Source: Candidatus Komeilibacteria bacterium (GTDB taxonomy: Bacteria > Patescibacteriota > Patescibacteriia > UBA1558 > 2-01-FULL-52-15). Taken from it: 64,000 nt of DNA. Under the pieces are notes generated by a model. The model was given only the letters and a program-made list of their open reading frames with translations. It made no database searches and was not told the origin of the DNA. The stretch covers positions 9,608 to 73,607 of the forward strand of contig JAZDLR010000013.1 in the NCBI GenBank assembly GCA_043801745.1. The letters run 5' to 3'. The translations under genes and the position numbers were made by a program. This document shows positions 1 to 64,000 of this stretch, piece after piece. The stretch's first letter is position 1; the number at the start of each line of letters is the position of its first letter.

Positions 1-33
1 TATGAGTGCTAATTTTTTTTAAAAATTTTTAAA

Positions 34-61
34 TAAAAAAACACCCGACCGAGGCCGGGTG
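34..61 (-). terminator. intrinsic terminator for CDS 92..556
   Basis: Minus strand reads CACCCGGCC-TC-GGTCGGGTG followed by TTTTTTT, immediately after the stop of CDS 92..556. Confidence 0.5.
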
Positions 62-91
62 AGCAGTTAGGGATGCCAGCCCAAAGTCAGG

Positions 92-556
92 TCAGGAGGC
101 GTGCTGCAGCAGATAGGCCGCGGCGGCCTGGATCTGGGCCCAGTCCTTGGCGACCTCGACGGGGTCCAGGTCGTCGAAGAGATTCATCCTGGTCATCCGC
201 CCCAACGGACCCTTGTCGGTGCGGAACGACTGTCCCGCGCCCCAGGTGCCGTTGGCCGCGCGGTGCAGAATACCCCTCTCCGTTTCCGTGACATCGCCAT
301 TGACGATGTCACGGAGCAGAGGCAGGTAGTCCGGCTCAACCCCGCGGGTCAGAGCCATGATGCTGCACCCGGTCAGGACCGCCTGCGGCCCGGCCAGGTT
401 CTGGGCCACCATCTCGGGCTTGTCCTCGCCGAAGGGTTCGGTCCACTCGGGGTGGCCGCAGCCCTCATTGTAGGCGGCGGCACAGGCGTTCGCGATTTCA
501 ATCAGCCGCACCTTGTTCTGCATCAGGTCTCGGATCCACTGATTGCTGGGGATCAT
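92..556 (-). CDS. hypothetical protein (GC-rich island 1)
   Basis: 154-aa ORF in a ~60% GC segment flanked by AT-rich DNA. SD GGAGGT sits 7 nt upstream on the minus strand. No recognisable domain. Confidence 0.5.
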   Translation of the reverse strand: MIPSNQWIRDLMQNKVRLIEIANACAAAYNEGCGHPEWTEPFGEDKPEMVAQNLAGPQAVLTGCSIMALTRGVEPDYLPLLRDIVNGDVTETERGILHRAANGTWGAGQSFRTDKGPLGRMTRMNLFDDLDPVEVAKDWAQIQAAAAYLLQHAS

Positions 557-704
557 TTTTAACCTCCGTCGGTTTAGGGTTTGGTAAGGAACTACGGGGA
601 ATTGCTGGAATTTATAAGGATATCATATATTTCGTATCTTGTCAATAGTGTGATGAGAAGCTATTTATCATTGAAAATATCTCTTATTTTGATATAATTG
701 TCTT

Positions 705-1991
705 ATGTTAGCGCGACTTGGACAGCTAGCTAATTTTGTTGCTAAAGAGGTAGAAATACCGGCGTGGGTTTATAACCTACGTTCTTCGGGTAAGATAACT
801 TTTTTGCAACTTCGTGACGGGTCTGGGTGGAGTCAGGCCATTGTTGATGAATCTAAAGTTGATTCTAAAGTTTGGAAAACTACCAATGAGCTAACTATTG
901 AATCGTCAGTAATTATTTTTGGTAAAGTTTCCAAGCATCCGAAAAAAGAGGAATACGAAATTCAGGTCAGTGATATTAAAGTTCAGCAGATAGCCGAGGA
1001 GTATCCGATTGGAAAAAAAGAGCATGGTGTGGACTTTCTCATGGACCAACGGCATCTTTGGTTGAGGTCATCTAAACAATGGGCCATTCAGCGTGTGCGG
1101 AACACAGTAATTAATAGTATCTTTGAATTTTTGAATAATAGGGGATATATCAAGATTGACGCGCCGATTCTGACGCCTAATGCTTGTGAGGGCACGACTG
1201 AACTTTTCGAAGTGCCGTATTTTGACGAAAAAGCTTATTTAACTCAAAGCGGTCAGTTATATATTGAAGCTGCGATCTTTTCTCATGGCCAAGTTTTTGA
1301 TTTTGGTCCGGTTTTCCGCGCGGAAAAATCCAAAACCCGCCGGCATCTGACCGAGTTCTGGATGATGGATGCCGAGGCAGCCTGGGTGGAGCACGAGGAG
1401 AATATGAAGATTCAGGAAGAGTTGATTAAATATGTTGTCAGTAAAGTGGTTGAAAGTTGTCAGTTAGAATTACAACTTCTGGAGAGAGATATTGAGCCGT
1501 TGAAAAAATTAAGCCAACCGTTTATTAGAATGAGTTATGACGAGGCGATTAAGAAATTAAATAAACTGGGCTCGGATATTAAAAACGGTGAGGATTTGGG
1601 TGGTGATGACGAAACTTTATTAACCAAAGATAGTGAGGTGCCGATTTTTGTGGAAAAGTGGCCGAGTGAGATAAAGGCTTTCTATATGAAGCGCGATCCT
1701 CAAAATACAAAATTAGCCTTATGTTCTGATTTGATCGCGACAGAAGGACACGGTGAAATAATTGGCGGGTCGCAGAGAGAAGATGATTATGACGAGCTGT
1801 TGAAACGCATTAAAGAACGGAAATTTCCCATTTCTGATTGGCAATGGTATCTTGATTTAAGGAAATATGGGTCAGTGCCGCACTCGGGATTTGGCGTTGG
1901 TTTGGAGCGTTTAGTTGGCTGGATCTGCAACGTTCATCATGTTAGGGAAACTATTCCATTTCCACGGACTATAAATAGACTACGTCCATAA
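705..1991 (+). CDS. asnS: asparagine--tRNA ligase
   Basis: Class II aaRS motifs FRAEKSKTRRHLTEFWMMDAE, GGSQRE and HSGFGVGLERLV. N-terminal OB fold (ITFLQLRDGSG). 428 aa. Confidence 0.85.
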   Translation: MLARLGQLANFVAKEVEIPAWVYNLRSSGKITFLQLRDGSGWSQAIVDESKVDSKVWKTTNELTIESSVIIFGKVSKHPKKEEYEIQVSDIKVQQIAEEYPIGKKEHGVDFLMDQRHLWLRSSKQWAIQRVRNTVINSIFEFLNNRGYIKIDAPILTPNACEGTTELFEVPYFDEKAYLTQSGQLYIEAAIFSHGQVFDFGPVFRAEKSKTRRHLTEFWMMDAEAAWVEHEENMKIQEELIKYVVSKVVESCQLELQLLERDIEPLKKLSQPFIRMSYDEAIKKLNKLGSDIKNGEDLGGDDETLLTKDSEVPIFVEKWPSEIKAFYMKRDPQNTKLALCSDLIATEGHGEIIGGSQREDDYDELLKRIKERKFPISDWQWYLDLRKYGSVPHSGFGVGLERLVGWICNVHHVRETIPFPRTINRLRP

Positions 1992-2010
1992 ATTTTTAAC
2001 CTCACCCCGA

Positions 2011-2033
2011 CCCTCTCCTTGGAAAGGAGAGGG
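2011..2033. repeat. GC-rich palindrome CCCTCTCCTT-gga-AAGGAGAGGG (family A)
   Basis: Perfect 10-bp inverted repeat between asnS and aspS, preceded by CCTCACC. The 3' arm carries an AGGAG SD-like sequence 15 nt before the aspS ATG. Confidence 0.5.
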
Positions 2034-2047
2034 AGGACAAGGAAAAT

Positions 2048-3466
2048 ATGAAAACCTACATCAACGAAACATTGAAGAAAAAAGTCGGCGAAACAATAGA
2101 GCTCGCCGGCTGGTGTCAGACTATTCGTAAAATGGGCAAGATTGCCTTTATTGATTTACGGGATTCCACTGGTTTGATTCAGGTTGTTTTGGTGCCAAAA
2201 GAAATGGCCATTGGGGCGGATATTACCAGTGATTTACGGCCGGAATTTGTGGTAAAAATAAAAGGAATTATTCAAAAACGAGACGCGAAGCAGGTTAATG
2301 AATCTTTGGCAACCGGCCAGATTGAAATTTTAGCCAAGGAAATTGTGATTTTAAGCGCCTCAGAAGTTCCGCCTTTTGAAATAGATAATGAAGAGCGTCA
2401 AGCCAATGACGAGCTGCGGTTAAAATACCGCTATTTAGATTTACGGCACGAGCGGATGAATAAGAATATGCATTTGCGCAGTGACGTGCTATTTTTCTTG
2501 AGAAATTATTTGCAGAAACTGGGCTTTATCGAAATTCAGACGCCGATTTTGTCCAAGTCTACCCCAGAGGGCGCGCGCGACTATTTAGTGCCTTCGCGTC
2601 TGCATAAAGGCAAATTTTTTGCTTTACCGCAAAGTCCGCAGCAATATAAGCAGCTTCTAATGATCGCCGGCTTTGAACGTTATTTTCAGATCGCGCCGTG
2701 TTTCCGCGATGAGGACGCGCGCGCCGACCGTAGTCCGGGCGAGTTCTATCAACTGGATATTGAAATGTCATTTGTGGAACAGGAAGATATTTTACAGCTG
2801 ACAGAGAAAATGTATACGGAAATGGTGAAAACTTTGTTTCCGGATAAGAAAGTAACTGTTAAACCCTGGCCGCGTCTTAGTCACGCTGATGCCATGAAGA
2901 AATATGGTACTGATAAACCCGATTTGAGGCAAGAGAAAAATGATCCCAATGAATTGGCTTTTGCCTGGATCGTCGATTTTCCCTTATTTACTGAACAATC
3001 GGCTGACGATAAATTTTACGGCGTTAGCGGTAAATTTGTGCCTTCGCATCATATGTTTACCGCGCCACATCCTGAGGACGTTTTGCTTCTTGATAAAGAA
3101 CCGCTGAAGGTGCGCGGACTGCAGCACGACTTAGTACTGAACGGCTATGAGGTTGGCGGCGGCAGTATCAGAATTCATGATGCGAAAATCCAGCAGAAAG
3201 TTTGGGACCTGATTGGTTTCACGGCGCAGCAGCAGAAAATGTTTAGTCACTTAATTGAAGCTTTCAAATATGGCGTACCACCGCACGGCGGAATTGCTCC
3301 GGGCATAGAACGTTTATTGATGGTTTTAGCCGGTGAGAAAAATTTGCGCGAGATTACGGCTTTTCCTTTGACCAGTGACGGTCGCGACCCCCTGATGGAT
3401 AGTCCGTCGCAGGTGACGAAAGAGCAGTTGGCTGAATTGGGGCTAAGATTGGAGAAAAAGAGTTAA
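2048..3466 (+). CDS. aspS: aspartate--tRNA ligase (short form lacking GAD insertion)
   Basis: LRYRYLDLR, QSPQQYKQLLM, FRDEDARADR and GGGSIRIHD motifs. 472 aa. Confidence 0.9.
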   Translation: MKTYINETLKKKVGETIELAGWCQTIRKMGKIAFIDLRDSTGLIQVVLVPKEMAIGADITSDLRPEFVVKIKGIIQKRDAKQVNESLATGQIEILAKEIVILSASEVPPFEIDNEERQANDELRLKYRYLDLRHERMNKNMHLRSDVLFFLRNYLQKLGFIEIQTPILSKSTPEGARDYLVPSRLHKGKFFALPQSPQQYKQLLMIAGFERYFQIAPCFRDEDARADRSPGEFYQLDIEMSFVEQEDILQLTEKMYTEMVKTLFPDKKVTVKPWPRLSHADAMKKYGTDKPDLRQEKNDPNELAFAWIVDFPLFTEQSADDKFYGVSGKFVPSHHMFTAPHPEDVLLLDKEPLKVRGLQHDLVLNGYEVGGGSIRIHDAKIQQKVWDLIGFTAQQQKMFSHLIEAFKYGVPPHGGIAPGIERLLMVLAGEKNLREITAFPLTSDGRDPLMDSPSQVTKEQLAELGLRLEKKS

Positions 3467-3566
3467 TTATTTTGTTAGGCGGTACTACTAAATTTTGCTC
3501 TAATTAGTAAGTTATTGTAAAATTACAATGTTTTTACAGGTTTTTTAATGCCTGGAAAAATTCTTT

Positions 3567-5408
3567 ATGCTAAAATATTTTACCTTAGATCAGTCCGCCA
3601 AAAAAATATTTTATTTGTTAAATAAACTAACTTTGCTGACTTTGGTGATCGTGGTTTGTATATTAATCGTGCCACGGGCGGCCCGAGCCGCAGTCGGCGA
3701 TATTGCTGTCGCCAGCACAAAAACTGAAGCATCTCTAGATTTAGGAAATGCGGTGATTCAAGTCAAATGTTACGAAGGTGATTATACTAATTTAGGAACA
3801 ACTAATGATAGTGGAGTGTTGAGCGCGACTACTCCAGATCCGGCTTCAGGTTGTGATGATAATGAAGAGCAGATGGATTATAAGGTTATTAAGGATGGCT
3901 ATGTGACACTCACGGTTACTAATGTTGCTGGAGGTTGGCAAGCATTATCATTAAATACTTTAACAATCACTGGAGTAAAATATTCCAACAAGGTTTCCGG
4001 TATTAGTTCCGATGATGGCGCGGCTTGGACTAGTGGTACGGGTGTTACTGTTAAGACCGGTAATGCTTATGGCACGACCTGTACCTTTTATTCTAATTCT
4101 TGGTACTGTGCTGTGCCCTTAGCTGATACCGCGAAAGTGATTTATGTTGCCCGGGACGGTTATGTCACTGATACAACTATTTCCTTTACAGCAGATAGAA
4201 CTGTTGCTACCGAAGCGCAACAGGTTAAGGCAGTATCCTACGTTACCTACGCCTATATGCTGGCTTCTATCGTTAATGAAGTTGGAACAGAGATCTCAAT
4301 GTTGGCCACTGCCGTGGAAATCGGTGACGAAACTGGATTAACTACCTGTGTCGCGGGGGCTGTATCTGATCCCAATGCCTATTGGTCTTGTCCGGTAGTT
4401 TTAGCTAACAGTAACGGTACGATGGTGGTTCGAGTTACGGTCAATGGTTATGTTACTAAGAATTATCCTTTGGGTGCCGGCTTTAACAGAACTAACCCTG
4501 ACGGTACTGAGGCTAGTGTTGGTGTCACGGTTGATCCGATTGAAAGTGCTTTGAAGATCACGGTTTACGATGGTGCTACTGGCACAACTGCACTTACTGG
4601 TGCCAAAGTAGAAGCTGGTGATAATTTGGCAGTCTCCTGTAACGAGAGTGCCGGGGTTTATTATTGCGCCATACCTTTAGCTAATACGGCAACTTACGCC
4701 CGGGTGGTGAAAGATGGTTATGGCACACAATCACCTACCTATACTGACCGTACAGCTGCTACTGATGCTCAAGGAACCCTGACTGTTCATATGACTACTA
4801 CTACTGGCAGCGCCGGAAATGGTGGTAGTAGCAGTGGCGGATCTGGAACCTCTACACCGCCACCGGTAATACCACCGACCACTCCAATACCTCCGGTGAC
4901 TACGCCGGAGCCTCAGCCGGTAATTACCATGCCGGCATTAGACAGAATTCAGTCCACCATTGCACGCGAGCAGGAGCGCCTGCAAGCAGTTGACATTGCT
5001 TTGCGCGACAGATTATTGGGCCGCATCTTATTACAGGTCCAGGATCATGGCGAAGCTTGGTATTTAGACCCGGTCTCCCAGGTACGGTATTATCTGGCTG
5101 ATGGTCCGACCGCTTTTCAAATGCTGCGTCAATTTGGTTTAGGTATTACTAATGCTGATCTGGCTAATATTCCAGTTGCTACCGATACATCCAATAAGCC
5201 CTTAACCGTGGCAGCAAAGAATTTGCTAGATAGGTTGAAAGGGAAAATTTTACTTCAGGTTCAAAGTCACGGTGAAGCTTGGTATATTAATCCGGTTGAC
5301 GGCAAGAGATATTACTTGAAAGATGGTGCCGCGGCTTATGAGATTATGCGGTCGCTGTCCCTGGGTATTACTGATGCTGATCTGGCGCAGATCGGATTAG
5401 GTCGGTAA
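3567..5408 (+). CDS. secreted repeat protein
   Basis: N-terminal signal/TM. Four ~100-aa modules with conserved C...Y.C..P and GYVT motifs. PT-rich linker. Two tandem ~55-aa C-terminal repeats (GEAWY..P....RYYL.DG.A...M....LGIT.ADLA.I), also repeated at nucleotide level (about 4978-5160 vs 5215-5400). Confidence 0.7.
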   Translation: MLKYFTLDQSAKKIFYLLNKLTLLTLVIVVCILIVPRAARAAVGDIAVASTKTEASLDLGNAVIQVKCYEGDYTNLGTTNDSGVLSATTPDPASGCDDNEEQMDYKVIKDGYVTLTVTNVAGGWQALSLNTLTITGVKYSNKVSGISSDDGAAWTSGTGVTVKTGNAYGTTCTFYSNSWYCAVPLADTAKVIYVARDGYVTDTTISFTADRTVATEAQQVKAVSYVTYAYMLASIVNEVGTEISMLATAVEIGDETGLTTCVAGAVSDPNAYWSCPVVLANSNGTMVVRVTVNGYVTKNYPLGAGFNRTNPDGTEASVGVTVDPIESALKITVYDGATGTTALTGAKVEAGDNLAVSCNESAGVYYCAIPLANTATYARVVKDGYGTQSPTYTDRTAATDAQGTLTVHMTTTTGSAGNGGSSSGGSGTSTPPPVIPPTTPIPPVTTPEPQPVITMPALDRIQSTIAREQERLQAVDIALRDRLLGRILLQVQDHGEAWYLDPVSQVRYYLADGPTAFQMLRQFGLGITNADLANIPVATDTSNKPLTVAAKNLLDRLKGKILLQVQSHGEAWYINPVDGKRYYLKDGAAAYEIMRSLSLGITDADLAQIGLGR

Positions 5409-5442
5409 GCAAACGGATTTCAGCAGTTATAAATGTAAATGA

Positions 5443-5490
5443 AAAGAGCGGCCGCGTTACTCACTGTTGTGAGTGTTGCGGTCGCTCTTT
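5443..5490 (-). terminator. long hairpin terminator for the island 2 genes
   Basis: AAAGAGCGGCCGC...GCGGTCGCTCTTT inverted repeat with an inner ACTCACA/TGTGAGT stem. Followed by TTTTCATTT on the minus strand. Confidence 0.45.
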
Positions 5491-5504
5491 ACGTTGTCGG
5501 CACA

Positions 5505-5600
5505 CTAGCTGTTCCATCTCCGATTCCCGATCAGTCGACTCATTAAGACCGGGACCCACAGCGGGGAAAGGATCAGAATGAAGATACCGAGAATGTCCAT
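5505..5600 (-). CDS. putative 31-aa hydrophobic peptide
   Basis: ATG preceded by GGGAGA at 5-nt spacing. Product MDILGIFILILSPLWVPVLMSRLIGNRRWNS. Below the ORF-track size cutoff, so speculative. Confidence 0.2.
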   Translation of the reverse strand: MDILGIFILILSPLWVPVLMSRLIGNRRWNS

Positions 5601-5670
5601 GGATGTCTCCCTTCTTCCTTAAAGTGCCTTTTCTGGGGTTGCTTCTTTTTTGTGCAGGTAGAGTTAGTGT

Positions 5671-6165
5671 TTAGAAGTTCTCTACCACTACACGTCTTGA
5701 CTCCCAGCGAACGTTGCCGCTGAATTCGACCGTAGCTCCATTGGTGTCTTCGAAAATGAAGCACCAACCATGGTCCGCCTCATTCAGGCCATTGAAAGAC
5801 AGGGCCTTGAGAGTGTAGCGGTTGTTGACTAGCCCAACCGGGGTCACTCCGAGCGTGATCTGGTAGGCGCCGGATATAGAGTATCCGGTTACCATGGTGA
5901 CGATGGTGATCTGCTGACTGGGAATATTCGGCCAGCAAGTAATGATTCCGCCGAATGGGTCAAGCGGTAGGCCGGCATCTTTGAACGTCTGACTCCTGAT
6001 TTGCACCAGTGCCTGGTCGTCGCTCCCGTTCATGGCCACAGTCTTGGGCTGTTGGCGGTTAATAACAAGTACACCGCCACCTCCCTGAGCCCAGGCAGGA
6101 ACCATGTTCAGACACAGAACCGCGAGAACAAGCAGTACGAGGCCGATGATTTTGGGGGTCTTCAT
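5671..6165 (-). CDS. secreted hypothetical protein (GC-rich island 2)
   Basis: Signal peptide MKTPKIIGLVLLVLAVLCLNMVPAWAQ. SD GGAGGA 6 nt upstream. ~55% GC versus AT-rich flanks. Confidence 0.55.
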   Translation of the reverse strand: MKTPKIIGLVLLVLAVLCLNMVPAWAQGGGGVLVINRQQPKTVAMNGSDDQALVQIRSQTFKDAGLPLDPFGGIITCWPNIPSQQITIVTMVTGYSISGAYQITLGVTPVGLVNNRYTLKALSFNGLNEADHGWCFIFEDTNGATVEFSGNVRWESRRVVVENF

Positions 6166-6337
6166 GAAGCGTCCTCCGTGTTTAGTGATTGGAACACTAT
6201 TGGCACAGTGATTATCGTTATCAGCTGACATTGGGTCAGCTAAGGTTGTAAGAACGTAAGATTCTAGAAAGTATCAATTTTGTGTCATTTTGTCAATCTG
6301 GGCTAATCTTGTGCTTTGGTTTAATCTATAGTTAGCC

Positions 6338-6622
6338 ATGAATTTGTCGCTATTACAGAAATATATACTTAAAGTTTGCTATGGTCAGCTCTCTTTGCCC
6401 AAGGAGTATTTTTTAGCGTTTTATCAGGGTAATAATATTGACGCAGAAACGGCCTTAAAGGATATAGGCAAAAGTATCGATCGTCTGGTTTCGCGGGATT
6501 TATTGAAAGTTTCAGGTGTCAAAACAGCGAAAAAATGGTATACTTCCACTGTGAATTTGACGTATCAGGGAGAAAAAATGGCCAAGAAATTGTTGAGTGA
6601 GCAGCCGAAGTTGTTTAGATAA
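6338..6622 (+). CDS. hypothetical protein
   Basis: 94-aa ORF in host-like composition. Confidence 0.4.
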   Translation: MNLSLLQKYILKVCYGQLSLPKEYFLAFYQGNNIDAETALKDIGKSIDRLVSRDLLKVSGVKTAKKWYTSTVNLTYQGEKMAKKLLSEQPKLFR

Positions 6623-6645
6623 TTAAACCACCCCGCCTGTCGGCA

Positions 6646-6667
6646 CCCCTCCTTGCTAAGGAGGGGA
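6646..6667. repeat. GC-rich palindrome CCCCTCCTT-gcta-AAGGAGGGG (family A variant)
   Basis: 9-bp inverted repeat preceded by ACCACCCCGCC, the same words that open the ~400-nt elements. The 3' arm supplies AGGAGG 13 nt before the GTG at 6679. Confidence 0.45.
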
Positions 6668-6678
6668 ACGCTGATACA

Positions 6679-7311
6679 GTGTCTCGGTGTAACATATTAA
6701 CCACTATGACCAACAAACAATTGATCAAAAAATTGGACGAGTGGGGCGTCGATTATGAGGTGCTGAAACACAAGACTGTGTTTACCGCTCATGATGTGGC
6801 CGCCACTCTGAAAACAAAATTAGACGAAATCGTGAAAACGCTGGTCATTGAAGCGGACAAGCGTTTTTATTTAGTGTCTTTGCCGGCCAGCAAGAATATT
6901 GATTTTAAGCAGTTGAAAAAGGTGATTAAGAAAATGGGCGGCTCGGTCAAGAGCATCGGCATTCCGAGCGAGGAAGTTTTAGTTAAGAAGCTGGGCATCA
7001 AACCCGGCGGAGTTACGGCTTTTTCTAAGTTGCATAAATTACCGCATATAATTGACCGCGATCTGAAGAAAATTAAGAAAGGTGTGTTAAGCGGCGGCAG
7101 TGTGTCAGAAAGTCTGAAAATGAAAATCGCCGACTGGATTAAAGTTGAGGAGCCGAAGGTGGAGATCATTGGTGTTAAGCGTAAAATTAAACCGGTGAAA
7201 AATAATAAAAAAGGGAAAAGCAAAGTTGTAAAGAAAAAATTAAAGATTAAGAAATCAAAACCAAAGGCGAGGAAGGTTGTGCCGAAGAGAACGAATAAGC
7301 GTCGCCGCTAG
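6679..7311 (+). CDS. YbaK/ProX-like aminoacyl-tRNA deacylase domain protein with Lys-rich tail
   Basis: DEWGVDYEVLKHKTVFTAHDVA and LVIEADKRFYLVSLPASKNIDFKQLKK resemble the YbaK/EbsC editing domain. Start could instead be the ATG at 6706. Confidence 0.55.
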   Translation: MSRCNILTTMTNKQLIKKLDEWGVDYEVLKHKTVFTAHDVAATLKTKLDEIVKTLVIEADKRFYLVSLPASKNIDFKQLKKVIKKMGGSVKSIGIPSEEVLVKKLGIKPGGVTAFSKLHKLPHIIDRDLKKIKKGVLSGGSVSESLKMKIADWIKVEEPKVEIIGVKRKIKPVKNNKKGKSKVVKKKLKIKKSKPKARKVVPKRTNKRRR

Positions 7312-7380
7312 TCTTTCCTAATCAGCTAATAAGCCAATAAGCTAATCAGCTACTAAACTACTAATCTACCAAACTATTTT

Positions 7381-8031
7381 ATGGAATCAGAACTACATTC
7401 ATTTATTAAAGATTCTCTGGCTAAAGGCCTGGCCAAAGATAAGATCCGCGAAGTATTACTTCAGGCCAATTGGGAAAAGGATGAAGTTGACGTGGCTTTA
7501 AACCGCTATGCTGACATTAACTTTCCTATTGCCGTGCCCAAGCGTAAGCCCTATTTATCCGCGCGAGAAGCCTTTATGTATCTACTGACCTATGTGACTT
7601 TGTACGTCAGCTCATTTAATTTAGGCGCTTTGATTTATCAGTTTATTAACCGCGCTTTTCCGGATGCGACTATTCCGGTTGGTCAGCTCTATGATGCTGC
7701 GGTTAATCCTTCGGGTATCCGCTTTAATTTAGCCTCGCTGATTATTGCTTTTCCGATTTACCTTTGGCTGACCATTATTCTCAATCGCAGCGCGGCGAAA
7801 AATCCGGAAGCCCGTAGTTCCCGCGTACGCAAGTGGCTGACTTATTTGACGCTATTCGTCACTGTCGGCGTCATGATCGGCGATTTGATCGCCTTGCTCA
7901 ATCGTTTGTTCAATGGCGATATTACTATGCGCTTTGGCTTGAAGTTCCTCACGGTGCTGGTCATTGCTGGAGTAGTCTTTGTTTATTATTTGCGCGATCT
8001 GCGTAAGGAGGAAACTACTAATGCTAAATAA
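7381..8031 (+). CDS. membrane protein
   Basis: Soluble N-terminus followed by 4 predicted TM helices. DUF5671-like in my recollection. Confidence 0.5.
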   Translation: MESELHSFIKDSLAKGLAKDKIREVLLQANWEKDEVDVALNRYADINFPIAVPKRKPYLSAREAFMYLLTYVTLYVSSFNLGALIYQFINRAFPDATIPVGQLYDAAVNPSGIRFNLASLIIAFPIYLWLTIILNRSAAKNPEARSSRVRKWLTYLTLFVTVGVMIGDLIALLNRLFNGDITMRFGLKFLTVLVIAGVVFVYYLRDLRKEETTNAK

Positions 8032-8479
8032 AATTTTATTTTGGGTAGCAATCGCCGTAGTAGCAGCTGCTATTGTCGGCGGATTTATGCTCAGTGGTTC
8101 GCCCCAGCAGGCGCGAAAAACTAATCTGGATGACAGCCGCGTCAGTTCATTATCGCAAATTAACACGGCAATTAATCTTTTTTATGATAATAAAAAAGTG
8201 TTACCCCAATTATTGAGTGAATTGCAGCAGCAGCCGGTTTATTATGTGAGTATGATTACTGATCCGGTTACGGCCGTTCCGTTCGAGTATAAGATTACTG
8301 GTGCTACCACCTATGATTTATGTGCTACGTTTGATCTGGCTTCGGACCAAAGTTCAAATCTGCCCGTTGATCCTTATTACAACGGCTCCACTTTTTGGCA
8401 GCATCCGGCCGGAAATTATTGTTATCATTTAGAAGTTTATAGCGCCAACAAAGATGTAACACCACTGCCAGTTAAATAA
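8021..8479 (+). CDS. membrane-anchored hypothetical protein
   Basis: AGGAGG 10 nt upstream of the ATG at 8021. N-terminal TM MLNKILFWVAIAVVAAAIVGGFML. Confidence 0.5.
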   Translation: MLNKILFWVAIAVVAAAIVGGFMLSGSPQQARKTNLDDSRVSSLSQINTAINLFYDNKKVLPQLLSELQQQPVYYVSMITDPVTAVPFEYKITGATTYDLCATFDLASDQSSNLPVDPYYNGSTFWQHPAGNYCYHLEVYSANKDVTPLPVK

Positions 8480-8483
8480 ATAA

Positions 8484-9209
8484 TTGATGCATAAAGTCAG
8501 TCTGGAACAATTTGAAGGACCACTAGACCTACTCCTGCAGCTCATTGAGCAGCAGGAGTTGGATATTACCACCGTTTCTTTGGCCCATGTGACGGATCAA
8601 TATCTGCAGTATTTGGAGAAATTAGAGCAGATAGTGCCGGAAGAAGTAGCGGATTTTTTGTTAGTGGCCTCCAAATTGATTTACCTCAAGTCTAAATACT
8701 TATTGCCTAATTTAACTATTGCTGATGAGCAGGACGCTACTGATCTGGAGCGGCAATTAAAGATGTATCAGCAGTATTATGAGGCCAGTAAGGTTATTGA
8801 GCAGATGATTGCCAAGCGGAGGTTTACTTTTGTCCGCGAACATCCTCTGAAAGTCAAGTTTGAGCAGGAATTCACACCGCCTCCGGCCCTGAAATTGACT
8901 GATCTGTCTACAGCTATGCGTTCAGTAATTGAGCGCCTGGGCGAGATTAAAATCCTGCCGCGTATTATGATGGCTAGGGCTGTGAGTATCAAGGAGCGGA
9001 TTCAGCATTTCCGCGAGCTGCTGACCAAAAATATCAAGCTCAGCTTTGACCGTTTTCACGATAAAGACAACAAAGTTGATACCATCGTTAGTTTTTTGGC
9101 GCTATTGGAATTAGTTAAACAGCGTTTTGTCACAGTGGAACAAGAAAATTTATTTACGGAAATAACCATTTGTTCTAATCCTTTACAACAACCCAAACTC
9201 AATGAATAA
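8484..9209 (+). CDS. scpA: segregation and condensation protein A
   Basis: FEGPLDLLLQLIEQQELDIT N-terminus typical of ScpA. Followed by scpB. Confidence 0.8.
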   Translation: MMHKVSLEQFEGPLDLLLQLIEQQELDITTVSLAHVTDQYLQYLEKLEQIVPEEVADFLLVASKLIYLKSKYLLPNLTIADEQDATDLERQLKMYQQYYEASKVIEQMIAKRRFTFVREHPLKVKFEQEFTPPPALKLTDLSTAMRSVIERLGEIKILPRIMMARAVSIKERIQHFRELLTKNIKLSFDRFHDKDNKVDTIVSFLALLELVKQRFVTVEQENLFTEITICSNPLQQPKLNE

Positions 9210-9786
9210 GTCATCTTTGGCCAGTTCAATTGAAAGTTTATTGCTGGTTTCCGCTAAGCCCTTGTCTTTTCGGGAATTAGCCCAATTAACCCAGAGTGGG
9301 ACTGACGAAGTGGCTGCTGCTGTGACGCAATTGCAGAGTAAATTTAATGATGCCGTTGGCGGTATCCGTTTGCTAGTAAACGATAAACGGGCGCAGTTAG
9401 CAACTGATGCTGGTCAGACCAAGTTGATCAAGGCTTACTTGCAGTCGGAAATCACCGGAGAATTAACCCGCCCTAGCTTGGAGACCTTAACAATAGTAGC
9501 TTACCGCCAGCCGGTGACGAAGGAGGAATTGGAGCAAATTAGAGGCGTTAATTGCAGTTTGATTTTGCGTAATTTAATGATCCGTGGCTTGGTGGAGCCC
9601 CGGGAAGCCAAAGGAGGCCTGACAACTGATTACAGTGTTACTATGGATTTTTTGCGTTTCTTGGGGATTACAAAAGTTGAAGAGCTGCCTGATTATGAGC
9701 GGCTGCATAGTCATGAAAATATCCAGGCAGTGCTAGACCAGAAACAAGCCGAGGAGAGCGAGGTTAGTCATGATACGGTTAGCTAA
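9202..9786 (+). CDS. scpB: segregation and condensation protein B
   Basis: ScpB-like winged-helix repeats. Overlaps scpA by 8 nt. Confidence 0.8.
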   Translation: MNKSSLASSIESLLLVSAKPLSFRELAQLTQSGTDEVAAAVTQLQSKFNDAVGGIRLLVNDKRAQLATDAGQTKLIKAYLQSEITGELTRPSLETLTIVAYRQPVTKEELEQIRGVNCSLILRNLMIRGLVEPREAKGGLTTDYSVTMDFLRFLGITKVEELPDYERLHSHENIQAVLDQKQAEESEVSHDTVS

Positions 9787-10444
9787 ATTTTTAGCCTTGG
9801 CCGGTATTGCCAGCCGGCGGGAAGCTGAGCAGTTGATTACAGCCGGTAAGGTTTTGGTCAATGGCAAGCCGCACCTGGAGCTGGGCCGTCCGATTGATGA
9901 AAATAGAGATGTCGTTGTCTTTCGTGGCCAACCAGTGAGAGCTGAAGCCAAAGTTTACTATTTAGTGCACAAGCCGATCGGTTATCTATCGGCCAATAAG
10001 GATAGTTACACGGATCTGGTAGTTACTAAGCTGGTTCCTATTCAGCCAAAAGTTTATCCGGTGGGTCGTCTGGATAAAGATTCCAGCGGCTTAATGTTGT
10101 TAACTAATGATGGTGATTTAACTTATCAGCTGACTCATCCTAAGTTTGCCGTTGAAAAAGAATATGAAGTAACCACCGATAAACCGGTTACGGCGGCTTT
10201 GTTGGCGGATTTAAAAAAGGGAGTGAAATTGGCTGAGGGATTGGCGGTTATTGATAACGGTAAAATTATTGGTCCGAAAAAATTCAGTCTGACTTTGCAT
10301 CAGGGCTGGAACCGGCAAATTCGTCGGATGTTAGGTCACTTAGGTATTGGCGTAGTTGGTTTAGTCCGGGTCCGGGAGGGAAATCTGAAATTAGGTAGTT
10401 TGCCTGTGGGCAAGTATAAAAAAATTACCCAGCCGCATTTATGA
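9770..10444 (+). CDS. rluB: pseudouridine synthase, RsuA/RluB family
   Basis: S4 domain (IASRREAEQLITAGKVLVNG) plus the catalytic motif GRLDKDSSGLMLLTNDG. Confidence 0.8.
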   Translation: MIRLAKFLALAGIASRREAEQLITAGKVLVNGKPHLELGRPIDENRDVVVFRGQPVRAEAKVYYLVHKPIGYLSANKDSYTDLVVTKLVPIQPKVYPVGRLDKDSSGLMLLTNDGDLTYQLTHPKFAVEKEYEVTTDKPVTAALLADLKKGVKLAEGLAVIDNGKIIGPKKFSLTLHQGWNRQIRRMLGHLGIGVVGLVRVREGNLKLGSLPVGKYKKITQPHL

Positions 10445-11391
10445 CCAGTTTCGTACAATTTTGCGCGGCCATCATTACTCTGTTAGGCTTATCTCTAAGC
10501 CAAACGCCGCAGCTTTATACTTTAGTCTGGCATGAGCGGGCCGAACCGGTGGGTTCTGTCTGGACTTGGAGTAAACAATCAACAGTTGGAGCTCCGGTGA
10601 AAATTAATAGGGATTCTTTAGGTGTGGCGGTCGCAGCGCCGACAGCGATTATTATCGACGGTCAGAGCGGTGCTACGCTCTGGGAGAAAAATCCGGCCGA
10701 TGTCCGCGCCATTGGCAGTATTACTAAACTCATGTCAGTGTTAGTTTTCTTAGATCATAATCCTGGCTGGAATACAGTTGTCACCATTACAGCCGCAGAT
10801 CAAGCGAACGACGGCAGAAGTAACTTTGTGGTTGGCGAACAAATTAAAGTCCGGGATTTATTGGCTGCCAGTCTGATCCCGTCTGATAATGACGCGACGC
10901 AGACTCTGGCGCGGATTAGCGGTCTGTCATCAGAGGACTTTGTGAAAGCCATGAACGATAAAGCCCGCAGTTTAGGCATGACGCAGACGGTTTTCACCGA
11001 ACCGACCGGCCTGTCAGCTGATAATGTCTCCACTGCCCGCGAAGTAATAGTTTTTGCTCGGGAAGCTTTTGCCCGCCCGGAAATTGCCGTTTTTGTCAGC
11101 GATAAGGAATATCAATTTACTTCCGTAAGTGGTCAGCAACATCGATTAAAATCCACCAATAAACTTTTCGGCTCTATTATTGGTATTAAACAAGCCAAGA
11201 CTGGTTTTATTGATCAGGCTGGTCATTGTATGGTGGCCAAAGTTGAGGATAAAGGGCGAATTATTTTTACCGCTGTGCTGGGAGCGCCAACTGATGCCGA
11301 CCGTTTTCAAGATACTAAAATGTTAAGCTATTGGGCTTTTCATAATTGGCGTTGGCCCCAAGAGGCTAATCCGCCGCAGTTAGTGCTATAA
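10441..11391 (+). CDS. D-alanyl-D-alanine carboxypeptidase (PBP5/DacA family)
   Basis: SITK, SDN and KTG active-site motifs with an N-terminal signal peptide. Confidence 0.75.
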   Translation: MTSFVQFCAAIITLLGLSLSQTPQLYTLVWHERAEPVGSVWTWSKQSTVGAPVKINRDSLGVAVAAPTAIIIDGQSGATLWEKNPADVRAIGSITKLMSVLVFLDHNPGWNTVVTITAADQANDGRSNFVVGEQIKVRDLLAASLIPSDNDATQTLARISGLSSEDFVKAMNDKARSLGMTQTVFTEPTGLSADNVSTAREVIVFAREAFARPEIAVFVSDKEYQFTSVSGQQHRLKSTNKLFGSIIGIKQAKTGFIDQAGHCMVAKVEDKGRIIFTAVLGAPTDADRFQDTKMLSYWAFHNWRWPQEANPPQLVL

Positions 11392-11396
11392 TATCA

Positions 11397-12161
11397 GTGA
11401 TGAAACCTCTGATTATCGGCAATTGGAAAATGAACTTAAGCCTGCAGGAGGCCGTGTCTTTGGCGCGTTCCGTGCGCCAACGTTTAGTTTTGAATCGGTC
11501 AGGCAATAAAGCGGAAGTAGTTCTGTGTCCCAGCTTTGAGGCCCTGGTTTCAGTAAAGAAGGTGTTGGGTCGCGGTCAGATTGAGTTGGGTGGTCAGGAC
11601 GTTTTTTGGCAAGCTTACGGACCGTTTACCGGTGAAGTGACGGCGCAGAATTTAGCCGACTTAGGTTGTCGCTATGTGATTGTCGGACATTCGGAACGAA
11701 GGCAGCATTTGGCGGAAACTAATGAGATGATTAACCGTAAGGTCAAGGCCGTGCTAGAAGCTGGTATGATTCCAATTCTCTGCGTGGGCGAAACTATTGA
11801 AGAACGCCGCGAGCAGCAGCAAGATTTAACAGTGATGACGCAAATTATTGAAGGCTTAGCCGGTATTCAATTAACCGCCGACCAATCATTAGTCATCGCT
11901 TACGAACCAGTCTGGGTTATTGGTTCTGGTCAAGCCATCAATCCGCCCGAAGCTGGTCGTATGAGTTGGGTGGCACGGCAGGCTTTAATTGATATTTTTC
12001 CTCTGACTACGGTGCAGCAGCAAACCAGGATTATTTATGGCGGCAGCGTTGATGACGTCAATATTAAAAGTTTTCATGATTTAGAATTGATCAGCGGTTT
12101 TTTAGTCGGCGGATCTAGTCTAGATAGTCATAAATTTATTGATTTAATTAAAGCACTCTAA
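11397..12161 (+). CDS. tpiA: triosephosphate isomerase
   Basis: IGNWKMN, VIVGHSERR and AYEPVWVIGSG motifs. Confidence 0.9.
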   Translation: MMKPLIIGNWKMNLSLQEAVSLARSVRQRLVLNRSGNKAEVVLCPSFEALVSVKKVLGRGQIELGGQDVFWQAYGPFTGEVTAQNLADLGCRYVIVGHSERRQHLAETNEMINRKVKAVLEAGMIPILCVGETIEERREQQQDLTVMTQIIEGLAGIQLTADQSLVIAYEPVWVIGSGQAINPPEAGRMSWVARQALIDIFPLTTVQQQTRIIYGGSVDDVNIKSFHDLELISGFLVGGSSLDSHKFIDLIKAL

Positions 12162-13054
12162 TGATTGAAGATTTATTGTTGACAGTCCGCAAAGCGCAAA
12201 AAAAGCATTATGCCATCCCGGCTTTCAATGTTTCTGATTTGGAAATGGTGCAGGCCATAATCCGTGCGGCCGTGAAAATGAAGTCACCGGTCATTGTTCA
12301 GACTAGTGAATCAGCCTTAAAATACGCCGGTGCTAAAACTCTGGCTATGATTATTAGTTCAGTGGCCGCGGATATTGGTCAAGCTGTGCCGGTGGCAATT
12401 CATTTGGATCATGGCAAACATCAGGCGGTCATTAATCAGTGTTTGCGTAATGGTTTTAATTCTGTGCACCGTGATGCTTCGGAATTGCCTTTAGCTAAAA
12501 ATATCGCAGCCACGAGAAAAACAGTTTTGGCCGCCAGGAAATTTAAGGCCCGCGTCCAGGGAGAATTAGGAGCCATTTTTGGCCTGGAAGGTTTAACTAA
12601 ATTGAAGCAGGGCTTTGATCAGCGGCAGATGATGACAGATCCGCGGCAAGTCAAGGAATTTGTCGGCAGGACTGGAATTGATACTCTGGCTATTTCAGTC
12701 GGTACTATTCACGGATCGTTTAAAGGCGTGGAACATATAGATGTTAAGCTGATCAAAGCTATTGCTCGAGAAGTAACGACTCCTTTAGTTTTGCACGGTG
12801 GTTCTGGCAATGATCCGCGGCAAATTAAAGCTGCTATTAAAGCTGGCGTCTGCATTATTAATGTGGACACGGATTTGCGTTTAGCCTTGGTTAGCGGCAT
12901 GCGCCGTGCCTTGAAAAAACCCAGTAAAGCTGGTAAGGTTGACCCTCGCGCAATTTTGTTAGAATCATACGCGCCCATGCAGGCGGAAGCCGAGCGGCTG
13001 ATGAAATTGTTTGGCAGCGCGGGTCGAGCTCAGCTCGATGCGGGTCGAGCTTAA
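12161..13054 (+). CDS. fba: fructose-bisphosphate aldolase class II
   Basis: Class II aldolase architecture (AIPAFNV, HLDHG, LVLHGGSG). Confidence 0.85.
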   Translation: MIEDLLLTVRKAQKKHYAIPAFNVSDLEMVQAIIRAAVKMKSPVIVQTSESALKYAGAKTLAMIISSVAADIGQAVPVAIHLDHGKHQAVINQCLRNGFNSVHRDASELPLAKNIAATRKTVLAARKFKARVQGELGAIFGLEGLTKLKQGFDQRQMMTDPRQVKEFVGRTGIDTLAISVGTIHGSFKGVEHIDVKLIKAIAREVTTPLVLHGGSGNDPRQIKAAIKAGVCIINVDTDLRLALVSGMRRALKKPSKAGKVDPRAILLESYAPMQAEAERLMKLFGSAGRAQLDAGRA

Positions 13055-13055
13055 T

Positions 13056-13940
13056 ATGATTTGGAACTATTTATTTATCGCTCTGATAATCGTTTCGGCC
13101 GGTTATTTACTGTCCCTTTTTTGGCGTCAGCGTAAGATGCTGGCCACTATTAATGTGGAGCGCGTCCCCGGCGTCAAGGATCAGCAAGTTAAAAGTCGTT
13201 TGTTAGAAGCTAAGTTGAAGCGGACCATTGGCGAACACTGGGGTAATGCACGCCGTTTTATCGGTTGGCATCCACGGAAATTATCTGACAGTATAAAATT
13301 CCTGCAGCAGCGCTTACAACAGTTAGAACGCGAGTACCGCCGGATTATTCATAAAGATCTGTCGTCCGAAGTGAAGAAGAGTAAAGCGATTGAAGATTTA
13401 TTGATTGGTGCCCGCACTTATTTGGATCAAGGTGAATATGCTAAAGCGGAAGAGGTTTTGATTGACGCCTTGTCACTCAATGATCATAACGTGGAAGCTT
13501 ACTTTATTTTGGCGCGGGTTTATCAAGGCAAGAAAGAATTAGATCATGCCCGTGAAACTCTGGAATATCTTTTGCGTCTGACTCATAATGAAGATCCTCA
13601 AGTTTTTGAGCAAATGGCCGCTTTATCTCTGGAGCGTGGCAATTTGAAGGAAGCAGAGGAGGAATATTTGCGTTCCATTTCTTTGGATGAAAATAATTAT
13701 CTTTATTATTTTGAGCTGGCCGGTATTTACCGTGATATGGAAGAATTAGTTCAGGCTTTGGAAATAGCCAAGAAGGCTTTGGTATTGGCGCCTAATAATC
13801 CCAAGATTTTAGATTTTCTAATTGAGCTGGCCATTGCGCAACAGGATAAAATTGAAGCTAAACAGTATCTGGAACGGTTAATGGAAGTTAATCCGGATAA
13901 TAATAAGATTGAAGATTTCCGGCAGAGGATTGAGGGTTAG
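13056..13940 (+). CDS. TPR-repeat membrane-anchored protein
   Basis: N-terminal TM then several TPR-like repeats. ATG directly after the fba stop. Confidence 0.6.
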   Translation: MIWNYLFIALIIVSAGYLLSLFWRQRKMLATINVERVPGVKDQQVKSRLLEAKLKRTIGEHWGNARRFIGWHPRKLSDSIKFLQQRLQQLEREYRRIIHKDLSSEVKKSKAIEDLLIGARTYLDQGEYAKAEEVLIDALSLNDHNVEAYFILARVYQGKKELDHARETLEYLLRLTHNEDPQVFEQMAALSLERGNLKEAEEEYLRSISLDENNYLYYFELAGIYRDMEELVQALEIAKKALVLAPNNPKILDFLIELAIAQQDKIEAKQYLERLMEVNPDNNKIEDFRQRIEG

Positions 13941-13987
13941 AAGTTAGAAGTTTGGAGTAAGAAGTAGGGGCAGATTTTTTATTCGTA

Positions 13988-14015
13988 TTGACAGTAATTA
14001 CCAATCTGCTAAGTT
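13988..14015 (+). promoter_or_regulatory. sigma70-like promoter upstream of the riboswitch
   Basis: TTGACA, 16-nt spacer, TAAGTT. Confidence 0.35.
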
Positions 14016-14034
14016 AACCGTACAACTAAATTAA

Positions 14035-14178
14035 TTACGTATCCAGAGAGTAGAGATGCTAAGGGACCGGCCCGATGCTCTACCTGCAACCAATTAAGTT
14101 TGGTGCAAATTCCGTCCTCATGAGTGGGGCGAAGATGCTTAAATGTTTTGGATACGTCGCAATTACAGCGACTTTTTT
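14035..14178 (+). promoter_or_regulatory. SAM-I (S-box) riboswitch with terminator expression platform
   Basis: Matches SAM-I conserved words: GGGAC.GGCCCGATG (K-turn region), GCAACCA...GGTGCAAATTCC (P3/J3-4), ATGAG and GATGCTTAA pairing with the 5' TTACGTATC (P1). Followed by terminator GTCGC-aattaca-GCGAC-TTTTTT. Confidence 0.65.
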
Positions 14179-14214
14179 CATATATAAGCGCCAATTCGAC
14201 GTACTATAAACAGT

Positions 14215-14249
14215 ATCACGCTATCTTTGTGGGGAACGTGATTTTTTTG
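14215..14249 (+). terminator. second intrinsic terminator
   Basis: ATCACG...CGTGAT stem followed by TTTTTTT. Confidence 0.45.
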
Positions 14250-14310
14250 TTGCAGTTCTTTTACATCATCTCCAATGTGCTGACAGTGCTTCATCTGACT
14301 GGAGGAAAAT

Positions 14311-14487
14311 ATGAAACGAAAGGTGCTCAAACAGACCGGATTGTCCGTTGACGAAACGCGAAGGGCGCTTAAAAGTGAAGATCCTGTTAAGATCGGATCT
14401 GGGCTGAAAGACCCAGTTTCCATTTTGATGCTAATTAAGCAGGTGGCATCCAGAAGGAGGAGTAAGACAAAACAGCACACAAACTGA
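14311..14487 (+). CDS. 58-aa basic hypothetical protein downstream of the SAM riboswitch
   Basis: Strong SD GGAGGA 5 nt before the ATG. Product MKRKVLKQTGLSVDETRRALKSEDPVKIGSGLKDPVSILMLIKQVASRRRSKTKQHTN. Absent from the ORF track because it is under 60 aa. Confidence 0.4.
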   Translation: MKRKVLKQTGLSVDETRRALKSEDPVKIGSGLKDPVSILMLIKQVASRRRSKTKQHTN

Positions 14488-14530
14488 AGGCGAATTACAT
14501 TTACGTTTAGTATCCCGCCTTTAGTTATCG

Positions 14531-14567
14531 AGCGGCATGTCCATCATGGGTGTGCCGCTTTTCTATT
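14531..14567 (+). terminator. intrinsic terminator after the small ORF
   Basis: AGCGGCA...TGCCGCT stem followed by TTTCTATT. Confidence 0.4.
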
Positions 14568-14599
14568 AAAAAAAACAGCCGATGAGGTTGTTTTTTTAA

Positions 14600-14686
14600 T
14601 GGTGGGCCGGGTAGGGTTCGAACCTACGAAGGCGCAAGGCCAGCAGATTTACAGTCTGCCCCGTTTGACCACTTCGGTACCGACCC
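14600..14686 (-). tRNA. tRNA-Tyr(GTA)
   Basis: Cloverleaf with anticodon loop CTGTAAA, long variable arm, GGTTCGAACC T-arm and encoded CCA. Confidence 0.85.
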
Positions 14687-14802
14687 ATAAGCCAAAGGCT
14701 TATTATTTTTGATTGTAAAAGATTTTTGTCTCTTATTGTGGGCCCTTGGCCCATGGAGCCGAGAATCCCGCAAAACTATTTCGTCAACTCTTATTTTAAT
14801 TT

Positions 14803-14878
14803 TGGAGCCATCCGTCGGAATCGAACCGACGACCTACGGTTTACAAAACCGTTGCTCTACCAGCTGAGCTAGGATGGC
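14803..14878 (-). tRNA. tRNA-Thr(TGT)
   Basis: GCCATCC acceptor, anticodon loop TTTGTAA, T-arm GGTTCGATTCC, encoded CCA. Confidence 0.85.
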
Positions 14879-14918
14879 GGACTTTTAATTGGTGATTAAT
14901 GAACCTTCGTCAATGCGG

Positions 14919-15024
14919 GACGACCTACGGTTTATCCCGCCACCTTTATTAAATTTAAATGAAGGCGGGACCCCGCCAAAGGCGGTGGCAAAACCGTTGC
15001 TCTACCAGCTGAGCTATCTCGGCC
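14919..15024 (-). pseudogene. tRNA-Thr(TGT)-derived pseudo-tRNA with a 53-nt insertion in the anticodon loop and no T-arm
   Basis: 28 nt (TAGCTCAGCTGGTAGAGCAACGGTTTTG) and 16 nt (TAAACCGTAGGTCGTC) are identical to the adjacent tRNA-Thr. They are split by CCACCGCCTTTGGCGGGGTCCCGCC...GGTGGCGGGA. The 3' part lacks a T-stem and acceptor strand. Confidence 0.5.
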
Positions 15025-15031
15025 TATTCGC

Positions 15032-15105
15032 TGGCAGGGGTGGAGGGAATCGAACCCCCGACATCGGTTTTGGAGACCCATGTTATTCCACTTAACTACA
15101 CCCCC
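15032..15105 (-). tRNA. tRNA-Trp(CCA)
   Basis: GGTCTCCAAAACC anticodon arm as in the E. coli tRNA-Trp I recall. T-arm GGTTCGATTCC, CCCCTG-CCA end. Confidence 0.85.
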
Positions 15106-15125
15106 ACATATTTTTTTGCTACTGA

Positions 15126-15154
15126 TTTATATATACTTTTGGGTATTTTGTAAA
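15126..15154 (-). promoter_or_regulatory. candidate promoter of the tRNA cluster
   Basis: Minus strand reads TTTACA, 17-nt spacer, TATAAA, about 20 nt before tRNA-Trp. Confidence 0.35.
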
Positions 15155-15254
15155 GGGCTACATTATTATACCTTATTGGTAAGCGTTTCTGATAGTCCTG
15201 GCGGCCAGCTCGACGTAACGACTAAGTTCTGACAGCGCGCTGTTAGCTTTTAGT

Positions 15255-15312
15255 TAAAAAATCCCCCGCGTGAGAGCACCAGGCCAAAACCTGATACTGC
15301 TTCACGCGGGGG
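15255..15312 (-). terminator. intrinsic terminator of the island 3 gene
   Basis: 11-bp stem CCCCCGCGTGA/TCACGCGGGGG followed by ATTTTTT on the minus strand. Confidence 0.5.
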
Positions 15313-15326
15313 AAAGGCGCGGCCGA

Positions 15327-15890
15327 CTACTTTACCTCGGCCTGCTCTTCAGGGTTCGCATAGACCGCCCAGTGGCAGGTCAGGCGCCTGAACTCGGACC
15401 AGGCCATGTGCTTCTCCAGCATGCCATCGTCAGTGACGGCGAGGATGGGGAAGCGACGGGCACCGTCCTTCAGCCAGTAGTCGTCTGGGAAACCCACTCC
15501 TCTCCTGGCACTCTTGATTGAGCTCGGGGTCATGGGGTCGTCCCAGGATCCGTCGTGGGGCAAGATGTCCTTGAGGCTCTCGAGTGTCGGAAATCTAGCA
15601 TGGAACGGTCCCATCCACCAGCCCGAAGCCGGCTGTCCGTACGGGAGGAGCGCTTGCTTCATCGTATTCAGGTTAGGCCGGATAACGCCGTGCAATATCA
15701 CTAGCTTGAAATTTCCCACGACATTGAAGGGAGGTCCCGTACCCCCCGAGTAAACCCACCCCCGAGGATCATCTCCGCAGGCGCGGACCAACTCCATGGG
15801 GTCGAATGGGGTTGCGAGCGTGAGCTGAAACACCTTGCTCACGCTGACCTGGTCGGTCTGGTCTTCGATGGTCACAATAGGTTCAGTCAT
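15327..15890 (-). CDS. hypothetical protein (GC-rich island 3)
   Basis: 187-aa ORF at ~60% GC. SD GGAGGA 6 nt upstream in the context CACCAAACCACGGAGGATACTATG. No recognisable domain. Confidence 0.55.
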   Translation of the reverse strand: MTEPIVTIEDQTDQVSVSKVFQLTLATPFDPMELVRACGDDPRGWVYSGGTGPPFNVVGNFKLVILHGVIRPNLNTMKQALLPYGQPASGWWMGPFHARFPTLESLKDILPHDGSWDDPMTPSSIKSARRGVGFPDDYWLKDGARRFPILAVTDDGMLEKHMAWSEFRRLTCHWAVYANPEEQAEVK

Positions 15891-16086
15891 AGTATCCTCC
15901 GTGGTTTGGTGTTCTTGTTCTCCTTCGCGACATCCGCGTGGTAAGCGCCATAGCTTCTCACCAGATTGTCCGTACAGGCGAAATTGTACTTACAGACTCT
16001 TAAAGGAACCACACACACCCTAACATTATTATCAGTAACGTCAAGGCGTAGGGATCCTTCCCAGGAGGTCGTATGATAATAAAAAG

Positions 16087-16104
16087 ACAAGCGCAGCGCT
16101 TGTT
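16087..16104. terminator. palindromic hairpin ACAAGCGC-ag-GCGCTTGT
   Basis: Perfect 8-bp stem flanked by an A-run and TTTTG. May insulate island 3 from rpmG read-through. Confidence 0.35.
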
Positions 16105-16127
16105 TTGATGGGATTATATATATAAAT

Positions 16128-16153
16128 AAAGAAAGCGCTTTCGCGCTTTCTTT
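16128..16153 (-). terminator. rpmG terminator
   Basis: Perfect 11-bp stem AAAGAAAGCGC/GCGCTTTCTTT with a 4-nt loop, directly after the rpmG stop. Confidence 0.55.
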
Positions 16154-16310
16154 ATACCTTAGTTTCTTTATGTTCAGTATGCTTTTTACAGAACTTGCAG
16201 AACTTGGTCAGTAATAGACGTTCTTTGATCTTTTTCTGATTACGGGTGGTATGGTAGTTCACGTGGTGGCAAACCGAACATTCCAGACCAACTAGATTTT
16301 CTTGAGACAT
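16152..16310 (-). CDS. rpmG: 50S ribosomal protein L33
   Basis: 52-aa product MSQENLVGLECSVCHHVNYHTTRNQKKIKERLLLTKFCKFCKKHTEHKETKV with the C4 zinc ribbon typical of L33. Missing from the ORF track because it is under 60 aa. Confidence 0.8.
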   Translation of the reverse strand: MSQENLVGLECSVCHHVNYHTTRNQKKIKERLLLTKFCKFCKKHTEHKETKV

Positions 16311-16399
16311 AATAATTAATTGAGTTAATTGAACAATTGATTAATTGATTTTTTTAATGATGGCGTGCCAGCCGAAGTCCGCCCAGAGCGGACAAAGGA

Positions 16400-16475
16400 T
16401 GGAGCCGTTGCGCGGGATTGAACCGCGGACCTTCTCCTTACCATGGAGATGCTCTACCAGCTGAGCTACAACGGC
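16400..16475 (-). tRNA. tRNA-Thr(GGT)
   Basis: GCCGTTG acceptor, anticodon loop ATGGTAA, T-arm GGTTCAATCC, encoded CCA. Confidence 0.85.
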
Positions 16476-16702
16476 GGAGATGATGATTGTATATCTATTA
16501 TCTATATTGATGACTGTCTCGTAGATTTTGCCACTGCTCGCCCCGCTGAGCGGGGAGCTACAACGGCGCAAACTGTCATTTTTTGCTTATTTTTACTGTC
16601 CGAGTATAACCAATTGATGGGGTATTGTCAACAAAGACAGTGGTTTAAGTCAGCTTCGGTAAGTGGTATAATTATTATACTTTAAAAGCCTTTCAAATAA
16701 CT

Positions 16703-17293
16703 ATGAAAAAATATATTGCCGAGTTTATCGGTTCACTATTTCTGACCCTGGTGGTCGCCCTGTCTTTAGCTTCTGGATCAGCTGTTCCTATACCGATGGC
16801 AGCCGGTCTGACCTTCGGCTTATTAGTTTATGCTACTGGTCATATTTCTGGAGCGCAGATCAATCCAATTGTAACGATCGGTTTGTGGTTCTGGAAAAAA
16901 ATAAAAGCTAAACAGGCCGGGCTTTATATTATTGCGCAGTTTTTGGGGGCCTGGGGTGCTATGATTATTATTAAATATATGAAAGTGATTCCGGCTACAG
17001 TGGTAGTAGTTAATTCGGTGCCGGTTTTCCTAGCTGAAATGATTGGGTCGATTGTTTTCACTTTTGGTGTCGCGGCAGTAGTTTCCGGCAAAGTACGTGA
17101 GTCTTTAGGTGGTGTTGTTATTGGTGCGGCTTTAATGGTCGGAATCATTCTAGCCGGCGCAGTATCTAACGGTACTTTAAATCCGGCCGTGGCTTATGGT
17201 ATCAGGTCTTTTTCCTGGGTTTACCTTCTGGCTCCTATTGTTGGTTCTTTGATTGGCATGAATTTATTCCGCTGGTTAAATAAGAATTCCTGA
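16703..17293 (+). CDS. MIP-family channel (aquaporin/glycerol facilitator-like)
   Basis: Six TM segments with two NPx motifs (GAQINPIVT and NGTLNPAVA). TG-extended TATAAT promoter upstream. Confidence 0.8.
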   Translation: MKKYIAEFIGSLFLTLVVALSLASGSAVPIPMAAGLTFGLLVYATGHISGAQINPIVTIGLWFWKKIKAKQAGLYIIAQFLGAWGAMIIIKYMKVIPATVVVVNSVPVFLAEMIGSIVFTFGVAAVVSGKVRESLGGVVIGAALMVGIILAGAVSNGTLNPAVAYGIRSFSWVYLLAPIVGSLIGMNLFRWLNKNS

Positions 17294-17294
17294 G

Positions 17295-17699
17295 ATGTCT
17301 GGCTACGAAGAAAAACCGGATAACCGCGGTGGACGTCAAGTAGAGTTTCATATCGGAGTTTCTCCGGATTTTATCAATGCCTGGTCTCACTTGTCTCCGG
17401 TGACAGAATTAATTGACAGTCATCCGGACAATCCAGCTTTAATGCAATTCTCGGAAAAGATTGTGAGACGGGCTCTGAGCCAGGATATTCCCAGCTATGC
17501 CGATTATCTCAGAAAAAAATATGACGCCCAGACAGCAGGGCGTATATTGGAAGAGAGTCGAGCCGATGTAGTAGCTCAATTGGATGAGCTGGCGTCGGAA
17601 TTTAATCGCAATAGAGTTAAGATAGCTGAGGAAAGTGATTGGCCGGCAGTTCATGCGTTATTGGAAAGGGCAGTGCAACTAATTCAACAAGCAAAATAA
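17295..17699 (+). CDS. hypothetical protein
   Basis: 134-aa ORF in host-like composition, translationally coupled to the aquaporin gene. Confidence 0.45.
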   Translation: MSGYEEKPDNRGGRQVEFHIGVSPDFINAWSHLSPVTELIDSHPDNPALMQFSEKIVRRALSQDIPSYADYLRKKYDAQTAGRILEESRADVVAQLDELASEFNRNRVKIAEESDWPAVHALLERAVQLIQQAK

Positions 17700-17700
17700 A

Positions 17701-17922
17701 ATGAAGAAAAAGACTACTAAACGCGATTCTTGGGCCGATGAAATTGCCGCTATTGGCGAGCACCTGAGCAATTTAGGAGCGCATGCCCACGATGTTTTAG
17801 GCGAGGCCCAGCAGCGTTATAAGAAGTTAGATCCGGCGACCAAGAAGAAAGTCAAAGCCGGCATGCTGGCTTTGGGAGCGGTGGCCGCTTTGGCTGTTGT
17901 TAATAAAGTTAGAAAAAAATAA
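17701..17922 (+). CDS. small membrane protein
   Basis: 73 aa with a C-terminal TM (AGMLALGAVAALAVV). Confidence 0.4.
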   Translation: MKKKTTKRDSWADEIAAIGEHLSNLGAHAHDVLGEAQQRYKKLDPATKKKVKAGMLALGAVAALAVVNKVRKK

Positions 17923-17924
17923 CT

Positions 17925-18260
17925 ATGTCCATTTTGATTCAATGGCTGGTTTCAGCCTTGGTAATTATGGCCGGAGCTTATCTGCTCCCGGGAGTTAAAG
18001 TTAGTAGTTTTCTGACGGCTTTGGTAGTGGCAGTAGTTCTGGCTGTGGTTAATGCTGTAATTAAGCCAATTTTTGTGCTACTGACTTTCCCTATCACAAT
18101 TGTTACTTTGGGTTTGTTTCTGTTGGTTATTAATGCTTTGATGATTATGCTGGTCAGCGCTGTTGTGCCTGGATTTAAAGTTAACGGTTTCTGGTGGGCC
18201 GTGGCTTATAGTTTGATCTTGACCGTTTTTAATTATGTGATAGCGAGCTGGCGGGCCTAA
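17925..18260 (+). CDS. 4-TM membrane protein, phage-holin-4-like (DUF360) family
   Basis: Pattern GAYLLPGV...AVVNAVIKPIFVLLTFPITIVTLGLFLLVINA typical of the Phage_holin_4_2/DUF360 family as I recall it. Confidence 0.55.
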   Translation: MSILIQWLVSALVIMAGAYLLPGVKVSSFLTALVVAVVLAVVNAVIKPIFVLLTFPITIVTLGLFLLVINALMIMLVSAVVPGFKVNGFWWAVAYSLILTVFNYVIASWRA

Positions 18261-18299
18261 GGATTTTGACATCTGAAATAAATGGTGTAATCTACCCGC

Positions 18300-18803
18300 A
18301 TGCTTCAAGATTCAGTCAATACTGATAAATTACAGCTGTTATTAGCCGATCCGCTTTACCTGCAAAGTATGAGCGAATTTTTGGCTGATCCGCTTAAAGA
18401 TATTACTTTGTCTGAAGCCGAACGGTCGCATCTGGATATTCCCATGTATTCCTTATCTGAGGTGTATCCGGATTTCAAGCAACTCTTTAAGCCGCTTAAG
18501 ACGCTGATTCAGGAAGTGCCGCTGGCATCGCTGGCGGGATCAGTTGAACGTCAATATGAGCACTATACTTATGGCTTTGTGCCGCTCAATCCTGACGATT
18601 TAGAAATTCAAGCGTTGGTCAGTCAGATTCAGTCCGGTCAGTATGACAGTAAGCAAAAGCCCATCCGGGTACACGCCATTCCTTTTGGCGATAAGTTCGA
18701 AGGCTTTGTGGCTGACGGAGCAGTTGTTGTTGCAGCCGCCAAACTGGCGGGTAAGACAACGATTTGGGCGCAAGTAACTTTCTATAAGCAGTTAAAAAAA
18801 TAG
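18300..18803 (+). CDS. hypothetical protein (possible ParB/Srx-like fold)
   Basis: Leaderless context: TTGACA, 17 nt, TAATCT, then the ATG 9 nt later. C-terminal VHAIPFGDKFEGFVADGAVVVAAAKLAG is weakly ParB-like. Confidence 0.45.
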   Translation: MLQDSVNTDKLQLLLADPLYLQSMSEFLADPLKDITLSEAERSHLDIPMYSLSEVYPDFKQLFKPLKTLIQEVPLASLAGSVERQYEHYTYGFVPLNPDDLEIQALVSQIQSGQYDSKQKPIRVHAIPFGDKFEGFVADGAVVVAAAKLAGKTTIWAQVTFYKQLKK

Positions 18804-18875
18804 TTGGCTCACACCTGATGGCTCGCGGGCCACTTTTGTTTTTAGTGACGGTTTATTTGTGTTATAATAAAGTCT

Positions 18876-19385
18876 ATGCGAACTAATAAATTTGTCGTAG
18901 CATTTTTGCTTATTGCTACAGTTTTTGTCCTGACTGCTTGTCAGGCCAAGAAGACCACACAACAACCAACTACACCGGCTAATCAGCAATCAGCGGCTGA
19001 ATTGCCAACGGTGCAAATGCAACCGGTAAAAATCGATGATCCTTCAACTTTTCCGAAGGAGAATTATATTGCGGTGGCGGGGACTGATGGCCAGAAAAAC
19101 GGTGACGCTTACCGCACGTATTTGCTCAATAAGTTTATTATTAAGATAGCTGTGACGCTGCCGAATTTAGGATCGGGTGAACAGTATACGGCTTTTCTAG
19201 TTAATGCTGGTTCTCATAAATTTCTGCCTTTGGGCAATTTGAATTCGAAAGGGGGTAAATGGATCGTTGATTTTTCCAGCGACCGTGACGGCCGCGAATT
19301 TGCTCATTTGGAGATTGTCAGTGGTAAAAATATTATTGATCCTGACAAGGGTAAACTAGTGGCCGCCGGAGACTTTCCTAATTAA
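18876..19385 (+). CDS. lipoprotein
   Basis: Signal peptide with lipobox LTAC. Confidence 0.55.
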   Translation: MRTNKFVVAFLLIATVFVLTACQAKKTTQQPTTPANQQSAAELPTVQMQPVKIDDPSTFPKENYIAVAGTDGQKNGDAYRTYLLNKFIIKIAVTLPNLGSGEQYTAFLVNAGSHKFLPLGNLNSKGGKWIVDFSSDRDGREFAHLEIVSGKNIIDPDKGKLVAAGDFPN

Positions 19386-19410
19386 ATATTGACGCCAGAC
19401 ACGACAGCTG

Positions 19411-20751
19411 ATGACGCAAGCAAAAAAGCAAGCCTGGATAGTAGCGGCTGATATGGGTTACGGCCATCAGCGGGCGGCTTTTCCTTTACGTTATCTGGCG
19501 CATGGCCATGTCATTAATGCCAATAATTATCCGGGCATTCCTGCCTCTGACCGTAAATGGTGGCAAGAAGGACGGAAAATTTATGAATTTATTTCCCGCT
19601 TCAAAGGCGGCACGCCAGTGGGCGATTGGATTTTTGATTTATACGACAAGCTACAGTCTATACCGGCTTTTTATCCCCGACGTGACTTATCCCGGCCGAC
19701 TTTGCAGGTGCGGCAGATTGAGTATTTGATAAAAGCTAAGAACTGGGGCAAGCATCTGATCGACAAGTTGGCTGAAGAACCCTTGCCGTTGGTAACATCT
19801 TTTTTTGTGCCGGCTTTTATGGCTGATCTTCATAACTATCCCGAGGATATTTATTGTTTGGTAACGGATACTGATATTAGCCGGGCCTGGGTTACTTCCA
19901 AGCCAGCCATAAGTAAGATTAAATATTTCGCCCCCAACTACCGCGTAGTCGAAAGGTTGCGGCTTTATGGTGTGCCGGCTGACCGGATTTTTCTAACCGG
20001 TTTTCCTCTACCTAACGAAAATATCGGGAATGAGCATTTGTCTATACTCAAAGAGGATATCCGTCAGCGGTTGAAGAATTTAGATCCCCGCAGCCGTTTT
20101 TGGAATCAATACACCGGTGTTTACCGGCAGTATATTCATAATAGTTTACCGCAGAAAAGTAACCATCCCTTAACACTGACATTTGCTGTGGGCGGAGCCG
20201 GGGCGCAGCGAGAATTGGGTGTGACCATTATGAAGGGATTGCGGCACAAGATCCAGCAAGGGCGTCTCCGTTTGGTGCTGGTGGCCGGCATCCATAACGA
20301 AGTGGCCAGTTATTTCCGTCAGCAAGTCTTGAAGCAGGGTTTGCGTCATGCGCTGCAAGTCGGGGATGTTGTTATAATTCACGCTCAAGATAAATATCAG
20401 TATTTTAATAAATTTAATCATATTTTACGCACTACCGACATTCTCTGGACCAAACCGAGTGAATTAAGTTTTTATGTAGCTCTGGGGATTCCCCTCATCA
20501 TGTCTCAACCCATCGGATCACAGGAGGATTTTAACCGTATTTGGGTGGAGACTATAGGAGCTGGTTGTGATCAGCAAAATCCGGAGTTTGCTGAGCAGTG
20601 GCTATTTGATCTGTTGGATTCCGGCTGGCTGGCTCAGGCAGCGATGCAGGGTTTTATTGAGGCGCCAAAATTTGGTACTTTTAATATTGAAAAGATTATA
20701 ACGCGTCAATACCAGGAAGTGAAAGAGTTAAAGACGGTTTTGCAGTTTTAG
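19411..20751 (+). CDS. putative GT-B glycosyltransferase (MGDG-synthase/UgtP-like)
   Basis: N-terminal IVAADMGYGHQRAA resembles the G-x-GH motif of MGDG synthases. A second Rossmann-like half is present (TFAVGGAGAQ). Assignment is tentative. Confidence 0.4.
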   Translation: MTQAKKQAWIVAADMGYGHQRAAFPLRYLAHGHVINANNYPGIPASDRKWWQEGRKIYEFISRFKGGTPVGDWIFDLYDKLQSIPAFYPRRDLSRPTLQVRQIEYLIKAKNWGKHLIDKLAEEPLPLVTSFFVPAFMADLHNYPEDIYCLVTDTDISRAWVTSKPAISKIKYFAPNYRVVERLRLYGVPADRIFLTGFPLPNENIGNEHLSILKEDIRQRLKNLDPRSRFWNQYTGVYRQYIHNSLPQKSNHPLTLTFAVGGAGAQRELGVTIMKGLRHKIQQGRLRLVLVAGIHNEVASYFRQQVLKQGLRHALQVGDVVIIHAQDKYQYFNKFNHILRTTDILWTKPSELSFYVALGIPLIMSQPIGSQEDFNRIWVETIGAGCDQQNPEFAEQWLFDLLDSGWLAQAAMQGFIEAPKFGTFNIEKIITRQYQEVKELKTVLQF

Positions 20752-20763
20752 CCGCTGATAATT

Positions 20764-21018
20764 ATGGATGGAGAACTGAATTTTTTAGCTTCGTCGGAAC
20801 AACAACTGAAAGAGCAAAGGCAAAAAGCCATCAGTGGGCTACAGCGGGCGCTGATTTTAATGTCAGCCAAAGCAGCTCCCGATTGGATTGAAGCTAATGG
20901 TGAGCGCTTCCGCCGTTTAGTAAAGCGGCGTCCGGAATTTTTGGACCGTTTTAATACTGAAGATGGTGAGGCGGTAGCACAGGAAGTGCGCGATCTAATG
21001 TTTATTGAGGAAGATTAA
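20764..21018 (+). CDS. small hypothetical protein (paralog 1)
   Basis: 84 aa. Shares a W.....RFR..V.R.P..L motif with the next gene. Confidence 0.45.
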   Translation: MDGELNFLASSEQQLKEQRQKAISGLQRALILMSAKAAPDWIEANGERFRRLVKRRPEFLDRFNTEDGEAVAQEVRDLMFIEED

Positions 21019-21046
21019 TTAATTTGCTAACTTTTAATATTAATTT

Positions 21047-21295
21047 ATGTCCGAAGCTTTAGTTACGGCGCCGGAATTGACTTTGCCTGAGCGGCAGAAG
21101 GCGGTTAGTTATTTGCAGATAGATTTAATGAAGTTATCGGATCAAGATCCGGAGCAGTGGATTCAAGAATACTCGCCCCGTTTTCGTGAGATGGTAGAGC
21201 GTGAGCCGAAGCTTTTAAAGGATTATTTAGACGAGAATTTGAGGGCTGCTACAGTCAGGCGGGTACAAGAATTGTTAGGTGCGTTAGAAAAATAA
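21047..21295 (+). CDS. small hypothetical protein (paralog 2)
   Basis: 82 aa. Tandem paralog of 20764..21018. Confidence 0.45.
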   Translation: MSEALVTAPELTLPERQKAVSYLQIDLMKLSDQDPEQWIQEYSPRFREMVEREPKLLKDYLDENLRAATVRRVQELLGALEK

Positions 21296-21379
21296 ATATT
21301 ATATTTACAAAGGCCTCTTTGAAAAAGCGGCTTTTGTTTTTTTGTGGACAGAATAGTGAATGCAAGCTACTGTTAATAT

Positions 21380-22084
21380 ATGAAACCTATGAAACATGTG
21401 AAGCGGGTGCATAGTTACCTAGCGGTCTATATTGGAAGTTTTGGAGCAACGTTAGTAATTATACTGGTGGTACTGGGTATCATTTTCTTTGGTTATACTA
21501 AATTACGGCAACCTCAGGATAACTTAGCGGTGCCTTTTTCATCACAAGCTCCGGCCGGTAACTGGGCCGAGCCGTGGCAAAATGCCTGTGAAGAAACCTC
21601 CATTATCATGATTGATAATTTTTATAACGGTGACACAGTGACCAAGACTCAAGCGAAACAGGAAATCCTAAATATTTTTACCATTAAAAACGCGGAGTTT
21701 GGTAAGAGTAAGGATGAGTCCATGGAATTGATCGCGGAAATAATTAATTCCGCCAAATTAATTTGGCAAGCCCGCGTGGTGGTGAATCCGACTTTAGAAC
21801 AAATGAAACAGGAGATCGCGGACAATCATCCGATTATCGCGCCGGTTTACGCTCCGGCTTTGGCTAATACTCCTTACCCCACCGCGGATCTGAATTATCA
21901 CGTAATGGTTATTTCCGGCTACGATGATGCTAAAGGAGAATTTATCGTTCAGGATCCGGGTAGTTCCCAAGGTAAGGATAATCATTATACTTATACCAAT
22001 TTTTATGAGGCGATTCATGATTACTTAAATACCACTGACTACGAGTTGGGGAGAAAGGCTGTGCTGTTCACGGAGAAAAGATAA
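21380..22084 (+). CDS. membrane-anchored papain-like (C39-like) cysteine peptidase
   Basis: N-terminal TM. Candidate catalytic Cys in QAPAGNWAEPWQNACEETS and His in NYHVMVISGYDD. Confidence 0.45.
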   Translation: MKPMKHVKRVHSYLAVYIGSFGATLVIILVVLGIIFFGYTKLRQPQDNLAVPFSSQAPAGNWAEPWQNACEETSIIMIDNFYNGDTVTKTQAKQEILNIFTIKNAEFGKSKDESMELIAEIINSAKLIWQARVVVNPTLEQMKQEIADNHPIIAPVYAPALANTPYPTADLNYHVMVISGYDDAKGEFIVQDPGSSQGKDNHYTYTNFYEAIHDYLNTTDYELGRKAVLFTEKR

Positions 22085-22151
22085 TTGTTGATAGTTAGTT
22101 ATTTTATTTTAAGCCGTGTCCTTTCGATGCGGTTTTTTTGTTTTTTTTGAT

Positions 22152-22267
22152 TACCTCACCTGTCCTCTCCTTCAAAAGGAGAGGAACGCTATTTATTTAG
22201 CTAGTCGCTCTACTTAGCCTCCACGCATCCTCCCTCTCCTTTATAAGGAGAGGGTTGGGGTGAGGTA
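22152..22267. repeat. composite palindromic element (two family A hairpins inside an outer 9-bp IR TACCTCACC/GGTGAGGTA)
   Basis: CCTCTCCTT-caa-AAGGAGAGG and CCCTCTCCTT-tat-AAGGAGAGGG nested between the outer inverted repeats. High GC in an AT-rich intergenic region upstream of lexA. Confidence 0.5.
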
Positions 22268-22288
22268 TTGTGAGTAAGGTTGTCAGGT

Positions 22289-22300
22289 GAACGATTGTAC
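22289..22300 (+). promoter_or_regulatory. candidate LexA (SOS) box GAACGATTGTAC
   Basis: One mismatch to the Gram-positive consensus GAAC-N4-GTTC. Lies 4 nt upstream of the TATAAT of the lexA promoter. Confidence 0.35.
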
Positions 22301-22316
22301 ACTATAATGTAAGTAT

Positions 22317-22898
22317 ATGCCTGTGGACAAACTAGACCAACGGAAAAAGAGACTATTCAAGTTTTACTCTAACAATAAGCGCCTGCCTTCATATTCTGAG
22401 ATGCTAGGTTTATTTCAGGTCAAGTCCAAAAATGCCGTGGCGAAAATTATTCAGAAGTTTATTGAATTGGGTTTAGTGGAGAAAGACAGCAGCGGTCGGT
22501 TGATTCCGGTTAAATTAGCCGAACCCCTGAAAGTTCTGGGTGATGTTCAGGCGGGATTCCCCAGCGCGGCTGAAGAGGAGTTAGTGGACACTTTGAGTTT
22601 AGACGATTATTTAATTAAGAACCGCGAAGCCAGCTTTTTATTACGAGTTTCCGGTGAATCCATGATCGAGGCCGGTATTCAGCCCGGAGATCTGGTGATT
22701 CTCGAGCGGGGCCGCGATCCGAGAAATGGTGACGTGGTAGTAGCTGAAGTAGATCACCAGTGGACCATCAAATATTACGTTAAACGCGGCTCGCAGATTT
22801 TTCTCAAGCCGGCCAATAAGAATTATCCTATTATCTCGCCTAAGGAAGAATTGAAGATTGCCGGCGTGGTGACGGCAGTGATTAGGAAATATCATTAA
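22317..22898 (+). CDS. lexA: LexA repressor
   Basis: N-terminal winged HTH, Ala-Gly cleavage site (VQAGFPS), S24 peptidase motifs VSGESMIEAGI and K in IKYYVKRG. Confidence 0.85.
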   Translation: MPVDKLDQRKKRLFKFYSNNKRLPSYSEMLGLFQVKSKNAVAKIIQKFIELGLVEKDSSGRLIPVKLAEPLKVLGDVQAGFPSAAEEELVDTLSLDDYLIKNREASFLLRVSGESMIEAGIQPGDLVILERGRDPRNGDVVVAEVDHQWTIKYYVKRGSQIFLKPANKNYPIISPKEELKIAGVVTAVIRKYH

Positions 22899-23006
22899 TT
22901 AGAAGCAAGGAGAAAGCAGAAAGGAGAAGGGGCATACTGATAGCCAATTAGATAGACTTCAGCTTTTTCCCTTACTTCTTTCTCCTAACTTCTTACTTCT
23001 ATTTCA

Positions 23007-24317
23007 ATGTGGAATCAAAGATTATCATCCTGGCCGCGGGCTATTGTGCATCTGGATGCGGATGCTTTTTTCGCTTCCTGCGAGCAGGCCTTGCATCCCG
23101 AGTACCGCGGTAAGCCGGTAATTACCGGCGGTGAGCGCGGCATCGCGGCTTCCATGAGTTATGAAGCCAAGCGTTTAGGCGTGAAGCGGGCCATGAGTTT
23201 GCTGGAGATTAAGAAAATGATTCCGGGTGTGATCATTCTGCCGTCGGACTATGAAACTTACAGTTTGTTTTCTAAACGGATGTTCGCTGTTATGCGCCGC
23301 TACACAGCTATGGTAGAGGAATATTCCATTGACGAAGCTTTTGCCGACATTACCGGTTTACGGCGGCCTTTGCGTCTGACCTATGAGCAGATTGCTCGGC
23401 GGATGAAGGATGAGATCCAGAATGAGTTGGGGATAACTGTTTCCGTGGGCCTGTCGGTGAACAAAGTTTTGTCTAAGCTGGCGGCTAATTTGCATAAGCC
23501 GGATTGTTTCGAAGTAATTTCCACCAAGCACATTGATGGAAAAGTTCATAACGTGCCGGTGGAGGATATTTGGGGAGTCGGGCCGCAGACCACGGAACAT
23601 TTACATAATTTAGGCATCTGGACAGTCGGGCAATTGCGTTCTAAAAGCGAATTATTTATTCAAAATAATTTTACTAAGCCGCATCAGGAGATTTGGTTAG
23701 AACTTCAGGGTTTGCAAGTATACGAAGTAGAGCCGGAGGAAAAATCCAGCTACTACTCCATTTCTAAGACTAAGACTTTCACACCGGCTAGTTCTGACCG
23801 GGAGTTTGTTTTTGCCCAGTTAGTTAAAAATTTAGAAAATGCCTGTATTAAAGCGCGCCGGTATAATCTGGTGGCAAGTAAATTATTTATTTTACTTCGC
23901 ACCCAGGAATTCAAACATTATGGTTTAGAGGCTAAATTATCCCGGGCCACGCATTACCCCGAAGATATTATTGATTTAGCGCGTAAGTTATTTGATCAGT
24001 TATTTGTTGCTGGTACTCGTTATCGTTTGACGGGCGTGGTTCTGGGCGAATTGATGCCAAGGGCCAGTATACAGACAAATTTATTTGAACCACCGGTTCG
24101 CCTGGATAAATTAAAAAAAATATATAGCGCGGTGGATCATTTGGCGGATAAGTACGGCAAACACACAGTTTATTTAGCTGCGGCTCATAAAGCCTATACT
24201 ACTAAGACGCATCAGGGAGGACGGGGAGGTGAATCTGAGCGGCAACAACATAAGTTGAAGGGAGAAACCAAGCGTCAGCATCTAAATTTGCGCCTGTTGT
24301 CCTATGATGTCAAATAA
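23007..24317 (+). CDS. dinB: DNA polymerase IV (Y-family)
   Basis: VHLDADAFFASCE motif, IMS domain and little-finger region. 436 aa with a basic C-terminal tail. Immediately downstream of lexA. Confidence 0.85.
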   Translation: MWNQRLSSWPRAIVHLDADAFFASCEQALHPEYRGKPVITGGERGIAASMSYEAKRLGVKRAMSLLEIKKMIPGVIILPSDYETYSLFSKRMFAVMRRYTAMVEEYSIDEAFADITGLRRPLRLTYEQIARRMKDEIQNELGITVSVGLSVNKVLSKLAANLHKPDCFEVISTKHIDGKVHNVPVEDIWGVGPQTTEHLHNLGIWTVGQLRSKSELFIQNNFTKPHQEIWLELQGLQVYEVEPEEKSSYYSISKTKTFTPASSDREFVFAQLVKNLENACIKARRYNLVASKLFILLRTQEFKHYGLEAKLSRATHYPEDIIDLARKLFDQLFVAGTRYRLTGVVLGELMPRASIQTNLFEPPVRLDKLKKIYSAVDHLADKYGKHTVYLAAAHKAYTTKTHQGGRGGESERQQHKLKGETKRQHLNLRLLSYDVK

Positions 24318-24415
24318 CGGCTAATATTAGGTAAATAATCAGCCGCAAGAAATCAACGGGAAATAACTTGACAGATTACTTGTAATTTAGTAAGGTGAGG
24401 GGTCATATTAAATAC

Positions 24416-24979
24416 ATGAAGCCTCTCATTATTAGAAGTAAATTAATTTTCGCAGTTATTGCCTTTATATTGGCTGGTTTTGCCTTGGGAACACCTATTA
24501 CTCATGCTCAGGTAGCTTCTTTGCGTTTAGACAAGGTAGCTAGCAGCAATTTTGCCAATCCGGAATCAACGATTGACTATACTATTACTGTTACTAATCA
24601 GAGCGAAGTGCCTGTTACCAATCTAGTAGTAGCTGAATCCTGGCCACCCGAGTTTACGTTGAACGGTAAAACGGGTGGTTTTGCTACCTGGACTATTGAT
24701 ACGTTGGCCCCAGGAGCCTCAAATACTAGTATTCTTACCGTGTCTATTCCTAAGGGTTTGGCTGCCGGTAATTATATCTCCAGTACCACGGCTATTAGTC
24801 AGGAACCTCCTTTGCAGGAAACCAGACAAGACAGTCTGGAGATCCGTTCCGTGGCTGTACTTAGCTCTTCTTTGCCCTCAACCGGCGGAAATGACTTTCT
24901 GTGGATTACTTTAGCCCTAATTATTAATTGTTCCCTGATTGCTACTTATAGTTTTAATCGCTATTTATCTCATGTCTAG
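24416..24979 (+). CDS. LPxTG-anchored surface protein with DUF11-like domain
   Basis: Signal peptide, DUF11-like repeat (YTITVTNQSEVPVTNLVV), C-terminal LPSTGG followed by a TM and NRYLSHV tail. Confidence 0.6.
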   Translation: MKPLIIRSKLIFAVIAFILAGFALGTPITHAQVASLRLDKVASSNFANPESTIDYTITVTNQSEVPVTNLVVAESWPPEFTLNGKTGGFATWTIDTLAPGASNTSILTVSIPKGLAAGNYISSTTAISQEPPLQETRQDSLEIRSVAVLSSSLPSTGGNDFLWITLALIINCSLIATYSFNRYLSHV

Positions 24980-25610
24980 GATTTTTAATAAATTATTGTA
25001 CGTCATTTCGGTGGTTTCCACGGCCATATTAGTTTTGGCTTTTATTTTTAGTTATCAGAGTGTTTTGGCCGAGAATAATGATTTGCAGTTTTTGCTGGAT
25101 AACCGCAGTAAATATGATGCGCCGTCACAAGAAGTAACGGTTCAACGGGATGATTCTGCCGGTTTGATTCGGATAGCCGCGGTTAAGTCAGTTAATATTC
25201 AACCGGTAATTGCCGCTAATAGTTTGGTGGTACCTAAGATGAAGGTTAATTCTAAGATTTTGGAAGGCAAGACTACCAAGACTTTAAATCAAGGTTTATG
25301 GCGTATTCCCGGTACTTCAACTCCCGATAAGGGCGGTAATATGGTTATAGCCGCGCACCGTTGGAAATGGCTGCCCAGTAGCCAGAAATCTTTTTATGAT
25401 ATTGAGAAAGTCACGGTCGGCGATCAGATTACAGTAACTTGGCAGGGTAAAGAATATTATTATCAGGTTGTAAAAACTTCTTACGTCAAGCCGAACGAGG
25501 TCAGTATTCTGGCCAATACTTCAGAGCCGCGGTTGACTCTATTCAGCTGCGCGCCGCTATTTTCCACAAAATACCGTTACGTGGTGCAAGCAACTTTAGT
25601 CAAAACATAA
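24972..25610 (+). CDS. sortase
   Basis: N-terminal TM, catalytic His in VIAAHR, and TLXTC-type motif LTLFSCAP. Confidence 0.7.
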   Translation: MSRIFNKLLYVISVVSTAILVLAFIFSYQSVLAENNDLQFLLDNRSKYDAPSQEVTVQRDDSAGLIRIAAVKSVNIQPVIAANSLVVPKMKVNSKILEGKTTKTLNQGLWRIPGTSTPDKGGNMVIAAHRWKWLPSSQKSFYDIEKVTVGDQITVTWQGKEYYYQVVKTSYVKPNEVSILANTSEPRLTLFSCAPLFSTKYRYVVQATLVKT

Positions 25611-25651
25611 TTTTATTTATTAATCACCGGAGGGGTGATAATCACAACAGT

Positions 25652-28324
25652 ATGTCTACAATTCATCTCAATTTGAAAACAGTAAAGATTGCCGTAACAG
25701 TCATAACGATCTTTGGTCTGTTTCAACCCTTTACCCTGGCCGGTTTTCTGTCCCCGATCAGAGCTCAGGAAGCGCCGCCAAGCGAAATAGTGGTTACCGA
25801 ATCCCAGGACAATCAAGTTTCGACAGTAACTATCGTTGCCCACAAAATAGTCTGTCAGCAGGAGGCCAGTTTGCCTAATTGGGGCAACGGCCGTCAGGCC
25901 GGTATCACGATTGATGCCGATACAGCCGCTAATTGGGTGGCCGCTCATCAGGATTGCGCTTTAGTTTCTGGTTGGAATTTTCAGTGGTCGTATGATGAAG
26001 AAATTAATCCCGGCGATCAGGTGGGTGATGCCGGTTCACCCTGGCAAACTTTTGGACCGACAAATAGTTCCGGACAGACGACAACTCAAGTACCTTTGGT
26101 AACTAATCCGGACGAAATTAAGGTACGGGAAGTTTTTCAGTCCGGTTACCTGCCATTTACCGGCAAGAACATAACTGAGAATGTCAGTGCGGAGTTTTAT
26201 TGTAATAATGACGTTCTACATTATGATAATTATGATTTTGTTAAAGTCGCCGTGCCCGGCAACACCTATCACTGTGTGGCCTGGAACGTGCCACAGCCGC
26301 CGGTAGCACAGTGCGGTAATAGTCAAATAGAGGGTAGCGAGACTTGTGATGAGGGCAGTTTGAACGGTCAGCCGTTGCACTGCAATTCTACCTGTTCCGG
26401 TAATACTCCTGCTGTTTGCGGTAATCAGATAACCGAAACTTCTCCTTATGGTTCGGAACAATGTGATGACGGCAATGTAGCTAACGGTGATGGCTGTAGC
26501 TCCAGCTGTCAGATTGAAATCCCGCCATCAAGTCCGGTTTGCGGTAATGGGGTTAAAGAAAGTGACGAAACCTGCGATGAGGGTAATTTGAATGGTCAAC
26601 CTTTACATTGTAATTCTAACTGTGGCGGTAACACACCGCCAGTTTGCGGTAATCAGATAACCGAGACCTCTCCTTATGGTTCGGAACAATGTGATGATGG
26701 TAATGTGGCTAACAGTGATGGTTGTAATTTCAGCTGTCAGATTGAGCCGCAAGCCTGTCATTCCCCCTTAGATTACGTCAATACTGCAGGAATTTTAGGT
26801 CCGGATCAGGCCTTGACTGCCAGTGATGCCGTAATCTTTACTGCCAGATATGAAGCGGCTTTAGGCAGTCATAGCGGCGATGCTAAATTTAATTCTACTG
26901 TTGACGTGAAAACTGACGGGGTGATTAACGCGGCTGATTATTTATGCGCCCGGCCGTATTATGCCGCTGCCGGTCCTTATACCTGTCAGTTGGATTGTAA
27001 TAATCTCTGTGTTAATCCTTTGGATTATAATAAGGATTATTTTATTACTGCTTCTGACGGTGTTGATTTTACCGCCTACTATATGAATAAAACTGTGGCT
27101 ACTTCAACGGGTGGCTACCTGGCGGATCTTAATGGTAATGGCGGGGTTGATTATGGTGATTATGTTTGCGCTAATAGTGAATTATCCACTTCTACTTATC
27201 AGTGTCCGCTGCAGTGTGCGGCGGTTTGCGGTGATACCAAGATTGATAAGCGGTTAGGTGAAACTTGTGACGACGGTAACATCACCGATCATGACGGCTG
27301 TAGTTCGCTCTGTCGCCTAGAAACTAATCAGTGCGAAGCGCCCAATAAATTAGATTATAATGGCGATTACCAGTTGTCGATGAATGATGCGGTTATTTTC
27401 ACCAGTTATTATCAAGCCGATAATCTCTTAGCTAATGTCAATAATAACGCCGTGGTTGATTATGGCGATAAGCTCTGTGCTGATAAATATTATGGTGGAT
27501 CTTTAGCTTATACTTGTACCATAGCTTGTTCGGAATATACACCGGTCTGTGGTGATACTCATAAGGACGCCGGAGAACAGTGTGATGACGGCAATATCAA
27601 AAATGGCGACGGTTGTAGTTCTAGTTGTCAGATTGAAATCCCGCCATCAAGTCCGGTTTGCGGTAATGGCCAGTTAGAAACAGGGGAACACTGTGATGAT
27701 GGTAACCAACAAAATGGCGACGGTTGCAATACCAATTGCGAGGTAGAACCGGCTCCTGTTCCTCAGCCAGTGAGTCACGGTGGAGGCGGTGGCGGTGGCA
27801 GAGGAATGGTTTCGGTCGTGCGTCTAGTCATTGACAAGAAAGTTACTCCGACCGCGGTTGAACCCGGCGGACAGGCCACTTACACTGTTACACTAACCAA
27901 TAGTGGCAATACCATTGCTACTTATGTTAGCCTGACCGATTCCATGCCGTCCGGTATAACCTTTGTAGATGGTGGTGTCAGTAGCAAAACCTGGAATTGG
28001 GATACTTTAGGCGCCGGTCAGTCGGTTGCGATCAGTTATACTGTTAAGGCTGATGTTAAGGCAGTTACTGGTGTTTATTTGAATCAGGCTCAAGCTTCAG
28101 CCGCTAATGCCCAGTCAGTTTCCACTACCGCTCCTTTAGAGCTGCGTCAGCCAACAGTAGCCGGGGTGGAGACAGTTAAGCCGGTAGAGGAGAAGGTTAA
28201 AGTTTTGGGTTATGAGAAGTTACCGGATACTTCCGGCGATTGGTCGACATTACTGCTAATCTTAGGTATAATGTCGGCGGCTTCCACTGGGCTATTGGCG
28301 TTACGGTTGAATCGCAATAGATAA
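25652..28324 (+). CDS. giant LPxTG surface protein with Cys-rich repeats and dockerin-like Ca-binding repeats
   Basis: Signal peptide. Tandem repeats CGN..E.CDDGN...GDGCS..CQIE resembling the Myxococcus cysteine-rich repeat. DxNxDGxVDYGDY dockerin-like motifs. DUF11-like domain. C-terminal LPDTSGD, TM, RLNRNR tail. Internal nucleotide repeats (e.g. a 40-nt exact repeat near 26515 and 27635). Confidence 0.7.
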   Translation: MSTIHLNLKTVKIAVTVITIFGLFQPFTLAGFLSPIRAQEAPPSEIVVTESQDNQVSTVTIVAHKIVCQQEASLPNWGNGRQAGITIDADTAANWVAAHQDCALVSGWNFQWSYDEEINPGDQVGDAGSPWQTFGPTNSSGQTTTQVPLVTNPDEIKVREVFQSGYLPFTGKNITENVSAEFYCNNDVLHYDNYDFVKVAVPGNTYHCVAWNVPQPPVAQCGNSQIEGSETCDEGSLNGQPLHCNSTCSGNTPAVCGNQITETSPYGSEQCDDGNVANGDGCSSSCQIEIPPSSPVCGNGVKESDETCDEGNLNGQPLHCNSNCGGNTPPVCGNQITETSPYGSEQCDDGNVANSDGCNFSCQIEPQACHSPLDYVNTAGILGPDQALTASDAVIFTARYEAALGSHSGDAKFNSTVDVKTDGVINAADYLCARPYYAAAGPYTCQLDCNNLCVNPLDYNKDYFITASDGVDFTAYYMNKTVATSTGGYLADLNGNGGVDYGDYVCANSELSTSTYQCPLQCAAVCGDTKIDKRLGETCDDGNITDHDGCSSLCRLETNQCEAPNKLDYNGDYQLSMNDAVIFTSYYQADNLLANVNNNAVVDYGDKLCADKYYGGSLAYTCTIACSEYTPVCGDTHKDAGEQCDDGNIKNGDGCSSSCQIEIPPSSPVCGNGQLETGEHCDDGNQQNGDGCNTNCEVEPAPVPQPVSHGGGGGGGRGMVSVVRLVIDKKVTPTAVEPGGQATYTVTLTNSGNTIATYVSLTDSMPSGITFVDGGVSSKTWNWDTLGAGQSVAISYTVKADVKAVTGVYLNQAQASAANAQSVSTTAPLELRQPTVAGVETVKPVEEKVKVLGYEKLPDTSGDWSTLLLILGIMSAASTGLLALRLNRNR

Positions 28325-28356
28325 TCATTAGCGTTCCTTAGATTTATTAATTAATT

Positions 28357-30111
28357 ATGGTAAAAATGAAGAAAACAAGAAAACATACTTCATATACTCC
28401 CTTCCTGTTAGGGAAGCGGGTATCCGTGGTCGTGTTAACTGGTGTTCTCTTCATCAATTTGTCGCTAGTAGCACAAGTTTTGGCCAAAGGCCCGAGTGCT
28501 GCCCTGGAGGGGGTGAACGGTGATGAACAGACATCAGTAAATAACGAGCCACAAATCGATCCAGTAGTCAGTACTCCGGTGGAGACTACGCCGGTCGAGG
28601 CAATTGTGCCAACAACTGATCCTGCACCCGAAGTCATGGTGCCAGCTGTTAGACCGGTAGAACAGCCCGGTGCTTATTCAGCACCGCAATGCACCAGCGT
28701 GGCACCGGTGGCAACTATCGTTGCTGATAAGATCGTTTGTCAGCATGAGTCTAGTTTGCCGAACTGGGGAGCAGATCCCGGCGTCACAATTAATGCTAAT
28801 ACTGCTGCTAATTTTGTGCGGGACAGCAAGGGTGATTGTAGTTTGGTCCCAGGTTGGAAATTTCAGTGGTCGTTTAATGAGCTTAATCCCGGAGATCAAA
28901 TCGGAGAAGCGAGTTCGCCTTGGACAACCTTTGGGCCAACTAATGGTTCTGGTCGTGCGACGACCCCGGTGCTATTAGCGGGTAATAGCGAGATTAAGTT
29001 ACGTGAGGTTTTTCAATCAGGTTATATACCGTTTACTGGTATAGGAACTACGGCCAATGTCAGCGCGGAATTTTATTGTTATAATGATGTTTTAAATTAT
29101 GACAATTACGATTTTGTCCGCAATGCTGAGGCCGGACATACCTATTACTGTGTAGCTTGGAACGTGGCTATTCCGCAGTGTTTGTCCACTTTGGACTACA
29201 ATGATGGTCAAGGCGGTGGACCCGAGGGTTTCTTAACCCTTGGTGATGCCGTGAAATTCACCTCGCTTTATGAAGGTGCTTTAGGACATCACAAGGGTCA
29301 GGCAAAATATGATGCTACTGTTGATGTTAATGGTGATGGTAAAGTTAGCATAGCTGACTATTACTGTGCGCAACCATATTATGCTGGTGCTTACGCTGAT
29401 GTTAATGGCATCACTGCTGCGCCCCAGTGTCCCATTGACTGTTCTCGGGCCTGTGTTAATCCTTTAGACCTTAATAAGGATTACGATTTATCCCATAGCG
29501 AGGAAGATCAGTTTAACCATTATTATAATGAGGGTAATATTAAGGCCGATCTGAACGGTAATCAACGGGTTGATTATGGCGATAAGTTATGCGCCGGGGT
29601 TCAGTTTGACCATGATACTCAATATCAATGTCCGGTTAAGTGCGCCGCAGTTTGCGGTGATGGCATTGTGCAAAAAAGATTAGGCGAACAATGTGATAAT
29701 GGTACTGGACATAATACTGCAGACTGTACAGCGGGATGCAAATTGCGTCCTACGGCTCCAGCTGTAATGAGTAGCGAAGTTATTTCCGGCAGTACCAGTT
29801 CTGATGTGACGGCTCCCAGCGTGGACACCCCGTCAGAGCCGAAAGTTACGGTTGAATTACCGGTGATCAATTTTATTGGTCCCTTAGTTCAATCTGAAGC
29901 TCCGGATATTACGCCGGTTAAACCAGTTATTAAGCCAATAAAGAATGTAACTCTGAATCCGGAAACTGTATTGATTACACCCCCGGTTTTAGTGGCGGCT
30001 AATAATCTGCCGGTTAATGATCAGCTGTCAGTAGTTAATACTGCAGTAGCTAAACCAGCTAAGACCTCATCTTGGTGGGTTAAGCCGATTGCTTTCTTGT
30101 TTAGCTGGTAA
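28357..30111 (+). CDS. paralogous large secreted protein
   Basis: N-terminal domain paralogous to that of 25652..28324 (IVADKIVCQHESSLPNWG ... VFQSGYIPFTG). Dockerin-like repeats. No clear LPxTG signal. Confidence 0.65.
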   Translation: MVKMKKTRKHTSYTPFLLGKRVSVVVLTGVLFINLSLVAQVLAKGPSAALEGVNGDEQTSVNNEPQIDPVVSTPVETTPVEAIVPTTDPAPEVMVPAVRPVEQPGAYSAPQCTSVAPVATIVADKIVCQHESSLPNWGADPGVTINANTAANFVRDSKGDCSLVPGWKFQWSFNELNPGDQIGEASSPWTTFGPTNGSGRATTPVLLAGNSEIKLREVFQSGYIPFTGIGTTANVSAEFYCYNDVLNYDNYDFVRNAEAGHTYYCVAWNVAIPQCLSTLDYNDGQGGGPEGFLTLGDAVKFTSLYEGALGHHKGQAKYDATVDVNGDGKVSIADYYCAQPYYAGAYADVNGITAAPQCPIDCSRACVNPLDLNKDYDLSHSEEDQFNHYYNEGNIKADLNGNQRVDYGDKLCAGVQFDHDTQYQCPVKCAAVCGDGIVQKRLGEQCDNGTGHNTADCTAGCKLRPTAPAVMSSEVISGSTSSDVTAPSVDTPSEPKVTVELPVINFIGPLVQSEAPDITPVKPVIKPIKNVTLNPETVLITPPVLVAANNLPVNDQLSVVNTAVAKPAKTSSWWVKPIAFLFSW

Positions 30112-30190
30112 TATAGATAAAAATTAAGGAAAAGAAGGGGAGTGTTGACAAAACACTCCTTTTCTGATATATTACGGATATAACGATTTT

Positions 30191-31294
30191 ATGCACAATA
30201 ACCGGCGATTATCTACCTGGAACATTCTGAAACGGGAGCTGCAATCAGCCCAGCAGGTTTGGTGCGATTATTTCATTCCGCACGCCGGGAATAATCACAG
30301 ACCTCATATTTGGCACCGGCAGCACGTCAATCTTATTGCCGCTATTTTATTAGCGTCCAAAGTTGCTTTGGTCATTATTTTATTCTCTTTTGTTCCTAAT
30401 GGTGCTGAATTGTCACCCCAGGTAGAGCAATCAATGGTCGATCTGTCTAACCAATACCGTCTACAACTCAAAGAATCAACTTTAAGTCGTAACAGCTACC
30501 TGGATTCAGTGGCCTTACTGCGCGCTAATGACATGATTGCCAGAAATTATTTTAGTCACTACACGCCCGATGGCCGTAAACCCTGGGAATGGGTAGACAC
30601 CAAACAGTATAATTACAGCCGCTTTGGTGAAAATTTAGCTATGGATTTTATTACAGCCGAGGCGGTTTTCAAAGCTTTTCTGGCAAGTCCGACGCACGAG
30701 AAGAATTTACACAATGCCAATTACCGCGATATCGGTGTGGCTACGGTTAGTGGTGTCTTGGATGGAAAAGAAACTAATTTGATGGTAGTTCTCTTTGGTG
30801 CGCAGCAACCCAAGTCCGCTCCAGTCTTAGCAGACAATAAGCCAGCTCAGCCAGTGACTCAACCGATAACAGTTCCTGTTGTTAAGCCAACACCGATACC
30901 CACACCAAAACCAGTGCCCGTAACGGTCAATGAACCAGACCGCATTGCTGCGCCTCAAGATTTGGTCACAGCCAATCCTATTATTGTCCAGCCGACAGAA
31001 GTTAAGGGTGTGTCAGCTGAAACGCAGCCGATTCCCGTGACGCCTACGGTTATCAAGAATGCTACTTGGCTGCAACAGTTAGTATCTTACTCCCACGATA
31101 TTTATTTCCTTTTGCTGATCGCCTTTTTAGTCATAGCTTTGCTCAATATTTTGGTGGCTATACGCGTTCAACACCGGTCAACTATTTTGGCCAGCTTTCT
31201 TTTGATCGCTCTAGCCGGTTATCTCTGGCTGGTTAATTGGAACGGAATTGAAGGTTGGACTAGCGGAATCAAAGTTTTAGGTTTATTTTTCTAA
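30191..31294 (+). CDS. CAP/SCP/PR1-like domain membrane protein
   Basis: CAP-domain signature region (NYFSHYTPDGRKPWEW ... FLASPTHEKNLHNANYRDIGVA) between N- and C-terminal TM segments. Confidence 0.55.
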   Translation: MHNNRRLSTWNILKRELQSAQQVWCDYFIPHAGNNHRPHIWHRQHVNLIAAILLASKVALVIILFSFVPNGAELSPQVEQSMVDLSNQYRLQLKESTLSRNSYLDSVALLRANDMIARNYFSHYTPDGRKPWEWVDTKQYNYSRFGENLAMDFITAEAVFKAFLASPTHEKNLHNANYRDIGVATVSGVLDGKETNLMVVLFGAQQPKSAPVLADNKPAQPVTQPITVPVVKPTPIPTPKPVPVTVNEPDRIAAPQDLVTANPIIVQPTEVKGVSAETQPIPVTPTVIKNATWLQQLVSYSHDIYFLLLIAFLVIALLNILVAIRVQHRSTILASFLLIALAGYLWLVNWNGIEGWTSGIKVLGLFF

Positions 31295-31352
31295 GTTTTT
31301 TTGTCAGATAAATCATTAAACGCGTCTTTGGTGCGTTTTTTTGTTATTAACC

Positions 31353-31735
31353 AGATAAACCACCCCGCCTTGGCGGGGTGTGTGCGTTTTAAGGCTTTGC
31401 CCTCGGTATACGAACAGGAGAGAAAGAAACAAATAAACTTTTCTACTCCTAGGATCAATAATCAGCCAACTTGTCCTACCTTCGGTTATAGCTATTCATT
31501 GCGGTGTTCCCCTCGCCGGGGAGGCATTACTTTTGTGACCAAAAGTAATCAAAAGTCTTGGGGTCGCCTAGACTCGCCCTCGGTCTATTAATCTTTAGTT
31601 TTTCTTTTCTTGGGCTCAAACAAGTAGGCGACCCCAAACCCCAAGAGTGATTTGGATAGCCGCATTATTCTATTTTCTGAAGCTGCCGTAGGCAGCGAGA
31701 ACAGAAACCCCCAGAGTTAGTGCTGGGGTATGTTC
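31353..31735 (+). ncRNA. copy 1 of a ~400-nt structured intergenic element (candidate novel ncRNA)
   Basis: Opens with hairpin CACCCCGCC-tt-GGCGGGGTG. Contains H3 ATTACTTTTG/CAAAAGTAAT, long-range helix GGGGTCGCC/GGCGACCCC, H4 GCTGCCgtaGGCAGC, and H5 CCCCAG...CTGGGG, plus conserved AGAACAGAAACC. Pairs with copy 2 through compensatory changes. Confidence 0.4.
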
Positions 31736-31774
31736 ATCTCGGTCCGGTTCAATAATTAGTGATATACTATAAGT

Positions 31775-33043
31775 ATGACAATTACCTCTCTGTCCATCGA
31801 TTCCTATAAAAGCATTATCCGGCCGTTGCGTTTAACCTTGTCGCCTCAGATTAATATTTTTATTGGTCAGAATAATAGTGGTAAAACTAATATTATTGAT
31901 GCTATTGATTTTGTTTTTAATCCCGACAAGTTTCCGAGCCGGCTGCACCATCATCGGGCACGCATTGCTATTCAGTTGGAAGATCGTCGGGAATTACTGA
32001 CGGCCCGCGGTTATGAAGTCAGCGGTTTAACGGCTGACTTGCGGGGTAAGGTCAAGCGCTTATCAGCGGATGAGCCATGGGATTTTGGTTCTATTAGCCA
32101 AGATTATCAGCGTCTTTTTAAGCTCTATCCGCAGCAGTACCAGGTTTTAAATGAGATATTCTCTAGCTATTTTCCTCATGTCGCCGGTGATGACCGGGTA
32201 ATTGATCTTGATTGGCAAGCTGGTCATGCTTTTATTCATGAGGATGATAAACCTCTGGTTTTAGAGCGGCTGGGTAGCGGTTTTCAGAAAATTTTTATTA
32301 TTTTGCTATACGCTTTTCATCCCGATTATCCAATTATACTTTTGGATGAACCAGAAACCCATCTTCATCCGGCGTTAATCAAGAAACTGGCCAAGGTTTT
32401 AGCCAGTAAGTCGACAAATCAAGTTATTTTAACCACGCATTCCCCTTTATTTATCCAAACACCATGGTTGTCAACCATCAATCGCGTGGTGCGGTCTTGG
32501 GATGAGGGTACGGTGGTTTATCATTTAGACCATACTCATCGGGGTTTGGATCCGGCACGGTTAGCCCAGGAATTGAACGCAGATAATTTGGAAATGTTTT
32601 TTGCTGACAAAGTCCTGATGGTGGAGGGTGCTTCTGATCGTTTGCTGCTGCGTGGTTTGATTGACCGTTTTTACCATGGTCCGTTGGAAGTTAAGGTGAT
32701 TGAGGCTCATGGTAAGGGCAATATGGAACTCTACCGCGATTTATTGGAGGCTTTCCATATCCCGAGTATTATTATGTTGGATTTAGACGCTTTGTCGGTT
32801 TGGCAAGCAGCAGATCGGCACTGGCGTCAAGATCCGGCCCGTTTGAAGCTGGCCTTGCAGGAATTGCGGCAGCGCGGTATATACATTCTACCCAATGGCA
32901 CAATTGAGCATAATTATCCCCGGCGTTATCAAAAAAGTGACCGTAAAACCTTGAATGCTCTGCGGGCCGCGGCGCAAATCAGTTTGTCCGAATATCAATC
33001 AGGCGAAATGGCTAATTTGCGGCAGGTAATCGAAGCCTTATAA
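31775..33043 (+). CDS. OLD-family ATP-dependent nuclease (ABC-type ATPase + TOPRIM)
   Basis: Walker A GQNNSGKTN, ABC signature LGSGFQ, Walker B ILLLDEPETHLHP, H-loop TTHSP. C-terminal TOPRIM-like motifs (MVEGASD, IIMLDLD). Confidence 0.6.
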   Translation: MTITSLSIDSYKSIIRPLRLTLSPQINIFIGQNNSGKTNIIDAIDFVFNPDKFPSRLHHHRARIAIQLEDRRELLTARGYEVSGLTADLRGKVKRLSADEPWDFGSISQDYQRLFKLYPQQYQVLNEIFSSYFPHVAGDDRVIDLDWQAGHAFIHEDDKPLVLERLGSGFQKIFIILLYAFHPDYPIILLDEPETHLHPALIKKLAKVLASKSTNQVILTTHSPLFIQTPWLSTINRVVRSWDEGTVVYHLDHTHRGLDPARLAQELNADNLEMFFADKVLMVEGASDRLLLRGLIDRFYHGPLEVKVIEAHGKGNMELYRDLLEAFHIPSIIMLDLDALSVWQAADRHWRQDPARLKLALQELRQRGIYILPNGTIEHNYPRRYQKSDRKTLNALRAAAQISLSEYQSGEMANLRQVIEAL

Positions 33044-33064
33044 ATATGGTATAATAGTGACACT

Positions 33065-34006
33065 ATGTCCCTTTGGTTAAGCGTAGTTTTGGTGTCATAT
33101 TTTATTTTAGCTATCAGTACCCTGGTAGATAAGTTTTTTTTATCCAAGGTTTTAAGTAGCAGCAGTTTTTATGTTCTCTGGGTCAGTATTTTGAGTTTAT
33201 CGGCTTTTCTGGTCATTCCCTTTCCTAGTTTGCTGCGTTGGATGAAAGTTCCGGCTCAAGACTTATCTTGGATCGGTGGCTATTGGTTGTTGATTGCCTT
33301 GATTACTGGTGCAGTGTTCACTCTGGCCCTGTATCTGTTATATTCCGCTTTGCAGAAGGGCGAGGCCTCGCGCGTAGTCCCGTTGGTGGGTGGGGGAATG
33401 CCGGTCATCATTTTTATCGTTTCCTATATTTTAAAAGTGGAAATTTTTACCGGACATAAATTAATAGCTTTTATTTTCTTGCTGGCTGGCAGTATTATTA
33501 TTACTGTTATGCCCAGCAAGAAGAGATTTTTTCAGCTGGACCAAGGTTTGTGGTGGGCGGTAGGCGCCAGTTTGTCGTTTGCGGCTTTTTTCTTGCTGAC
33601 CAAATATATGTTTTGGCAGCACAGCTTTATTGACGGTATTGTTTGGCCCCGTCTCGGTACCTTGGTGGTGATTGTTGTGATGATGTTCTGGCAGATTAAC
33701 CGGCAGCATTTAGCCCATCCTTTTAATAAAGTAGGTTGGCATCTGCGCCTGGGTCTGATTGCTAATCAGGGTTTAGCCGCTTTAGGCTTCTTGGGCCAAA
33801 ATTACGCCATTAAATTGGGCGGCAGTTTATCATTAATCTCCGCGCTTCAGGGTCTGCAATACGTTTTTATTTTAATTTTTGCCGCTCTGGTTAGTTGGCG
33901 TTTCCCCAAGCTTTTTACGGAAGAAGTATCAACTAATATTATTATTCAGAAAGTAATCGCTCTAATCCTCATTGTTATCGGTTTGTATTATAGCGCGGTG
34001 ATCTAA
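33065..34006 (+). CDS. polytopic membrane protein (about 10 TM; EamA/DMT-like)
   Basis: Highly hydrophobic 313-aa ORF. Confidence 0.5.
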   Translation: MSLWLSVVLVSYFILAISTLVDKFFLSKVLSSSSFYVLWVSILSLSAFLVIPFPSLLRWMKVPAQDLSWIGGYWLLIALITGAVFTLALYLLYSALQKGEASRVVPLVGGGMPVIIFIVSYILKVEIFTGHKLIAFIFLLAGSIIITVMPSKKRFFQLDQGLWWAVGASLSFAAFFLLTKYMFWQHSFIDGIVWPRLGTLVVIVVMMFWQINRQHLAHPFNKVGWHLRLGLIANQGLAALGFLGQNYAIKLGGSLSLISALQGLQYVFILIFAALVSWRFPKLFTEEVSTNIIIQKVIALILIVIGLYYSAVI

Positions 34007-35031
34007 TGAAACGCTTAATCAGAATAATCCGTCCGGAATATATAGGCGCGGCCGTTATTGTCGTTTTGGTGGCCCTGCTGGTTTTTATTAAGTTTGACCG
34101 TCATTATTTAGTTTTACAGAGTCATAAGGTTCCGGCTAATTTTTGGGGCATCACGTATTCTAAGAAATATGCCCAAAGTTTAGATTTGGATTGGCGGGAG
34201 GCCTATGTGGCTTTGTTGGATGATGTGGGTGTCAAGAAGATCCGCTTGCCGGTATATTGGGATGACGTGGCGCCGCAAAGTAATGAATTACGGTTTAACG
34301 ATTATGACTGGCTGATTGAAGAAGCGGCTAAGCGCGACGCTCAAGTGATAGTGGCGCTAGGTAGCCGCTTACCTCGCTGGCCAGAATGTCATTTACCGGC
34401 CTGGGCCAGTAAGCAAACAGTTACTGAACGTCAGTCCAGTGAGCTGGCTTATATCCGCAGCGCCATTGTTCATTTTCAGCGCTATAAAAATATTTCGGCC
34501 TGGCAGATTCAGAATGAATACTATGTTACCTGGTTTGGCGAATGTGATAAAGGCGCTGGCCACATTTTGCAGGAACAAATTGATTTGGTCCGTTCTTTGG
34601 ATCAGAGGCCGATTGTCTTGACCGACAGCGGTGAATTTAGTTTATGGCGCCAAGTCAGCAAGCAGGCTGATTATGTTGGTACTACGATGTACCGCGTGGC
34701 CTGGAATAAATATTTGGGTTACAGCTACGGTCCCTGGCCGGCCTGGTTATATCAATTTAAAGCCGCACTAAACGGTTTGTCTCGTTCCCGGGTTTTTGTC
34801 GCGGAATTACAAGCTGAACCTTGGCCACCGGCTTGGCGTGATATTCGGTCTCTGACTACTAGAGAAATTAACGCTTCTTTTACTTTACGGCAGTTTACTA
34901 CTAATGCTGAATTGGCCCGCCGCACTGGATTTAGCCAGGCTTATTTCTGGGGAGCGGAGTGGTGGTACTGGCTACGTCTGCAGGGTGACGACCGTTATTG
35001 GCGTTTAGCTCAAGAGTTATTTAAGCCATGA
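34006..35031 (+). CDS. membrane-anchored glycoside hydrolase (GH5/GH113-like TIM barrel)
   Basis: N-terminal TM. Motifs IRLPVYWDDV and IQNEYYVTW (candidate catalytic NE) typical of clan GH-A. Confidence 0.5.
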   Translation: MKRLIRIIRPEYIGAAVIVVLVALLVFIKFDRHYLVLQSHKVPANFWGITYSKKYAQSLDLDWREAYVALLDDVGVKKIRLPVYWDDVAPQSNELRFNDYDWLIEEAAKRDAQVIVALGSRLPRWPECHLPAWASKQTVTERQSSELAYIRSAIVHFQRYKNISAWQIQNEYYVTWFGECDKGAGHILQEQIDLVRSLDQRPIVLTDSGEFSLWRQVSKQADYVGTTMYRVAWNKYLGYSYGPWPAWLYQFKAALNGLSRSRVFVAELQAEPWPPAWRDIRSLTTREINASFTLRQFTTNAELARRTGFSQAYFWGAEWWYWLRLQGDDRYWRLAQELFKP

Positions 35032-35456
35032 AATCAGGGATTGGCCGCCGGATAGTATTGGTTGTTGGCGGGATTATTTTTTTGACCGTTGTCGTTGTTG
35101 CTGTTTGGACCGGTTTAACGCAGCACTCCAGACAGCAGACAAAAGTTATAAGGCTGGAGTTGCAACAAATTCAGACCGCCTTGCGCGATTATTTCCGCGA
35201 TCACCCAGGGGCTGACGCGGCATGGCCAGCATTTTTTGTGGCTGGTCAGGGCCCAAAGACAGTCTGGTGTGCCTCCCAACAAACTGAAGCAGTGGTTTGG
35301 AATTTACCGGAAACTATAAAAGACTACTTATACCAGTTTCCAGTTGATCCCAGTAAAGAAGTTAAAGGTGTTAGCCTCTATTTCTATCAACATGATGACA
35401 GCGGGCGCCGTTTAGGCAGCTGTACTGAAGCGGCAGATTTTTTTCTGACGCTGTAA
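35028..35456 (+). CDS. membrane-anchored hypothetical protein
   Basis: 142 aa with an N-terminal TM. Translationally coupled to the preceding gene. Confidence 0.45.
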   Translation: MKSGIGRRIVLVVGGIIFLTVVVVAVWTGLTQHSRQQTKVIRLELQQIQTALRDYFRDHPGADAAWPAFFVAGQGPKTVWCASQQTEAVVWNLPETIKDYLYQFPVDPSKEVKGVSLYFYQHDDSGRRLGSCTEAADFFLTL

Positions 35457-35573
35457 TTGTCAGACGGACAAAAAATTAGTATAATAAGGTCAGTGTAATA
35501 TATTGTTTGTAAACTCAAACTTAGCGTTATATTGGCCATTTTTTAAAATCAAGACCGATACCAAATTTAAAGC

Positions 35574-37253
35574 ATGATTTCTGATCAGCAAGTAGCCGAT
35601 TTAATGGTTAATTCGGGACTTTTAGACGCTGAAACGGTTAAAGCGTCTCAAGTCACCGCCACCAGTAAGCAGAAGAGCTTAGTGGATATTGTTTTAGATA
35701 AAAATTTGGTTAAGGCTAGTCAGTTAGGCGCGGCGATTGCCACTATTTATAAATGTCCGTTTGTGGAAATCTCCCGCGAGCAAATTAATGAGGAGGTGTT
35801 GCGTCTTTTGCCGGAATTAGTGGCTATTAAGCAGCAGGCCATTGTTTTCGGCCGTGACGCCACTGGTCTGAAGTTAGCCATGGTGGATCCTAGTAATTTC
35901 ACCGTGGTTAATCTATTGCGTAAGAAAACCGGTGAGCCGATCAGCATTTATTTTACTTTACCGTCTTTGCTCAAGGAGGCGCTAGGTCAATACCGCCGGA
36001 GTATCCGTGATGAGTTTGAAGAAATCATTAAGGCTAATCTATCTAAGGTCAAAAGCGCACAGCCGGAAGATTTATCTATTATTAAAATTGTGGATAATCT
36101 CATTGCTTATGCTCATCATAATGATGCTTCCGATATTCATATTGAGCCGCAAAAGACCACAGTTATTATCCGTTTCCGCATTGACGGTATTCTACACGAT
36201 GTTCTTAATTTTCCTCTGGATATTCATGAATTAGTAGTGGCGCGCGTCAAGATCTTGAGCCGCTTGCGCATTGACGAGCATCGTAGCGCTCAAGATGGCA
36301 AAATTGCCATGGAAATTCGCGGCGAACCCCTAGATGTGCGCGTTTCTATTCTGCCGACAGTTCATGGCGAGAAAGTAGTGATGCGTTTATTATCAGCGGC
36401 TAACAAGCATTTTAGTCTGGAAGAGTTGGGTCTGGGTGATAAGGATTTGGTGTTGGTTAAAGATGCCGCCAACCGGCCGCATGGCATGATTCTAGCCACC
36501 GGTCCTACCGGTAGCGGAAAATCCACCACCTTGTACGCTTTGGTGCAATTAATCAACAGCCGTGAGATTAATATTTCCACCATTGAAGATCCGGTGGAAT
36601 ATGATATTCCCGGAGTTAATCAGATTCAGGTTGACCCCAAGACTAATTTGACTTTTGCTTCCGGCTTACGCTCGTTATTGCGGCAAGACCCGGACGTCAT
36701 TATGGTCGGTGAAATTCGGGATGAAGAAACAGCCAGTATTGCGGTTAATTCCGCTATGACGGGTCATTTAGTTTTATCAACTTTACATACCAATGATGCG
36801 GCCACCACCCTGCCGCGGTTAATTGAAATGAAAGTTGAGCCTTTTCTGATAGCTTCCACGGTGCATATTATTATTGCCCAACGTTTAGTCCGGCGGGTTT
36901 GTCCGCATTGTATAGCCAGCTATAATTTGTCAGCAGCGCAAAAACAAGAATTGTTGGGCTATCCGCAAATTAAGCCTGAGTTGCCAACTGATCCTAATGT
37001 TGAGATCCGCCTTTATCGGGGCAATGGCTGCAATCAATGCGGTCATACCGGTTTCAAAGGCAGAATTGGTTTATTTGAAGTCATGCTCATTGACGACACT
37101 ATACGGGAAATGATTATGAAGCGGACTAATGCCGATGAAATTAAAAACGCGGCCCTGCAACGCGGCATGGTTACCATGTTACAGGACGGCTGGCATAAGG
37201 CCGTGGCCGGGAAAACTACCATTGAAGAAGTTTTGCGGGCCACCTCAGAATAA
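35574..37253 (+). CDS. pilB: type IV pilus assembly ATPase PilB/GspE
   Basis: T2SSE_N domain, Walker A GPTGSGKSTT, Asp/His boxes, and a tetracysteine motif (CPHC ... CNQCGHTG). Confidence 0.9.
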   Translation: MISDQQVADLMVNSGLLDAETVKASQVTATSKQKSLVDIVLDKNLVKASQLGAAIATIYKCPFVEISREQINEEVLRLLPELVAIKQQAIVFGRDATGLKLAMVDPSNFTVVNLLRKKTGEPISIYFTLPSLLKEALGQYRRSIRDEFEEIIKANLSKVKSAQPEDLSIIKIVDNLIAYAHHNDASDIHIEPQKTTVIIRFRIDGILHDVLNFPLDIHELVVARVKILSRLRIDEHRSAQDGKIAMEIRGEPLDVRVSILPTVHGEKVVMRLLSAANKHFSLEELGLGDKDLVLVKDAANRPHGMILATGPTGSGKSTTLYALVQLINSREINISTIEDPVEYDIPGVNQIQVDPKTNLTFASGLRSLLRQDPDVIMVGEIRDEETASIAVNSAMTGHLVLSTLHTNDAATTLPRLIEMKVEPFLIASTVHIIIAQRLVRRVCPHCIASYNLSAAQKQELLGYPQIKPELPTDPNVEIRLYRGNGCNQCGHTGFKGRIGLFEVMLIDDTIREMIMKRTNADEIKNAALQRGMVTMLQDGWHKAVAGKTTIEEVLRATSE

Positions 37254-37256
37254 TTT

Positions 37257-38468
37257 ATGAATTTTCATTACAAAGCTTACGACAAAAATAATAAGTTAGT
37301 GGAGGCCGATCTGCAAGCAGCGGATCAGACCCAGGCTCAAGTATTTCTGACCCAACAAGGGTTGGAAGTCTTGTCTTTGCAGGAGGTCATTGTTAAACCG
37401 GTGGTTCGGTCCGCTGGCGGCTGGAATTTTGGCTTGGTGTCCTTAGATCAGAAGATGCTTTTTACTAAACATCTGTCATTGATGTTAAAATCCGGCATGC
37501 CGGTTAACGAGGCTATAGCGACTTTAGTTAAGGACAATAAGGGTCATTTTAGATGGGTCTTGCGGAAAATTCTCAGCTCCATTGAGGGCGGTAATCATCT
37601 GACTGATAGTCTGGCTCTTTTTCCTCAAGTATTTGATGGATTTTATCTTAATATGGTCAAGATTGGCGAGGAGAGCGGCACCTTGGAGCGGAGCTTGGTA
37701 AATTTAGCCGATCATTTGAAAAAGACTCATGACTTACGTAATAAAATCCAGGCCGCCTTACTTTATCCGATTATTATTTTAACAGCTATGACCGGACTGG
37801 GATTTAGCTTGTCAATATTTGTTTTACCTAAATTGGCCGGATTATTTTCTTCTTTGGGCTCGGAATTACCCTGGTCAACCAGAGCCCTGATCACGACCTC
37901 GCAATTTATTAGTAATCATTGGCAGTCAATTATTGCCTGGTTTGTCTGTGCTTTGATAGCTATCTTTATTTTGCGGCGTTTACGGCCGGTGAAAAGAATT
38001 TTTCATGCCATAGCTTTACATAGTCCGATTGTAGCCAAGTTTAGCCGGACCATGAATGTCGCCTCTTTTTCCCGTAGTGTGGGGTTATTATTGACCAGTG
38101 GCATAACGTTAGATAAGGCCTTGGAAATTGTCGGCGGAAATATTTATAATGTCTATTATCAGGATGATATCAACTTTTTTCTGGAGCAGGTGAAACGCGG
38201 CGAATCTATGGGCGAGGTGATGAAATCACGGACCAGCCGGTTTCCTTTGATTGTTTCGCATATGATCAAAGTCGGTGAGCAGTCGGGTAATCTGGCGGAA
38301 ACTTTTGATTATTTGGCCAATTTTTATGAAGATGATCTGGATAATATATCTAAAAATTTATCCGGTGTTCTGGAACCAATATTATTAATTGTCATGGGAG
38401 CGGCCGTGGGATTTATCGCCTTTTCCGTTATTACGCCTATTTATGATTTCACCACCAGTGTTGGTTAA
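37257..38468 (+). CDS. pilC: type IV pilus platform protein PilC/GspF
   Basis: Two GspF repeats with 3 TM segments. Follows pilB. Confidence 0.85.
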   Translation: MNFHYKAYDKNNKLVEADLQAADQTQAQVFLTQQGLEVLSLQEVIVKPVVRSAGGWNFGLVSLDQKMLFTKHLSLMLKSGMPVNEAIATLVKDNKGHFRWVLRKILSSIEGGNHLTDSLALFPQVFDGFYLNMVKIGEESGTLERSLVNLADHLKKTHDLRNKIQAALLYPIIILTAMTGLGFSLSIFVLPKLAGLFSSLGSELPWSTRALITTSQFISNHWQSIIAWFVCALIAIFILRRLRPVKRIFHAIALHSPIVAKFSRTMNVASFSRSVGLLLTSGITLDKALEIVGGNIYNVYYQDDINFFLEQVKRGESMGEVMKSRTSRFPLIVSHMIKVGEQSGNLAETFDYLANFYEDDLDNISKNLSGVLEPILLIVMGAAVGFIAFSVITPIYDFTTSVG

Positions 38469-38994
38469 TAAATCTTCGGGTCTTACCCTGATAGAGATTG
38501 TTATTGTCGTTGCGCTCATGGTAGTGGTCATGGCCGGTGCCGGGATATCTATCAACAGTATCATGGGCGCGTCCAATAAACGGGTCTATAATAACGATTT
38601 GGAAAGCATTCAGACGTTAATTGTCAAAGCGCGGGCTTATGCTAAAGCCAGCCGCCTGAATGACGACTGGGGAATTAAAGAGCTGATTGCTAATACCACC
38701 GGTTGCGGCGCGACTACTGCCACTAATTGTTTTGTTTTATTCAAGGGCAAGGACTATGCCGCCCGTTCTACTGATTATGACGAGGTTATTACTTTTAGCA
38801 GTAATCTGGAGCGCTATGATAATACTAATAACGAATCGGAAATATACTGGCAGAAAGTTACCGGCTGGGGCAGAGGATTTGAAAATGCCTCCAGCACCGA
38901 TGGGACGGGTTTCCGTTTGCGTTCTGCTGACGGCACTTATGATTGCATTGTTAAGGTGGGCATTTTTGGCGTAGTATTTAATTCCTGTGAATAA
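38458..38994 (+). CDS. prepilin-type minor pilin/pseudopilin
   Basis: Leader MLVNKSSG followed by LTLIEIVIVVALM (class III signal, G|LTLIE). GTG or TTG start overlapping the pilC stop. Confidence 0.6.
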   Translation: MLVNKSSGLTLIEIVIVVALMVVVMAGAGISINSIMGASNKRVYNNDLESIQTLIVKARAYAKASRLNDDWGIKELIANTTGCGATTATNCFVLFKGKDYAARSTDYDEVITFSSNLERYDNTNNESEIYWQKVTGWGRGFENASSTDGTGFRLRSADGTYDCIVKVGIFGVVFNSCE

Positions 38995-39013
38995 GAAGAT
39001 TAATAGAGTAATA

Positions 39014-39051
39014 TCGCCCACAGGGCGACCGCCCCTTGGGCGGGATTAATT
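39014..39051. repeat. GC-rich palindromic insertion (family B) flanked by 8-bp direct repeats GAGTAATA
   Basis: TCGCCCACAGGGCGA CCGCCCCTTGGGCGGG with GAGTAATA on both sides (39006-39013 and 39052-39059). Shares CGCCCACAGGGCG with the element at 60161-60194. Confidence 0.5.
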
Positions 39052-39072
39052 GAGTAATAGACTAATTGAATA

Positions 39073-40038
39073 ATGGAATCGATGAGAGAATATAGGAAAT
39101 CCGTGGGTTTTTCTTTAGTGGAAATTATTTTGGCAGTGGCGATATTGTCAATTTTGGCCGGAGCCGTGGCCTATACAGTCAGTAATGCCAACTCTAATTT
39201 CAGCGGCCCGACAGATGATGCGATGAAAGCCCGTTTTGCCCAGGAAGGTTACGAAGCTGTCAAAGCTATTGCCAGCGACTCCTGGTCTGATATTGTCGCT
39301 GCTTCTGCCTATTTAACTGACGCTTCGCGGAGCTCATCAGGAAAATGGACATTAATACGAATATTTTCTACTCGGGGAACTTTAACCAGAAATATATCTA
39401 TAGATGATGTTCAGCGTGATAGCAGTGGCGCCATTGTAGATTCCGGTGGACAGCCCGATTATAATACCTATAAAGTTACTGTTCAGATAGTTGGAGGAAC
39501 GAGCACTTATCAACTTGTTGGTTATATAACCAACAAAAACGCTTATAAATTCAGGCAAACCAGCTGGGATGGAACCACCGGAGTTTTCTCTTGGTCGGGT
39601 AATAGTTTAAGTAATAATTTTTACAGCGATGAGAACATGACCGGTACTAGCACGGTGGGAGCATTGACTATGCATGATGGAACTTCGGTCGCCTATGCCA
39701 CGTCCTCAGCTATGATTATTTCTTATGCCTCCACCAGTCCGGCAATCAAGAATCAACACATTTTGACTTTAGAATGGACGCAAAATGTACCCACTAGTTG
39801 CGTTTTACGTTTATATTTAGAAGCGACCAATAGCGGCTCCGGCGGTGTGCCTTTTTTTGCTACTAGTACTCTTATTGGACCGTTGACAGCTAGTATTTCC
39901 GGAACAGCCACTACGTCGCTTAATTTATCAGGTTATTCAACTTTGTCCCATAAACGTTGGGTGCGCTATGGTGTCAGCATGCGTTCCTGTTCCAGCAATT
40001 ACCCAACTTTATACGGTGTTAATATTTATGCGGATTAA
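39073..40038 (+). CDS. prepilin-type pilin-like protein (321 aa)
   Basis: Leader ...RKSVG then FSLVEIILAVAIL. Confidence 0.6.
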   Translation: MESMREYRKSVGFSLVEIILAVAILSILAGAVAYTVSNANSNFSGPTDDAMKARFAQEGYEAVKAIASDSWSDIVAASAYLTDASRSSSGKWTLIRIFSTRGTLTRNISIDDVQRDSSGAIVDSGGQPDYNTYKVTVQIVGGTSTYQLVGYITNKNAYKFRQTSWDGTTGVFSWSGNSLSNNFYSDENMTGTSTVGALTMHDGTSVAYATSSAMIISYASTSPAIKNQHILTLEWTQNVPTSCVLRLYLEATNSGSGGVPFFATSTLIGPLTASISGTATTSLNLSGYSTLSHKRWVRYGVSMRSCSSNYPTLYGVNIYAD

Positions 40039-41215
40039 TAATTTTGTGAAAAAAGTACGCGGCTTCACTTTGATAGAGATGATAATTTATGTGGCTGTTT
40101 TGGGTGTTATTTTGGTGGGAGTAATCAGTATCAGTTTAATAGTGAAGACTGCGCAGACTAAATTTATATCGCACCGCCGGGTTGCGACCGACCTAAGTAC
40201 TGCCTTAAATAATGTGGATTTTCTGCTGCGTAATTCCGATGGTTTTGTTACGGATAATAGCGGCAAACAATGTCAGGATTTTGAAGGTACTCAAGGCTAT
40301 AATTCTTATTATTTGGCTCTTTTTTATAGTTCTTCCACTGCCATGTCTATCTTACCCTATGAATGCAGTGGTAGTTTTACGGCTACGACTACGGCAGTGA
40401 AAATTTATTGGCGCGATGCATCCCACCGCGGTTTATGGATTGATTGCTATCACGGATTTGCCAATGGTGAATCCGGTAATTGCACTAAAGTTCAGAGCTA
40501 TGGTGATACCAGTTTTTATTTTACTTCGGATAAAAATACCGTGATCTATAATGGCGGTTTGATTTTTGCCACCACCACAGCTTACGGCAGTCCGGCTTTA
40601 AGTACGACTTTAACCCTGGGTTTGCCTAATCAGGGTCAGCTAAACTTTTTTTCTGCCACCACCACGGCCAGCACCACCACGGCATTTCGCGTCAAGATTA
40701 GTAACTCTCCTGCGCCCACGGAAATCATCTGTGGTGACGGTGTGCGGCAGAGTAGTGAGATTTGTGATTCTAATTTAACCACATCCTGCTCTGGTAATAA
40801 TAATTATTTTACTGGCGGTTACGTGGAAGATGATTCCACCTGTAATAGCAAAACTGCTTGTAAATATGACTGTTCGGGTTGTCTGGATTCGGCTACCTGC
40901 ACGGGCTCTCCTTGCGCTGTTGATGGTATCTACTCGGGTGGTTACTGTTATTATTTGGGCGCTGCTAACCAATCGTGTACGACTGTTTGTACTACTCATG
41001 GCGGCTGCGTGGCCGGAGCCTTGTCTGATACCAGCTGTACTTTATTGACCGAGTTGGATGCTAACTGCGGCGGCGGGTGCGGCATCGGCAGTTTGAACGC
41101 TTATCATCCGTCCTGGGACGGCGGCGCGAATTGTTATTATGTTGGCGGCAGAACTTATGCTTGTGCCACGGCGCCGGCTTCGGGTTATCATCGTTTATGT
41201 CGGTGTGCTTCTTAA
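40028..41215 (+). CDS. prepilin-type pilin-like protein with Cys-rich C-terminal domain
   Basis: Leader MRINNFVKKVRG then FTLIEMIIYVAVL. The C-terminal ~150 aa contain more than 25 cysteines. Confidence 0.65.
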   Translation: MRINNFVKKVRGFTLIEMIIYVAVLGVILVGVISISLIVKTAQTKFISHRRVATDLSTALNNVDFLLRNSDGFVTDNSGKQCQDFEGTQGYNSYYLALFYSSSTAMSILPYECSGSFTATTTAVKIYWRDASHRGLWIDCYHGFANGESGNCTKVQSYGDTSFYFTSDKNTVIYNGGLIFATTTAYGSPALSTTLTLGLPNQGQLNFFSATTTASTTTAFRVKISNSPAPTEIICGDGVRQSSEICDSNLTTSCSGNNNYFTGGYVEDDSTCNSKTACKYDCSGCLDSATCTGSPCAVDGIYSGGYCYYLGAANQSCTTVCTTHGGCVAGALSDTSCTLLTELDANCGGGCGIGSLNAYHPSWDGGANCYYVGGRTYACATAPASGYHRLCRCAS

Positions 41216-41216
41216 T

Positions 41217-42695
41217 ATGACAATGTTTAATCGAAAAGATATGCTAAAATCCGACCGGGGAGCCATAGCATTGATTGCAGTTGTTTTGGTTACTATGTTG
41301 GTTTCTATCTTTGCCGTTAGTCTGGCGGTGATGAATTTGGATTACTCTTTATCTATTGGTTCAATGTTATTTGATAAATCCGTCATGACAGCAACTGACG
41401 GCTGTCTGGACGCCAGCATTGGCCAGCTGGCTTCTTATAATGGTACGGCCAGCAGTAATATTTCTAATATTGGTCCGGCTAATCTAAATTGCAGTATAAC
41501 TGTTACCTCCTCGGGTAATGAAAGATACTTATTGGCCAGCACTGCTAGTACTGCGGCGTTTGTAAATACTGTCCGCAATGCCACCTCAACTATTAATGTG
41601 GCCACTAACCCGGTGACGATTCAGCGGTATATTGAAGAAGTCACACAACCGGCAGATCTTTTAGTTGATGGCGGTAATGTTAATGTGAGTACAGTTGCTA
41701 CTGCCGCGCCTTCGGTAGCTGTAGATGGACAGTATGCCTATATTACTTATAGAAGCACATTAGCTTCAGGGCGTAAGTTAAATACAGTTCAGGTTGATTT
41801 GAATACGTTTACCTCATTGACCTCGTTAGCAAATTATTCAGTAACTACCGCACCCATAAACGACTCTCTTGTTTATAAGGGTTATTTATACGTTAGCTAT
41901 ACCAGCTCTGCCTGTAGATTAAATTTAGCCAGAATTGATTTAAGTAATTTTTCCGGCGGCGCGACTTTGGTGGAATCTATTACTACAGATGGTTGCAGTG
42001 GGGACAGTCTCGTGACGCCACCGTCGCTGGCAGCGTACGGAAACTATGTTTATGTGAATTATGAAGTGGAGGCCACCGGTCAACTTTATTTAGGTCGAAT
42101 GGATACTAGCAATTTTAGCGTTTCTGGTTTTTCTTCTGTGGCTGTCAGTACTGGTCAGGCCTATGCCGCTGATTTAGCCATTAAAGACGGTTTTGCTTAT
42201 ACTGCCTACATGGATACAGTTGATGATGCTTATCCGGTAAAATTATCCAAAATTGATTTAAGCAACTGGAGTGTCACTAATACGATCACTGTTAAAGAAG
42301 TTTGTTGGTCAAGTATAGCGTTGACTATTGTCGATAATAATGCCTATATTTTGCGTGATAGCGGTGATGATTACGCTTTTGATATTACGCGGGTAAATTT
42401 AGATTCCTTTACGGCCAATACTAGTGTTGCCTTGTCAGTTTCTGGTAGTGATTTAACGGCCCTTGCCTCGGCGGGATTTATTTATGTCGGTTTACATGAT
42501 ACTAATGATGATGCGGCTAAAATTATTAAGTTTAATGTACGTACTATGACTCAAGATCAATCATTAGGTACTTATGGAGCTGGAGTTCCGTCCGGACAGT
42601 CGCATTTAGCCGCTCCCGGAGGTAAATATATTTATCAGACATTCTATGACGCTGGTGGACCGGCTAACAGACTATTCCGTATTCAAATTGATTAA
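41217..42695 (+). CDS. pilus-associated large protein with predicted beta-propeller-like repeats
   Basis: N-terminal TM without a G-FTLIE motif. Recurring [YF].Y..Y blades spaced ~50 aa apart (YAYITYRS, YLYVSYTS, YVYVNYEV, FAYTAYMD). Confidence 0.5.
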   Translation: MTMFNRKDMLKSDRGAIALIAVVLVTMLVSIFAVSLAVMNLDYSLSIGSMLFDKSVMTATDGCLDASIGQLASYNGTASSNISNIGPANLNCSITVTSSGNERYLLASTASTAAFVNTVRNATSTINVATNPVTIQRYIEEVTQPADLLVDGGNVNVSTVATAAPSVAVDGQYAYITYRSTLASGRKLNTVQVDLNTFTSLTSLANYSVTTAPINDSLVYKGYLYVSYTSSACRLNLARIDLSNFSGGATLVESITTDGCSGDSLVTPPSLAAYGNYVYVNYEVEATGQLYLGRMDTSNFSVSGFSSVAVSTGQAYAADLAIKDGFAYTAYMDTVDDAYPVKLSKIDLSNWSVTNTITVKEVCWSSIALTIVDNNAYILRDSGDDYAFDITRVNLDSFTANTSVALSVSGSDLTALASAGFIYVGLHDTNDDAAKIIKFNVRTMTQDQSLGTYGAGVPSGQSHLAAPGGKYIYQTFYDAGGPANRLFRIQID

Positions 42696-42697
42696 CT

Positions 42698-44521
42698 ATG
42701 TCTATATTTAATTTGAGAAAAAAAAATTCCTCGGTAGTAGCGCTAAATATCTCCGACCGTTCGTTAGAAGCAGTTAAGATCACTAAAGAGGGGGACCGCT
42801 GTAAGTTATTAGCTTTGTCTAGGCTGGAAATAGAAGCCGGAATTATTGAAGACGGCAAAGTAATCAGGCCCGAGCCCTTAGCTGCGGCCATCAGGCAATT
42901 GATGCATCAGGCCAAACCTTTACCGCTGCGTGATAAGGACCTGGTGATTACCATACCGGAATCCAAAATTTTTTCGCTGGCGAGTGAGATTCCGGCCACG
43001 GCCAAGGATCAGGAACTGATTGATATTATCCGTCACCGGGCGGCCGAAGTGATACCTGTTGAACCGGAACTATTGATCTTTGATTATGTTATTAATCGTG
43101 GAGTCAAGACAGAGATTTTCTACGCTGCTACCTATCAAGCTTTGATTCAGGATTATGTCAAAGTCTTTGACAGTTTAAAATTGCGGCTGCGTTTTATTGG
43201 TATGGAATCACAGGCTTTGGCGCGCGCGGTCATTACTCCGGGACGGGAAGATAATATTTTATTGCTGGATATCGGTGCCCGCTCAACTATCGCTTCTATA
43301 TTTAGTCGGGGATTTATCAGAGAAACGGCCAACTTGGCAATTGCTGGTGATGCTATCACGGCCGCTTTAGCCCGTGATTTTCAGGTCGGCGTAGAGGAGA
43401 TTGAGCAGATCAAAGAGCAAAGGGGTTTAACTTTAAGTGAGGATAATGTCTACCGCGAAGTTATCATTAAGGTGATTGATGATCTGGCGGTGGAAATTCA
43501 GAAATTTTACACCTTTTGGCGTGGCCGCAGCTCTGAGACAGTGACGGAAGTAATTTTGGCCGGTGGTAGTTCACAATTGCCCGGCTTAGCCGAATATTTA
43601 CAGGTTAAGCTGAATTTGCCCGTGCGTCTCGGTGAACTGCCGGTTGAACTGACTTTGGATAAAGCCCAACTAAACGTGCAGAAATTTCTACCTGTCATCG
43701 GAGTGGCTTTGTTAAATTTGTCTGGTGATAAAGGAGCAATAAATTTCTTAAAAATTAAACCGGTAAGCGTTAATAAAAAAAATTCAACAACAGTTTCTCC
43801 TTCACTGGCCGTGCCTGAACCGGTTACGCCAAAGCATGAACCAATACCTCTGTGGCGGTTGCTGATATTAATTTTTTTACTACTGATGTCTTTGGGTGTC
43901 TTTGGTTTTTTTTGGTGGCGCAGTACGGCGCCAACATCATTTATCCATTCGCCGCCGGATATCGCTGATCAGAGTATGGCCGCGTCGTTTATACTGGATG
44001 TTGGATCGGTCTCTGGTGTGGCTGATATTATACCGGCCCGGGCGGAGCGCCGTATTTTGAATGGTCAAATTCAGCTGACGGCGGTGTATTGGCAGCGTAT
44101 CAATAATAATGCCCGCTCAGAAGGTCGGGATATTAATAATCGTCAGCAAATGTATAATTACGTTTTGACTGATTTAGTGGCAAAAATTTGGCGTGATAAC
44201 TACGCTAATCTAGCTAGTCAGTATCAGCGTTCTGGTAGCTATTTGTTGGATACTTATCCGACCTATGAAGTGACCACCTCAACACCCCCCAGTGCTGATT
44301 GGCAGCTTAATCAGGATCAGGCTATGTCTTTGGCAGTCAATTATGCCCTTATTTCTCTGTCAGAACAAGATTTTCAGCAGACCCTTACTAATCAGTGGCA
44401 GTCTAAGTTTCAAGCACCATTACCGAGTAGCTATTCGGTCTCGCAAACGCATTTAGCCAAAATTGATGTTGCCGGCAATCAGTATCGGGCAACAATAACG
44501 ATCTTACCAGAAATTAAGTAG
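42698..44521 (+). CDS. pilM: PilM-like actin-fold ATPase fused to a TM and C-terminal (PilN/O-like) domain
   Basis: N-terminal PilM-like region (VALNISDRSLEAVKI ... LLDIGARSTIASIF) and a mid-protein TM LLILIFLLLMSLGVFGFFWW. Confidence 0.65.
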   Translation: MSIFNLRKKNSSVVALNISDRSLEAVKITKEGDRCKLLALSRLEIEAGIIEDGKVIRPEPLAAAIRQLMHQAKPLPLRDKDLVITIPESKIFSLASEIPATAKDQELIDIIRHRAAEVIPVEPELLIFDYVINRGVKTEIFYAATYQALIQDYVKVFDSLKLRLRFIGMESQALARAVITPGREDNILLLDIGARSTIASIFSRGFIRETANLAIAGDAITAALARDFQVGVEEIEQIKEQRGLTLSEDNVYREVIIKVIDDLAVEIQKFYTFWRGRSSETVTEVILAGGSSQLPGLAEYLQVKLNLPVRLGELPVELTLDKAQLNVQKFLPVIGVALLNLSGDKGAINFLKIKPVSVNKKNSTTVSPSLAVPEPVTPKHEPIPLWRLLILIFLLLMSLGVFGFFWWRSTAPTSFIHSPPDIADQSMAASFILDVGSVSGVADIIPARAERRILNGQIQLTAVYWQRINNNARSEGRDINNRQQMYNYVLTDLVAKIWRDNYANLASQYQRSGSYLLDTYPTYEVTTSTPPSADWQLNQDQAMSLAVNYALISLSEQDFQQTLTNQWQSKFQAPLPSSYSVSQTHLAKIDVAGNQYRATITILPEIK

Positions 44522-44577
44522 ATAAATACCCCTTTTTATGGTATATTATATACTACTAAAAACCTGTGTATAAAAAT

Positions 44578-45144
44578 ATGATCAAAAAACCCGGCTTTAC
44601 CCTTATTGAACTTATTATTGTGGTTGCAATTATTGGCATTTTGGCAGCAGCCGCTTTTGTGGCTATTAATCCCTCTAAGCGCGTTGGTGATTCTAATAAC
44701 TCCCGTCGCTGGACTGACGTGACGGGTATTCTGGACGGTATTATGTCTTATGTTGTTGATAACAATGGTAATTTTCCAGCTGCCCTAGTTAATATTTCGA
44801 ATGCCAATGCTGGTACGTACGTTTTAGGCACTGGCACCAAGGGTTGCGGTAATACGGCGAATGTTTATAACGGATTGGCCAACGGTTGTGGCAACCTTTT
44901 CAGCGGTAATGGTAGTATGGCAACTTCGCTTAACGCCGGCGCTAATATCACCTGCATTAATTTGGCCTCATCTTTAGTTGATACTTATTTGCCGACTATT
45001 CCTCAGGATCCTTTAGTTGCGGCCCAGGGCAATGGTAGCGCTTCCTGGACCGGTTATTATGTTTATAAAGCTAATACCAGTAATCGGGTAACAGTCGGTT
45101 CTTGTCTGCCTTATAATAACGCTGTGATTCGTGTAGCTCGCTAG
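44578..45144 (+). CDS. type IV major pilin candidate (copy 1)
   Basis: Leader MIKKPG then FTLIELIIVVAIIGILAAAAF. Confidence 0.75.
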   Translation: MIKKPGFTLIELIIVVAIIGILAAAAFVAINPSKRVGDSNNSRRWTDVTGILDGIMSYVVDNNGNFPAALVNISNANAGTYVLGTGTKGCGNTANVYNGLANGCGNLFSGNGSMATSLNAGANITCINLASSLVDTYLPTIPQDPLVAAQGNGSASWTGYYVYKANTSNRVTVGSCLPYNNAVIRVAR

Positions 45145-45192
45145 CCAATCTTCTCTCCGCGGCAACAAAACCCATTTAACCAATTTCGATAT

Positions 45193-45783
45193 ATGAGCAA
45201 AAAAAGTCTAGGTTTTACTCTGATTGAACTTATTATAGTCGTGGCCATCATTGGTATTTTGGCAGCCGCCGCTTTTGTGGCCATTAATCCGGCTAAGCGC
45301 GTTGGCGATACTTATAACGCCCGGCGCTGGGCTGATGTGACAGCAATTTTGGATGCCATCATGACTTATGTAGTTGATAATAACGGAAATTTTCCGGCAG
45401 CCCTGGTCAATATTACTAACGCCACGGCTGGTACGTACGTTTTAGGCAATATAGCTGGCGTGGGGGCCGGAACTGGAGGCGGGTGTGGTAATGCTGCTAA
45501 TATTTATAATGGGTTAGCTAATGGCTGCGGTAATGTTTTTAGTAGTAACGGCTCTTTAGCTACTATGATTACTGGTGGCGCCGCCACAAATTGTATTGAT
45601 TTATCGTCAGCTTTGGTAGACACTTATTTACCGACAATTCCTCAAGATCCTTTGGTATCGGGTCAGGGTAATGGTAGTGCTTCCTGGACCGGTTATTATA
45701 TTTATAAGGCTAATACCAGTAACCGCATTACTGTTGGCGCTTGTCTGCCGTATAATAATACGACAATCCGGGTGGCCAAGTAG
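45193..45783 (+). CDS. type IV major pilin candidate (copy 2)
   Basis: Leader MSKKSLG then FTLIELIIVVAIIGILAAAAF. About 75% identical to copy 1. Confidence 0.75.
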   Translation: MSKKSLGFTLIELIIVVAIIGILAAAAFVAINPAKRVGDTYNARRWADVTAILDAIMTYVVDNNGNFPAALVNITNATAGTYVLGNIAGVGAGTGGGCGNAANIYNGLANGCGNVFSSNGSLATMITGGAATNCIDLSSALVDTYLPTIPQDPLVSGQGNGSASWTGYYIYKANTSNRITVGACLPYNNTTIRVAK

Positions 45784-45809
45784 TACAAGTAGATTATATT
45801 TCCAAGCAC

Positions 45810-45839
45810 CCCTACCCATCGCGGTAGGGTTGTTTTTTT
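45810..45839 (+). terminator. intrinsic terminator after the pilin genes
   Basis: CCCTACC-catcgc-GGTAGGG followed by TTGTTTTTTT. Confidence 0.6.
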
Positions 45840-45876
45840 CGCTTCAGTCGGTATTTAGGGCCGTTTTAGGGGGTTT

Positions 45877-45920
45877 ACCCCGTCCGCTCATAAGCGCTGC
45901 GCGCATTGAGCGGACGGGGT
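45877..45920. promoter_or_regulatory. 14-bp perfect inverted repeat ACCCCGTCCGCTCA...TGAGCGGACGGGGT abutting the hrcA -35
   Basis: Its 16-nt loop is itself palindromic (AGCGCtgcGCGCa). The 3' arm ends in CGGGGT fused to TTGACA. No T-run follows on either strand. Confidence 0.45.
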
Positions 45921-45947
45921 TGACAGCTTAATTTAACTTGTTATACT
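45920..45947 (+). promoter_or_regulatory. hrcA operon promoter
   Basis: TTGACA, 16-nt spacer, TATACT, placed just upstream of the CIRCE element. Confidence 0.55.
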
Positions 45948-45951
45948 GAAA

Positions 45952-45978
45952 TTAGCACTCTTTCACTGTGAGTGCCAA
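45952..45978 (+). promoter_or_regulatory. CIRCE element (HrcA operator)
   Basis: TTAGCACTC-N9-GAGTGCCAA, one mismatch from the consensus TTAGCACTC-N9-GAGTGCTAA. Confidence 0.8.
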
Positions 45979-45987
45979 TTGTCACAT

Positions 45988-46656
45988 ATGGAAGAGAGAC
46001 AGCAAAAGTTACTACAATCCGTGATTGAACATTATATTGCTACGGCTCAGCCGGTAGGATCGGTTTTTTTGGCCCAGCAGGACCAGTTTGATCTTAGCCC
46101 GGCTACTATCCGCAATGAGCTGCTGGATTTAGAGGCCCGCGGTCTGATCTATCAGCCGCATACCTCAGCCGGCCGGGTGCCGACTATTAAGGGACTGCGC
46201 TATTATCTGGAATCTTTAATGACAGTAGAGAAGTTAGATCCGGAGTATCAGGAGGCTCTACGGGACTATGTGGCTCAATGGGGTGCTAGGGGTCTGGCCA
46301 AGATAGCTGCTGAACTCAGCAGCACCGCGGTAGTAATTGCTTCGGATGTGACCAATTTTTATTACACCGGATTTAGTCGTTTATTCTTGCAGCCGGAATT
46401 TACTGATGTGGAATTAGTGCGCTCACTGACTCAGGCCGTGGACCGGCTGGATGTTATCCTACCCAAACTATTTGGTCAGCTGGAGCGAAAGCCTTTGATT
46501 CTACTGGGCCGCCATAATCCTTTTGGAGCTTTTTGCAGCGCGCTATTTATCTCCAATGCCAGAGAGCCGGAAACCATTATGGGTCTGCTGGGACCGATCC
46601 GTACGGATTACGCGCGCAACGTGGCCTTATTACGTGAAGCGGTAAACTATTTATAA
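45988..46656 (+). CDS. hrcA: heat-inducible transcription repressor HrcA (short form)
   Basis: N-terminal winged HTH (LLQSVIEHYIATAQPVGS) and ATIRNELLDLEARGLI motif. 223 aa from the ATG at 45988. Confidence 0.75.
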   Translation: MEERQQKLLQSVIEHYIATAQPVGSVFLAQQDQFDLSPATIRNELLDLEARGLIYQPHTSAGRVPTIKGLRYYLESLMTVEKLDPEYQEALRDYVAQWGARGLAKIAAELSSTAVVIASDVTNFYYTGFSRLFLQPEFTDVELVRSLTQAVDRLDVILPKLFGQLERKPLILLGRHNPFGAFCSALFISNAREPETIMGLLGPIRTDYARNVALLREAVNYL

Positions 46657-46658
46657 CT

Positions 46659-47147
46659 ATGCCAGATAAAAAAATAATTGAAGAATTACGTCAGCAATCG
46701 GAGGATAATTTATTGGGTTGGAAACGAGCCTTGGCTGACTATGAGAATTTTAAGCGGGAGCAGGATAAGCGTCAGCTGGAAATGCAGTGGTTTACCCGAG
46801 CAGCGATTATTTCTGAGCTGCTGCCATTCTTTGATAACTTTAGCCGGGCTGTGAGTCATATTCCCCAGGAGCAACAGGAGTTAAATTGGGTAGTAGGCCT
46901 AAAGCATATGCAGAGTCAAACAACTGATATTCTGAAAAATATTGGTTTGGCTGAAATCCGTCCCGAAACCGGAGCGGTCTTTGATCCGCAGATTCACGAA
47001 GCGGTTGATACCGTGCATGATCAGGCTGTCAGCGATCATACGATTACTAAAGTAATTACTGTGGGTTACCTGCTGGACGGAAAGTTATTGCGGCCGGCCG
47101 GTGTAATAGTTAATGCCCACAAGGAGGAACTAACTAATGAATCATAA
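46659..47147 (+). CDS. grpE: nucleotide exchange factor GrpE
   Basis: GrpE coiled-coil plus beta-domain motifs (RALADYENFKRE). Confidence 0.85.
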   Translation: MPDKKIIEELRQQSEDNLLGWKRALADYENFKREQDKRQLEMQWFTRAAIISELLPFFDNFSRAVSHIPQEQQELNWVVGLKHMQSQTTDILKNIGLAEIRPETGAVFDPQIHEAVDTVHDQAVSDHTITKVITVGYLLDGKLLRPAGVIVNAHKEELTNES

Positions 47148-47499
47148 TTCTCATTTTCTTAGTCTGAAACTGATCCAGAAATGTCCGGCTTGTAATTCGC
47201 AATTTCAACAGACTACGGTGACAATCCTGGAGGAGAGTGATTTCTCTTTGTTAGCTCATTTACACTGTCTCAATTGCCACGTCAATTTACTGGCTAATGT
47301 CGTTACTATGCCGCAAGGATTAGTCGGTAACGCTATTCTCATTGATTTACGCTCTGATGAAGCGCCGGTGATACTGGCGCGGCAAGCCCTGACGGAAGAC
47401 GATTGGCTCAATTTATATCAACAGGTTAGCAATAAACAATTTATCAATTCACTAAGCGATCCCCAGGCCTTAGGCCGGATCGATAACAAGAAAGAATAA
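47137..47499 (+). CDS. zinc-ribbon hypothetical protein inserted between grpE and dnaK
   Basis: CPAC...CLNCH motif. Overlaps the grpE stop by 11 nt. Confidence 0.45.
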
Positions 47500-47504
47500 T
47501 AACT

Positions 47505-49403
47505 ATGGCAAAAATATTAGGCATTGACCTTGGCACCACTAACTCCGCGATGGCTATCATGGAGGGTGGACAGCCGAAGATCTTAGAAAACAGCGAAGGT
47601 AACCGCACTACGCCTTCCATGGTGGCTGTTTCCAAATCAGGCGAACGTCTGGTCGGAGTTACGGCCAAACGTCAGGCTGTGACTAACCCGGGTAATACGG
47701 TCTTTTCGGTTAAACGGTTGATTGGCCGCCGTTTTGATGACGCTGAAGTTCAGCGTGATCTGAAAACCATGACGTACAAGATTGCTAAAAGTGGTGAGGG
47801 CGTAAAGGTCACTCTGGGCGATAAAGATTATACGCCGCAGGAAATTTCCGCTATGATTCTGCAGAAACTGAAAGCAGACGCCGAGGCCCGTCTGGGTGAA
47901 ACCATTACCGAAGCTGTTATTACTGTACCGGCTTATTTTGACGATTCGCAGCGTCAGGCTACTAAAGATGCCGGTAAGATTGCCGGTTTGGAAGTTAAAC
48001 GTATTATTAATGAGCCAACGGCGGCTGCCCTGGCTTACGGCTTTGACAAGAAGAAGGATCAGAAAATCGCTGTCTATGATCTGGGCGGCGGAACCTTTGA
48101 TATCTCTATTCTGGAAATCGGACATGACACGGTGGAGGTGAAGTCAACCAATGGTGATACTCATTTGGGTGGCGATGACTTTGATCAGCGTATAATTAAA
48201 TGGATTCTGGAAGAGTTTAAGAAACAATCCGGAGTTGATCTGGCTAATGACCGTTTGGCTTTGCAGCGTCTAAAAGAAGCGGCTGAACGCGCCAAGATTG
48301 AATTATCTTCATCTGCTGAAACCGAAATTAATCAGCCGTTTATTACTACGACAGATGCCGGACCGCAGCATTTGGTCATGAAGATGACCCGCACTAAATT
48401 AGAGGAGATTGTTGGTGATTTAGTGGCAGCTACTTTGGAACCTTGCCGTAAAGCTTTGTCCGATGCTTCCTTACAAGCGACGCAGCTGGATGAGGTTATT
48501 CTGGTCGGCGGTATGACCCGTATGCCTCTAGTTATCCAAGAGGTTGAAAAATTTTTTGGTAGGAAGGCAAACATCAGCGTCAATCCCGATGAAGTGGTTG
48601 CCTTGGGTGCCGCAGTGCAAGCCGGTGTTCTCCAGGGTGATGTCAAGGATGTTTTGTTACTGGACGTTACGCCTCTGACTTTGGGCATTGAAACTTTGGG
48701 TGGAGTGCGCACGCCAATTATTGAACGTAATACTACTATTCCTCATTCCAAGTCACAGGTGTTTTCTACGGCGGCGGATAATCAGGATTCAGTAGAAATT
48801 CATGTTTTGCAGGGCGAACGCGAAATGGCAGGAGATAATAAGACTTTGGGCCGTTTCATTCTGTCCGGCATTCCGCCAGCTCCGCGGGGTGTGCCGCAAG
48901 TTGAGGTGACTTTTGATCTGGACGTTAATGGTATTCTCAATGTCAAAGCCAAGGATAAGGCCACCGGTAAAGAACAGGCCATAACTATTACTTCCTCTTC
49001 TGGTCTGAATAAGGATGAAGTAGAGAAGATGCGTAAGGACGCCGAATTACATGCTGACGAAGATAAGAAGAAGCGTGAAGCAGCCGACTTGAAGATCAAT
49101 ACCGAATCGGTCATAGCTACCGGTGAGCGTCTATTGCGTGAAAGCGGCGATAAGATAACGGCCGAGGATAAGAAGACCCTAGAAGATAAATTAGCCGCCT
49201 TACGCGGTTTGAAGGAAAGTACTGATCAGGCAGCTGTCAAGAAAGCTCTGGAAGAAGTTAATCAGATAGCCCAAAAGATTGGCGCGGCTATGTATCAGCA
49301 ACAGCAATCTACTCCGGGATCAGCCGGCCAGGAACAAGCCCAGCAATCCGCCCCTGGCACAGGCCCGGTTGAAGGTGAAGTCGTGGAAGAGAAAAAAGAA
49401 TAA
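47505..49403 (+). CDS. dnaK: molecular chaperone DnaK
   Basis: [18 protein letters not shown] and full Hsp70 architecture. 632 aa. Confidence 0.95.
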
Positions 49404-49410
49404 GGTATAA

Positions 49411-50508
49411 ATGGCCGCCGATTACTATAAAGTATTAGGTGTAGAACGGAACGCCTCGCAAGATGATATCAAGCGGGCGTTTCGGCGTTTGGCTCATGAG
49501 CATCATCCGGATAAGCAGGGCGGTAATGCCGATAAATTTAAAGAAATAAATACTGCTTATCAGGTTTTGGGTAATGCCGAGAAGCGGCAGCAGTATGATC
49601 AGTTCGGCGCCGGTTTCGATCAGCCCGGTGGAGGAGCCGGAGGTTTCAACTGGGGTGGCGCCGGCGCTCAAGGTTATAGCCAGCAATTTGATTTCGGCGA
49701 CATCGGCGATATTTTCGGTGATATGTTTGGTTTTGGTAGTAATAGAAGCAACCGCCGCTCTGGCGCTCAGGATATTCAGATGGAAATTGCTATTGGTTTC
49801 CGTGAGGCTTATCAGGGTTTGGAGCAGGAGGTTAATCTTTATAAAAATGTTTCTTGTCATTCCTGCGGCGGTACCGGAGCGGAGGCCGGTAGTAAAGTGG
49901 AGCAGTGCTCGGTTTGTAAGGGTAATGGCCGGGTACGTAAAGTACAGAATACTATGTTGGGAGCGATTCAAGTGGAAACTATTTGTACTAATTGTCAGGG
50001 AACCGGCGAGCACATAACTAAACCGTGTAAGAAGTGTGGTGGTGTTGGTTTGATGAAAGAGCAGGAAAGTTTCAGGCTCAAGATACCGGCCGGCATCCGC
50101 GATGGTCAGACTTTGCGTTTTGCCGGCAAAGGCGAGCGCTTAACTAAAGAAGGAGGAGCGGGTGATCTTTATGTTGTGATCAGGGTGTCTAAGGATACGA
50201 CTTTTGATCGAGACGAGGACAATCTCTTAGTCAAGGTCAATGTACCGTTTACTACTTTGGCTTTGGGAGGTGAGGTCGCAGTGCCGACTATTGAGGGATC
50301 AGTCAGACTCAAGGTTCCGGCTGGAACTGCCAGCGGCAAAGTATTTAGTCTAAAGAATAAAGGTTTTACCAAATTAAGCGGCCGTGGCAGCGGTGATTTA
50401 CTAATAACTGTTAATGTTGTGGTTCCGGATAAGCTAACAAAGAAGCAGAAAGAGCTGCTGGAAGAGCTGGATAAGCAGTTTGGGGCGGAAAGAAAGAAGA
50501 GTTGGTAA
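49411..50508 (+). CDS. dnaJ: molecular chaperone DnaJ
   Basis: J domain with HPD, G/F-rich region, four CxxCxGxG zinc-finger repeats. Confidence 0.9.
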   Translation: MAADYYKVLGVERNASQDDIKRAFRRLAHEHHPDKQGGNADKFKEINTAYQVLGNAEKRQQYDQFGAGFDQPGGGAGGFNWGGAGAQGYSQQFDFGDIGDIFGDMFGFGSNRSNRRSGAQDIQMEIAIGFREAYQGLEQEVNLYKNVSCHSCGGTGAEAGSKVEQCSVCKGNGRVRKVQNTMLGAIQVETICTNCQGTGEHITKPCKKCGGVGLMKEQESFRLKIPAGIRDGQTLRFAGKGERLTKEGGAGDLYVVIRVSKDTTFDRDEDNLLVKVNVPFTTLALGGEVAVPTIEGSVRLKVPAGTASGKVFSLKNKGFTKLSGRGSGDLLITVNVVVPDKLTKKQKELLEELDKQFGAERKKSW

Positions 50509-50539
50509 AAGATTAAAACTTATTATTAACCCCCTCTAG

Positions 50540-50560
50540 CTCCCCCTTGGAAAGGGGGAG
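50540..50560. repeat. GC-rich palindrome CTCCCCCTT-gga-AAGGGGGAG (family A variant)
   Basis: 9-bp inverted repeat shortly after the dnaJ stop. Confidence 0.45.
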
Positions 50561-50585
50561 ATTCAAGGATGCAGAATTGTTAAGA

Positions 50586-50622
50586 TTGGCTAAAATAGGC
50601 CATTTTCTTTAATTTTAGCCAA
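50586..50622. promoter_or_regulatory. 11-bp inverted repeat TTGGCTAAAAT-N15-ATTTTAGCCAA upstream of the island 4 promoter
   Basis: Perfect AT-rich inverted repeat ending 9 nt before the -35. Operator-like. Confidence 0.4.
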
Positions 50623-50630
50623 TATAGCTA

Positions 50631-50659
50631 TTGACAAAATATCTGATATTAGATATAAT
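50631..50659 (+). promoter_or_regulatory. consensus sigma70 promoter for the island 4 gene
   Basis: TTGACA, 17-nt spacer, TATAAT, perfect consensus. Confidence 0.55.
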
Positions 50660-50686
50660 ACGATAATACCCAAAGTGGGTAATCGT
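50660..50686 (+). promoter_or_regulatory. palindrome ACGATAATACCCA-aag-TGGGTAATCGT at about +1..+27 of the island 4 transcript
   Basis: Imperfect 11/12-bp inverted repeat directly after the -10. An operator or 5'-UTR hairpin. Confidence 0.35.
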
Positions 50687-50755
50687 ACGTTAACATTGTC
50701 GGAATTGTCCGATTTTCTGGTTACTTAGCGTGGCTGCGGCCACAGGAGGTGGTAC

Positions 50756-52393
50756 ATGTTCGGATTCATGCTGTTCCTGATCGTTGTGGTTCTGGGCGCC
50801 GTTGTTTATGAGAATATGCGGCAGCCCAATCCTGAGACGCGGGTCTTCCCAGATTCGCGCGAACCCATCACTCAGGCAGTGACCTGGAGTCACTGCCACA
50901 CGGTCCTGGAGACCAGCCTTTACTGGCTGCTGGTGGCCATGATTTGGCCCCTGGTTGCGGGCACCATCTTCGGATGGGTCTCGCTGACCTGGTATAGCAG
51001 CTATGTCGTCCAGCACATCGCAGACGGCGGCATCTGGAACATGTTCAGTTTCGCAGTCACCAGTAACATCTTGGTGCGCTGCATCCTGATCTACTGCATC
51101 GGCTCCATAGCTCTTACGGGCTATCTGGTTGTGAACTGGCCACACGGTGTGGCCCGCTTCCTGGTAGGACGCAAGTGGCGGGTCATGAACTCCGGCTTGC
51201 ACTTTGTGCTGGGCGGCATCGTGATTGGCTACCGTACAGTAGTCGTGGATGAGGCCAAGAAGATCACCCGCCGTGAAAGGCGCTACCTTTTCGGCCGCAT
51301 TGGCCGGAATGTGTTAGTGCTGCGCGATGAACTCCGGGCTAGCGTGGTGCTGACCGAGGGCGGTCAGACAAGCGAGCAGGCGATTAAGACCCTCACTACC
51401 GAACCGTTGCCGACATCGATGTCTGTTAACGGCAACGCTGCTGCCGCAGCTGCCAGCGGTTCCGGTGGTACTACGCTGAAGTTCCCCCACAACTTCTATT
51501 TCGTGAAGTGGTGGCTGTTCACCTACCTTGGAACTTCGCCGGCTACGCTGAGCAAGCATCTGGTGACATCTGTTGATGACCTGTTCCAGGCTGATTGGCG
51601 GCGTTTCGTCGCCATCCTGGACTATGACCAGGCAAGGTTTGTGCAGGGTAACGTTTTCTGCTTCGCTGACCAGAACGATCTGGGCAGGAAGATGGAAGAG
51701 TTCAGAGTTCAGCATATCGGCCCCGTTGAGGCTTGGGCTGCCTATCAGCGGTACCTGGCTAACAGGGACGAGGTTACCGAAGGACCACGGTTTGATATCG
51801 CGGCTTTCGATAACCTCAAGGCCACGCGTAACTACGTGGCCATGGCAAGGATGATCCGCGAGCAGGCTCCGAATTCCTTGGCCTGCCGGGTGCTCAATCA
51901 GTTCGGCGTCATTCTCACCTTCTTCGGTATCGAGAACGGCATTGAAGAGGCGGGAATCGCTGCCGAACGCGAGCAGCTGAAGCAGAACCAGGTCAAGCAG
52001 CAGGCAGATTTCCTGGCCGGCGGTGCGGAAATGCGCCGGGCCATGGGAACTGTGCTGCAGCAGCACGGAATCTCGCTGGCTGTGTGGGAATCGCTGCCGG
52101 TAGGTGATCCGCTGAGGGCCCGTCTCCATAGTGAGATGATGGAAACCTGGCGTTTTACCCAGACCATGGCGACTATCGGGGACAAGGACAAGATCATCCT
52201 TGGTGGCAGCGGACAGTCCGGACTTTCCACAACCATCGCGGCCATGGCCGCAGTTCTGCCCCAGGCAAGTGGTGGAGCAGCGGCTGCGACAACGACATCC
52301 ACGTCCACGCCTCCTGTGACACCTGCTCCGCCGACCAGATCTACTGGCCGCGGCAACAGGCCTCGTCGCAGAGGCAACAGAAGCCGACCGTAA
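50756..52393 (+). CDS. membrane protein of unknown function (GC-rich island 4)
   Basis: 545 aa at ~60% GC. AGGAGG 6 nt upstream in a CCACAGGAGG context. About 5 N-terminal TM helices, then a large soluble domain with Ala/Thr/Pro-rich basic C-terminus. Confidence 0.6.
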   Translation: MFGFMLFLIVVVLGAVVYENMRQPNPETRVFPDSREPITQAVTWSHCHTVLETSLYWLLVAMIWPLVAGTIFGWVSLTWYSSYVVQHIADGGIWNMFSFAVTSNILVRCILIYCIGSIALTGYLVVNWPHGVARFLVGRKWRVMNSGLHFVLGGIVIGYRTVVVDEAKKITRRERRYLFGRIGRNVLVLRDELRASVVLTEGGQTSEQAIKTLTTEPLPTSMSVNGNAAAAAASGSGGTTLKFPHNFYFVKWWLFTYLGTSPATLSKHLVTSVDDLFQADWRRFVAILDYDQARFVQGNVFCFADQNDLGRKMEEFRVQHIGPVEAWAAYQRYLANRDEVTEGPRFDIAAFDNLKATRNYVAMARMIREQAPNSLACRVLNQFGVILTFFGIENGIEEAGIAAEREQLKQNQVKQQADFLAGGAEMRRAMGTVLQQHGISLAVWESLPVGDPLRARLHSEMMETWRFTQTMATIGDKDKIILGGSGQSGLSTTIAAMAAVLPQASGGAAAATTTSTSTPPVTPAPPTRSTGRGNRPRRRGNRSRP

Positions 52394-52413
52394 CAACGGT
52401 CGCAACAACAGCT

Positions 52414-52449
52414 CCCCCGTGTGCTTTTACAGGCACGGGGGAGTTTTTT
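52414..52449 (+). terminator. intrinsic terminator of the island 4 gene
   Basis: CCCCCGTG-tgcttttacagg-CACGGGGG followed by AGTTTTTT. Confidence 0.6.
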
Positions 52450-52452
52450 AAA

Positions 52453-52885
52453 CAGATAAGCCACCCCGCCTTGGCGGGGTGTGTTCGTTTTAAAGCGTAG
52501 CTCTTGAAGTACACATAGAAGGCGAAGAAACGGAAGGACAAGCTCTGCTCTTAGCAACTCAAATCATCCGATCTTTCTAGTTGTCCGCATACTAAGGATT
52601 GGCTTTGTTATACCCCTCGCCCCCTCGGCTTCGCTCGGGGCAGGCTTGAGGCCCTACTTTTGTAACCAAAAGTAGGGAAAAGTTTCGGGGGCGCGTAAGT
52701 CGCGTGGGTCTTTTCAGCTTAATCTTGCTTGTCGTGGCTATCAGTACGCGACCCCAAACCCCCTAAAAGATAAAATTAGCAGGTGTTGATTAAACAGTAG
52801 CGTTCTTACCTTTATCATATCAACTTAGGCCGCTACCGTAGGCAGCTAGAACAGAAACCTTCAGCGTTTAAGCTGAAGGTATGTT
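52453..52885 (+). ncRNA. copy 2 of the ~400-nt structured intergenic element
   Basis: Same 5' 45 nt (CAGATAAgCCACCCCGCCTTGGCGGGGTGTGTtCGTTTTAA). H3 is CCTACTTTTG/CAAAAGTAGG, the long-range helix is GGGGGCGCG/CGCGACCCC, and H5 is CCTTCAGC/GCTGAAGG. All are compensatory relative to copy 1. Confidence 0.4.
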
Positions 52886-53863
52886 TATCTCTGCTAGAAT
52901 TTTTCTAACCTCTTCTGGCGAGTTAACCCGCACCAGACGTTGGCGCAATTGGGAAGCGTTAGTTTGCCCTTTAATATAATGCGCTAAGTGATGCCGTATG
53001 GGCTGGAAATACTTCGGTCCATAAAGCTCATAAAACCAGTCAGCGTGCTGCTGCATGGTTTGCTTTATTTCCTCCCAACTGACTGGTTTATAGCTGCCGG
53101 TAGTCAAATAGTCTTTAACCTGCCGGAAGACCCAGGGCTGGCCTATGACACTGCGCGCCAATCCTAAACCGTCAGCTTTAGTAGCTGCTAATACTTCTCT
53201 GGCACTCTCAATAGTTGTTACACCGCCGTTAGCCAATATTGGTCCGGAAAAAAAAGTTTTGGCCTGCTTAATAATAGCTGTATCAATCGGCCCAGTGAAT
53301 GATCCTTCGAAACTGCGGCCATGAATCATTACAGCCGCCAAAGGCAAGTCTTGGTTGGCGTTAATAAAATCCAGAACAGAAACTTTATCCCGTGGCCGGC
53401 CGGCCGGTAAATCGGCAGTTTGATAAATTGCCGTCCGAACCTTAACCGAGACAGGAACCGTTACAGCCGACAGGGCGGCTTCAATTATTTGGCGCGACAA
53501 AACTAAATCCCGCATTAGCATCACGCCACAGAAATTGCGGGCAATCTTATTAGCCGGACAACCAAAATTTAGATCCAAGCCTGCAGCTCCGCTAGCCTCA
53601 ACAATCTTGGCCGCTTCAGCTATGACTTTAGGATTATTACCCATAATTTGTATGACCACTGGTTGTTCGGCGGCCACAAATTCCATCATCTTGAAGGCTT
53701 TGGGAACGTGGCGCACTAGAGCTTCAGCTGCAATCATTTCCGAATACACTACATCAGCGCCCCAGTGCTTGGCTAAACGGCGGTAAGCTGAATCAGTGAT
53801 CCCGACCATCGGAGCCAGAGCCAGGATAGGGCGGGGTAAAGTATTCCAGAAGTCAGATGACAT
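52868..53863 (-). CDS. dus: tRNA-dihydrouridine synthase
   Basis: LAPMVGITDSAYR motif and the Dus TIM-barrel pattern. Its stop codon lies inside hairpin H5 of element copy 2. Confidence 0.8.
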   Translation of the reverse strand: MSSDFWNTLPRPILALAPMVGITDSAYRRLAKHWGADVVYSEMIAAEALVRHVPKAFKMMEFVAAEQPVVIQIMGNNPKVIAEAAKIVEASGAAGLDLNFGCPANKIARNFCGVMLMRDLVLSRQIIEAALSAVTVPVSVKVRTAIYQTADLPAGRPRDKVSVLDFINANQDLPLAAVMIHGRSFEGSFTGPIDTAIIKQAKTFFSGPILANGGVTTIESAREVLAATKADGLGLARSVIGQPWVFRQVKDYLTTGSYKPVSWEEIKQTMQQHADWFYELYGPKYFQPIRHHLAHYIKGQTNASQLRQRLVRVNSPEEVRKILAEINIPSA

Positions 53864-53976
53864 AGTCTGCTACTTTAATATTTTAGACTAAAATAATCAA
53901 GCCGCGCTTGATTTAAGTGAATTAACTGAAGCTAAAGCCTAATTCCTTCGGCCAATGGCCGATTGCTGACACCTGA

Positions 53977-54903
53977 TCAGAGCCAACGTTTCTTGCGGAA
54001 AAATATGAGCAACGTCAGGATCAGACCAAGAATGATAGTTAAGATTATCCAGAAACCGTATTTATCTTGGACTATGGGAGTATGGGTGGCGTTCATGCCA
54101 AAAATGCTGGCTACCAGATTGGCCGGAATAAGTATGACGGAAATAATAGTCAGGATCTTCATGATCTCATTGAGCTGAAAAGAAATCATGGCATTGTTAG
54201 TTTCATCAAAAGCGCTGATGGTTTCCTTGTGCGTTTCCAAAATGTCCCAGATATCCTGACTGCGTTCCAGGGCATTTTTCAGGTAGATACGCATAGCTTC
54301 AGGATTGAAATAGTCATTCTGCACCCGCATTAATTTCCCGATGATTGATTTATGGGAATGCATGATACGGCGGAAGGCGACTATATTGCGCTTGATGATC
54401 AGAATTTCATGCACCATGCGCCGTTCCTGACCAGCAAACATTTGTTGTTCAATGTTTTCAATATCCAGAGTAATATGATCCAGCATGGGGAAAGTGTAGT
54501 TTTGCAGGCGGTGGATGATCTCGTGCAGTAAAGCTACGGTATTGTCAGCCAAATACATCTGACGGATAACTTCATTGTTAGAACATTGATGGAAAAAAGT
54601 ATCCAACTCCTTCATATTGCCGTCACTGACTGTAATCAAGTAGTCATCACCGATAAATAGGTCAATTTCTGAAGCTTTGATTTCCCGTTCGGGTCGGTCA
54701 TAGAAAGGAAAAAGCAGCACCATGAATAAATATTTGGGATATTCATCCAATTTGGGACGGAGCGAAACATTTTTAACATCGGCCATATCCAGAGGATGAA
54801 AGCCGTATTTGGTCTGTAAATATTCTAGGTCGCTGTCTGACGGTTTAGTGCAGTGAATCCAGGTTATATTTTGATAGTGTATTTGTTTTAGTTTGGTGAT
54901 CAT
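53977..54903 (-). CDS. corA: CorA-family Mg2+/Co2+ transporter
   Basis: C-terminal two-TM region with a GMN motif (IFGMNATH). Confidence 0.75.
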   Translation of the reverse strand: MITKLKQIHYQNITWIHCTKPSDSDLEYLQTKYGFHPLDMADVKNVSLRPKLDEYPKYLFMVLLFPFYDRPEREIKASEIDLFIGDDYLITVSDGNMKELDTFFHQCSNNEVIRQMYLADNTVALLHEIIHRLQNYTFPMLDHITLDIENIEQQMFAGQERRMVHEILIIKRNIVAFRRIMHSHKSIIGKLMRVQNDYFNPEAMRIYLKNALERSQDIWDILETHKETISAFDETNNAMISFQLNEIMKILTIISVILIPANLVASIFGMNATHTPIVQDKYGFWIILTIILGLILTLLIFFRKKRWL

Positions 54904-54981
54904 TGCTATTATTATACAATTTTTTTTGCCCAGAGTAAATCGGACAGTCAGGAAAATATATTTATGGTATAATATAACAGT

Positions 54982-55413
54982 ATGCCTGAAACTAATTTTG
55001 AAGTAATTCCTTCAGTAGAAAGCGGTCCTTCTGCGGAAAGTCAGCCGGAACAAGCAGCGGCTAGTCGGCAACAAGAACAGGCGCGGTCGGAGGCTCAAGC
55101 CAAAGCTGTGCCTTTAGCTGTTCCGGCAGGTAATTTGCCGCGCAAAGATCCTCAATTAATGACTATTGAAGGGGTTTTGGCCGAAGGGTTAGATGCGGCT
55201 TATATGTCCATGACCGAAGCGAAACGTCAGGAATTCCGGCTCAAAGGCGAGGTGACGGCGCAAAGTATCCGGGATCTCTTGGTTCGGGGTAAGGCTACGG
55301 TGAGCAAGATCCGGGCTTTGATTATGAAATGGCTGCAGTTGATTCCTGGTGTTAACCGCTTTTTTTTGGAACAGGAAGCAAAAATCAAAGCTGATAAAAT
55401 TTTTCGTTCTTGA
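54982..55413 (+). CDS. hypothetical protein
   Basis: 143-aa ORF. Gln/Ala-rich N-terminus. Confidence 0.4.
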   Translation: MPETNFEVIPSVESGPSAESQPEQAAASRQQEQARSEAQAKAVPLAVPAGNLPRKDPQLMTIEGVLAEGLDAAYMSMTEAKRQEFRLKGEVTAQSIRDLLVRGKATVSKIRALIMKWLQLIPGVNRFFLEQEAKIKADKIFRS

Positions 55414-55422
55414 ACTGGACTT

Positions 55423-57954
55423 ATGATTTTGTGGCAAATAATTATCGTTAACGATCAGCCGCTGTTCACTACGGCCGTGACAGTTGGTTTGGCCTTTATT
55501 GTTGCCGTGGTAGTTGGAATTTTTATATTGCGGGCAGTGATTATCCGCTTACATTTGCGTGATCAATCGTTAAGAGTCTTCTTGTTGACGGTGCCGCGGT
55601 TTACCAGTGATTCCACGGAAAATGATAAACATGAGCAGCAAATTAAAGAGCAGCTTGGTCATATTGAGGCATTATTTGCCTCCTTAGGATCGCTGCGGGC
55701 TCAGAGGGGGTTACCGGCTTGGTTTTTCGGCCGGAACGACCAGTTTTCTTTGGAAATAATTGCCCGCCTGGGGGAAATTTCCTTTTACGCCGCTGTGCCG
55801 CCGAACATGGTGGATTTTTTTAATCACATACTGCAATCAGTGCATCCCTATATTCATGTAGAAGAGGTAACTGATTATAATATTTTCCAGCCTCAAGGTC
55901 AGGTTACTGGCACTTATGTTGTTTTGTCCCGTGATCCGATGTTTCCCATAAAAACTTTTCAGTTATTTGAATTTGATCCTTTGGAGACACTAACCAACGC
56001 CATGAGTAAATTACAGGTAGGTGAATCTCTGGCCCTGCAGTATATTGTCCGGTCAGCAAAAGGTTCCTGGCATAAGAGGGGAGTTAAGGTGGCGCGAGCT
56101 TTAAATGAGGGTAAGGGATTGAAGCAGGCAAAAAAGAAAGCCAACAAAGATTGGCTGTTGCCTTCGGCGGGATCCATGGTTTCGGGAATATTTTCCACTC
56201 TGTCGTCATCCTCTTCCAAGAAACCTAATTCGGTTGAGCCAGAGCGGCCGCAACAGGCTAGTCAGCAGGATTTGGCCATTGCCAAGGCGCTGGAGGAGAA
56301 ATCTACTAAAGCGGGTATGGATGTCAATATTAGGGTTATCAGTTTTGCCACTAACAAAATTACAGCTGAATCCAATCTTAAGAGTCTGGTTAATACTTTT
56401 GGCCAGTTCAATATTTATGAAACCGGCAATTCTTTTAAAGCCAAGCAAATTTCTCACCGCGACCGTTTGGTGCGGGATTTCATTTTCCGCCGGTTTTCAG
56501 AAAGGGCCAGTCTGCTGCTTAACGCTGAGGAGTTGGTCGGTTTATGGCATTTGCCCACACCGTCGATGGAAACACCCAATATTCGTTGGTTAGAGGCGCG
56601 TCAAGCTGCGCCACCGCGGGACTTGCCGACGCGGGGATTATTTTTAGGTGAATCCGATTTCCGCAGTCAGCGAACGCCTATTTATATCAAGGAAGCCGAC
56701 CGTCGGCGCCACATGTATATTATTGGTCAGACTGGTACCGGTAAGTCAGTTTTGATGAGTAATTTAATTATTCAAGATATTAAAGAGGGCAAGGGTTGCT
56801 GTATTATTGATCCGCACGGCGATTTAGTGGATGTTATCTTGGGTCATGTGCCGGACAACCGTGTGGAAGATGTTATCGTCTTTGACCCGGGTGACACGGC
56901 TCGTCCTTTAGGTCTTAATATGTTGGAGTTTTTTAACCCGGAGCAGAAAACCCTGGTTATCAATGAAGTAATAAATATTTTTGATAAATTGTATGACCTG
57001 CGTAAAACCGGTGGTCCGATGTTTGAACAATATCTGCGCAACACTATTTTATTGATGATGGAGGACGTGGAATCCGGTTCCAGCTTGATGGAAGTCTCCA
57101 AAGTTTTAGCTGACGAGGAATTCCGCCGCTATAAATTATCGAAATCGACCAATGCGGTTATCCGGGATTTCTGGCTGAAGGAAGCGCATAAAGCCGGAGG
57201 TGAGGCAGCGCTGGCAAACATGGTTCCTTACATCACCAGTAAGTTGACGCAATTTGTGGCCAACGATATAATGAGACCGATAGTTGCGCAGCAACATAGT
57301 TCTTTTAATTTCCGGGACGTCATGGATGAACGAAAAATTTTGCTGGTTAATTTGTCTAAGGGTAAGATTGGGGAAATGAACAGCAATTTGTTGGGCTTGA
57401 TCGTGGTTGGTAAATTGTTAATTGCGGCCTTATCACGGGTTGATGAAGCTGAAGATAAACGCTTGGATTTTTATCTTTACATTGATGAATTTCAGAATTT
57501 TTTGACTGACAGCATTTCCGTCATATTATCTGAAGCCCGTAAATACCGTTTGGATCTAACCGTGGCTCATCAGTATATCAATCAATTAGTTAAAGACGGT
57601 GACACTAAAATACGTGACGCGGTATTCGGTAACGTCGGCACTAAGATAGTTTTCCGCGTAGGTGCTGAGGACGCTGAATTTTTGGAAAAGCAATTTGCCC
57701 CGGTTTTTACCCAGTATGATCTGATCAATATTCCCAAGCTTCAGGCCTATATTAAATTGTTAGTTGATAATCAGAATCCACCGGCTTTTAACTTTCGGCC
57801 AGCTCCCCCGCAGTCAGGAGACAAAAATCGTGCTACAATGATAAGAGAGTTGTCACGTATGAAGTATGGACGGCCGAAAGAGCAGATAGAGTTGGAGTTG
57901 CAGGCTCGTAGTCAGAGAGTGGTTAAGCCTGAGTCTCCAGTGCAGCCAAAATAA
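55423..57954 (+). CDS. membrane-anchored FtsK/HerA/TraD-superfamily ATPase (DUF87-like with TraG-D_C-like C-terminus)
   Basis: N-terminal TM. Walker A GQTGTGKS followed by CCIIDPHGDL. C-terminal YIDEFQNF as in the TraD/TraG/VirD4 coupling proteins I recall. Confidence 0.5.
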   Translation: MILWQIIIVNDQPLFTTAVTVGLAFIVAVVVGIFILRAVIIRLHLRDQSLRVFLLTVPRFTSDSTENDKHEQQIKEQLGHIEALFASLGSLRAQRGLPAWFFGRNDQFSLEIIARLGEISFYAAVPPNMVDFFNHILQSVHPYIHVEEVTDYNIFQPQGQVTGTYVVLSRDPMFPIKTFQLFEFDPLETLTNAMSKLQVGESLALQYIVRSAKGSWHKRGVKVARALNEGKGLKQAKKKANKDWLLPSAGSMVSGIFSTLSSSSSKKPNSVEPERPQQASQQDLAIAKALEEKSTKAGMDVNIRVISFATNKITAESNLKSLVNTFGQFNIYETGNSFKAKQISHRDRLVRDFIFRRFSERASLLLNAEELVGLWHLPTPSMETPNIRWLEARQAAPPRDLPTRGLFLGESDFRSQRTPIYIKEADRRRHMYIIGQTGTGKSVLMSNLIIQDIKEGKGCCIIDPHGDLVDVILGHVPDNRVEDVIVFDPGDTARPLGLNMLEFFNPEQKTLVINEVINIFDKLYDLRKTGGPMFEQYLRNTILLMMEDVESGSSLMEVSKVLADEEFRRYKLSKSTNAVIRDFWLKEAHKAGGEAALANMVPYITSKLTQFVANDIMRPIVAQQHSSFNFRDVMDERKILLVNLSKGKIGEMNSNLLGLIVVGKLLIAALSRVDEAEDKRLDFYLYIDEFQNFLTDSISVILSEARKYRLDLTVAHQYINQLVKDGDTKIRDAVFGNVGTKIVFRVGAEDAEFLEKQFAPVFTQYDLINIPKLQAYIKLLVDNQNPPAFNFRPAPPQSGDKNRATMIRELSRMKYGRPKEQIELELQARSQRVVKPESPVQPK

Positions 57955-58013
57955 AGATCGAAAAAAATTGCTAATGCTTCCTGACCTCGGCCGGGAGACG
58001 TTGGTCAAAACAA

Positions 58014-58580
58014 ATGTCAAAAATTAAAAAAATTCAGGAACTTGAGGATTATATTCGTCGTCAGGAGCTAGAATTGAAAAAGATGAAAGTGGTCCTGGGA
58101 GAAATGATGGGTCAGGGTTCGACCCAGGCTGTTGATTATGCCGTTAAAGCCCAGGAAGTCGGCCGGGAAAGCAGCAATGACGACGGTAAGATAATTGAAG
58201 GTGTTTTTGATGGTCAGAATATGATCGGTCCTGATGGTAAAGTTTATTCTGTGCCTGCCAACTACGCTTCCAAGTCCAAATTAGTGGAAGGTGATATTTT
58301 GAAGCTAACCATAGACGGTCAGGGCAATTTCATTTATAAGCAGATTGGTCCGGTTGAGCGCAGGCGGCTGATGGGAGTTTTGGCCCGGGATCAGGACAAA
58401 GGCGATTATATTGTTGTGGTTGATGACCGTTTATTTAAGACGCTGACTGCCAGTATAACCTATTATAAAGGGGAAGAAGGCGATCAGGTGGTGATTTTAG
58501 TACCTAAAGACGCTGACAGTAAATGGGCAGCTGTAGAAAATATCATCAAAAAAAGTTTGTTTCCGACGTCTCAGTCTTAA
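58014..58580 (+). CDS. hypothetical protein with N-terminal coiled coil
   Basis: 188-aa ORF in host-like composition. Confidence 0.45.
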   Translation: MSKIKKIQELEDYIRRQELELKKMKVVLGEMMGQGSTQAVDYAVKAQEVGRESSNDDGKIIEGVFDGQNMIGPDGKVYSVPANYASKSKLVEGDILKLTIDGQGNFIYKQIGPVERRRLMGVLARDQDKGDYIVVVDDRLFKTLTASITYYKGEEGDQVVILVPKDADSKWAAVENIIKKSLFPTSQS

Positions 58581-58655
58581 GACTTTTTTGTCAGTTTTTG
58601 GTTATAATTGTACCTAACTTGCCTTGAGCAAGTTTATTTATTACTATAGTAGTCT

Positions 58656-60146
58656 ATGGCTGTCTTATACCGTAAATATCGGCCCCAAAAATTTGCCACT
58701 GTGGTGGGTCAAAACCATATTAAAACCACTCTAGCGGGCGAGATTATTAGTGGTCACTTAGCGCATGCTTATTTATTTGTTGGTCCGAGGGGTACGGGGA
58801 AAACAACTTTAGCTCGTCTGTTTGCCCGGGCTATTAATTGCTTGGAGCGTCCTAAAGATTCAGCGGAGCCCTGCAATAAATGTGCTATTTGTCAGCAGAT
58901 TATGTCCGGCCGTTCGCTGGATATAATTGAGATTGATGCGGCTACTCATACCCAGGTAGATAATGTCCGGGCTAATATTATCGCCAATGCCCAAGTGCCG
59001 CCGTATAACAGTAAGGGGTATAAAGTTTTTGTTATTGATGAAGTTCACATGTTGTCTAAGGCGGCGTTTAACGCCTTGTTAAAAACTATGGAAGAGCCGC
59101 CGGAACGGGTGATTTTTATTTTAGCAACAACTGAAGTGCGTAAAGTGCCGGAAACTATTATTTCCCGTTGTCAGCGTTTTGATTTCAAGAAAATTCCTAC
59201 GGCCTCAATCATTGAACGGTTACAGTCCATTGCCAACCAAGAACAAATTATTATACCGGCCGAAGTACTGGCGGCCGTGGCCCGTCGGTCCGAAGGAGGA
59301 ATGCGTGACGCCGAATCAATTTTGGGCCAAATTGTTGGCTTGGCTGAAGATAAGAAAGTGACGGAGGAAATAGCTTATCTGGTTCTGCCGCGTAGCAATT
59401 GGAATGATGTGGAGATTTTTCTGGAAAATTTGCAGGTCCGCAATGTGCAGCAGGCCCTGAAGCACTTGCATCAATTAGTCAGAGAAGGAATTGACGTGGA
59501 TGATCTGGCGGCTGATCTGGTGGAGTACACCAGACAGATTTTGCTGGCGCAGGCCATGGGATTGGCTTATGATCCGGATATTGAGCAGCAACGGATTGCT
59601 AAAATCAGGGAATTGGCTGGACGCTTCAGCACCAAAGAATTAGTTAATTTATTAGAAGTATTTTTGGACAAAGCAGCAGAGACTAAATCGGCTATGATAC
59701 CGCAGCTGCCCTTGGAATTGGGCATAGTTGAATTCTGCCAGGACGCCGTGATGGCTGCCGAGCCAATAGTAGAGAGGGTTGTGACGGAAGCGCCGGATTC
59801 CCAGACAGCAGCTGTTATGACTACTGGTTCCTGGAATGCTATTTTAGACGCCATGAAGCCCCTGAATCATTCCTTATCGGCTTTTATGAAAGTCGGTCAC
59901 CCAATTAGTTTGGAAAAGGGCATTTTAACTATAGGTTTTGAATACGATTTTCACGCCGAACGTGTGCGTGAAAGCAAAAATAAACAGACAGCTCAACAAA
60001 TTATTGGCGACGTTTTGGGTCAGCCAGTTACTATTCAGGCGATTGTGGATAAGGATTATCAAGCCAATCATCAGAAATTTAACGGCGGTAAGGATAAAGA
60101 AGTGGAGGAGGTATTGGGAGCTCTGGGCGGTGGGGAAATGGTTTGA
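58656..60146 (+). CDS. dnaX: DNA polymerase III subunit gamma/tau
   Basis: AAA+ clamp-loader motifs (GPRGTGKTT, zinc module CNKCAICQQI, SRC motif). Confidence 0.85.
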   Translation: MAVLYRKYRPQKFATVVGQNHIKTTLAGEIISGHLAHAYLFVGPRGTGKTTLARLFARAINCLERPKDSAEPCNKCAICQQIMSGRSLDIIEIDAATHTQVDNVRANIIANAQVPPYNSKGYKVFVIDEVHMLSKAAFNALLKTMEEPPERVIFILATTEVRKVPETIISRCQRFDFKKIPTASIIERLQSIANQEQIIIPAEVLAAVARRSEGGMRDAESILGQIVGLAEDKKVTEEIAYLVLPRSNWNDVEIFLENLQVRNVQQALKHLHQLVREGIDVDDLAADLVEYTRQILLAQAMGLAYDPDIEQQRIAKIRELAGRFSTKELVNLLEVFLDKAAETKSAMIPQLPLELGIVEFCQDAVMAAEPIVERVVTEAPDSQTAAVMTTGSWNAILDAMKPLNHSLSAFMKVGHPISLEKGILTIGFEYDFHAERVRESKNKQTAQQIIGDVLGQPVTIQAIVDKDYQANHQKFNGGKDKEVEEVLGALGGGEMV

Positions 60147-60160
60147 ATCAGGTTGTAGGA

Positions 60161-60194
60161 ATTACCGCCCACAGGGCGGTCGCCCTGTGGACGA
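60161..60194. repeat. GC-rich palindromic insertion (family B) flanked by 10-bp direct repeats GGTTGTAGGA / GGTTGTAGGT
   Basis: ATTACCGCCCACAGGGCGGTCGCCCTGTGGACGA with the stem CCACAGGGCG/CGCCCTGTGG. Flanking repeats at 60151-60160 and 60195-60204 look like target-site duplications. Confidence 0.5.
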
Positions 60195-60217
60195 GGTTGT
60201 AGGTAAGAGATAAAGAA

Positions 60218-60250
60218 AACGGCCCAGCGCGTCTGACGCGCTGGGCCGTT
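60218..60250. terminator. bidirectional terminator between dnaX and the prs-like gene
   Basis: Perfect 14-bp stem AACGGCCCAGCGCG/CGCGCTGGGCCGTT. An A-run precedes it and a T-rich run follows on the minus strand. Confidence 0.55.
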
Positions 60251-60253
60251 CGG

Positions 60254-61318
60254 TTAGTCGTGGAGGGTTTCCAGCACTTCCACTAGACGTCGGGCCAGTT
60301 CCGGTGCCGTATCAACGGTGATGATATGGCCACCGGTGCCAACCTCGTATACCGTCTGCTCGGTAAAGCCGCGTCTGCGGGTGTTTCCCACGATGACCTT
60401 GTCAAAAGGATGTGGACTCTTACGGGGGAAAAGCCGCCGCTTCCAGCCATGGCTGCAGACGGGGTGTGTAGCTACCAGGCGCAGAGAATTAACGCCCTTC
60501 TGTCGCAGATGCTTGGCTGTGTGGGCACAGGTAGAGCCGGAAGCGACTTCATCTTCACGCATGAAGACGTTCATGCCGTTTAGCGCCTCCAGGTCGGTCA
60601 TGACCTGGACGTCGTCACCGTACTGCCGGTAAATGCGGTCAAGAAACGTGTCATCAGTGATGATCTGGATTTCGCCGTCCCGACGCTCTTTAGCCGTGGC
60701 CATCACCCTGGTGTTAGTCAGTTTGGCCATGGTAATAGCGCGGCCCACCGAACCAAAGTCGGGTGAATACCAGAACACAGTTTCCGGGCCATAGCTTTGG
60801 ATCAATGGAGACACTTCGCGCGCAAACAGCTCGCTCGGGTCAGCGATGAACAGGTTAAGGCCAAATTCACGGGCGAACGTGGACGTGATTTCCAGATTGT
60901 GGGGGTCGCAGACCAAGAGATTGTCTACTCCTTGATCTTTTAACCCCTTCAGATACCACCGCAGACGGGTAATCTCGTTGGTGAATTCTGGATGATCCTG
61001 TTTGCGGTAACGCATGAATGGCATGATCACAGTGACTGATCTGGCCCCGTACTGGAACTTACAGGCCGTAATCATATCCCGTAACTGCAATTCATGCTTG
61101 TTATCTATCACGCTGGCAAACAGGATCGCATGACGGCCATTGATTTGTTCTGGTAGCTCCAGCTCAAATCCCGGCTCGCCGTCGTTGAAAGGATCGTGGT
61201 ACACGTGAGTAAAGGTCAGGAGTTGGTTCAGGCGCTGGCTGACTATATCCAGCGTGGTTTCCGCCAGTGAAAAGTTGGATGTTCCGCTGTAAAGAACCAG
61301 CCTGTCTCGGTTAATCAT
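60254..61318 (-). CDS. divergent ribose-phosphate pyrophosphokinase (Prs)-like phosphoribosyltransferase
   Basis: Prs-like order of motifs: LVLYSGTSNFSLAE, VIMPFMRYRKQDH, LLVCDPHN, YSPDFGSVGRA, and the PRPP-binding loop EDEVASGST. ~55% GC with strong SD in a CCACTAGGAGG context. Confidence 0.55.
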   Translation of the reverse strand: MINRDRLVLYSGTSNFSLAETTLDIVSQRLNQLLTFTHVYHDPFNDGEPGFELELPEQINGRHAILFASVIDNKHELQLRDMITACKFQYGARSVTVIMPFMRYRKQDHPEFTNEITRLRWYLKGLKDQGVDNLLVCDPHNLEITSTFAREFGLNLFIADPSELFAREVSPLIQSYGPETVFWYSPDFGSVGRAITMAKLTNTRVMATAKERRDGEIQIITDDTFLDRIYRQYGDDVQVMTDLEALNGMNVFMREDEVASGSTCAHTAKHLRQKGVNSLRLVATHPVCSHGWKRRLFPRKSPHPFDKVIVGNTRRRGFTEQTVYEVGTGGHIITVDTAPELARRLVEVLETLHD

Positions 61319-61406
61319 GGCTGCCTCCTAGTGGAAAGTCAGTGAAAAGGACAAGAACTCGGGGTTCTACTAATCACACCCTACTTAAAATAATGTCAAT
61401 TTGTCA

Positions 61407-61446
61407 ACCCCGTTAGAAGTTCTAATTGAAATATTTCTAACGGGGT
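61407..61446. promoter_or_regulatory. 12-bp perfect inverted repeat ACCCCGTTAGAA...TTCTAACGGGGT abutting a TTGACA (minus strand)
   Basis: Same CGGGGT+TTGACA junction (CGGGGTTGACA) as the palindrome upstream of hrcA. Lies upstream of the prs-like gene. Confidence 0.4.
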
Positions 61447-61490
61447 AAAACAAAAAGAGATGCTATTAGCACCGCCAATTATTTGATAAA

Positions 61491-61913
61491 TTATTTAATT
61501 GTCAGCAATATCGCGCCAATAACCAGTAGCACCGCGCCAATTCCGGAATACCAAGTTAATTTTTCACCCAGAAAGAGTATAGCCAAAATTAGGACAAAGA
61601 TTACGCTTAGCCGGTCTAGGGCGGCCACGCCTGAAGCCGGGCCGTTTTTTAAAGCATAAAAATAAAACAGCCAAGATAAAGCTCCGGCAATGCCGGCCAA
61701 CACAATATACAACAGCGCCTTATTAGTAAAGTGTGACAGCAAATTAAATTTACCTAAGGCAAAGGAAACGATTAATAAAAAAGCAGCCATAATGACTGAA
61801 CGGACAGTAGTAGCAATAGTAGAATCTATATTACTAACCCCGATTTTACCAAAAATTGCCACAGCTGCGGCAAAGACAGCTGACAGAAGGGCATAAATAA
61901 TCCAGATAGGCAT
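61491..61913 (-). CDS. small EamA/DMT-superfamily membrane protein (4 TM)
   Basis: 140-aa hydrophobic ORF with an EamA-like pattern. Confidence 0.55.
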   Translation of the reverse strand: MPIWIIYALLSAVFAAAVAIFGKIGVSNIDSTIATTVRSVIMAAFLLIVSFALGKFNLLSHFTNKALLYIVLAGIAGALSWLFYFYALKNGPASGVAALDRLSVIFVLILAILFLGEKLTWYSGIGAVLLVIGAILLTIK

Positions 61914-61979
61914 AGGAAAAGTATAGCTTATTTGGTTGAAAATTTGAAATTTGACAACGTTTAAGGATATTCTATAATC

Positions 61980-62228
61980 ATGAAAACAGGGCTTAATTAT
62001 TTAAGCATAAATATGCCCAAGAAGAGCGAAAAAAGATCCAGGGAAATTACTAATAATGAGCTTGCCTCAATGATTAAGGCGGGATTTGATGCAACTCCAA
62101 CCAGAGATGAAATGAATCAGCGATTTGACGCTGTGGATAAGCGTTTCGATTCCGTTGAAGGACGTTTAACACATTTGGAGCAAAATTATTCCATTGTTCA
62201 GAAAGTCAAAGAGGCCTTAGCGTTGTAG
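61980..62228 (+). CDS. small hypothetical protein
   Basis: 82-aa ORF followed by a clean terminator. Confidence 0.4.
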   Translation: MKTGLNYLSINMPKKSEKRSREITNNELASMIKAGFDATPTRDEMNQRFDAVDKRFDSVEGRLTHLEQNYSIVQKVKEALAL

Positions 62229-62235
62229 GTAATTT

Positions 62236-62266
62236 AAAAACACCGTTTGTCACAGCGGTGTTTTTT
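62236..62266 (+). terminator. intrinsic terminator
   Basis: AAAAACACCG-tttgtcacag-CGGTGTTTTTT. Confidence 0.55.
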
Positions 62267-62473
62267 AGTGGCGTTTAATCTATCTTGGTGATCATGTCCG
62301 GGGAGCTCTTATCCTTTGTCCGCCAATTTATTTCCAAGGAAATGGAATGTTTTCCCGGGATATACCAGTGAGAAAATCTGAAGCACAATAATTGAAACTT
62401 ATTTTCAGCAATTTTTCCTAAGCCAAATCTATTTAAAGTAAGTTCAATATCTATGACCATAATTTTTATCGTA

Positions 62474-62692
62474 TTATTTACTGCTGTGACCGGCAATCCA
62501 GTTCCACAAGGTGGCAGTTGCCATAAAGTAGATGAAAAACGGATAAAGCAAATCAGTAACAGAGTGGCTGCTGCGGTCCAGAGCCAGAAAAACACTAATA
62601 ATAAATAATACCGGCAATAGGGTGACGATCCAGCCAATTAGCGACACAGGGCGATGGATCCAACCCCAGGGCTTGAACCAAAGATGTTTCAT
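62474..62692 (-). CDS. small two-TM membrane protein
   Basis: 72-aa ORF MKHLWFKPWGWIHRP... It overlaps ORF 62275..62637 in another frame; this one is preferred on hydrophobicity pattern. Confidence 0.3.
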   Translation of the reverse strand: MKHLWFKPWGWIHRPVSLIGWIVTLLPVLFIISVFLALDRSSHSVTDLLYPFFIYFMATATLWNWIAGHSSK

Positions 62693-62839
62693 GGCAGAAT
62701 TATATCTTACTCAAAAGAAAAATGTAAGTTTTGATTGACAAATAGCCTTGAAAATTGTATCTTTTTATAGCGTTTACGATTCATTCGGGGATCGCCTGCC
62801 TACGCTAAAGCTTCGGCGCGGCTGATCTCTAAGATATAT

Positions 62840-62913
62840 TCGGGGATCGTCTAATGGTAGGACGGCAGGTTCTGGTCCTGTTAATTGGGGTTCGAGTCCC
62901 TATCCCCGAGCCA
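62840..62913 (+). tRNA. tRNA-Gln(CTG)
   Basis: TCGGGGA acceptor, anticodon loop TTCTGGT, T-arm GGTTCGAGTCC, encoded CCA. Confidence 0.85.
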
Positions 62914-62997
62914 AGTCCGAAAGGGCTGTTTTTTTATGTCCGTCTAGATAGGCTAAAATAGAATCTGTACGTAGAGGTGTGGACAACATTTCAAATA

Positions 62998-63026
62998 GGC
63001 AGTAGGGATTCGAACCTAGCGACTTG
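62998..63026 (-). pseudogene. tRNA 3'-end fragment (T-arm + acceptor 3' strand)
   Basis: Minus strand reads GTCGCTAGGTTCGAATCCCTACTGCC with no matching 5' half. Typical of an integrase attachment-site remnant. Confidence 0.4.
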
Positions 63027-63073
63027 TAAACACCCCCAAGAATGCTATCGTGAACACATAAGCAAATCACTCT

Positions 63074-63577
63074 ATGAGGGACGCTGATTATATTGTGGCT
63101 AACTGGCCAATAGATAAGCAAGGCGAAGTCGCGGCAGTGAAGAGCTTTTTGGATAACTCAAGATGCGTATTTTCATTTACGCCATCGAATATAGAATGTC
63201 ATGCTGCGGAGCCAACAGATATATGGGTGAAGGATATAAATAGGAAATTTCAGATTGTGGTAGCAGATTTTGAACGTTATGAGCTTCTCGGAAAAGCCAA
63301 GCCAAATGAAATAGGACTCAAAGTAATAAGCTTTGAGCGCAACTGGGATGATGTATGGAGAGAGTATGTAATTAAACCCTTAAGAAAAAAGAACAAATAC
63401 GGTCGAGCAGCTAATGGGATAACGCTACTCATAGATGCGCCGTCTAAAAAACCGCCTCGGCTAGAGTCGGCTATATCTGTCTTGCGAAAGACCGGGCGTA
63501 ATAGAGAGGCGCAACAGTTAGGCTTCGACGAAATCTATTTAGTCTTCAAAGAGGGCAACATACAGATCTATCCTTAA
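63074..63577 (+). CDS. hypothetical protein
   Basis: 167-aa ORF directly after the tRNA fragment. No recognisable domain. Confidence 0.5.
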   Translation: MRDADYIVANWPIDKQGEVAAVKSFLDNSRCVFSFTPSNIECHAAEPTDIWVKDINRKFQIVVADFERYELLGKAKPNEIGLKVISFERNWDDVWREYVIKPLRKKNKYGRAANGITLLIDAPSKKPPRLESAISVLRKTGRNREAQQLGFDEIYLVFKEGNIQIYP

Positions 63578-63588
63578 TCAAAAGTTCA

Positions 63589-63630
63589 ACGGCCAGCCTC
63601 GCACGTTGCGAGGCTGGCCGTTTCTTCTTC
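63589..63630. terminator. bidirectional terminator
   Basis: 15-bp stem ACGGCCAGCCTCGCA/TGCGAGGCTGGCCGT followed by TTTCTTCTTC. Confidence 0.55.
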
Positions 63631-63638
63631 ATGACAAT

Positions 63639-64000
63639 CTATCTGTACAGCGTCTTGATGGCGCCCCAGGTTGTCGGTTGAACCGAAGTCGGAGTAGAAC
63701 ACCCGGGCTCAGGTGCGAACCCCATTGGACCATAGACATGGGTCAATGCGGGTGACACATCCCGGAGACGGTAGTCGCCGTTTGCCGGATCACAGAACAT
63801 GGGATCAGTGGAGATGTTGTAGCCCACAGTAGGAGCACCTGGAAAATCAGAACAGGCAGCATCCAGAGTCTCGCTAGTGAGTTGAATGTCGGGCCCGCCC
63901 AGGTTACCCCAGACTATGGAATGGTCAAGGGCAAGGCTAGACCATTTAGCTACAATTCCGGAACCCCCAGGCGAGGGATTGAACAAATTACCTGCCACAG
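63639..64000 (-). CDS. C-terminal part of a GC-rich right-handed beta-helix-like protein (island 6, continues beyond the window)
   Basis: High GC. PMFCDPANGDYRLRDVSPA resembles the C-terminal repeat of parallel beta-helix proteins. Confidence 0.45.
   Translation of the reverse strand, partial: VAGNLFNPSPGGSGIVAKWSSLALDHSIVWGNLGGPDIQLTSETLDAACSDFPGAPTVGYNISTDPMFCDPANGDYRLRDVSPALTHVYGPMGFAPEPGCSTPTSVQPTTWGAIKTLYR

Follow-up and report, generated by a model that had tools for sequence, protein, structure and literature searches.

The window, a 64-kb stretch of a metagenome-assembled genome of Candidatus Komeilibacteria, carries a group of minus-strand tRNA genes identified with ARAGORN and Rfam: Thr(GGU), Trp, Thr(UGU) and Tyr (Table 1). 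The initial annotation described a tRNA-Thr-like 5′ part between tRNA-Trp and tRNA-Thr(UGU), and we confirmed its presence on the minus strand, where it reads GCCGAGA TA GCTC AGCTGGTA GAGC A ACGGT TTTG up to an insert, and TAA ACCGT AGGTC GTC after it. Positions 8-35 of this dead gene form a 28-nt exact repeat of the intact tRNA-Thr(UGU), and the 16-nt segment after the insert (positions 36-51) is identical to the intact copy as well, as had been noted. The identity was, however, initially thought to cover the first 36 nt, and does not extend into the acceptor 5′ strand, where four of the seven nucleotides differ (GCCGAGA in the dead gene, GCCATCC in the intact one), positions 4-7 being changed throughout (GAGA vs ATCC). 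We refer to the two acceptor types as A and B, respectively. The insert, hereafter element E, measures 54 nt (14988-14935), one more than first counted, and its left junction falls exactly at G35/U36 of the anticodon loop (here and below, a slash marks the junction).

Table 1. Features of the tRNA-Thr(UGU) locus, listed in the direction of the minus strand
Feature	Coordinates	Strand	Remarks
tRNA-Thr(GGU)	16400..16475	-	
tRNA-Trp, upstream neighbour	15032..15105	-	8-nt gap (15031-15024) to the dead gene
Dead resident tRNA-Thr(UGU), type A, positions 1-35	14989..15023	-	acceptor GCCGAGA, D arm, 5′ strand of anticodon stem, loop TTTG
Element E, 54 nt, between G35 and U36	14935..14988	-	homologues at the same site elsewhere
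Dead-gene positions 36-51 (TAA ACCGT AGGTC GTC)	14919..14934	-	identical to intact copy; ends before T loop
GTCCCGC, 5′ arm of long-range stem	14915..14921	-	arm sequence equals that of HP2 in E; predicted fold
Spacer X	14879..14914	-	holds -35-like TTGACGAA at 14913-14906
Intact tRNA-Thr(UGU), type B	14803..14878	-	acceptor GCCATCC/GGATGGC; 71.6 bits; nested in dead gene
Spacer Y	14765..14802	-	start resembles HP2 loop; second TTGACGAA at 14787-14780; end is GCGGGAT
GCGGGAT, 3′ arm of long-range stem	14765..14771	-	7 bp with GTCCCGC, intact tRNA in the loop (predicted)
Displaced 3′ end of dead gene: TCTCGGC + discriminator T + CCA	14754..14764	-	exact complement of GCCGAGA
Trailer hairpin TGGGCC-AAG-GGCCCA	14739..14753	-	directly after displaced CCA; T...A type, as trails intact tRNAs of relatives
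tRNA-Tyr, downstream neighbour	14600..14686	-	without dead copy, without nuclease gene

The T-stem and the acceptor 3′ strand were initially regarded as replaced by unrelated sequence. This is true of the former, as no T arm follows the 16-nt segment, and no T loop could be found anywhere between the two halves of the dead gene. The acceptor 3′ strand, on the other hand, is present: after a gap of 38 nt, the intact tRNA is followed by TCTCGGC-T-CCA, an 11-mer that occurs only once in the window and is identical to the 3′ end of the intact type-A tRNA in two related genomes, L003 and L008. Because the GCCGAGA and TCTCGGC strands flank the intact gene, the latter is nested inside an older, dead tRNA-Thr gene spanning 15023-14754. 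The approximately 224 nt (14988-14765) enclosed by the ends of the old gene comprise E, the copy of positions 36-51, spacer X, the type-B gene and spacer Y, and contain no ORF. At the right junction, positions 52-64 have been removed, and the old acceptor 3′ strand, the CCA and the trailer hairpin are left downstream. In the MFE fold of 15031-14750 (z = -3.0), both acceptor strands are paired and the D arm and anticodon stem are formed, and the 7-bp stem GTCCCGC/GCGGGAT closes around the whole inner tRNA.

The initial annotation called the copy a pseudogene and proposed an ARAGORN search with intron and pseudogene options. With these options, the dead copy was called a tRNA neither by ARAGORN nor by Rfam at a permissive E-value; the only low-threshold ARAGORN call is spurious and lies on the opposite strand. 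It is a tRNA-derived sequence that cannot form a complete cloverleaf, and no cloverleaf or intron model fits it, so that the pseudogene call stands: this is a remnant, non-functional copy of tRNA-Thr. The 15023-14754 region is most likely inert today, with decoding performed by the inner gene. A promoter scan of 14550-15350 yielded no consensus promoter. The 8-nt direct repeat TTGACGAA on both sides of the inner tRNA was considered as a target-site duplication, and was rejected as such, being absent from the other modules described below; it may represent a -35 box.

Structure of element E

E is composed of two hairpins, HP1 (CCGCC-TTT-GGCGG, 14985-14973) and HP2 (TCCCGCC-22 nt-GGCGGGA, 14970-14935), and its middle arms, GGCGG-GGTC-CCGCC plus TTCATTTAAA, score as terminator-like. 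In the E family as a whole, HP1 takes the form CCACCGCC-loop-GGCGGGG or CCACCC-loop-GGGTGG, and HP2 begins with T and ends with A, with TGCCGCC/GGCGGCA, TCCCGCC/GGCGGGA, TGGCCC/GGGCCA and TGACCC/GGGTCA as variants. Most genomes contain a short form of E, which has no U tract. In an alignment of 12 Es, in which the loops were trimmed by hand, 144 out of 144 stem cells pair, three of the pairs with compensatory changes, and the loops vary freely. In relatives, intact tRNAs are trailed by “CCA + two hairpins” arrangements that look like E, and in view of this likeness E may have another origin; E-like hairpin pairs also follow intact tRNAs and some protein genes.

In the initial annotation, the motif in the insert was equated with the one opening two ~400-nt repeats and with another at 6627-6667. 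The perfect hairpin CCACCCCGCC-TT-GGCGGGGTG, with which the repeats at 31360 and 52461 begin, resembles only the first hairpin of E, and a looser two-hairpin look-alike of E is indeed found at 6620-6666, but the full 25-nt core of E is unique in the window. In a BLAST search of the related loci examined, the ~400-nt repeats gave no match outside the window. Another candidate for a dispersed repeat, GGCGGGAT, is enriched in the window (11 occurrences against 1.9 expected), but was rejected, as it is located mostly within ORFs and its flanks are not shared. Rfam families beyond tRNAs and sub-threshold noise were found neither in the window and 14 related loci at the gathering cutoffs, nor in 14500-15200 and 31250-31850 by E-value.

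Empty and filled alleles and the distribution of E

The order of upstream genes (ScpA, ScpB, RluB, peptidase, TIM, aldolase and TPR protein) is conserved in relatives, so that orthologous tRNA clusters could be retrieved, and the comparison with related genomes that had been proposed at the outset uncovered empty, filled and intact type-A alleles. In L006, with a TPR protein 80% identical to that of the window, the genes are arranged as in the window, Thr(GGU)-rpmG-Trp-Thr(UGU)-Tyr, and the allele is empty: its Thr(UGU) is identical to the inner gene at 76/76 positions, and there is no outer gene, insert or spacers. L002 (TPR 62%) also has only type B. In L003, L004, L008 and L013 (TPR 62-63%), the sole tRNA-Thr(UGU) is intact and belongs to type A (GCCGAGA...TCTCGGC-T-CCA). 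L007 (TPR 81%) is filled, with the type-A 5′ part broken at the same nucleotide by a homologous insert and followed by an intact type B; L011 (TPR 69%) is organized in the same way, and has in addition a second interrupted copy with a type-B acceptor. Since its acceptor stem sits in the sole intact tRNA-Thr(UGU) of L003 and L008, the outer type A is the older resident gene, with its neighbour nested inside, rather than a simple duplicate of tRNA-Thr, as was initially assumed. The presence/absence polymorphism with an intact empty target, which is expected of a homing cassette, is thus observed here, with L006 empty, L007 filled, and type A intact in L003 and L008.

Codon-level comparison of the TPR gene was done for the window, L007, L006 and L003. 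L006 and L007 share 96% of TPR protein identity, and 62% identity at four-fold sites, yet the module is absent from the former and present in the latter. Between the window and L007, four-fold sites are at saturation (40% identity), as opposed to 33/35 identical nucleotides in the dead 5′ part and identical stems of E, with the AT-rich loop diverged; we count this contrast in favor of mobility. The same dead 5′ part is 35/35 identical to the first interrupted copy (psi-1) of L011. Within each genome, the dead gene and the local intact copy agree at positions 8-35, a pattern that gene conversion would generate. In L007, the dead gene adjoins a fragment of a TPR gene that is 87% identical to the TPR gene of L003 and only 70% identical to L007's own, suggesting that the dead type-A piece may have arrived with flanking DNA from an L003-like genome. 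Alternatively, this arrangement could be an assembly chimera, although the stretch of tRNA in common seems too short to have given rise to it.

Other members of the E family were identified by scanning metagenomes for the pattern, by scanning species-representative genomes, and by searching related loci for hairpins. The metagenome scan returned 78 matches, mostly chance occurrences in coding DNA, with about 10 true family members, and in the resulting set of loci, this one tRNA cluster and sequences that fit the search pattern are over-represented. In about 25 other loci from Patescibacteria, E was found, with the same stems, in a dead copy of tRNA-Thr, tRNA-Tyr or tRNA-Ser(GGA), and at the same point of the anticodon loop, following G and preceding (U)AAA. 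The junctions read UUUG-E-UAAAC in dead Thr(UGU), ACUG-E-UAAAU in dead Tyr(GUA) and CUGG-E-AAA in dead Ser(GGA), and the flanks of E are constant within each tRNA species; in a dead Ser(GCU) from Ignavibacteriaceae, a single related hairpin occupies the matching point, UUG/CUAAA. Homologous Es reside at the Thr site in L007, L011, L025, L091, L104, L109, L123, L146 and L057, as well as at many Tyr loci and at Ser(GGA) loci. In 527 kb of related loci, all CCACC-type two-hairpin units detected by the pattern scan were in tRNA-derived sequence, with the look-alike at 6620-6666 as the exception, and most of them were at G/(U)AAA in the anticodon loop. The initial suggestion that a palindrome family had moved into a tRNA copy is therefore correct insofar as a hairpin element does occupy the anticodon loop, but the element does not belong to a palindrome family of general occurrence that ended up in the loop by accident: its sites are tRNA-derived, and it forms part of a replacement module.

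Related hairpins also occur in the D loop of dead copies (L011, L025, L049, L168 and L171), and in L056 E is found in reverse orientation in the T loop, which points to a DNA-level event rather than to an RNA intron. The hairpins sit in the former D, anticodon and T loops of tRNAs, and never in their stems. E is followed by 4-21 nt of the tRNA 3′ part, a spacer, and then an intact tRNA of the same isoacceptor, so that almost every dead copy is adjoined by a working tRNA. Most of the homologous dead copies have no 3′ half at all, and in L109, L146, L126 and L033 the part made up of the 5′ acceptor strand and the D stem has degenerated or been lost. L091 displays a mirror layout, in which the intact gene comes first and is followed by displaced 3′ halves, each preceded by E. 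Tandem arrays of interrupted copies with E are seen in L104, L011, L123 and L091. A second nested case is provided by the distant Kerfeldbacteria locus L057 (6303-6557), in which the outer gene, GCCACCT...AGGTGGCTCCA, is broken at TTTG/ by an insertion consisting of hairpins and a whole tRNA-Thr(UGU), and keeps its 3′ half.

GIY-YIG genes in related modules and a proposed origin of the locus

In the Tyr and Ser modules, a gene for a GIY-YIG (UPF0213) protein of about 80 aa is located between the dead copy and the working tRNA. Its ORF of 79-87 codons starts 54-62 nt after the beginning of E, and ends from ~30 nt before the next intact tRNA to slightly overlapping with it. It matches the Pfam family PF01541 (GIY-YIG) with an E-value of ~1e-16, its GIY, YIG, Arg and Glu motifs are visible, and the closest solved structures by sequence are the UPF0213 proteins 1zg2 and 1ywl from PDB. 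To our knowledge, the solved UPF0213 proteins have no assigned function, and we know of no reported link between them and tRNA genes. Many of the same clusters contain a second, more distant GIY-YIG subfamily between tRNA-Tyr and tRNA-Thr(GGU). Searches with tblastn and HMM revealed no GIY-YIG gene in the 64-kb window, which therefore encodes no UPF0213 member and lacks the adjoining nuclease gene expected of a homing cassette, and none of the Thr(UGU) modules examined contains one; the connection of Thr(UGU) modules to the nuclease rests on the shared E and on the neighbouring Tyr modules.

The recurrence of this layout in many ultra-small bacteria, often with a small GIY-YIG gene, points to a selfish element, so far undescribed, with tRNA genes as its targets. 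Such cassettes would form a family common in Patescibacteria, and a complete one would consist of the 5′ part of a dead tRNA, E, a handful of tRNA bases, the 80-aa GIY-YIG gene and an intact tRNA. The nuclease would break the anticodon-loop DNA of a cassette-free tRNA gene at G/(T)AAA, and the break would be repaired by recombination from a cassette-bearing copy, with the dead 5′ part and the new tRNA acting as homology arms; the cell would survive because the cassette brings a working tRNA. We consider it fairly probable that the locus in the window, a dead type-A shell, is a relic of such a tRNA-replacing cassette without its nuclease gene, which may have been lost, or may formerly have been supplied in trans. 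A cassette of this kind would account for maintenance of the dead 5′ part, for the tandem arrays of interrupted copies with E, which could arise by self-cutting and repair, and for the old 3′ end found downstream when the incoming tRNA has a different acceptor stem. In L164 and L167, the ORF, the tRNA-Tyr and 1.1 kb downstream are 100% identical, while the dead 5′ half upstream of E is completely different; this is the pattern that entry of a cassette into the tRNA-Tyr of another genome would leave, although the L167 contig ends at the point of comparison, and the pattern could also be due to an assembly chimera.

Several observations fit less well. The module protein is a bare 80-aa catalytic domain without a DNA-binding domain, and the hairpins differ in the orthologous dead copies from L056 and L057, both of which count against a cassette. 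The replacement tRNA retains the presumed cut site, G/TAAA, so that the model does not account for immunity of the filled alleles. Finally, conservation of the E stems extends to modules that have no ORF, and this could reflect a host function.

On a wider and more tentative reading, which we rate at somewhat below an even chance, UPF0213 mini GIY-YIG nucleases would drive an unrecognised class of selfish elements that break tRNA anticodon loops and carry a replacement tRNA, with E as their cis-acting end and the window locus as a non-autonomous member, possibly once mobilised in trans. Recognition would then depend on G/(T)AAA or on the structure of the DNA, and not on an extended sequence, and E could serve, for example, as a nuclease-binding or site-blocking structure. 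UPF0213 has been grouped with the structure-specific Slx1 nucleases (PMC1564403), and this grouping hints that it may recognise hairpin or cruciform DNA. We also considered an RNA-guided nuclease, with the dead 5′ half as a guide and E as a scaffold, and set it aside, as such a nuclease would find a perfect match in the intact copy of the same genome, and as the protein is only 80 residues long.

The copy in the window is itself an inert, nuclease-less scar of modest importance, and the interest lies in the family to which it points. If the cassette interpretation holds, it would explain the stray tRNA fragments and tandem tRNA copies in the streamlined genomes of Patescibacteria, and UPF0213, a broadly distributed family, would gain a concrete and testable role. 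It would also illustrate how a foreign variant with a different acceptor stem can take the place of an essential tRNA gene present in single copy, type B having replaced type A here, which bears on the evolution of tRNA identity and on horizontal transfer among organisms regarded as exchanging DNA only rarely. In genome annotation, dead tRNA copies and 80-aa ORFs lying against tRNA genes are easily missed or mis-called.

Alternative explanations and comparison with known systems

The dead 5′ part and E might instead be a cis element derived from the old tRNA gene and kept by the host, as a structured RNA or a DNA signal between tRNA-Trp and tRNA-Thr; it could act as a terminator or insulator, direct processing, or bind a protein. 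Such a role would agree with the conservation of the E stems and the 35-nt 5′ part between genomes with saturated neutral sites, with compensatory changes that keep both hairpins, with confinement of the hairpins to the former D, anticodon and T loops, with the terminator-like score of the middle arms plus TTCATTTAAA, and with occurrence of E-like hairpin pairs after intact tRNAs and some protein genes. It is difficult to reconcile with the sister genome L006, which does without the dead part and E, with decay or loss of the 5′ acceptor and D-stem part in four loci, and with the identity of positions 8-35 to the local intact copy in each genome, for which gene conversion would suffice; in addition, there is no Rfam family, and the short E of most genomes has no U tract. 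On balance, we regard a host-kept element as unlikely, though as a rival to be taken seriously. Slightly less likely still is an ordinary local history, in which a tandem duplication of tRNA-Thr was followed by decay and by chance acquisition of REP- or MITE-like hairpins, with no link to a nuclease. Bacteria often have tandem tRNA copies and GC-rich hairpins, the window has no nuclease gene, and similar hairpins are present elsewhere in it. Tandem duplication is nevertheless contradicted by the difference between the acceptor stems and by the position of the intact copy inside the other one, and chance acquisition by the recurrence of the insert at one and the same nucleotide position across many genomes and three tRNA species, by its absence from other intergenic DNA in 527 kb, with one look-alike excepted, and by uniqueness of the 25-nt core in the window.

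Tyrosine integrases reportedly cross over in the anticodon loop or in the T loop/T arm of tRNA genes, as Williams is said to have shown in 2002, and the two disruptions in the dead gene fall in the anticodon loop and in the T arm. E and spacer Y could then be leftover att arms of deleted integrative elements, a view consistent with the displaced 3′ halves that lie downstream of the intact gene in L091, each after E, and with an integrase gene upstream of the module in L169. We nonetheless find it improbable: the ends of the old gene are only 224 nt apart, with no ORF between them to qualify as an integrative element, the displaced piece is mostly a 5′ part situated upstream, which is the opposite of the usual integrase signature, no integrase was seen beside the other modules, and the gene that is consistently associated with them is the GIY-YIG nuclease. 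The initial annotation put forward an unusual intron-containing tRNA-like RNA as the alternative. That the locus is a tRNA with an intron, or a split one, from which processing yields a functional tRNA-Thr has a very slight probability, even though the insert is in the anticodon loop and the fold unites the D arm, the anticodon stem and the two acceptor strands. Bacterial group I introns are about 200 nt or longer, have a P1-P9 core, follow a 5′ exon ending in U, and end in G; at 54 nt, the insert falls short of this length, it is preceded by G and its last nucleotide is A, and no intron family was detected in 14500-15200 by Rfam at a permissive E-value. Archaeal and eukaryal tRNA introns and split tRNAs have a bulge-helix-bulge at the junctions, an otherwise complete tRNA, and a splicing endonuclease; here, ARAGORN in intron mode finds nothing, there is no T loop between the halves, and the host belongs to Patescibacteria, i.e. 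to bacteria. The lack of a 3′ half in most homologous dead copies and the reverse orientation of E in the T loop of L056 also speak against processing.

Returning to the tRNA-replacing cassette, we compared it with known mobile systems. The search for a phage origin, in which phage records were queried at the DNA level for distant similarity, matched only generic tRNA similarity, and a scan of viral contigs produced two chance matches. Full-text literature searches returned no description of this tRNA/E arrangement or of such modules, which does not prove that no reports exist.

Like palindromic or MITE-like derivatives of IS200/IS605 and REPs, the element is short and non-coding, and has GC-rich hairpins near both ends; moreover, on the opposite strand, the insertion point of E lies immediately 3′ of TTTA. 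It differs from them in that E is not dispersed but restricted to tRNA-derived loops, with one copy and one loose look-alike in the window, and in the geometry of hairpins relative to the ends, and no TnpA, TnpB or RAYT gene was seen in the related loci examined. With integrative elements that target tRNA genes, it shares the landing site, the junction in the anticodon or T loop, and a duplicate segment that keeps the gene functional; the differences lie in the absence of an integrase, in the size of the insert (224 nt here and ~0.3 kb in full modules), and in the displaced fragment, which is usually the 5′ part.

Paquin, Laforest and Lang are said to have described in 1994 a GIY-YIG ORF in the mitochondrial atp6 gene of Allomyces that brings a replacement piece, with the displaced piece left as a pseudogene, and partial duplications of a similar kind have been reported from fungal mitogenomes. 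As in the Allomyces case, the element disrupts its target gene but provides a functional substitute for it, next to which the old fragment persists. The Allomyces and fungal cases, however, involve replacement of the 3′ end in protein-coding organelle genes; here, it is a whole tRNA or its 5′ part, and a hairpin pair is found at the breakpoint.

The closest experimentally studied analogue of the E modules is SegB, a free-standing GIY-YIG homing endonuclease from the tRNA gene cluster of phages T4 and T6, which cuts inside tRNA genes and promotes inheritance of the adjacent tRNA region (PMC2330249; PMC13096335). SegB is a site-specific phage enzyme, in contrast to the bare 80-aa UPF0213 domain encoded in cellular genomes; the breakpoint of the modules is in the anticodon loop, a dead partial tRNA and a conserved hairpin pair are part of the unit, and the nuclease gene is absent from the window. 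The preferred motif of SegB is RAWTSGAAC (PMC13096335); in our reading, it resembles the T-loop sequence of tRNA genes. SegB also drives recombination-dependent tandem amplification of units composed of tRNA and nuclease (PMC13096335). In the related modules, a GIY-YIG gene is similarly placed among tRNA genes, and the tandem arrays of interrupted copies with E resemble such SegB-driven segmental amplification.

Hairpins in and around tRNA-derived sequences

Element E is the two-hairpin insert (HP1 and HP2) found in the anticodon loop of dead, non-functional tRNA copies, both in the window and at related loci from other genomes (numbered with an L in the table). In the tRNA-Trp-like fragment of L049, the anticodon loop is interrupted by a hairpin of 9 bp (GGGTCT|CCACCCAGCCC-TTCGCGAA-GGGCTGGGT|CCAAAACC), indicating that one more tRNA species is affected. 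The dead tRNA-Thr of L056 shares its 5′ part with the orthologue in L057, the Kerfeldbacteria locus in which a whole tRNA-Thr(UGU) is nested inside an outer dead tRNA-Thr, but carries at the same TTTTG| point a different, long hairpin, CCCCAGAAGT...ACTTCGGGG, showing turnover of hairpin content at a fixed site.

The trailer hairpin found 3′ of tRNA-Tyr combines a conserved loop, approximately nnAGCUUUAnnGCnn, with a TG...CA stem that resembles HP2 of element E. In L057, the same motif also occurs as an insertion within the T arm of the outer dead tRNA (6490-6535). Among the modules examined, which combine an E-bearing dead tRNA, almost always with an intact one nearby and in some cases with a GIY-YIG gene, only that of L169 is adjacent to an integrase gene.

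Location of features in the window and at related loci
Feature	Location	Strand	Description
Non-coding repeat pair, ~430 nt each	window 31345-31775; 52446-52900	+	~75% identity
Cys-rich repeated coding units	window 26300-29750		inside large ORFs; direct-repeat families D3-D6
Intergenic two-hairpin unit	window 6620-6666	read on -	CCCCTCC-TTAGCAA-GGAGGGG, then TGCCGACAGGCGGGGTGG, then TTTAATTATCTAAAC
187-codon ORF	window 15890-15327, within 15263-15890	-	GC-rich (55%)
Second GIY-YIG subfamily	L011 6241-6626; L014; L023; L028 5308-5664; L037; L040; L045; L057 5882-6233		83-90 aa
tRNA-Trp-like fragment	L049 7140-7200		25 nt after intact tRNA-Trp
Dead tRNA-Thr	L056 1908-2010		
tRNA-Tyr trailer hairpin	L002 2040-2095; L007 4000-4042; L038; L123	- (L002, L007)	3′ of tRNA-Tyr
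Tyrosine integrase gene	L169 1-290		shortly 5′ of a tRNA fragment and of two dead tRNA-Tyr copies that carry E

A second GIY-YIG subfamily and the window's tRNA cluster

Genes of the second GIY-YIG subfamily are located after tRNA-Tyr and end within about 10 nt of tRNA-Thr(GGU) in most of the listed loci. They are preceded by a conserved, RNA-like structured stretch of ~100 nt (...CTCGCTCATGGT...GTCGAATGCCCTGAGCGAACGAAGTGAGTCGAAAGGCAT), to which Rfam assigned no family at the gathering threshold.

In the window, the 187-codon ORF is inserted between rpmG (16310-16155) and tRNA-Trp, where the sister genome (L006) has a short spacer only. It possesses its own terminator hairpin (about 15310-15263), and had no match in Pfam, PHROG or PADLOC. 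The interval of ~660 nt that separates the TPR gene from tRNA-Tyr (13941-14599) contains no convincing long ORF. Near 14300-14480, a short plus-strand ORF with a Shine-Dalgarno-like AGGAGG was spotted by eye.

Other repeats of the window

The intergenic two-hairpin unit, which directly follows an ORF stop codon, is similar to element E, yet lies outside tRNA-derived sequence. Each ~430-nt repeat is immediately preceded by the end of a plus-strand ORF and opens with a perfect 9-bp hairpin, CACCCCGCC-TT-GGCGGGGTG, and stems are conserved between the two copies. No counterpart was found among the related loci compared, and the first copy had no match in Rfam. The Cys-rich units, with translations such as EQCDDGN...DGC, look like ordinary repeat proteins of the clade.

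Follow-up and report, generated by a model that had tools for sequence, protein, structure and literature searches.

The locus lies within the window, the whole 64-kb stretch analysed from a 105.8-kb contig of a Candidatus Komeilibacteria genome, and its features are listed in Table 1. An rpmG gene had been placed here in the preliminary description although it is outside the ORF track, and its presence was borne out by a match of the product to the Pfam model Ribosomal_L33 (E = 4e-16, with a score of 59.5 bits where the gathering cut-off is 25) and by 85–92% identity to the L33 proteins of related loci (L010–L014 and L016). The tRNA-Thr(ggt) gene that neighbours rpmG in the window is also its neighbour in L010, L012, L014 and L016. 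The tRNA-Trp gene was likewise confirmed, and the gap of 1046 nt separating it from rpmG contains a block of 59% GC with an open reading frame of 187 amino acids (aa), here ORF187, as originally described. The three structures reported around this block, a terminator and two palindromic hairpins, were all present.

Table 1. Features of the rpmG to tRNA-Trp locus, in window coordinates.
Feature	Coordinates	Strand	Remarks
tRNA-Trp(cca)	15032-15105	-	Usual immediate neighbour of rpmG; ARAGORN and Rfam
Promoter-like TTTACA-17 nt-TATAAA	15126-15154	-	Upstream of tRNA-Trp; read from sequence
10-bp direct repeat TTATACCTTA, copy 2	15166-15175		Brackets a 986-bp segment with copy 1
Strong GC-rich hairpin CCCCCGCGTGA...TCACGCGGGGG, then TTTTTT	15255-15313	-	Predicted intrinsic terminator of ORF187
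ORF187, 187 aa	15327-15890	-	Divergent member of a CPR family of diversity-generating retroelement (DGR) variable proteins
Variable-repeat-equivalent region YWLKDGARRFPILAVTDDGMLEKHMAWSEFRRLTCHWAV	15363-15479	-	Residues Y138-V176; aligned onto variable/template repeat pairs of L004, L009, L093 and L102
Leader (5') of ORF187	15891-16075	-	GC 0.49; small CGCG...CGCG hairpin and purine-rich tract AACAAGAACA
Shine-Dalgarno GGAGG of ORF187	15896-15900	-	5 nt before ATG
Second terminator-like hairpin	16087-16103	-	7-bp stem, 3-nt loop, then T-run CTTTTTATTA
Terminator-like hairpin over the rpmG stop codon	16126-16155	-	Perfect 13-bp stem, 4-nt loop
10-bp direct repeat TTATACCTTA, copy 1	16152-16161		Last codons and stop of rpmG
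rpmG, ribosomal protein L33, 52 aa	16152-16310	-	Pfam PF00471
tRNA-Thr(ggt)	16400-16475	-	Upstream neighbour of rpmG; ARAGORN; Rfam tRNA, 66.7 bits

Terminator-like sites were over-represented in this part of the window, with 10 found between positions 14300 and 16800 against 2.9 +/- 1.9 in shuffled sequence. The hairpin following ORF187 has perfect 12-bp outer arms (15262-15313) and an imperfect inner extension, and the 110-nt 3' flank of the ORF has a folding energy of -50 kcal/mol. A promoter for the tRNA genes had also been proposed and the TTTACA/TATAAA sequence is indeed there, but a sigma-70 consensus scan did not call it, since the final T is missing from its second hexamer.

Judged by its GGAGG Shine-Dalgarno sequence, its terminator and the order of its codon-position GC contents (GC3>GC1>GC2; GC1/GC2/GC3 of 0.59/0.45/0.74, compared with a GC3 of ~0.44 in the host), ORF187 appears to be a real gene.

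The spacer between rpmG and tRNA-Trp was compared across 33 rpmG loci from related genomes. In 25 of these a co-directional tRNA-Trp gene lies no more than 1.1 kb downstream of rpmG, and in 14 the distance is within 100 nt. In close relatives in which L33 is 90–92% identical, the spacer is 98 nt (L010), 70 nt (L011) or 68 nt (L013), and these loci also share flanking genes with the window, on the rpmG-proximal side in L010 and on the tRNA-distal side in L011 and L013. As the gap in the window is 1046 nt, ~0.95 kb has therefore been inserted, and the island is a real single-gene insertion in an otherwise short spacer. Alignment with relatives thus upheld the proposed insertion between rpmG and tRNA-Trp, and no relative was found to carry ORF187, in host-like composition or otherwise, at this site. 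Elsewhere in the CPR the same spacer holds unrelated cargo, namely a 144-aa ORF in L012 and L014, ORFs of 86–112 aa in L017 and L022, a 196-aa ORF in L039 and a 3-kb insert with two genes in L016, indicating that genes have been gained there repeatedly in the CPR.

Excision of the 986-bp segment between the two copies of TTATACCTTA would leave a spacer of 60 nt, as in the relatives. A direct repeat of this length was reached in 9 of 2000 shuffles, but also in 7 of 413 control pairs of zones in the window (p ~0.005–0.02). The repeat is thus no more than suggestive of the junctions that bound the insertion, and the segment may have been inserted via this 10-bp sequence TAAGGTATAA. An 11-nt inverted repeat, ATTTATATATA (15125-15135 / 16117-16127), is AT-rich and probably due to chance. 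With regard to an insertion sequence, MITE or integron cassette, the island contains no transposase, and attC core motifs (RYYYAAC/GTTRRRY) were not seen by eye. A blastn comparison of the island with 36 loci carrying relatives of ORF187 revealed zero similarity at the DNA level, and so no recent donor was identified.

ORF187 had been called an ORFan, and no matches to it were found in Pfam, PHROGs, NCBIfam or PDB sequences; a word-seeded protein search returned only the protein itself and no close relative was present among about 15 billion proteins. That label did not survive an exhaustive HMMER search, which included phmmer against 1.84 billion proteins and a family profile also used in leave-one-out form. 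The phmmer matches had E values of 1.5e-6 to 4e-4, and ORF187 matched the leave-one-out profile with E = 5e-12 (62 bits), with homology spanning the whole ~140-aa domain. The profile recovered at least 84 clusters, and all of those with a taxon-specific name were from Patescibacteria, Paceibacterota or Uhrbacteria. Conserved positions include F21, L23, W45, G49, F61, G90, W92, W116 and P148 (1-based ORF187 numbering, Met included). A Pfam scan of 10 family members and a search of PDB sequences with the family profile were both empty, and the proteins are very small (about 140–220 aa) and lack signal peptides, transmembrane segments and partner domains. On sequence evidence, ORF187 can be placed in an unnamed, CPR-restricted family of small soluble proteins for which there is no Pfam model, and in which it is the most divergent member (about 25–34% identity).

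At least five distinct family loci (L004, L009, L093, L102 and L121) were found to carry a C-terminal variable repeat together with a downstream template repeat. All of the mismatches between the two repeats fall at template adenines in L004 (18/18), L009 (21/21), L093 (18/18) and L102 (13/13). The variable repeat is formed by the last ~45 residues (SW..P.G...FP......F.W........WRWLV), and the template repeat encodes an Asn-rich (AAC) sequence. RVT_1 genes adjoin the family gene in L009 and L121, bAvd genes are present in L004 and L121, and tblastn matches to reverse transcriptases were located beside the family gene in L090, L094, L095, L098, L102, L103 and L106. These features identify the family, at the level of sequence, as DGR variable (target) proteins in other CPR genomes.

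The P0017 model had a pLDDT of 88 (core 93–98), and when it was used in a Foldseek search of the PDB the top matches were almost all C-type lectin domains, though none was significant (lowest E = 0.07, with a probability of 0.66). With the ORF187 model (pLDDT 75) Foldseek returned nothing of use, and a search of BFVD yielded only weak matches to C-type lectin, DUF1566 and DUF6273 proteins. It is likely from these models that the family domain is C-type-lectin-like, with the variable residues predicted to form a ligand-binding surface.

The family shares several properties with the C-type-lectin-fold DGR variable proteins, Mtd of Bordetella phage BPP-1, TvpA of Treponema denticola, TaqVP and the archaeal AvpA, including a C-terminal variable repeat that differs from its template only at adenines, the Asn-rich template, an adjacent reverse transcriptase and/or Avd, a GC-rich hairpin after the variable repeat, and a predicted fold that matches C-type lectin domains first. 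However, no sequence similarity was detectable to solved DGR variable proteins or to the Pfam CLec, FGE and DUF1566 models, the family proteins differ in their very small size and simple architecture, and the window copy does not have the template repeat, reverse transcriptase and Avd of those systems. A CPR-restricted, cell-encoded DGR clade (clade 2) with targets that carry no recognisable domains was described by Roux et al. 2021 (PMC8144416), and a 'CPR set' of DGRs with variable-region classes of unknown type (UVR1-6) by Wu et al. 2018 (PMC5758913). Going by those descriptions, the family resembles these DGRs in its Patescibacteria hosts and domain-less targets, and its elements are likewise chromosomal among housekeeping genes, some of the DGRs being interleaved with ribosomal protein genes, whereas the gene in the window is an isolated homologue of a target and not a DGR.

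ORF187 has several peculiarities. In place of the WRWLV/IMH-like end of the family it has a degraded version, CHWAV, with an extension of 11 codons after it, whereas DGR-linked members stop 4–6 codons past this motif. There is a deletion in the variable-repeat-equivalent region, whose 5' boundary motif has been duplicated within an insertion of ~23 residues, such that GF.D.SW occurs at residues 107–120 and again at 130–144. This duplication was considered as a retrohoming scar, but there is almost zero DNA identity between the copies and the idea was left as speculation. The conserved 3' motif of the family, TGGCGCTGGCTGGTC, agrees with TGCCACTGGGCGGTC in ORF187 at 11 of 15 positions. For TGGCGNTGGCTSGT the match is limited to 11/15 positions, and the ORF runs 11 codons past it. 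The 3' hairpin of ORF187 resembles those found 3' of family genes in L009 (CCCCCGCACGGTC..GACGTGCGGGGG), L094 (CCCGCGTGGTC..GACACGCGGG), L102, L100 and L103. Its leader also appears similar to family leaders, in which a seemingly comparable hairpin lies ~45–55 nt before the ATG, and the purine-rich 10-mer AACAAGAACA was also found in L001.

The GC content of 100-nt windows between 15250 and 15850 is 0.56–0.65, compared with 0.445 for the whole window, and at either edge of the island the shift takes place abruptly, in about 100 nt. Within single family cassettes, the target ORF has a GC content of 0.60–0.66 (GC3 0.70–0.85) and the co-resident reverse transcriptase a host-like content of 0.31–0.47. 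The excess over the host averages +0.17 in DGR-linked copies versus +0.055 in copies with no nearby reverse transcriptase or template repeat (Mann-Whitney p = 0.002). At +0.145, the excess of ORF187 is above that of all 13 such orphans measured and inside the DGR-linked range, and is easier to reconcile with a recent arrival or an ongoing DGR association than with long-term orphanhood. The GC-rich block noted in the preliminary description is thus real, but its reading as foreign is weakened: as high GC limited to the ORF is a family trait, with adjacent reverse transcriptases host-like, it is weak evidence for a foreign, high-GC donor, and compositional 'foreignness' misleads for genes of this family. 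It is possible, if rather doubtful, that the enrichment is maintained by the DGR association itself and not inherited from a GC-rich donor. If so, GC islets spanning whole genes would be the mark that retroelement-driven diversification leaves on composition, and the island in the window would point either to a target that is still being served in trans or to one whose DGR was lost very recently. Erosion of adenines across the whole gene by the reverse transcriptase was rejected as the cause of the high GC, as the depletion of T equals that of A and third-position composition resembles that of an ordinary high-GC gene. The differing GC of targets and reverse transcriptases provides a lead, open to testing, on the evolution of DGR cassettes.

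No template repeat, reverse transcriptase, Avd or second family member was found in the window, and no part of 15101-16160 has a second copy there. When four family-linked reverse transcriptases and one bAvd were compared with the window using tblastn, there was nothing below E = 0.02. ORF187 is therefore an orphan within these 64 kb. This, together with the degraded IMH-like end, the C-terminal extension and the insertion, makes it most likely that ORF187 is 'frozen', i.e. a binding protein of fixed rather than hypervariable specificity. The opposing possibility, that it is still a live target whose C-terminus is diversified in trans by a reverse transcriptase and template repeat outside the window, has a modest chance of being correct. 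DGRs with remote, non-adjacent targets have been described (Wu et al. 2018, PMC5758913), and the GC excess, the GC-rich inverted repeat after the stop codon, as in family cassettes, and the partial agreement with the 3' motif also speak for it. Against it stand the absence of machinery from the window, the replacement of the usual end by CHWAV and 11 further codons, and the deletion and duplicated motif in the variable-repeat-equivalent region.

The island had also been considered typical of integrative elements, a view that the analysis did not support, and it is improbable that the island is left over from a tRNA-targeting integrative element or genomic islet. It does lie inside a tRNA cluster, a direct repeat surrounds it, and nearby tRNA fragments (a remnant resembling tRNA-Thr at 14879-15031 and, at 16555-16568, a repeat of the 5' end of tRNA-Thr(ggt)) hint at past recombination; ARAGORN -i did not call the former as an intron-containing tRNA. 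In its atypical composition, its absence from close relatives and the lineage-specific cargo of the site, it resembles small genomic islets at tRNA clusters and integration hot spots. However, it holds a single gene in 0.95 kb, it is on the 5' (promoter) side of tRNA-Trp and not in the 3' end, no tRNA 3'-end repeat flanks it, and TTATACCTTA derives from the rpmG stop region rather than from a tRNA. No integrase or other recombinase domain was detected in the scanned ORFs within +/-5 kb, which encode a MIP channel, a holin-like membrane protein, a TPR protein and other unknowns, one 297-aa ORF being outside the family scan. A scan of viral contigs for relatives of ORF187 was empty, and a tRNA gene was within 1 kb of the family gene in 0 of 22 loci. 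Similarly improbable is an ancestral gene deleted in the relatives with nothing inserted here. The spacer varies from 8 to >3000 nt across the CPR, making losses conceivable, but it is compact in three relatives and holds unrelated cargo, some of it on the opposite strand, in others, ORF187 is at this site in no other sampled genome, and its composition is far from that of the host. Since this is a MAG and the island has such abrupt compositional edges on both sides, chimeric joining of a GC-rich fragment during assembly was also weighed, but is very improbable given that conserved synteny resumes right outside the island on both flanks, that leader, Shine-Dalgarno sequence, ORF and terminator form a coherent unit, and that in many independent assemblies family genes stand out as GC islets of this kind.

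The account considered probable, with moderate confidence, is an insertion of ~0.95 kb that carries an orphan homologue of DGR targets as a self-contained expression unit and probably supplies a binder of fixed specificity. The inserted unit would consist of a pair of terminator hairpins to stop transcription of rpmG, a leader of ~185 nt with a strong Shine-Dalgarno sequence, the ORF, and the strong GC-rich terminator hairpin. With a single-gene unit and its own terminators inserted, tRNA-Trp and the tRNA genes that follow would then need a promoter of their own. In DGR-linked members of the family, an error-prone reverse transcriptase would rewrite the variable repeat from the Asn-rich template repeat. 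It is a possibility that the unit of leader, ORF and hairpin moves on its own via short direct repeats.

These findings delimit a family of DGR targets for which there is no Pfam model and whose members are now called 'hypothetical' by annotation pipelines. What appeared to be an ORFan island would thus be a stand-alone homologue of retroelement-diversified binding proteins, carried by an ultra-small and probably host-dependent bacterium.

The 187-aa ORF in the GC-rich island between rpmG and tRNA-Trp (ORF187) was examined together with its genetic context. The rpmG gene, GC-rich block, ORF and three hairpins reported in the preliminary description were all confirmed, rpmG by a Pfam match. The GC-rich block spans about 15180 to 16075, and 100-nt windows across ORF187 have a GC content of 0.56-0.65, compared with 0.445 for the whole window. 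GC1, GC2 and GC3 of ORF187 are 0.59, 0.45 and 0.74 (neighbouring genes, GC3 ~0.44), the codon-position signature expected of a genuine gene that uses high-GC codons. A GGAGG Shine-Dalgarno sequence lies 5 nt upstream of the ATG, and a tract of purines and a minor hairpin are present in the GC-richer leader, which shares a 10-mer with the leader in L001, a locus from another genome. The strong, GC-rich hairpin 3' of the stop codon (stem CCCCCGCGTGA/TCACGCGGGGG, followed by a T-run) is similar to hairpins 3' of related genes in L009, L094, L102, L100 and L103, and the copy appears to keep the cassette-like layout (leader and 3' hairpin) of its family. Terminator-like sites were over-represented in the 2.5-kb island stretch (10, against 2.9 +/- 1.9 in shuffles). 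A TTTACA/TATAAA pair, previously proposed as a promoter for the tRNAs, is present at 15126-15154 but falls short of the consensus scan.

From representative genomes, 80 rpmG loci were taken, and 33 of these were scanned for tRNAs. A same-strand tRNA-Trp follows rpmG within 1.1 kb in 25 of the 33, and within 100 nt in 14. The L33 protein at six loci, L010-L014 and L016, is 85-92% identical to that of the window. The left flank (window 16578-18241) and the tRNA order recur in L010, and the right flank (window 12028-13935) recurs in both L011 and L013. The rpmG-to-tRNA-Trp spacer is 98, 70 and 68 nt in L010, L011 and L013, respectively, compared with 1046 nt in the window, which bears out the insertion proposed earlier. 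Unrelated cargo was found in this spacer in other genomes of the ultra-small bacteria (CPR), namely an oppositely oriented ORF of 144 aa (L012:416-850 and L014:4207-4641), a 3-kb two-gene insert (L016:4215-7264) and, in more distant CPR genomes, ORFs of 86-112 aa (L017:4215-4553 and L022:4303-4563) or 196 aa (L039:4173-4763), as well as other ORFs. The short spacers and the varied cargo indicate that the compact spacer is ancestral, that about 0.95 kb was gained in the window, and that genes have been gained recurrently in this spacer, an insertion hot spot in CPR genomes.

One copy of a 10-bp direct repeat, TAAGGTATAA (minus strand), coincides with the rpmG stop codon (16161-16152) and the other with the distal switch from GC to AT (15175-15166), and excising the 986 bp between them would bring the spacer back to 60 nt. 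The repeat is no more than suggestive: such a match arises in 9 of 2000 shuffles, but also in 7 of 413 pairs of control zones from the window. A 111-aa four-TM protein matching Phage_holin_4_2 (Pfam, E = 1.6e-34) is encoded 1.6 kb from the island (17925-18260, plus strand); as it is conserved in the L010 flank, it does not belong to the insertion. Several genome records, those for L010-L014, L016, L031, L034 and L035 (L33 59-92% identical to that of the window), are titled 'uncultured Gammaproteobacteria bacterium', and the closest of these also share the window's synteny; they are probably mislabelled Patescibacteria MAGs.

The suggestion of an integrative element was not supported, as no recombinase was found near the island, which is not bracketed by a repeat derived from a tRNA and lies to the promoter side of tRNA-Trp, and a tRNA was within 1 kb of the family gene in 0 of 22 loci elsewhere. 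As the tRNA cluster bears scars of rearrangement, illegitimate recombination at the site is plausible.

The interval separating tRNA-Trp from tRNA-Thr(tgt), where L010 has a spacer of just 48 nt, holds a remnant that resembles tRNA-Thr(tgt) (14879-15031, minus strand). A 28-nt stretch in the 5' half of the remnant is identical to 14844-14871, a ~55-nt structured insert interrupts the anticodon, and the 16 nt that follow match 14828-14843 exactly; the T-arm and acceptor 3' strand are missing, and ARAGORN in intron mode made no call. The tRNA-Thr(ggt) 5' end (GAGCTACAACGGCG, 16463-16476) recurs 92 nt upstream of the gene at 16555-16568, adjoining a GC hairpin (GCCCCGCTGAGCGGGG), and part of tRNA-Trp is present in an additional copy in L014 (L014:4716-4771). 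Partial duplication seems to occur readily in the cluster.

ORF187 had no match in curated libraries or PDB sequences, and a word-indexed search found only its own entry on a 105,792-bp contig, which has the annotation 'MAG: hypothetical protein V1846_02210 [Candidatus Komeilibacteria bacterium]'. An exhaustive phmmer search of 1.84 billion representatives identified 14 relatives (E = 1.5e-6 to 4e-4) aligning across the whole domain, and a profile search identified 84 clusters, all labelled 'hypothetical'. A profile made without ORF187 scored it at 62 bits (E = 5e-12, 1.84-billion-sequence database), and ORF187 is therefore not the ORFan it was taken for. Clusters with taxon-specific names were all from Patescibacteria, Paceibacterota or Uhrbacteria MAGs, the others being labelled just 'bacterium'; no member had a Pfam domain, and no relatives were found in viral contigs. 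Compared with the family consensus (GEVFELTL..DP.EMVR.DGY.P..W...G.....FKLV..GY..NL.EV...L...G.IP.GQWREAFK..YP.PDG.GPIGFAD.SW..P.G...FP.V...G...F.W........WRWLV.V.), ORF187 has an insertion of ~23 residues by which the GF.D.SW motif is repeated (copies at residues 107-120 and 130-144), CHWAV as a degraded form of the C-terminal WRWLV motif, and 11 additional C-terminal residues, and is the family's most divergent member in sequence.

The genomic contexts of family members show them to be target genes of diversity-generating retroelements (DGRs); in five loci a variable repeat (VR) is paired with a template repeat (TR). The TRs code for Asn-rich sequences, e.g. SWTNPNGNANFPCVNTNGKSNFNWTDNDWNDNWRWLV, and an AAC-codon design is a hallmark of DGR templates. 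A TR and/or reverse transcriptase was found beside the family gene in 11 of 34 loci examined, the 11 including two duplicate-looking pairs (L094/L095 and L004/L093); the other loci have lone genes amid housekeeping genes. The family gene is between map and ruvX, downstream of a ribosomal protein/secY/adk cluster, in L001, and between tsaE and a 5'-3' exonuclease gene in L008. P0017, a typical member, gave an AlphaFold model of high confidence (pLDDT 88, core 93-98), and the model's top Foldseek matches in the PDB were almost all C-type lectin domains, including mannose-binding protein C, langerin, CD23, CD94/NKG2A and MGL, though none was significant (best E = 0.07, probability 0.66); the predicted C-type-lectin-like fold is thus likely. 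The family agrees with published descriptions of a CPR-restricted, cell-encoded DGR clade with targets lacking recognisable domains (Roux et al. 2021, PMC8144416) and of unclassified CPR variable-repeat classes (Wu et al. 2018, PMC5758913).

Features of the ORF187 locus and of DGR-linked family loci (RVT_1 and RT, reverse transcriptase)
Locus	Feature	Coordinates	Strand	Remarks
Window	tRNA-Thr(ggt)	16475-16400	minus	first in minus-strand gene order
Window	rpmG	16310-16152	minus	Pfam Ribosomal_L33, E = 4e-16
Window	hairpin	16126-16155		13-bp perfect stem; between rpmG and ORF187
Window	hairpin	16087-16103		7-bp stem; between rpmG and ORF187
Window	ORF187	15890-15327	minus	187 aa; after two hairpins, before third
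Window	hairpin	15262-15313		12-bp perfect arms, then TTTTTT; 3' of ORF187
Window	tRNA-Trp	15105-15032	minus	downstream of ORF187's 3' hairpin
Window	tRNA-Thr(tgt)	14878-14803	minus	after tRNA-like remnant
Window	tRNA-Tyr	14686-14600	minus	last in described order
L009	VR (3' end of gene); TR	8521-8658; 9019-9156		21/21 mismatches at TR adenines; RVT_1 gene 9528-10550
L004	VR (3' end of gene); TR	8527-8650; 9008-9131		18/18 mismatches at TR adenines; bAvd gene
L093	VR (3' end of gene); TR	6344-6467; 6825-6948		18/18 mismatches at TR adenines; no other DGR parts found in locus
L102	VR (3' end of gene); TR	6457-6575; 6942-7060		13/13 mismatches at TR adenines; RT match (tblastn)
L121	VR (3' end of gene); TR	within 6530-6659; 8208-8337	TR on opposite strand	RVT_1 and bAvd genes
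L094	cassette compared for GC	3840-6188		GC: target 0.65, TR 0.56, RT 0.31, flank 0.35-0.36
L009	cassette compared for GC	8001-10550		GC: target 0.62, TR 0.58, RT 0.43, flank 0.46
L102	cassette compared for GC	6001-8615		GC: target 0.60, TR 0.55, RT 0.42, flank 0.48
L121	cassette compared for GC	6001-8337		GC: target 0.62, RT 0.47, Avd gene 0.49, flank 0.54

In the family cassettes, a GC islet starts ~100 nt upstream of the target ATG and stops at the stop codon, and the TR forms a second, small islet, while the reverse transcriptase and Avd genes are at host-like GC. With targets at 0.60-0.65 beside reverse transcriptases at 0.31-0.47, inferring a foreign origin from high GC, as had been done for the island, is unsafe for this family. 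The GC excess over the host averages +0.17 in DGR-linked copies (n = 8) and +0.055 in copies with no nearby reverse transcriptase or TR (n = 13; Mann-Whitney p = 0.002). One possible explanation is amelioration of orphans following DGR loss, and another is some force keeping GC high in active targets; simple adenine erosion does not account for the pattern, because A and T are both depleted. At +0.145, ORF187 looks compositionally 'young' or DGR-like, despite its divergence in sequence. Four other single-gene GC-rich islets are present in the window, at 92-556 (minus), 5671-6231 (minus), 50756-52393 (plus) and 60254-61318 (minus), with GC3 of 0.86, 0.61, 0.70 and 0.64, respectively (host ~0.44). 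Three have no Pfam match, and a ribose-phosphate pyrophosphokinase N-terminal domain is encoded in the fourth; all four fall outside the DGR-target family, a local hmmsearch having found ORF187 alone.

As no reverse transcriptase, Avd gene, second family member or further copy of any island segment was found in the 64-kb window, the ORF187 copy is an orphan in cis, though its region equivalent to the VR (15363-15479) could still be a target for a DGR located elsewhere in the genome. On the best reading, a single-gene insertion brought in an orphan, divergent homologue of DGR variable proteins that has its own leader and terminator, and terminators on either side insulate the gene from both rpmG and the tRNA operon. 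The main leads are the family-wide GC contrast between target and reverse transcriptase, and the recurrent gain of genes in the rpmG-to-tRNA-Trp spacer.

Follow-up and report, generated by a model that had tools for sequence, protein, structure and literature searches.

Repeats of the ERIC/IRU, Correia/NEMIS, RUP and REPIN kinds are non-coding, reside in intergenic spacers and at gene 3' ends, are present or absent between relatives, are often co-transcribed with their neighbours, form stable hairpins, and may change the end of a gene or provide its terminator; at 35-200 bp they are mostly a single long fold-back of inverted repeats, their copies number in the tens to hundreds, and target duplications accompany those derived from transposons. 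IS200/IS605-type elements and PATEs make no target duplication, have subterminal hairpins at both ends, an AT-rich motif 5' of the insertion and a strand-specific orientation, and carry a conserved structure near the right end (an RNA in IS200/IS605, whose guide-RNA scaffolds sit beside that end). ORF-less class C group II introns are ~400-700 nt long, structured, mobile and inserted shortly after intrinsic terminators, oriented like the gene that ends there, and the ROOL, GOLLD, HEARO, OLE and raiA RNAs are all long, multi-helix and non-coding, some of them on mobile DNA, with hundreds of members showing statistical covariation. Few mobile elements and few non-coding RNAs are on record for CPR/Patescibacteria, whose tiny genomes are tightly packed.

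The element described here, two copies of which were found in a 64 kb stretch (the window, i.e., the whole of the DNA analysed) of a Candidatus Komeilibacteria metagenome-assembled genome, is like the first group in its non-coding intergenic presence/absence, its stable hairpins and the gene end it alters, but is ~400 bp long and has several branches, its internal helices being maintained through paired changes, and it has two known copies, an 8-nt inverted repeat and no target duplication. The IS200/IS605 and PATE traits listed above seem to be present in it as well, the AT-rich motif being read from two sites, whereas the hairpins at its two ends differ from one another, no TnpA, TnpB or IscB is encoded nearby, and no scaffold model matches it; it is no more than a candidate member. 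It is of similar size to the class C introns, structured, and shares their placement and orientation relative to intrinsic terminators, with GUGUGCG after the left hairpin in copy 1 (GUGUUCG in copy 2), and it differs from the long RNAs in finding no covariance-model match and in counting two members, not hundreds. We put a probability of roughly 0.5 on the reading that the copies represent a previously undescribed, non-coding, non-autonomous insertion element of ~390-440 bp residing in two short intergenic spacers. Their extents, taken from pairwise alignment of the copies, are as follows:

31352-31739, no strand assigned, element copy 1 (388 nt)
52453-52890, no strand assigned, element copy 2 (438 nt)

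These positions agree within a few bases with those of the preliminary description of this DNA. The copies are collinear and in the same orientation (both read on the plus strand), on G-rich, leading-strand sequence, and 254 of 381 aligned columns (67%) are identical, very unevenly so: identity is 0.97 at the left end, 0.87 near the right end, and 0.2-0.5 between. The leftmost 45 nt, already reported as almost identical, differ at two positions, and the words CCACCCCGCCTTGGCGGGGTGTGT, GCGACCCCAAACCCC and CCGTAGGCAGCNAGAACAGAAACC, likewise noticed earlier as common to both copies, each occur exactly twice in the window against a chance expectation of 0-0.1. Loops, helix tips and linkers, by comparison, have diverged between the copies, and indels of 23 and 30 nt fall there. 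No third copy was found by an nhmmer profile or by a covariance model of the H3 and long-range-helix core in 195 kb comprising the window and relatives. Neither copy holds a conserved ORF or a ribosome-binding site, and six-frame translations of both returned nothing at E <= 1 from 5.8 billion proteins. The element is a discrete unit: its two ends are the same in both of its unrelated contexts.

Those contexts are, as had been described, the DNA directly upstream of an OLD-family gene (copy 1) and that following the terminator of a GC-rich gene, with the dus stop codon in the last hairpin (copy 2). More exactly, copy 1 stands between the terminator of a CAP-domain gene and the promoter of an OLD-type ATPase/TOPRIM gene starting 35 nt to its right, and copy 2 between the terminator of a 545-aa gene and dus, the stop codon of which (52868-52870) falls within the H5 loop. 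The CAP-to-OLD spacer is 480 nt here versus 97 nt in L043 (where the OLD protein is 79% identical) and 67 nt in L044, gene order being the same on both sides, and the spacer from dus to its convergent neighbour is 474 nt here versus ~60, 62 and 160 nt in L005, L009 and L010. Two features belong to these neighbours:

31758-31768, plus strand, extended -10 (TGaTATACT) of the OLD-like gene, in the flank outside the element, as read from the sequence
52868-52891, minus strand, last seven dus codons and stop (E I N I P S A *), a C-terminal extension absent from all relatives

The extended -10 is conserved in L043 and L044 and intact after the insertion, while all but the first base of the dus extension is supplied by the right end of the element. 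The dus protein ends here in ILAEINIPSA*, ten relatives ending two to six residues past the conserved I/V-L; in-silico removal of 52453-52890 yields GCA GTT TAA (ILAV*), a normal dus end with its stop 4 nt before the terminator stem, as in L005. On the minus strand, UUUCUGUUCU after copy 2 H5 is terminator-like for dus. As the spacers are short and empty in the syntenic relatives, and dus regains a normal end upon removal, both copies are, judging by this comparison, lineage-specific insertions, and this context favours an inserted, probably mobile, element over a conserved housekeeping RNA gene. The mobility is read from two insertion sites, i.e., two copies in one metagenome-assembled genome. 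At copy 1, the insertion lies between a terminator and a promoter, neither of which is broken; sites beside terminators are perhaps just those tolerated in a compact genome. Adjacency to the OLD gene is incidental, because this gene keeps the same neighbours in relatives that are devoid of the element, and a functional link to the OLD nuclease was dismissed on that ground. The copies were also rejected as attL/attR of a 21 kb island, the intervening genes being native, syntenic and housekeeping, and an intron in dus was rejected as copy 1 is not within a gene.

Six helices are near-perfect in both copies, and those named in the text are:

31361-31380, no strand assigned, left-end hairpin HA of copy 1, CACCCCGC-CUUG-GCGGGGUG
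52462-52481, no strand assigned, left-end hairpin HA of copy 2, same sequence as in copy 1
31526-31549, no strand assigned, hairpin H3 of copy 1, ATTACTTTTG-TGAC-CAAAAGTAAT
52653-52676, no strand assigned, hairpin H3 of copy 2, CCTACTTTTG-TAAC-CAAAAGTAGG
31560-31635, no strand assigned, long-range helix of copy 1, GGGGTCGCCTA (31560-31570) pairing with TAGGCGACCCC (31625-31635)
52687-52755, no strand assigned, long-range helix of copy 2, GGGGGCGCGTA pairing with TACGCGACCCC
31682-31696, no strand assigned, hairpin H6 of copy 1, GCTGCC-GTA-GGCAGC, then the conserved word AGAACAGAAACC
52832-52846, no strand assigned, hairpin H6 of copy 2, GCTACC-GTA-GGCAGC
31709-31728, no strand assigned, right-end hairpin H5 of copy 1, 6 bp
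52857-52880, no strand assigned, right-end hairpin H5 of copy 2, 9 bp

Across these two sequences, three helices contain five base pairs of which both partners changed and pairing was kept. The covariation that the preliminary description had pointed out holds for H3 (ATTACTTTTG/CAAAAGTAAT in copy 1 versus CCTACTTTTG/CAAAAGTAGG in copy 2) and for H5 (CCCCAG/CTGGGG versus CCTTCAGC/GCTGAAGG), at two compensated pairs each; in the long-range helix (GGGGTCGCC/GGCGACCCC versus GGGGGCGCG/CGCGACCCC), the pairing probability of which is ~1 in copy 1, one compensated pair stands, but copy 2 has a G.A mismatch that had gone unmentioned. R-scape-type covariation statistics need more than two sequences; the support comes from shuffles and simulation. 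Single copies fold better than their own shuffles (z -3.4 to -4.8), the consensus fold exceeds that of column-shuffled alignments at z = -7.8 on the plus and -12.9 on the minus strand, and the structure conservation index (SCI) is 0.55 (plus) and 0.65 (minus) against a null of 0.33 +/- 0.04 from column-shuffled alignments. Simulating the six robust helices (51 pairs, 14 substitutions) gave P ~5e-6 for five compensated pairs, with helices picked post hoc. When the fold of one copy was mapped onto the other, the count of compensated pairs was weakly above the null (P 0.03-0.5) and that of broken pairs below expectation (P <= 0.01), and substitutions touch 14 of 102 stem positions versus roughly 35-60% elsewhere in the element. 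These results support a conserved secondary structure, in part with compensation, to a degree not expected of a duplicate in free decay, in line with the earlier proposal of selection on structure in place of plain duplication, for which the consensus-fold z-scores and SCI, the fewer broken pairs, the simulated P and the very uneven conservation along the element speak. Template switching within quasi-palindromes can also yield paired changes in short hairpins, with no selection on a folded molecule.

None of the curated families accounts for this fold. At gathering thresholds, Rfam finds only five tRNAs in the whole window, and Rfam 15 at E <= 10, searched with both copies on both strands, gives only unrelated short matches far below threshold, the best of which (ncr1175, 33 of 60 bits) is placed on the neighbouring terminator and HA; the scan that had been suggested for both copies therefore found no family, and the earlier failure to recognise RNase P, tmRNA, SRP, 6S or group II holds even at that lenient cutoff, group I introns included. 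RNase P was rejected because AGAACAGAAACC, superficially like the ACAGAA of P4, has no GGAAAGUCC partner, and a tRNA interrupted by a group I intron because D-arm and T-arm features are missing. A group II intron is contradicted by the lack of a domain V and of a match to any Rfam group II model, by H6, the sole AGC-containing hairpin, being 6 bp with a triloop, and by GUGUU in copy 2 versus the required GUGYG. Searches for homologues were equally negative: the exact seed GTAGGCAGCNAGAACAGAAAC has four matches in GTDB genomes, from unrelated taxa and with none of the other motifs (the best, in Marinobacter, lies inside a coding region); JGI metagenomes gave no match for the left-hairpin 24-mer and 30 for GGCAGCNAGAACAGAAACC, all confined to the seed; four different blocks gave none in IMG/VR; and blastn in distant mode returned nothing for copy 1 in the phage collection or for copy 2 in the plasmid collection. 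Such an absence of further members is unusual for a mobile family, although the lineage is barely sampled.

The preliminary description had called the element an unrecognised structured RNA, and of this the structure stands, whereas its RNA nature does not follow, as the helices, being almost all Watson-Crick, can form on both strands alike, and just as well in single-stranded DNA. A possible, if on balance unlikely, alternative is nonetheless a family of structured small-RNA genes, i.e., two paralogous ~400 nt RNAs, likely minus-strand, acting in trans or as a dus 3' UTR, in which the closing stem would join the 5' and 3' ends and the invariant GC-rich hairpin would be the intrinsic terminator. 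Such genes would fit the structure being conserved more strongly on the minus strand (by z-score and SCI alike), the location of copy 2 directly downstream of, and co-oriented with, dus, and the indels at helix tips and linkers, as in real RNAs. The tally of one-sided changes that give G.U on one strand and A.C on the other is 4 for minus (H6, where the changed position in copy 2 is A.C on the plus strand and G.U on the minus; the long-range-helix extension, twice; and the closing stem of copy 1), but 2 favour plus (the closing stem of copy 2 and the GAACA/UGUUY helix), and a minus-only long-range helix proposed by RNAalifold, UUCUGUUCU/GGAGUAGAA, was discarded, having ~0 probability in single-sequence ensembles. 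HA, identical in both copies, has a U-rich tract after it on both strands and scores as terminator-like with that tail on the minus strand; terminator-like hairpins are, for that matter, present at both element ends on both strands. As for a promoter, shortly before copy 1 begins on the minus strand there is a promoter-like TTGTCA-18-AATTAT, but this is in flanking DNA, and promoter-like sites around copy 1 are no more numerous than chance allows (2 found versus 1.3 expected); copy 2 has none, so that no such site is common to both, and a scan for sigma-70-type consensus found no promoter inside the repeated unit near the ends of either copy on either strand. Moreover, both loci are insertions missing in relatives, by which such an RNA would not be conserved even within the family, and it is the ends, as in mobile elements, that are conserved best.

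Considerably less probable is a deletion derivative of an IS200/IS605-type element that transposes as single-stranded DNA (PATE-like), mobilised by TnpA and kept by TnpB/IscB encoded elsewhere, perhaps with an omega-RNA-like guide-RNA scaffold retained beside the right end. Copy 1 is flanked by TTATTAAC and CGGTCC and copy 2 by TTTTTAAA and CTGCTA; as would be expected of such a derivative, there is no target-site duplication at either copy, the flanks sharing just a 1-nt C ambiguity. Both left flanks place the element a few bases past the T-tract of the upstream gene's terminator, and the AT-rich pentanucleotides TTAAC and TTAAA stand directly 5' of the left ends (two sites only); TTTAA-type transposon-adjacent motifs have been reported for some TnpB systems. 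The shared orientation on G-rich leading-strand sequence and the conserved structure adjoining the right end fit too, as does the GC-rich hairpin inside each end, 9-10 nt from the left and 11-12 nt from the right. TnpA, however, normally recognises near-identical hairpins at both ends, and here the left and right ones are unlike in sequence, the right one also differing between the copies. The ends further form a short terminal inverted repeat (AGATAAAC / GTTYATCT, ~8 nt, one mismatch per copy), no gene for TnpA, TnpB, IscB or any other transposase, recombinase or reverse transcriptase was found in the 64 kb window, and no Rfam model matches, although Rfam includes the HEARO and IS605-orfB motifs.

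That same inverted repeat, together with the intergenic position and the emptiness of both sites in syntenic relatives, would suit an ordinary MITE derived from a DDE transposon, or an old duplication decaying neutrally, which we regard as very improbable: target duplications are wanting, the repeat extends no further to any significant degree (p ~0.05 for copy 1, not significant for copy 2, so that long terminal inverted repeats were rejected), no related IS, or IS with these ends, turned up in the window or the collections, and the paired changes and the low substitution in stems argue against neutral decay, which yields neither. A type I toxin-antitoxin locus, i.e., a folded ~400 nt mRNA with 5'-3' pairing that encodes a small hydrophobic peptide, fits the size, closing stem, terminal hairpin, multi-copy intergenic placement and lineage-specific presence, and a 25-codon ATG ORF does run through a conserved block (GFGVAY) on the minus strand of both copies, but it is scarcely credible: the two peptides lack collinearity, GFGVAY occupying residues 9-14 of one and 20-25 of the other; no ribosome-binding site precedes either ORF; the hydrophobic stretch of both is too short to span a membrane; and within the block, but not in its flanks, all three codon positions are conserved, a non-coding pattern.

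Returning to the insertion element that we favour, it would have entered two short spacers of the Candidatus Komeilibacteria lineage, and selection would act on its single-stranded form, be it RNA or ssDNA: either a transcript made by read-through from neighbouring genes (read-through being proposed as the unit has no promoter of its own) or, as for hairpin-dependent elements, a transposition intermediate made of ssDNA. A protein from another locus of the genome may use the conserved ends as its sites, and the C-terminus, stop codon and terminator-like hairpin that copy 2 supplies to dus would be a side effect. A further-reaching version, which we consider rather doubtful, is that of a new class of ~400-nt mobile structured RNA in CPR bacteria, unrelated to curated families, the fold of which is functional in its own spread or maintenance; such an RNA might serve a recombinase or nuclease encoded elsewhere as a guide- or bridge-type RNA, or be a transcript the ends of which define the mobile unit.

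The case is built on two copies in one metagenome-assembled genome, that of a Candidatus Komeilibacteria bacterium, where a 400-nt non-coding insertion with a kept fold costs a tiny genome space, which suggests that something maintains the element. The dus locus offers a clean example of an insertion rewriting the C-terminus, stop codon and terminator of a gene without destroying it. Should the element be an RNA, it would represent a family of large structured RNAs that is new and without known relatives; a transposon relic with a functional single-stranded structure would instead imply an active but as yet unseen mobilising system in this lineage.

The preliminary description had proposed two diverged copies of one intergenic element, and two homologous, collinear copies are borne out by their coordinates, by the words that they have in common and by an alignment in which 254 of 381 aligned columns (67%) are identical, with 65 gap columns.

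Copies of the element in the window
31352-31739, 388 nt, copy 1, same orientation as copy 2 and collinear with it
52453-52890, 438 nt, copy 2, same orientation as copy 1 and collinear with it

Identity is very uneven along the element, reaching 0.97 at the left end (two differences within the left 45 nt) and 0.87 near the right end, being high around the internal hairpin H3 and the long-range helix, and falling to 0.2-0.5 in between. For each of the words CCACCCCGCCTTGGCGGGGTGTGT, GCGACCCCAAACCCC and CCGTAGGCAGCNAGAACAGAAACC there are exactly two occurrences in the 64 kb, where about zero would be expected, and no third copy was found in the window by either an nhmmer profile or a covariance model.

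The comparison with relatives argues for insertion. In the closest available relative (L043, GCA_964540995.1), whose OLD-like protein is 79% identical, gene order is as in the window (DinB ... sortase, surface proteins, CAP-domain protein, OLD-like protein, transporter, GH5, pilB onward), and the spacer between the CAP-domain and OLD-like genes measures 97 nt there and 67 nt in a second relative, L044, vs 480 nt in the window. All three of these genomes keep the OLD-like gene's extended -10 (TGnTATACT); in the window it lies just right of copy 1, so that this copy falls exactly between terminator and promoter. At the other site, relatives with a Dus 59-63% identical show dnaJ, a homologue of the gene for a 545-aa protein and then a convergent dus, the spacer between the last two being about 60, 62 and 160 nt (L005, L009 and L010, respectively) vs 474 nt in the window. 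The window Dus ends in ...ILAEINIPSA*, the ten relatives compared ending 2-6 residues past the conserved I/V-L, and the right end of copy 2 encodes this extension and the stop, except for the first base of the Glu codon (GAG ATA AAC ATA CCT TCA GCT TAA). Removing 52453-52890 in silico yields GCA GTT TAA (ILAV*), 4 nt ahead of the terminator stem, a layout that L005 has as well. Given the short spacers in relatives and the normal dus end restored by the deletion, comparison of these sequences indicates that both copies are lineage-specific insertions.

The preliminary description had placed copy 1 immediately upstream of an OLD-family gene, and, while the position stands, it is incidental: the OLD-type ATPase/TOPRIM gene (31775-33043, 422 aa) has more than 200 homologues across Patescibacteria and the same neighbours in Komeilibacteria relatives (L043-L045; CAP protein upstream; transporter, GH5 and pilB downstream), and is thus a conserved syntenic gene, not a variable part of a defence island. 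The 21 kb between the copies hold this gene, an EamA transporter, a GH5 enzyme, a type IV pilus cluster, hrcA-grpE-dnaK-dnaJ and the 545-aa protein, and, as relatives keep the order of these intervening genes, the idea that the copies mark the ends of an island was rejected. No transposase, recombinase, reverse transcriptase, TnpB or IscB gene is present within the window. The 545-aa gene is native despite its composition, since it has positional homologues in relatives.

Several other features of these genomes were recorded along the way. High-GC genes lie at 92-556 (-), 15327-15890 (-), 50756-52393 (+) and 60254-61318 (-), in 1-kb bins of 50-57% GC vs about 40-49% elsewhere; Pfam matches only one of the four, and that one weakly (PRPP-synthetase N-terminal). 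Two tandem small ORFs at 20764-21018 and 21047-21295 (+; 84 and 82 aa) look paralogous, with the motifs PEQWI/APDWI and RFRxxV in common, and tandem class II aminoacyl-tRNA synthetase genes of the Asp/Asn/Lys type occupy 705-1991 and 2048-3466 (+). A small PF05635 gene (23S rRNA IVS protein, weakly bAvd-like) was seen in L044 (698-1479) and L010 (3083-3427), the L044 one lying between the S24 peptidase and DinB genes that are adjacent in the window, which is another small insertion difference. Around a pilin-like gene of L043 lie two spacers of unusual length in which no gene is called (1485-1838 and 2245-2821; 353 and 576 nt), neither showing similarity to the element by nhmmer.

The ends of the element are alike in both contexts, reading (C)AGATAAR on the left and GTTYATCT(C) on the right, with a single ambiguous C at each junction, and target duplication is absent at both insertion sites. 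The left flanks are TTATTAAC (copy 1) and TTTTTAAA (copy 2), the left ends falling 8 nt and 3 nt, respectively, past the T-tract of the upstream terminator. Together the two ends make up an inverted repeat of 8 nt, mismatched at one position in each copy; any longer inverted similarity is marginal (p ~0.05 in copy 1, not significant in copy 2). Some 10 nt in from either end there is a GC-rich hairpin, both hairpins scoring as terminator-like in both directions, and no promoter-like site common to both copies was found on either strand. The element's first 8 nt (CAGATAAA) also occur 47 nt upstream of copy 1, directly past the CAP stop codon, where 31305-31351 reads CAGATAAA, a hairpin and then GTGCGTTTT (the CAP terminator), loosely mirroring the left module; this likeness may be fortuitous, may be left over from an earlier event or may hint at the target. 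CAGATAAR sites number 7 in the window vs 4.3 expected, which is not significant. The native dus end of L005 (8680-8697) reads TTAGATAAAAATTAA. Within it, roughly where the window carries copy 2, stands AGATAAA, which is the core of the terminal repeat of the element; this could reflect a target preference or coincidence in AT-rich sequence; of the two relatives read there, L009 lacks this core at its dus 3' end.

As for the fold, both copies do better than their dinucleotide shuffles on either strand, by 3.4 to 4.8 sd. RNAalifold gives a consensus energy of -77.2 kcal/mol for the plus and -92.3 kcal/mol for the minus strand, vs -37.5 +/- 5 kcal/mol for column-shuffled alignments (z = -7.8 and -12.9, respectively), and the structure conservation index is 0.55 (plus) and 0.65 (minus) vs a shuffled null of 0.33 +/- 0.04. 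Six helices are clear in both copies, namely the closing stem, HA, H3, the long-range helix, the internal hairpin H6 and the right-end hairpin H5.

Helices with further detail
Closing stem, AGAUAAAC/GUUYAUCU, both copies
HA, left hairpin, invariant between the copies
Long-range helix, 11 bp, both copies

These helices comprise 51 pairs with 14 substituted positions between the copies. Ten of the 14 make up five compensated pairs, in which both partners changed and pairing was kept (H3 and H5 with two each, the long-range helix with one), three are transitions giving G.U on one strand and A.C on the other, and one produces a G.A mismatch in copy 2 that the preliminary description did not mention. 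At least five compensated pairs would arise with P ~5e-6 when 14 substitutions are placed randomly by simulation, the helices having been picked after inspection. When the fold of one copy is mapped onto the other, broken pairs are significantly below expectation (P <= 0.01), and the excess of compensated pairs is weak (P 0.03-0.5). The helix-by-helix covariation claimed initially thus holds as a conserved fold with five compensated pairs, although five pairs from two sequences are no statistic. A 23-nt indel extends a hairpin tip and a 30-nt indel falls in a linker, both behaving as expected in a structured molecule.

Since nearly all pairs are Watson-Crick, they are uninformative on strand. 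The minus strand is favoured by changes in H6 of copy 2, in the closing stem of copy 1 and, twice, in the extended part of the long-range helix; those in the closing stem of copy 2 and in a GAACA/UGUUY helix favour the plus strand. An extra helix, UUCUGUUCU/GGAGUAGAA, contributes a large share of the better consensus energy on the minus strand, yet has about zero probability in single-sequence ensembles, and the lean towards the minus strand is a slight one.

A cmscan of both copies against Rfam, suggested in the preliminary description, matched no family at gathering thresholds, and at E <= 10 gave just short, unrelated sub-threshold matches on either strand. A coding role was rejected, the ORFs being short, non-collinear between the copies and without a ribosome-binding site; six-frame translations had no match in a set of 5.8 billion proteins. 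Relatives of the element were sought by exact-seed scans of the GTDB genomes (596 Gb), of the JGI metagenomes and of IMG/VR; by blastn, with copy 1 run against a phage and copy 2 against a plasmid collection; by the translated search; and by profile and covariance-model searches over some 195 kb of sequence from relatives. All of these gave chance matches or no match at all. For now the family is an orphan. The window belongs to a metagenome-assembled genome labelled Candidatus Komeilibacteria (CPR/Patescibacteria), a poorly sampled lineage: its Dus and OLD-like proteins are 100% identical to proteins of an NCBI metagenome-assembled genome, and the next-closest Dus is 71% identical.

What, then, is the unit? 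Fixed and conserved ends, two insertions in conserved spacers and the lack of a promoter, an ORF or a duplication fit a non-autonomous insertion element better than duplicated sRNA genes, yet a plain sRNA gene family, with which the conserved fold would agree, is a serious, if less likely, rival. Neutral decay of a repeat is unlikely given near-perfect helices, and a type I toxin-antitoxin module is unlikely as well. Near-perfect helices beside freely varying loops and linkers, in copies differing at a third of positions, point to selection on a folded single strand, which may have acted in place or in the source lineages of each insertion, that strand being possibly a transcript or a transposition intermediate. 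Insertion after terminators is shared with class C group II introns, from which the element differs in having neither a domain V nor an Rfam model match; no group II intron was detected when 95 complete Patescibacteria genomes were surveyed (PMC13011429). The closest mechanistic analogue would be the hairpin-dependent ssDNA transposons of the IS200/IS605 group and their PATE derivatives. Of the unrecognised structured RNA proposed at the outset, the structure and the place outside known families are retained, but the data point to something inserted: an insertion element that is real and non-random, structured, non-coding, specific to this lineage, outside every known family and probably mobile.
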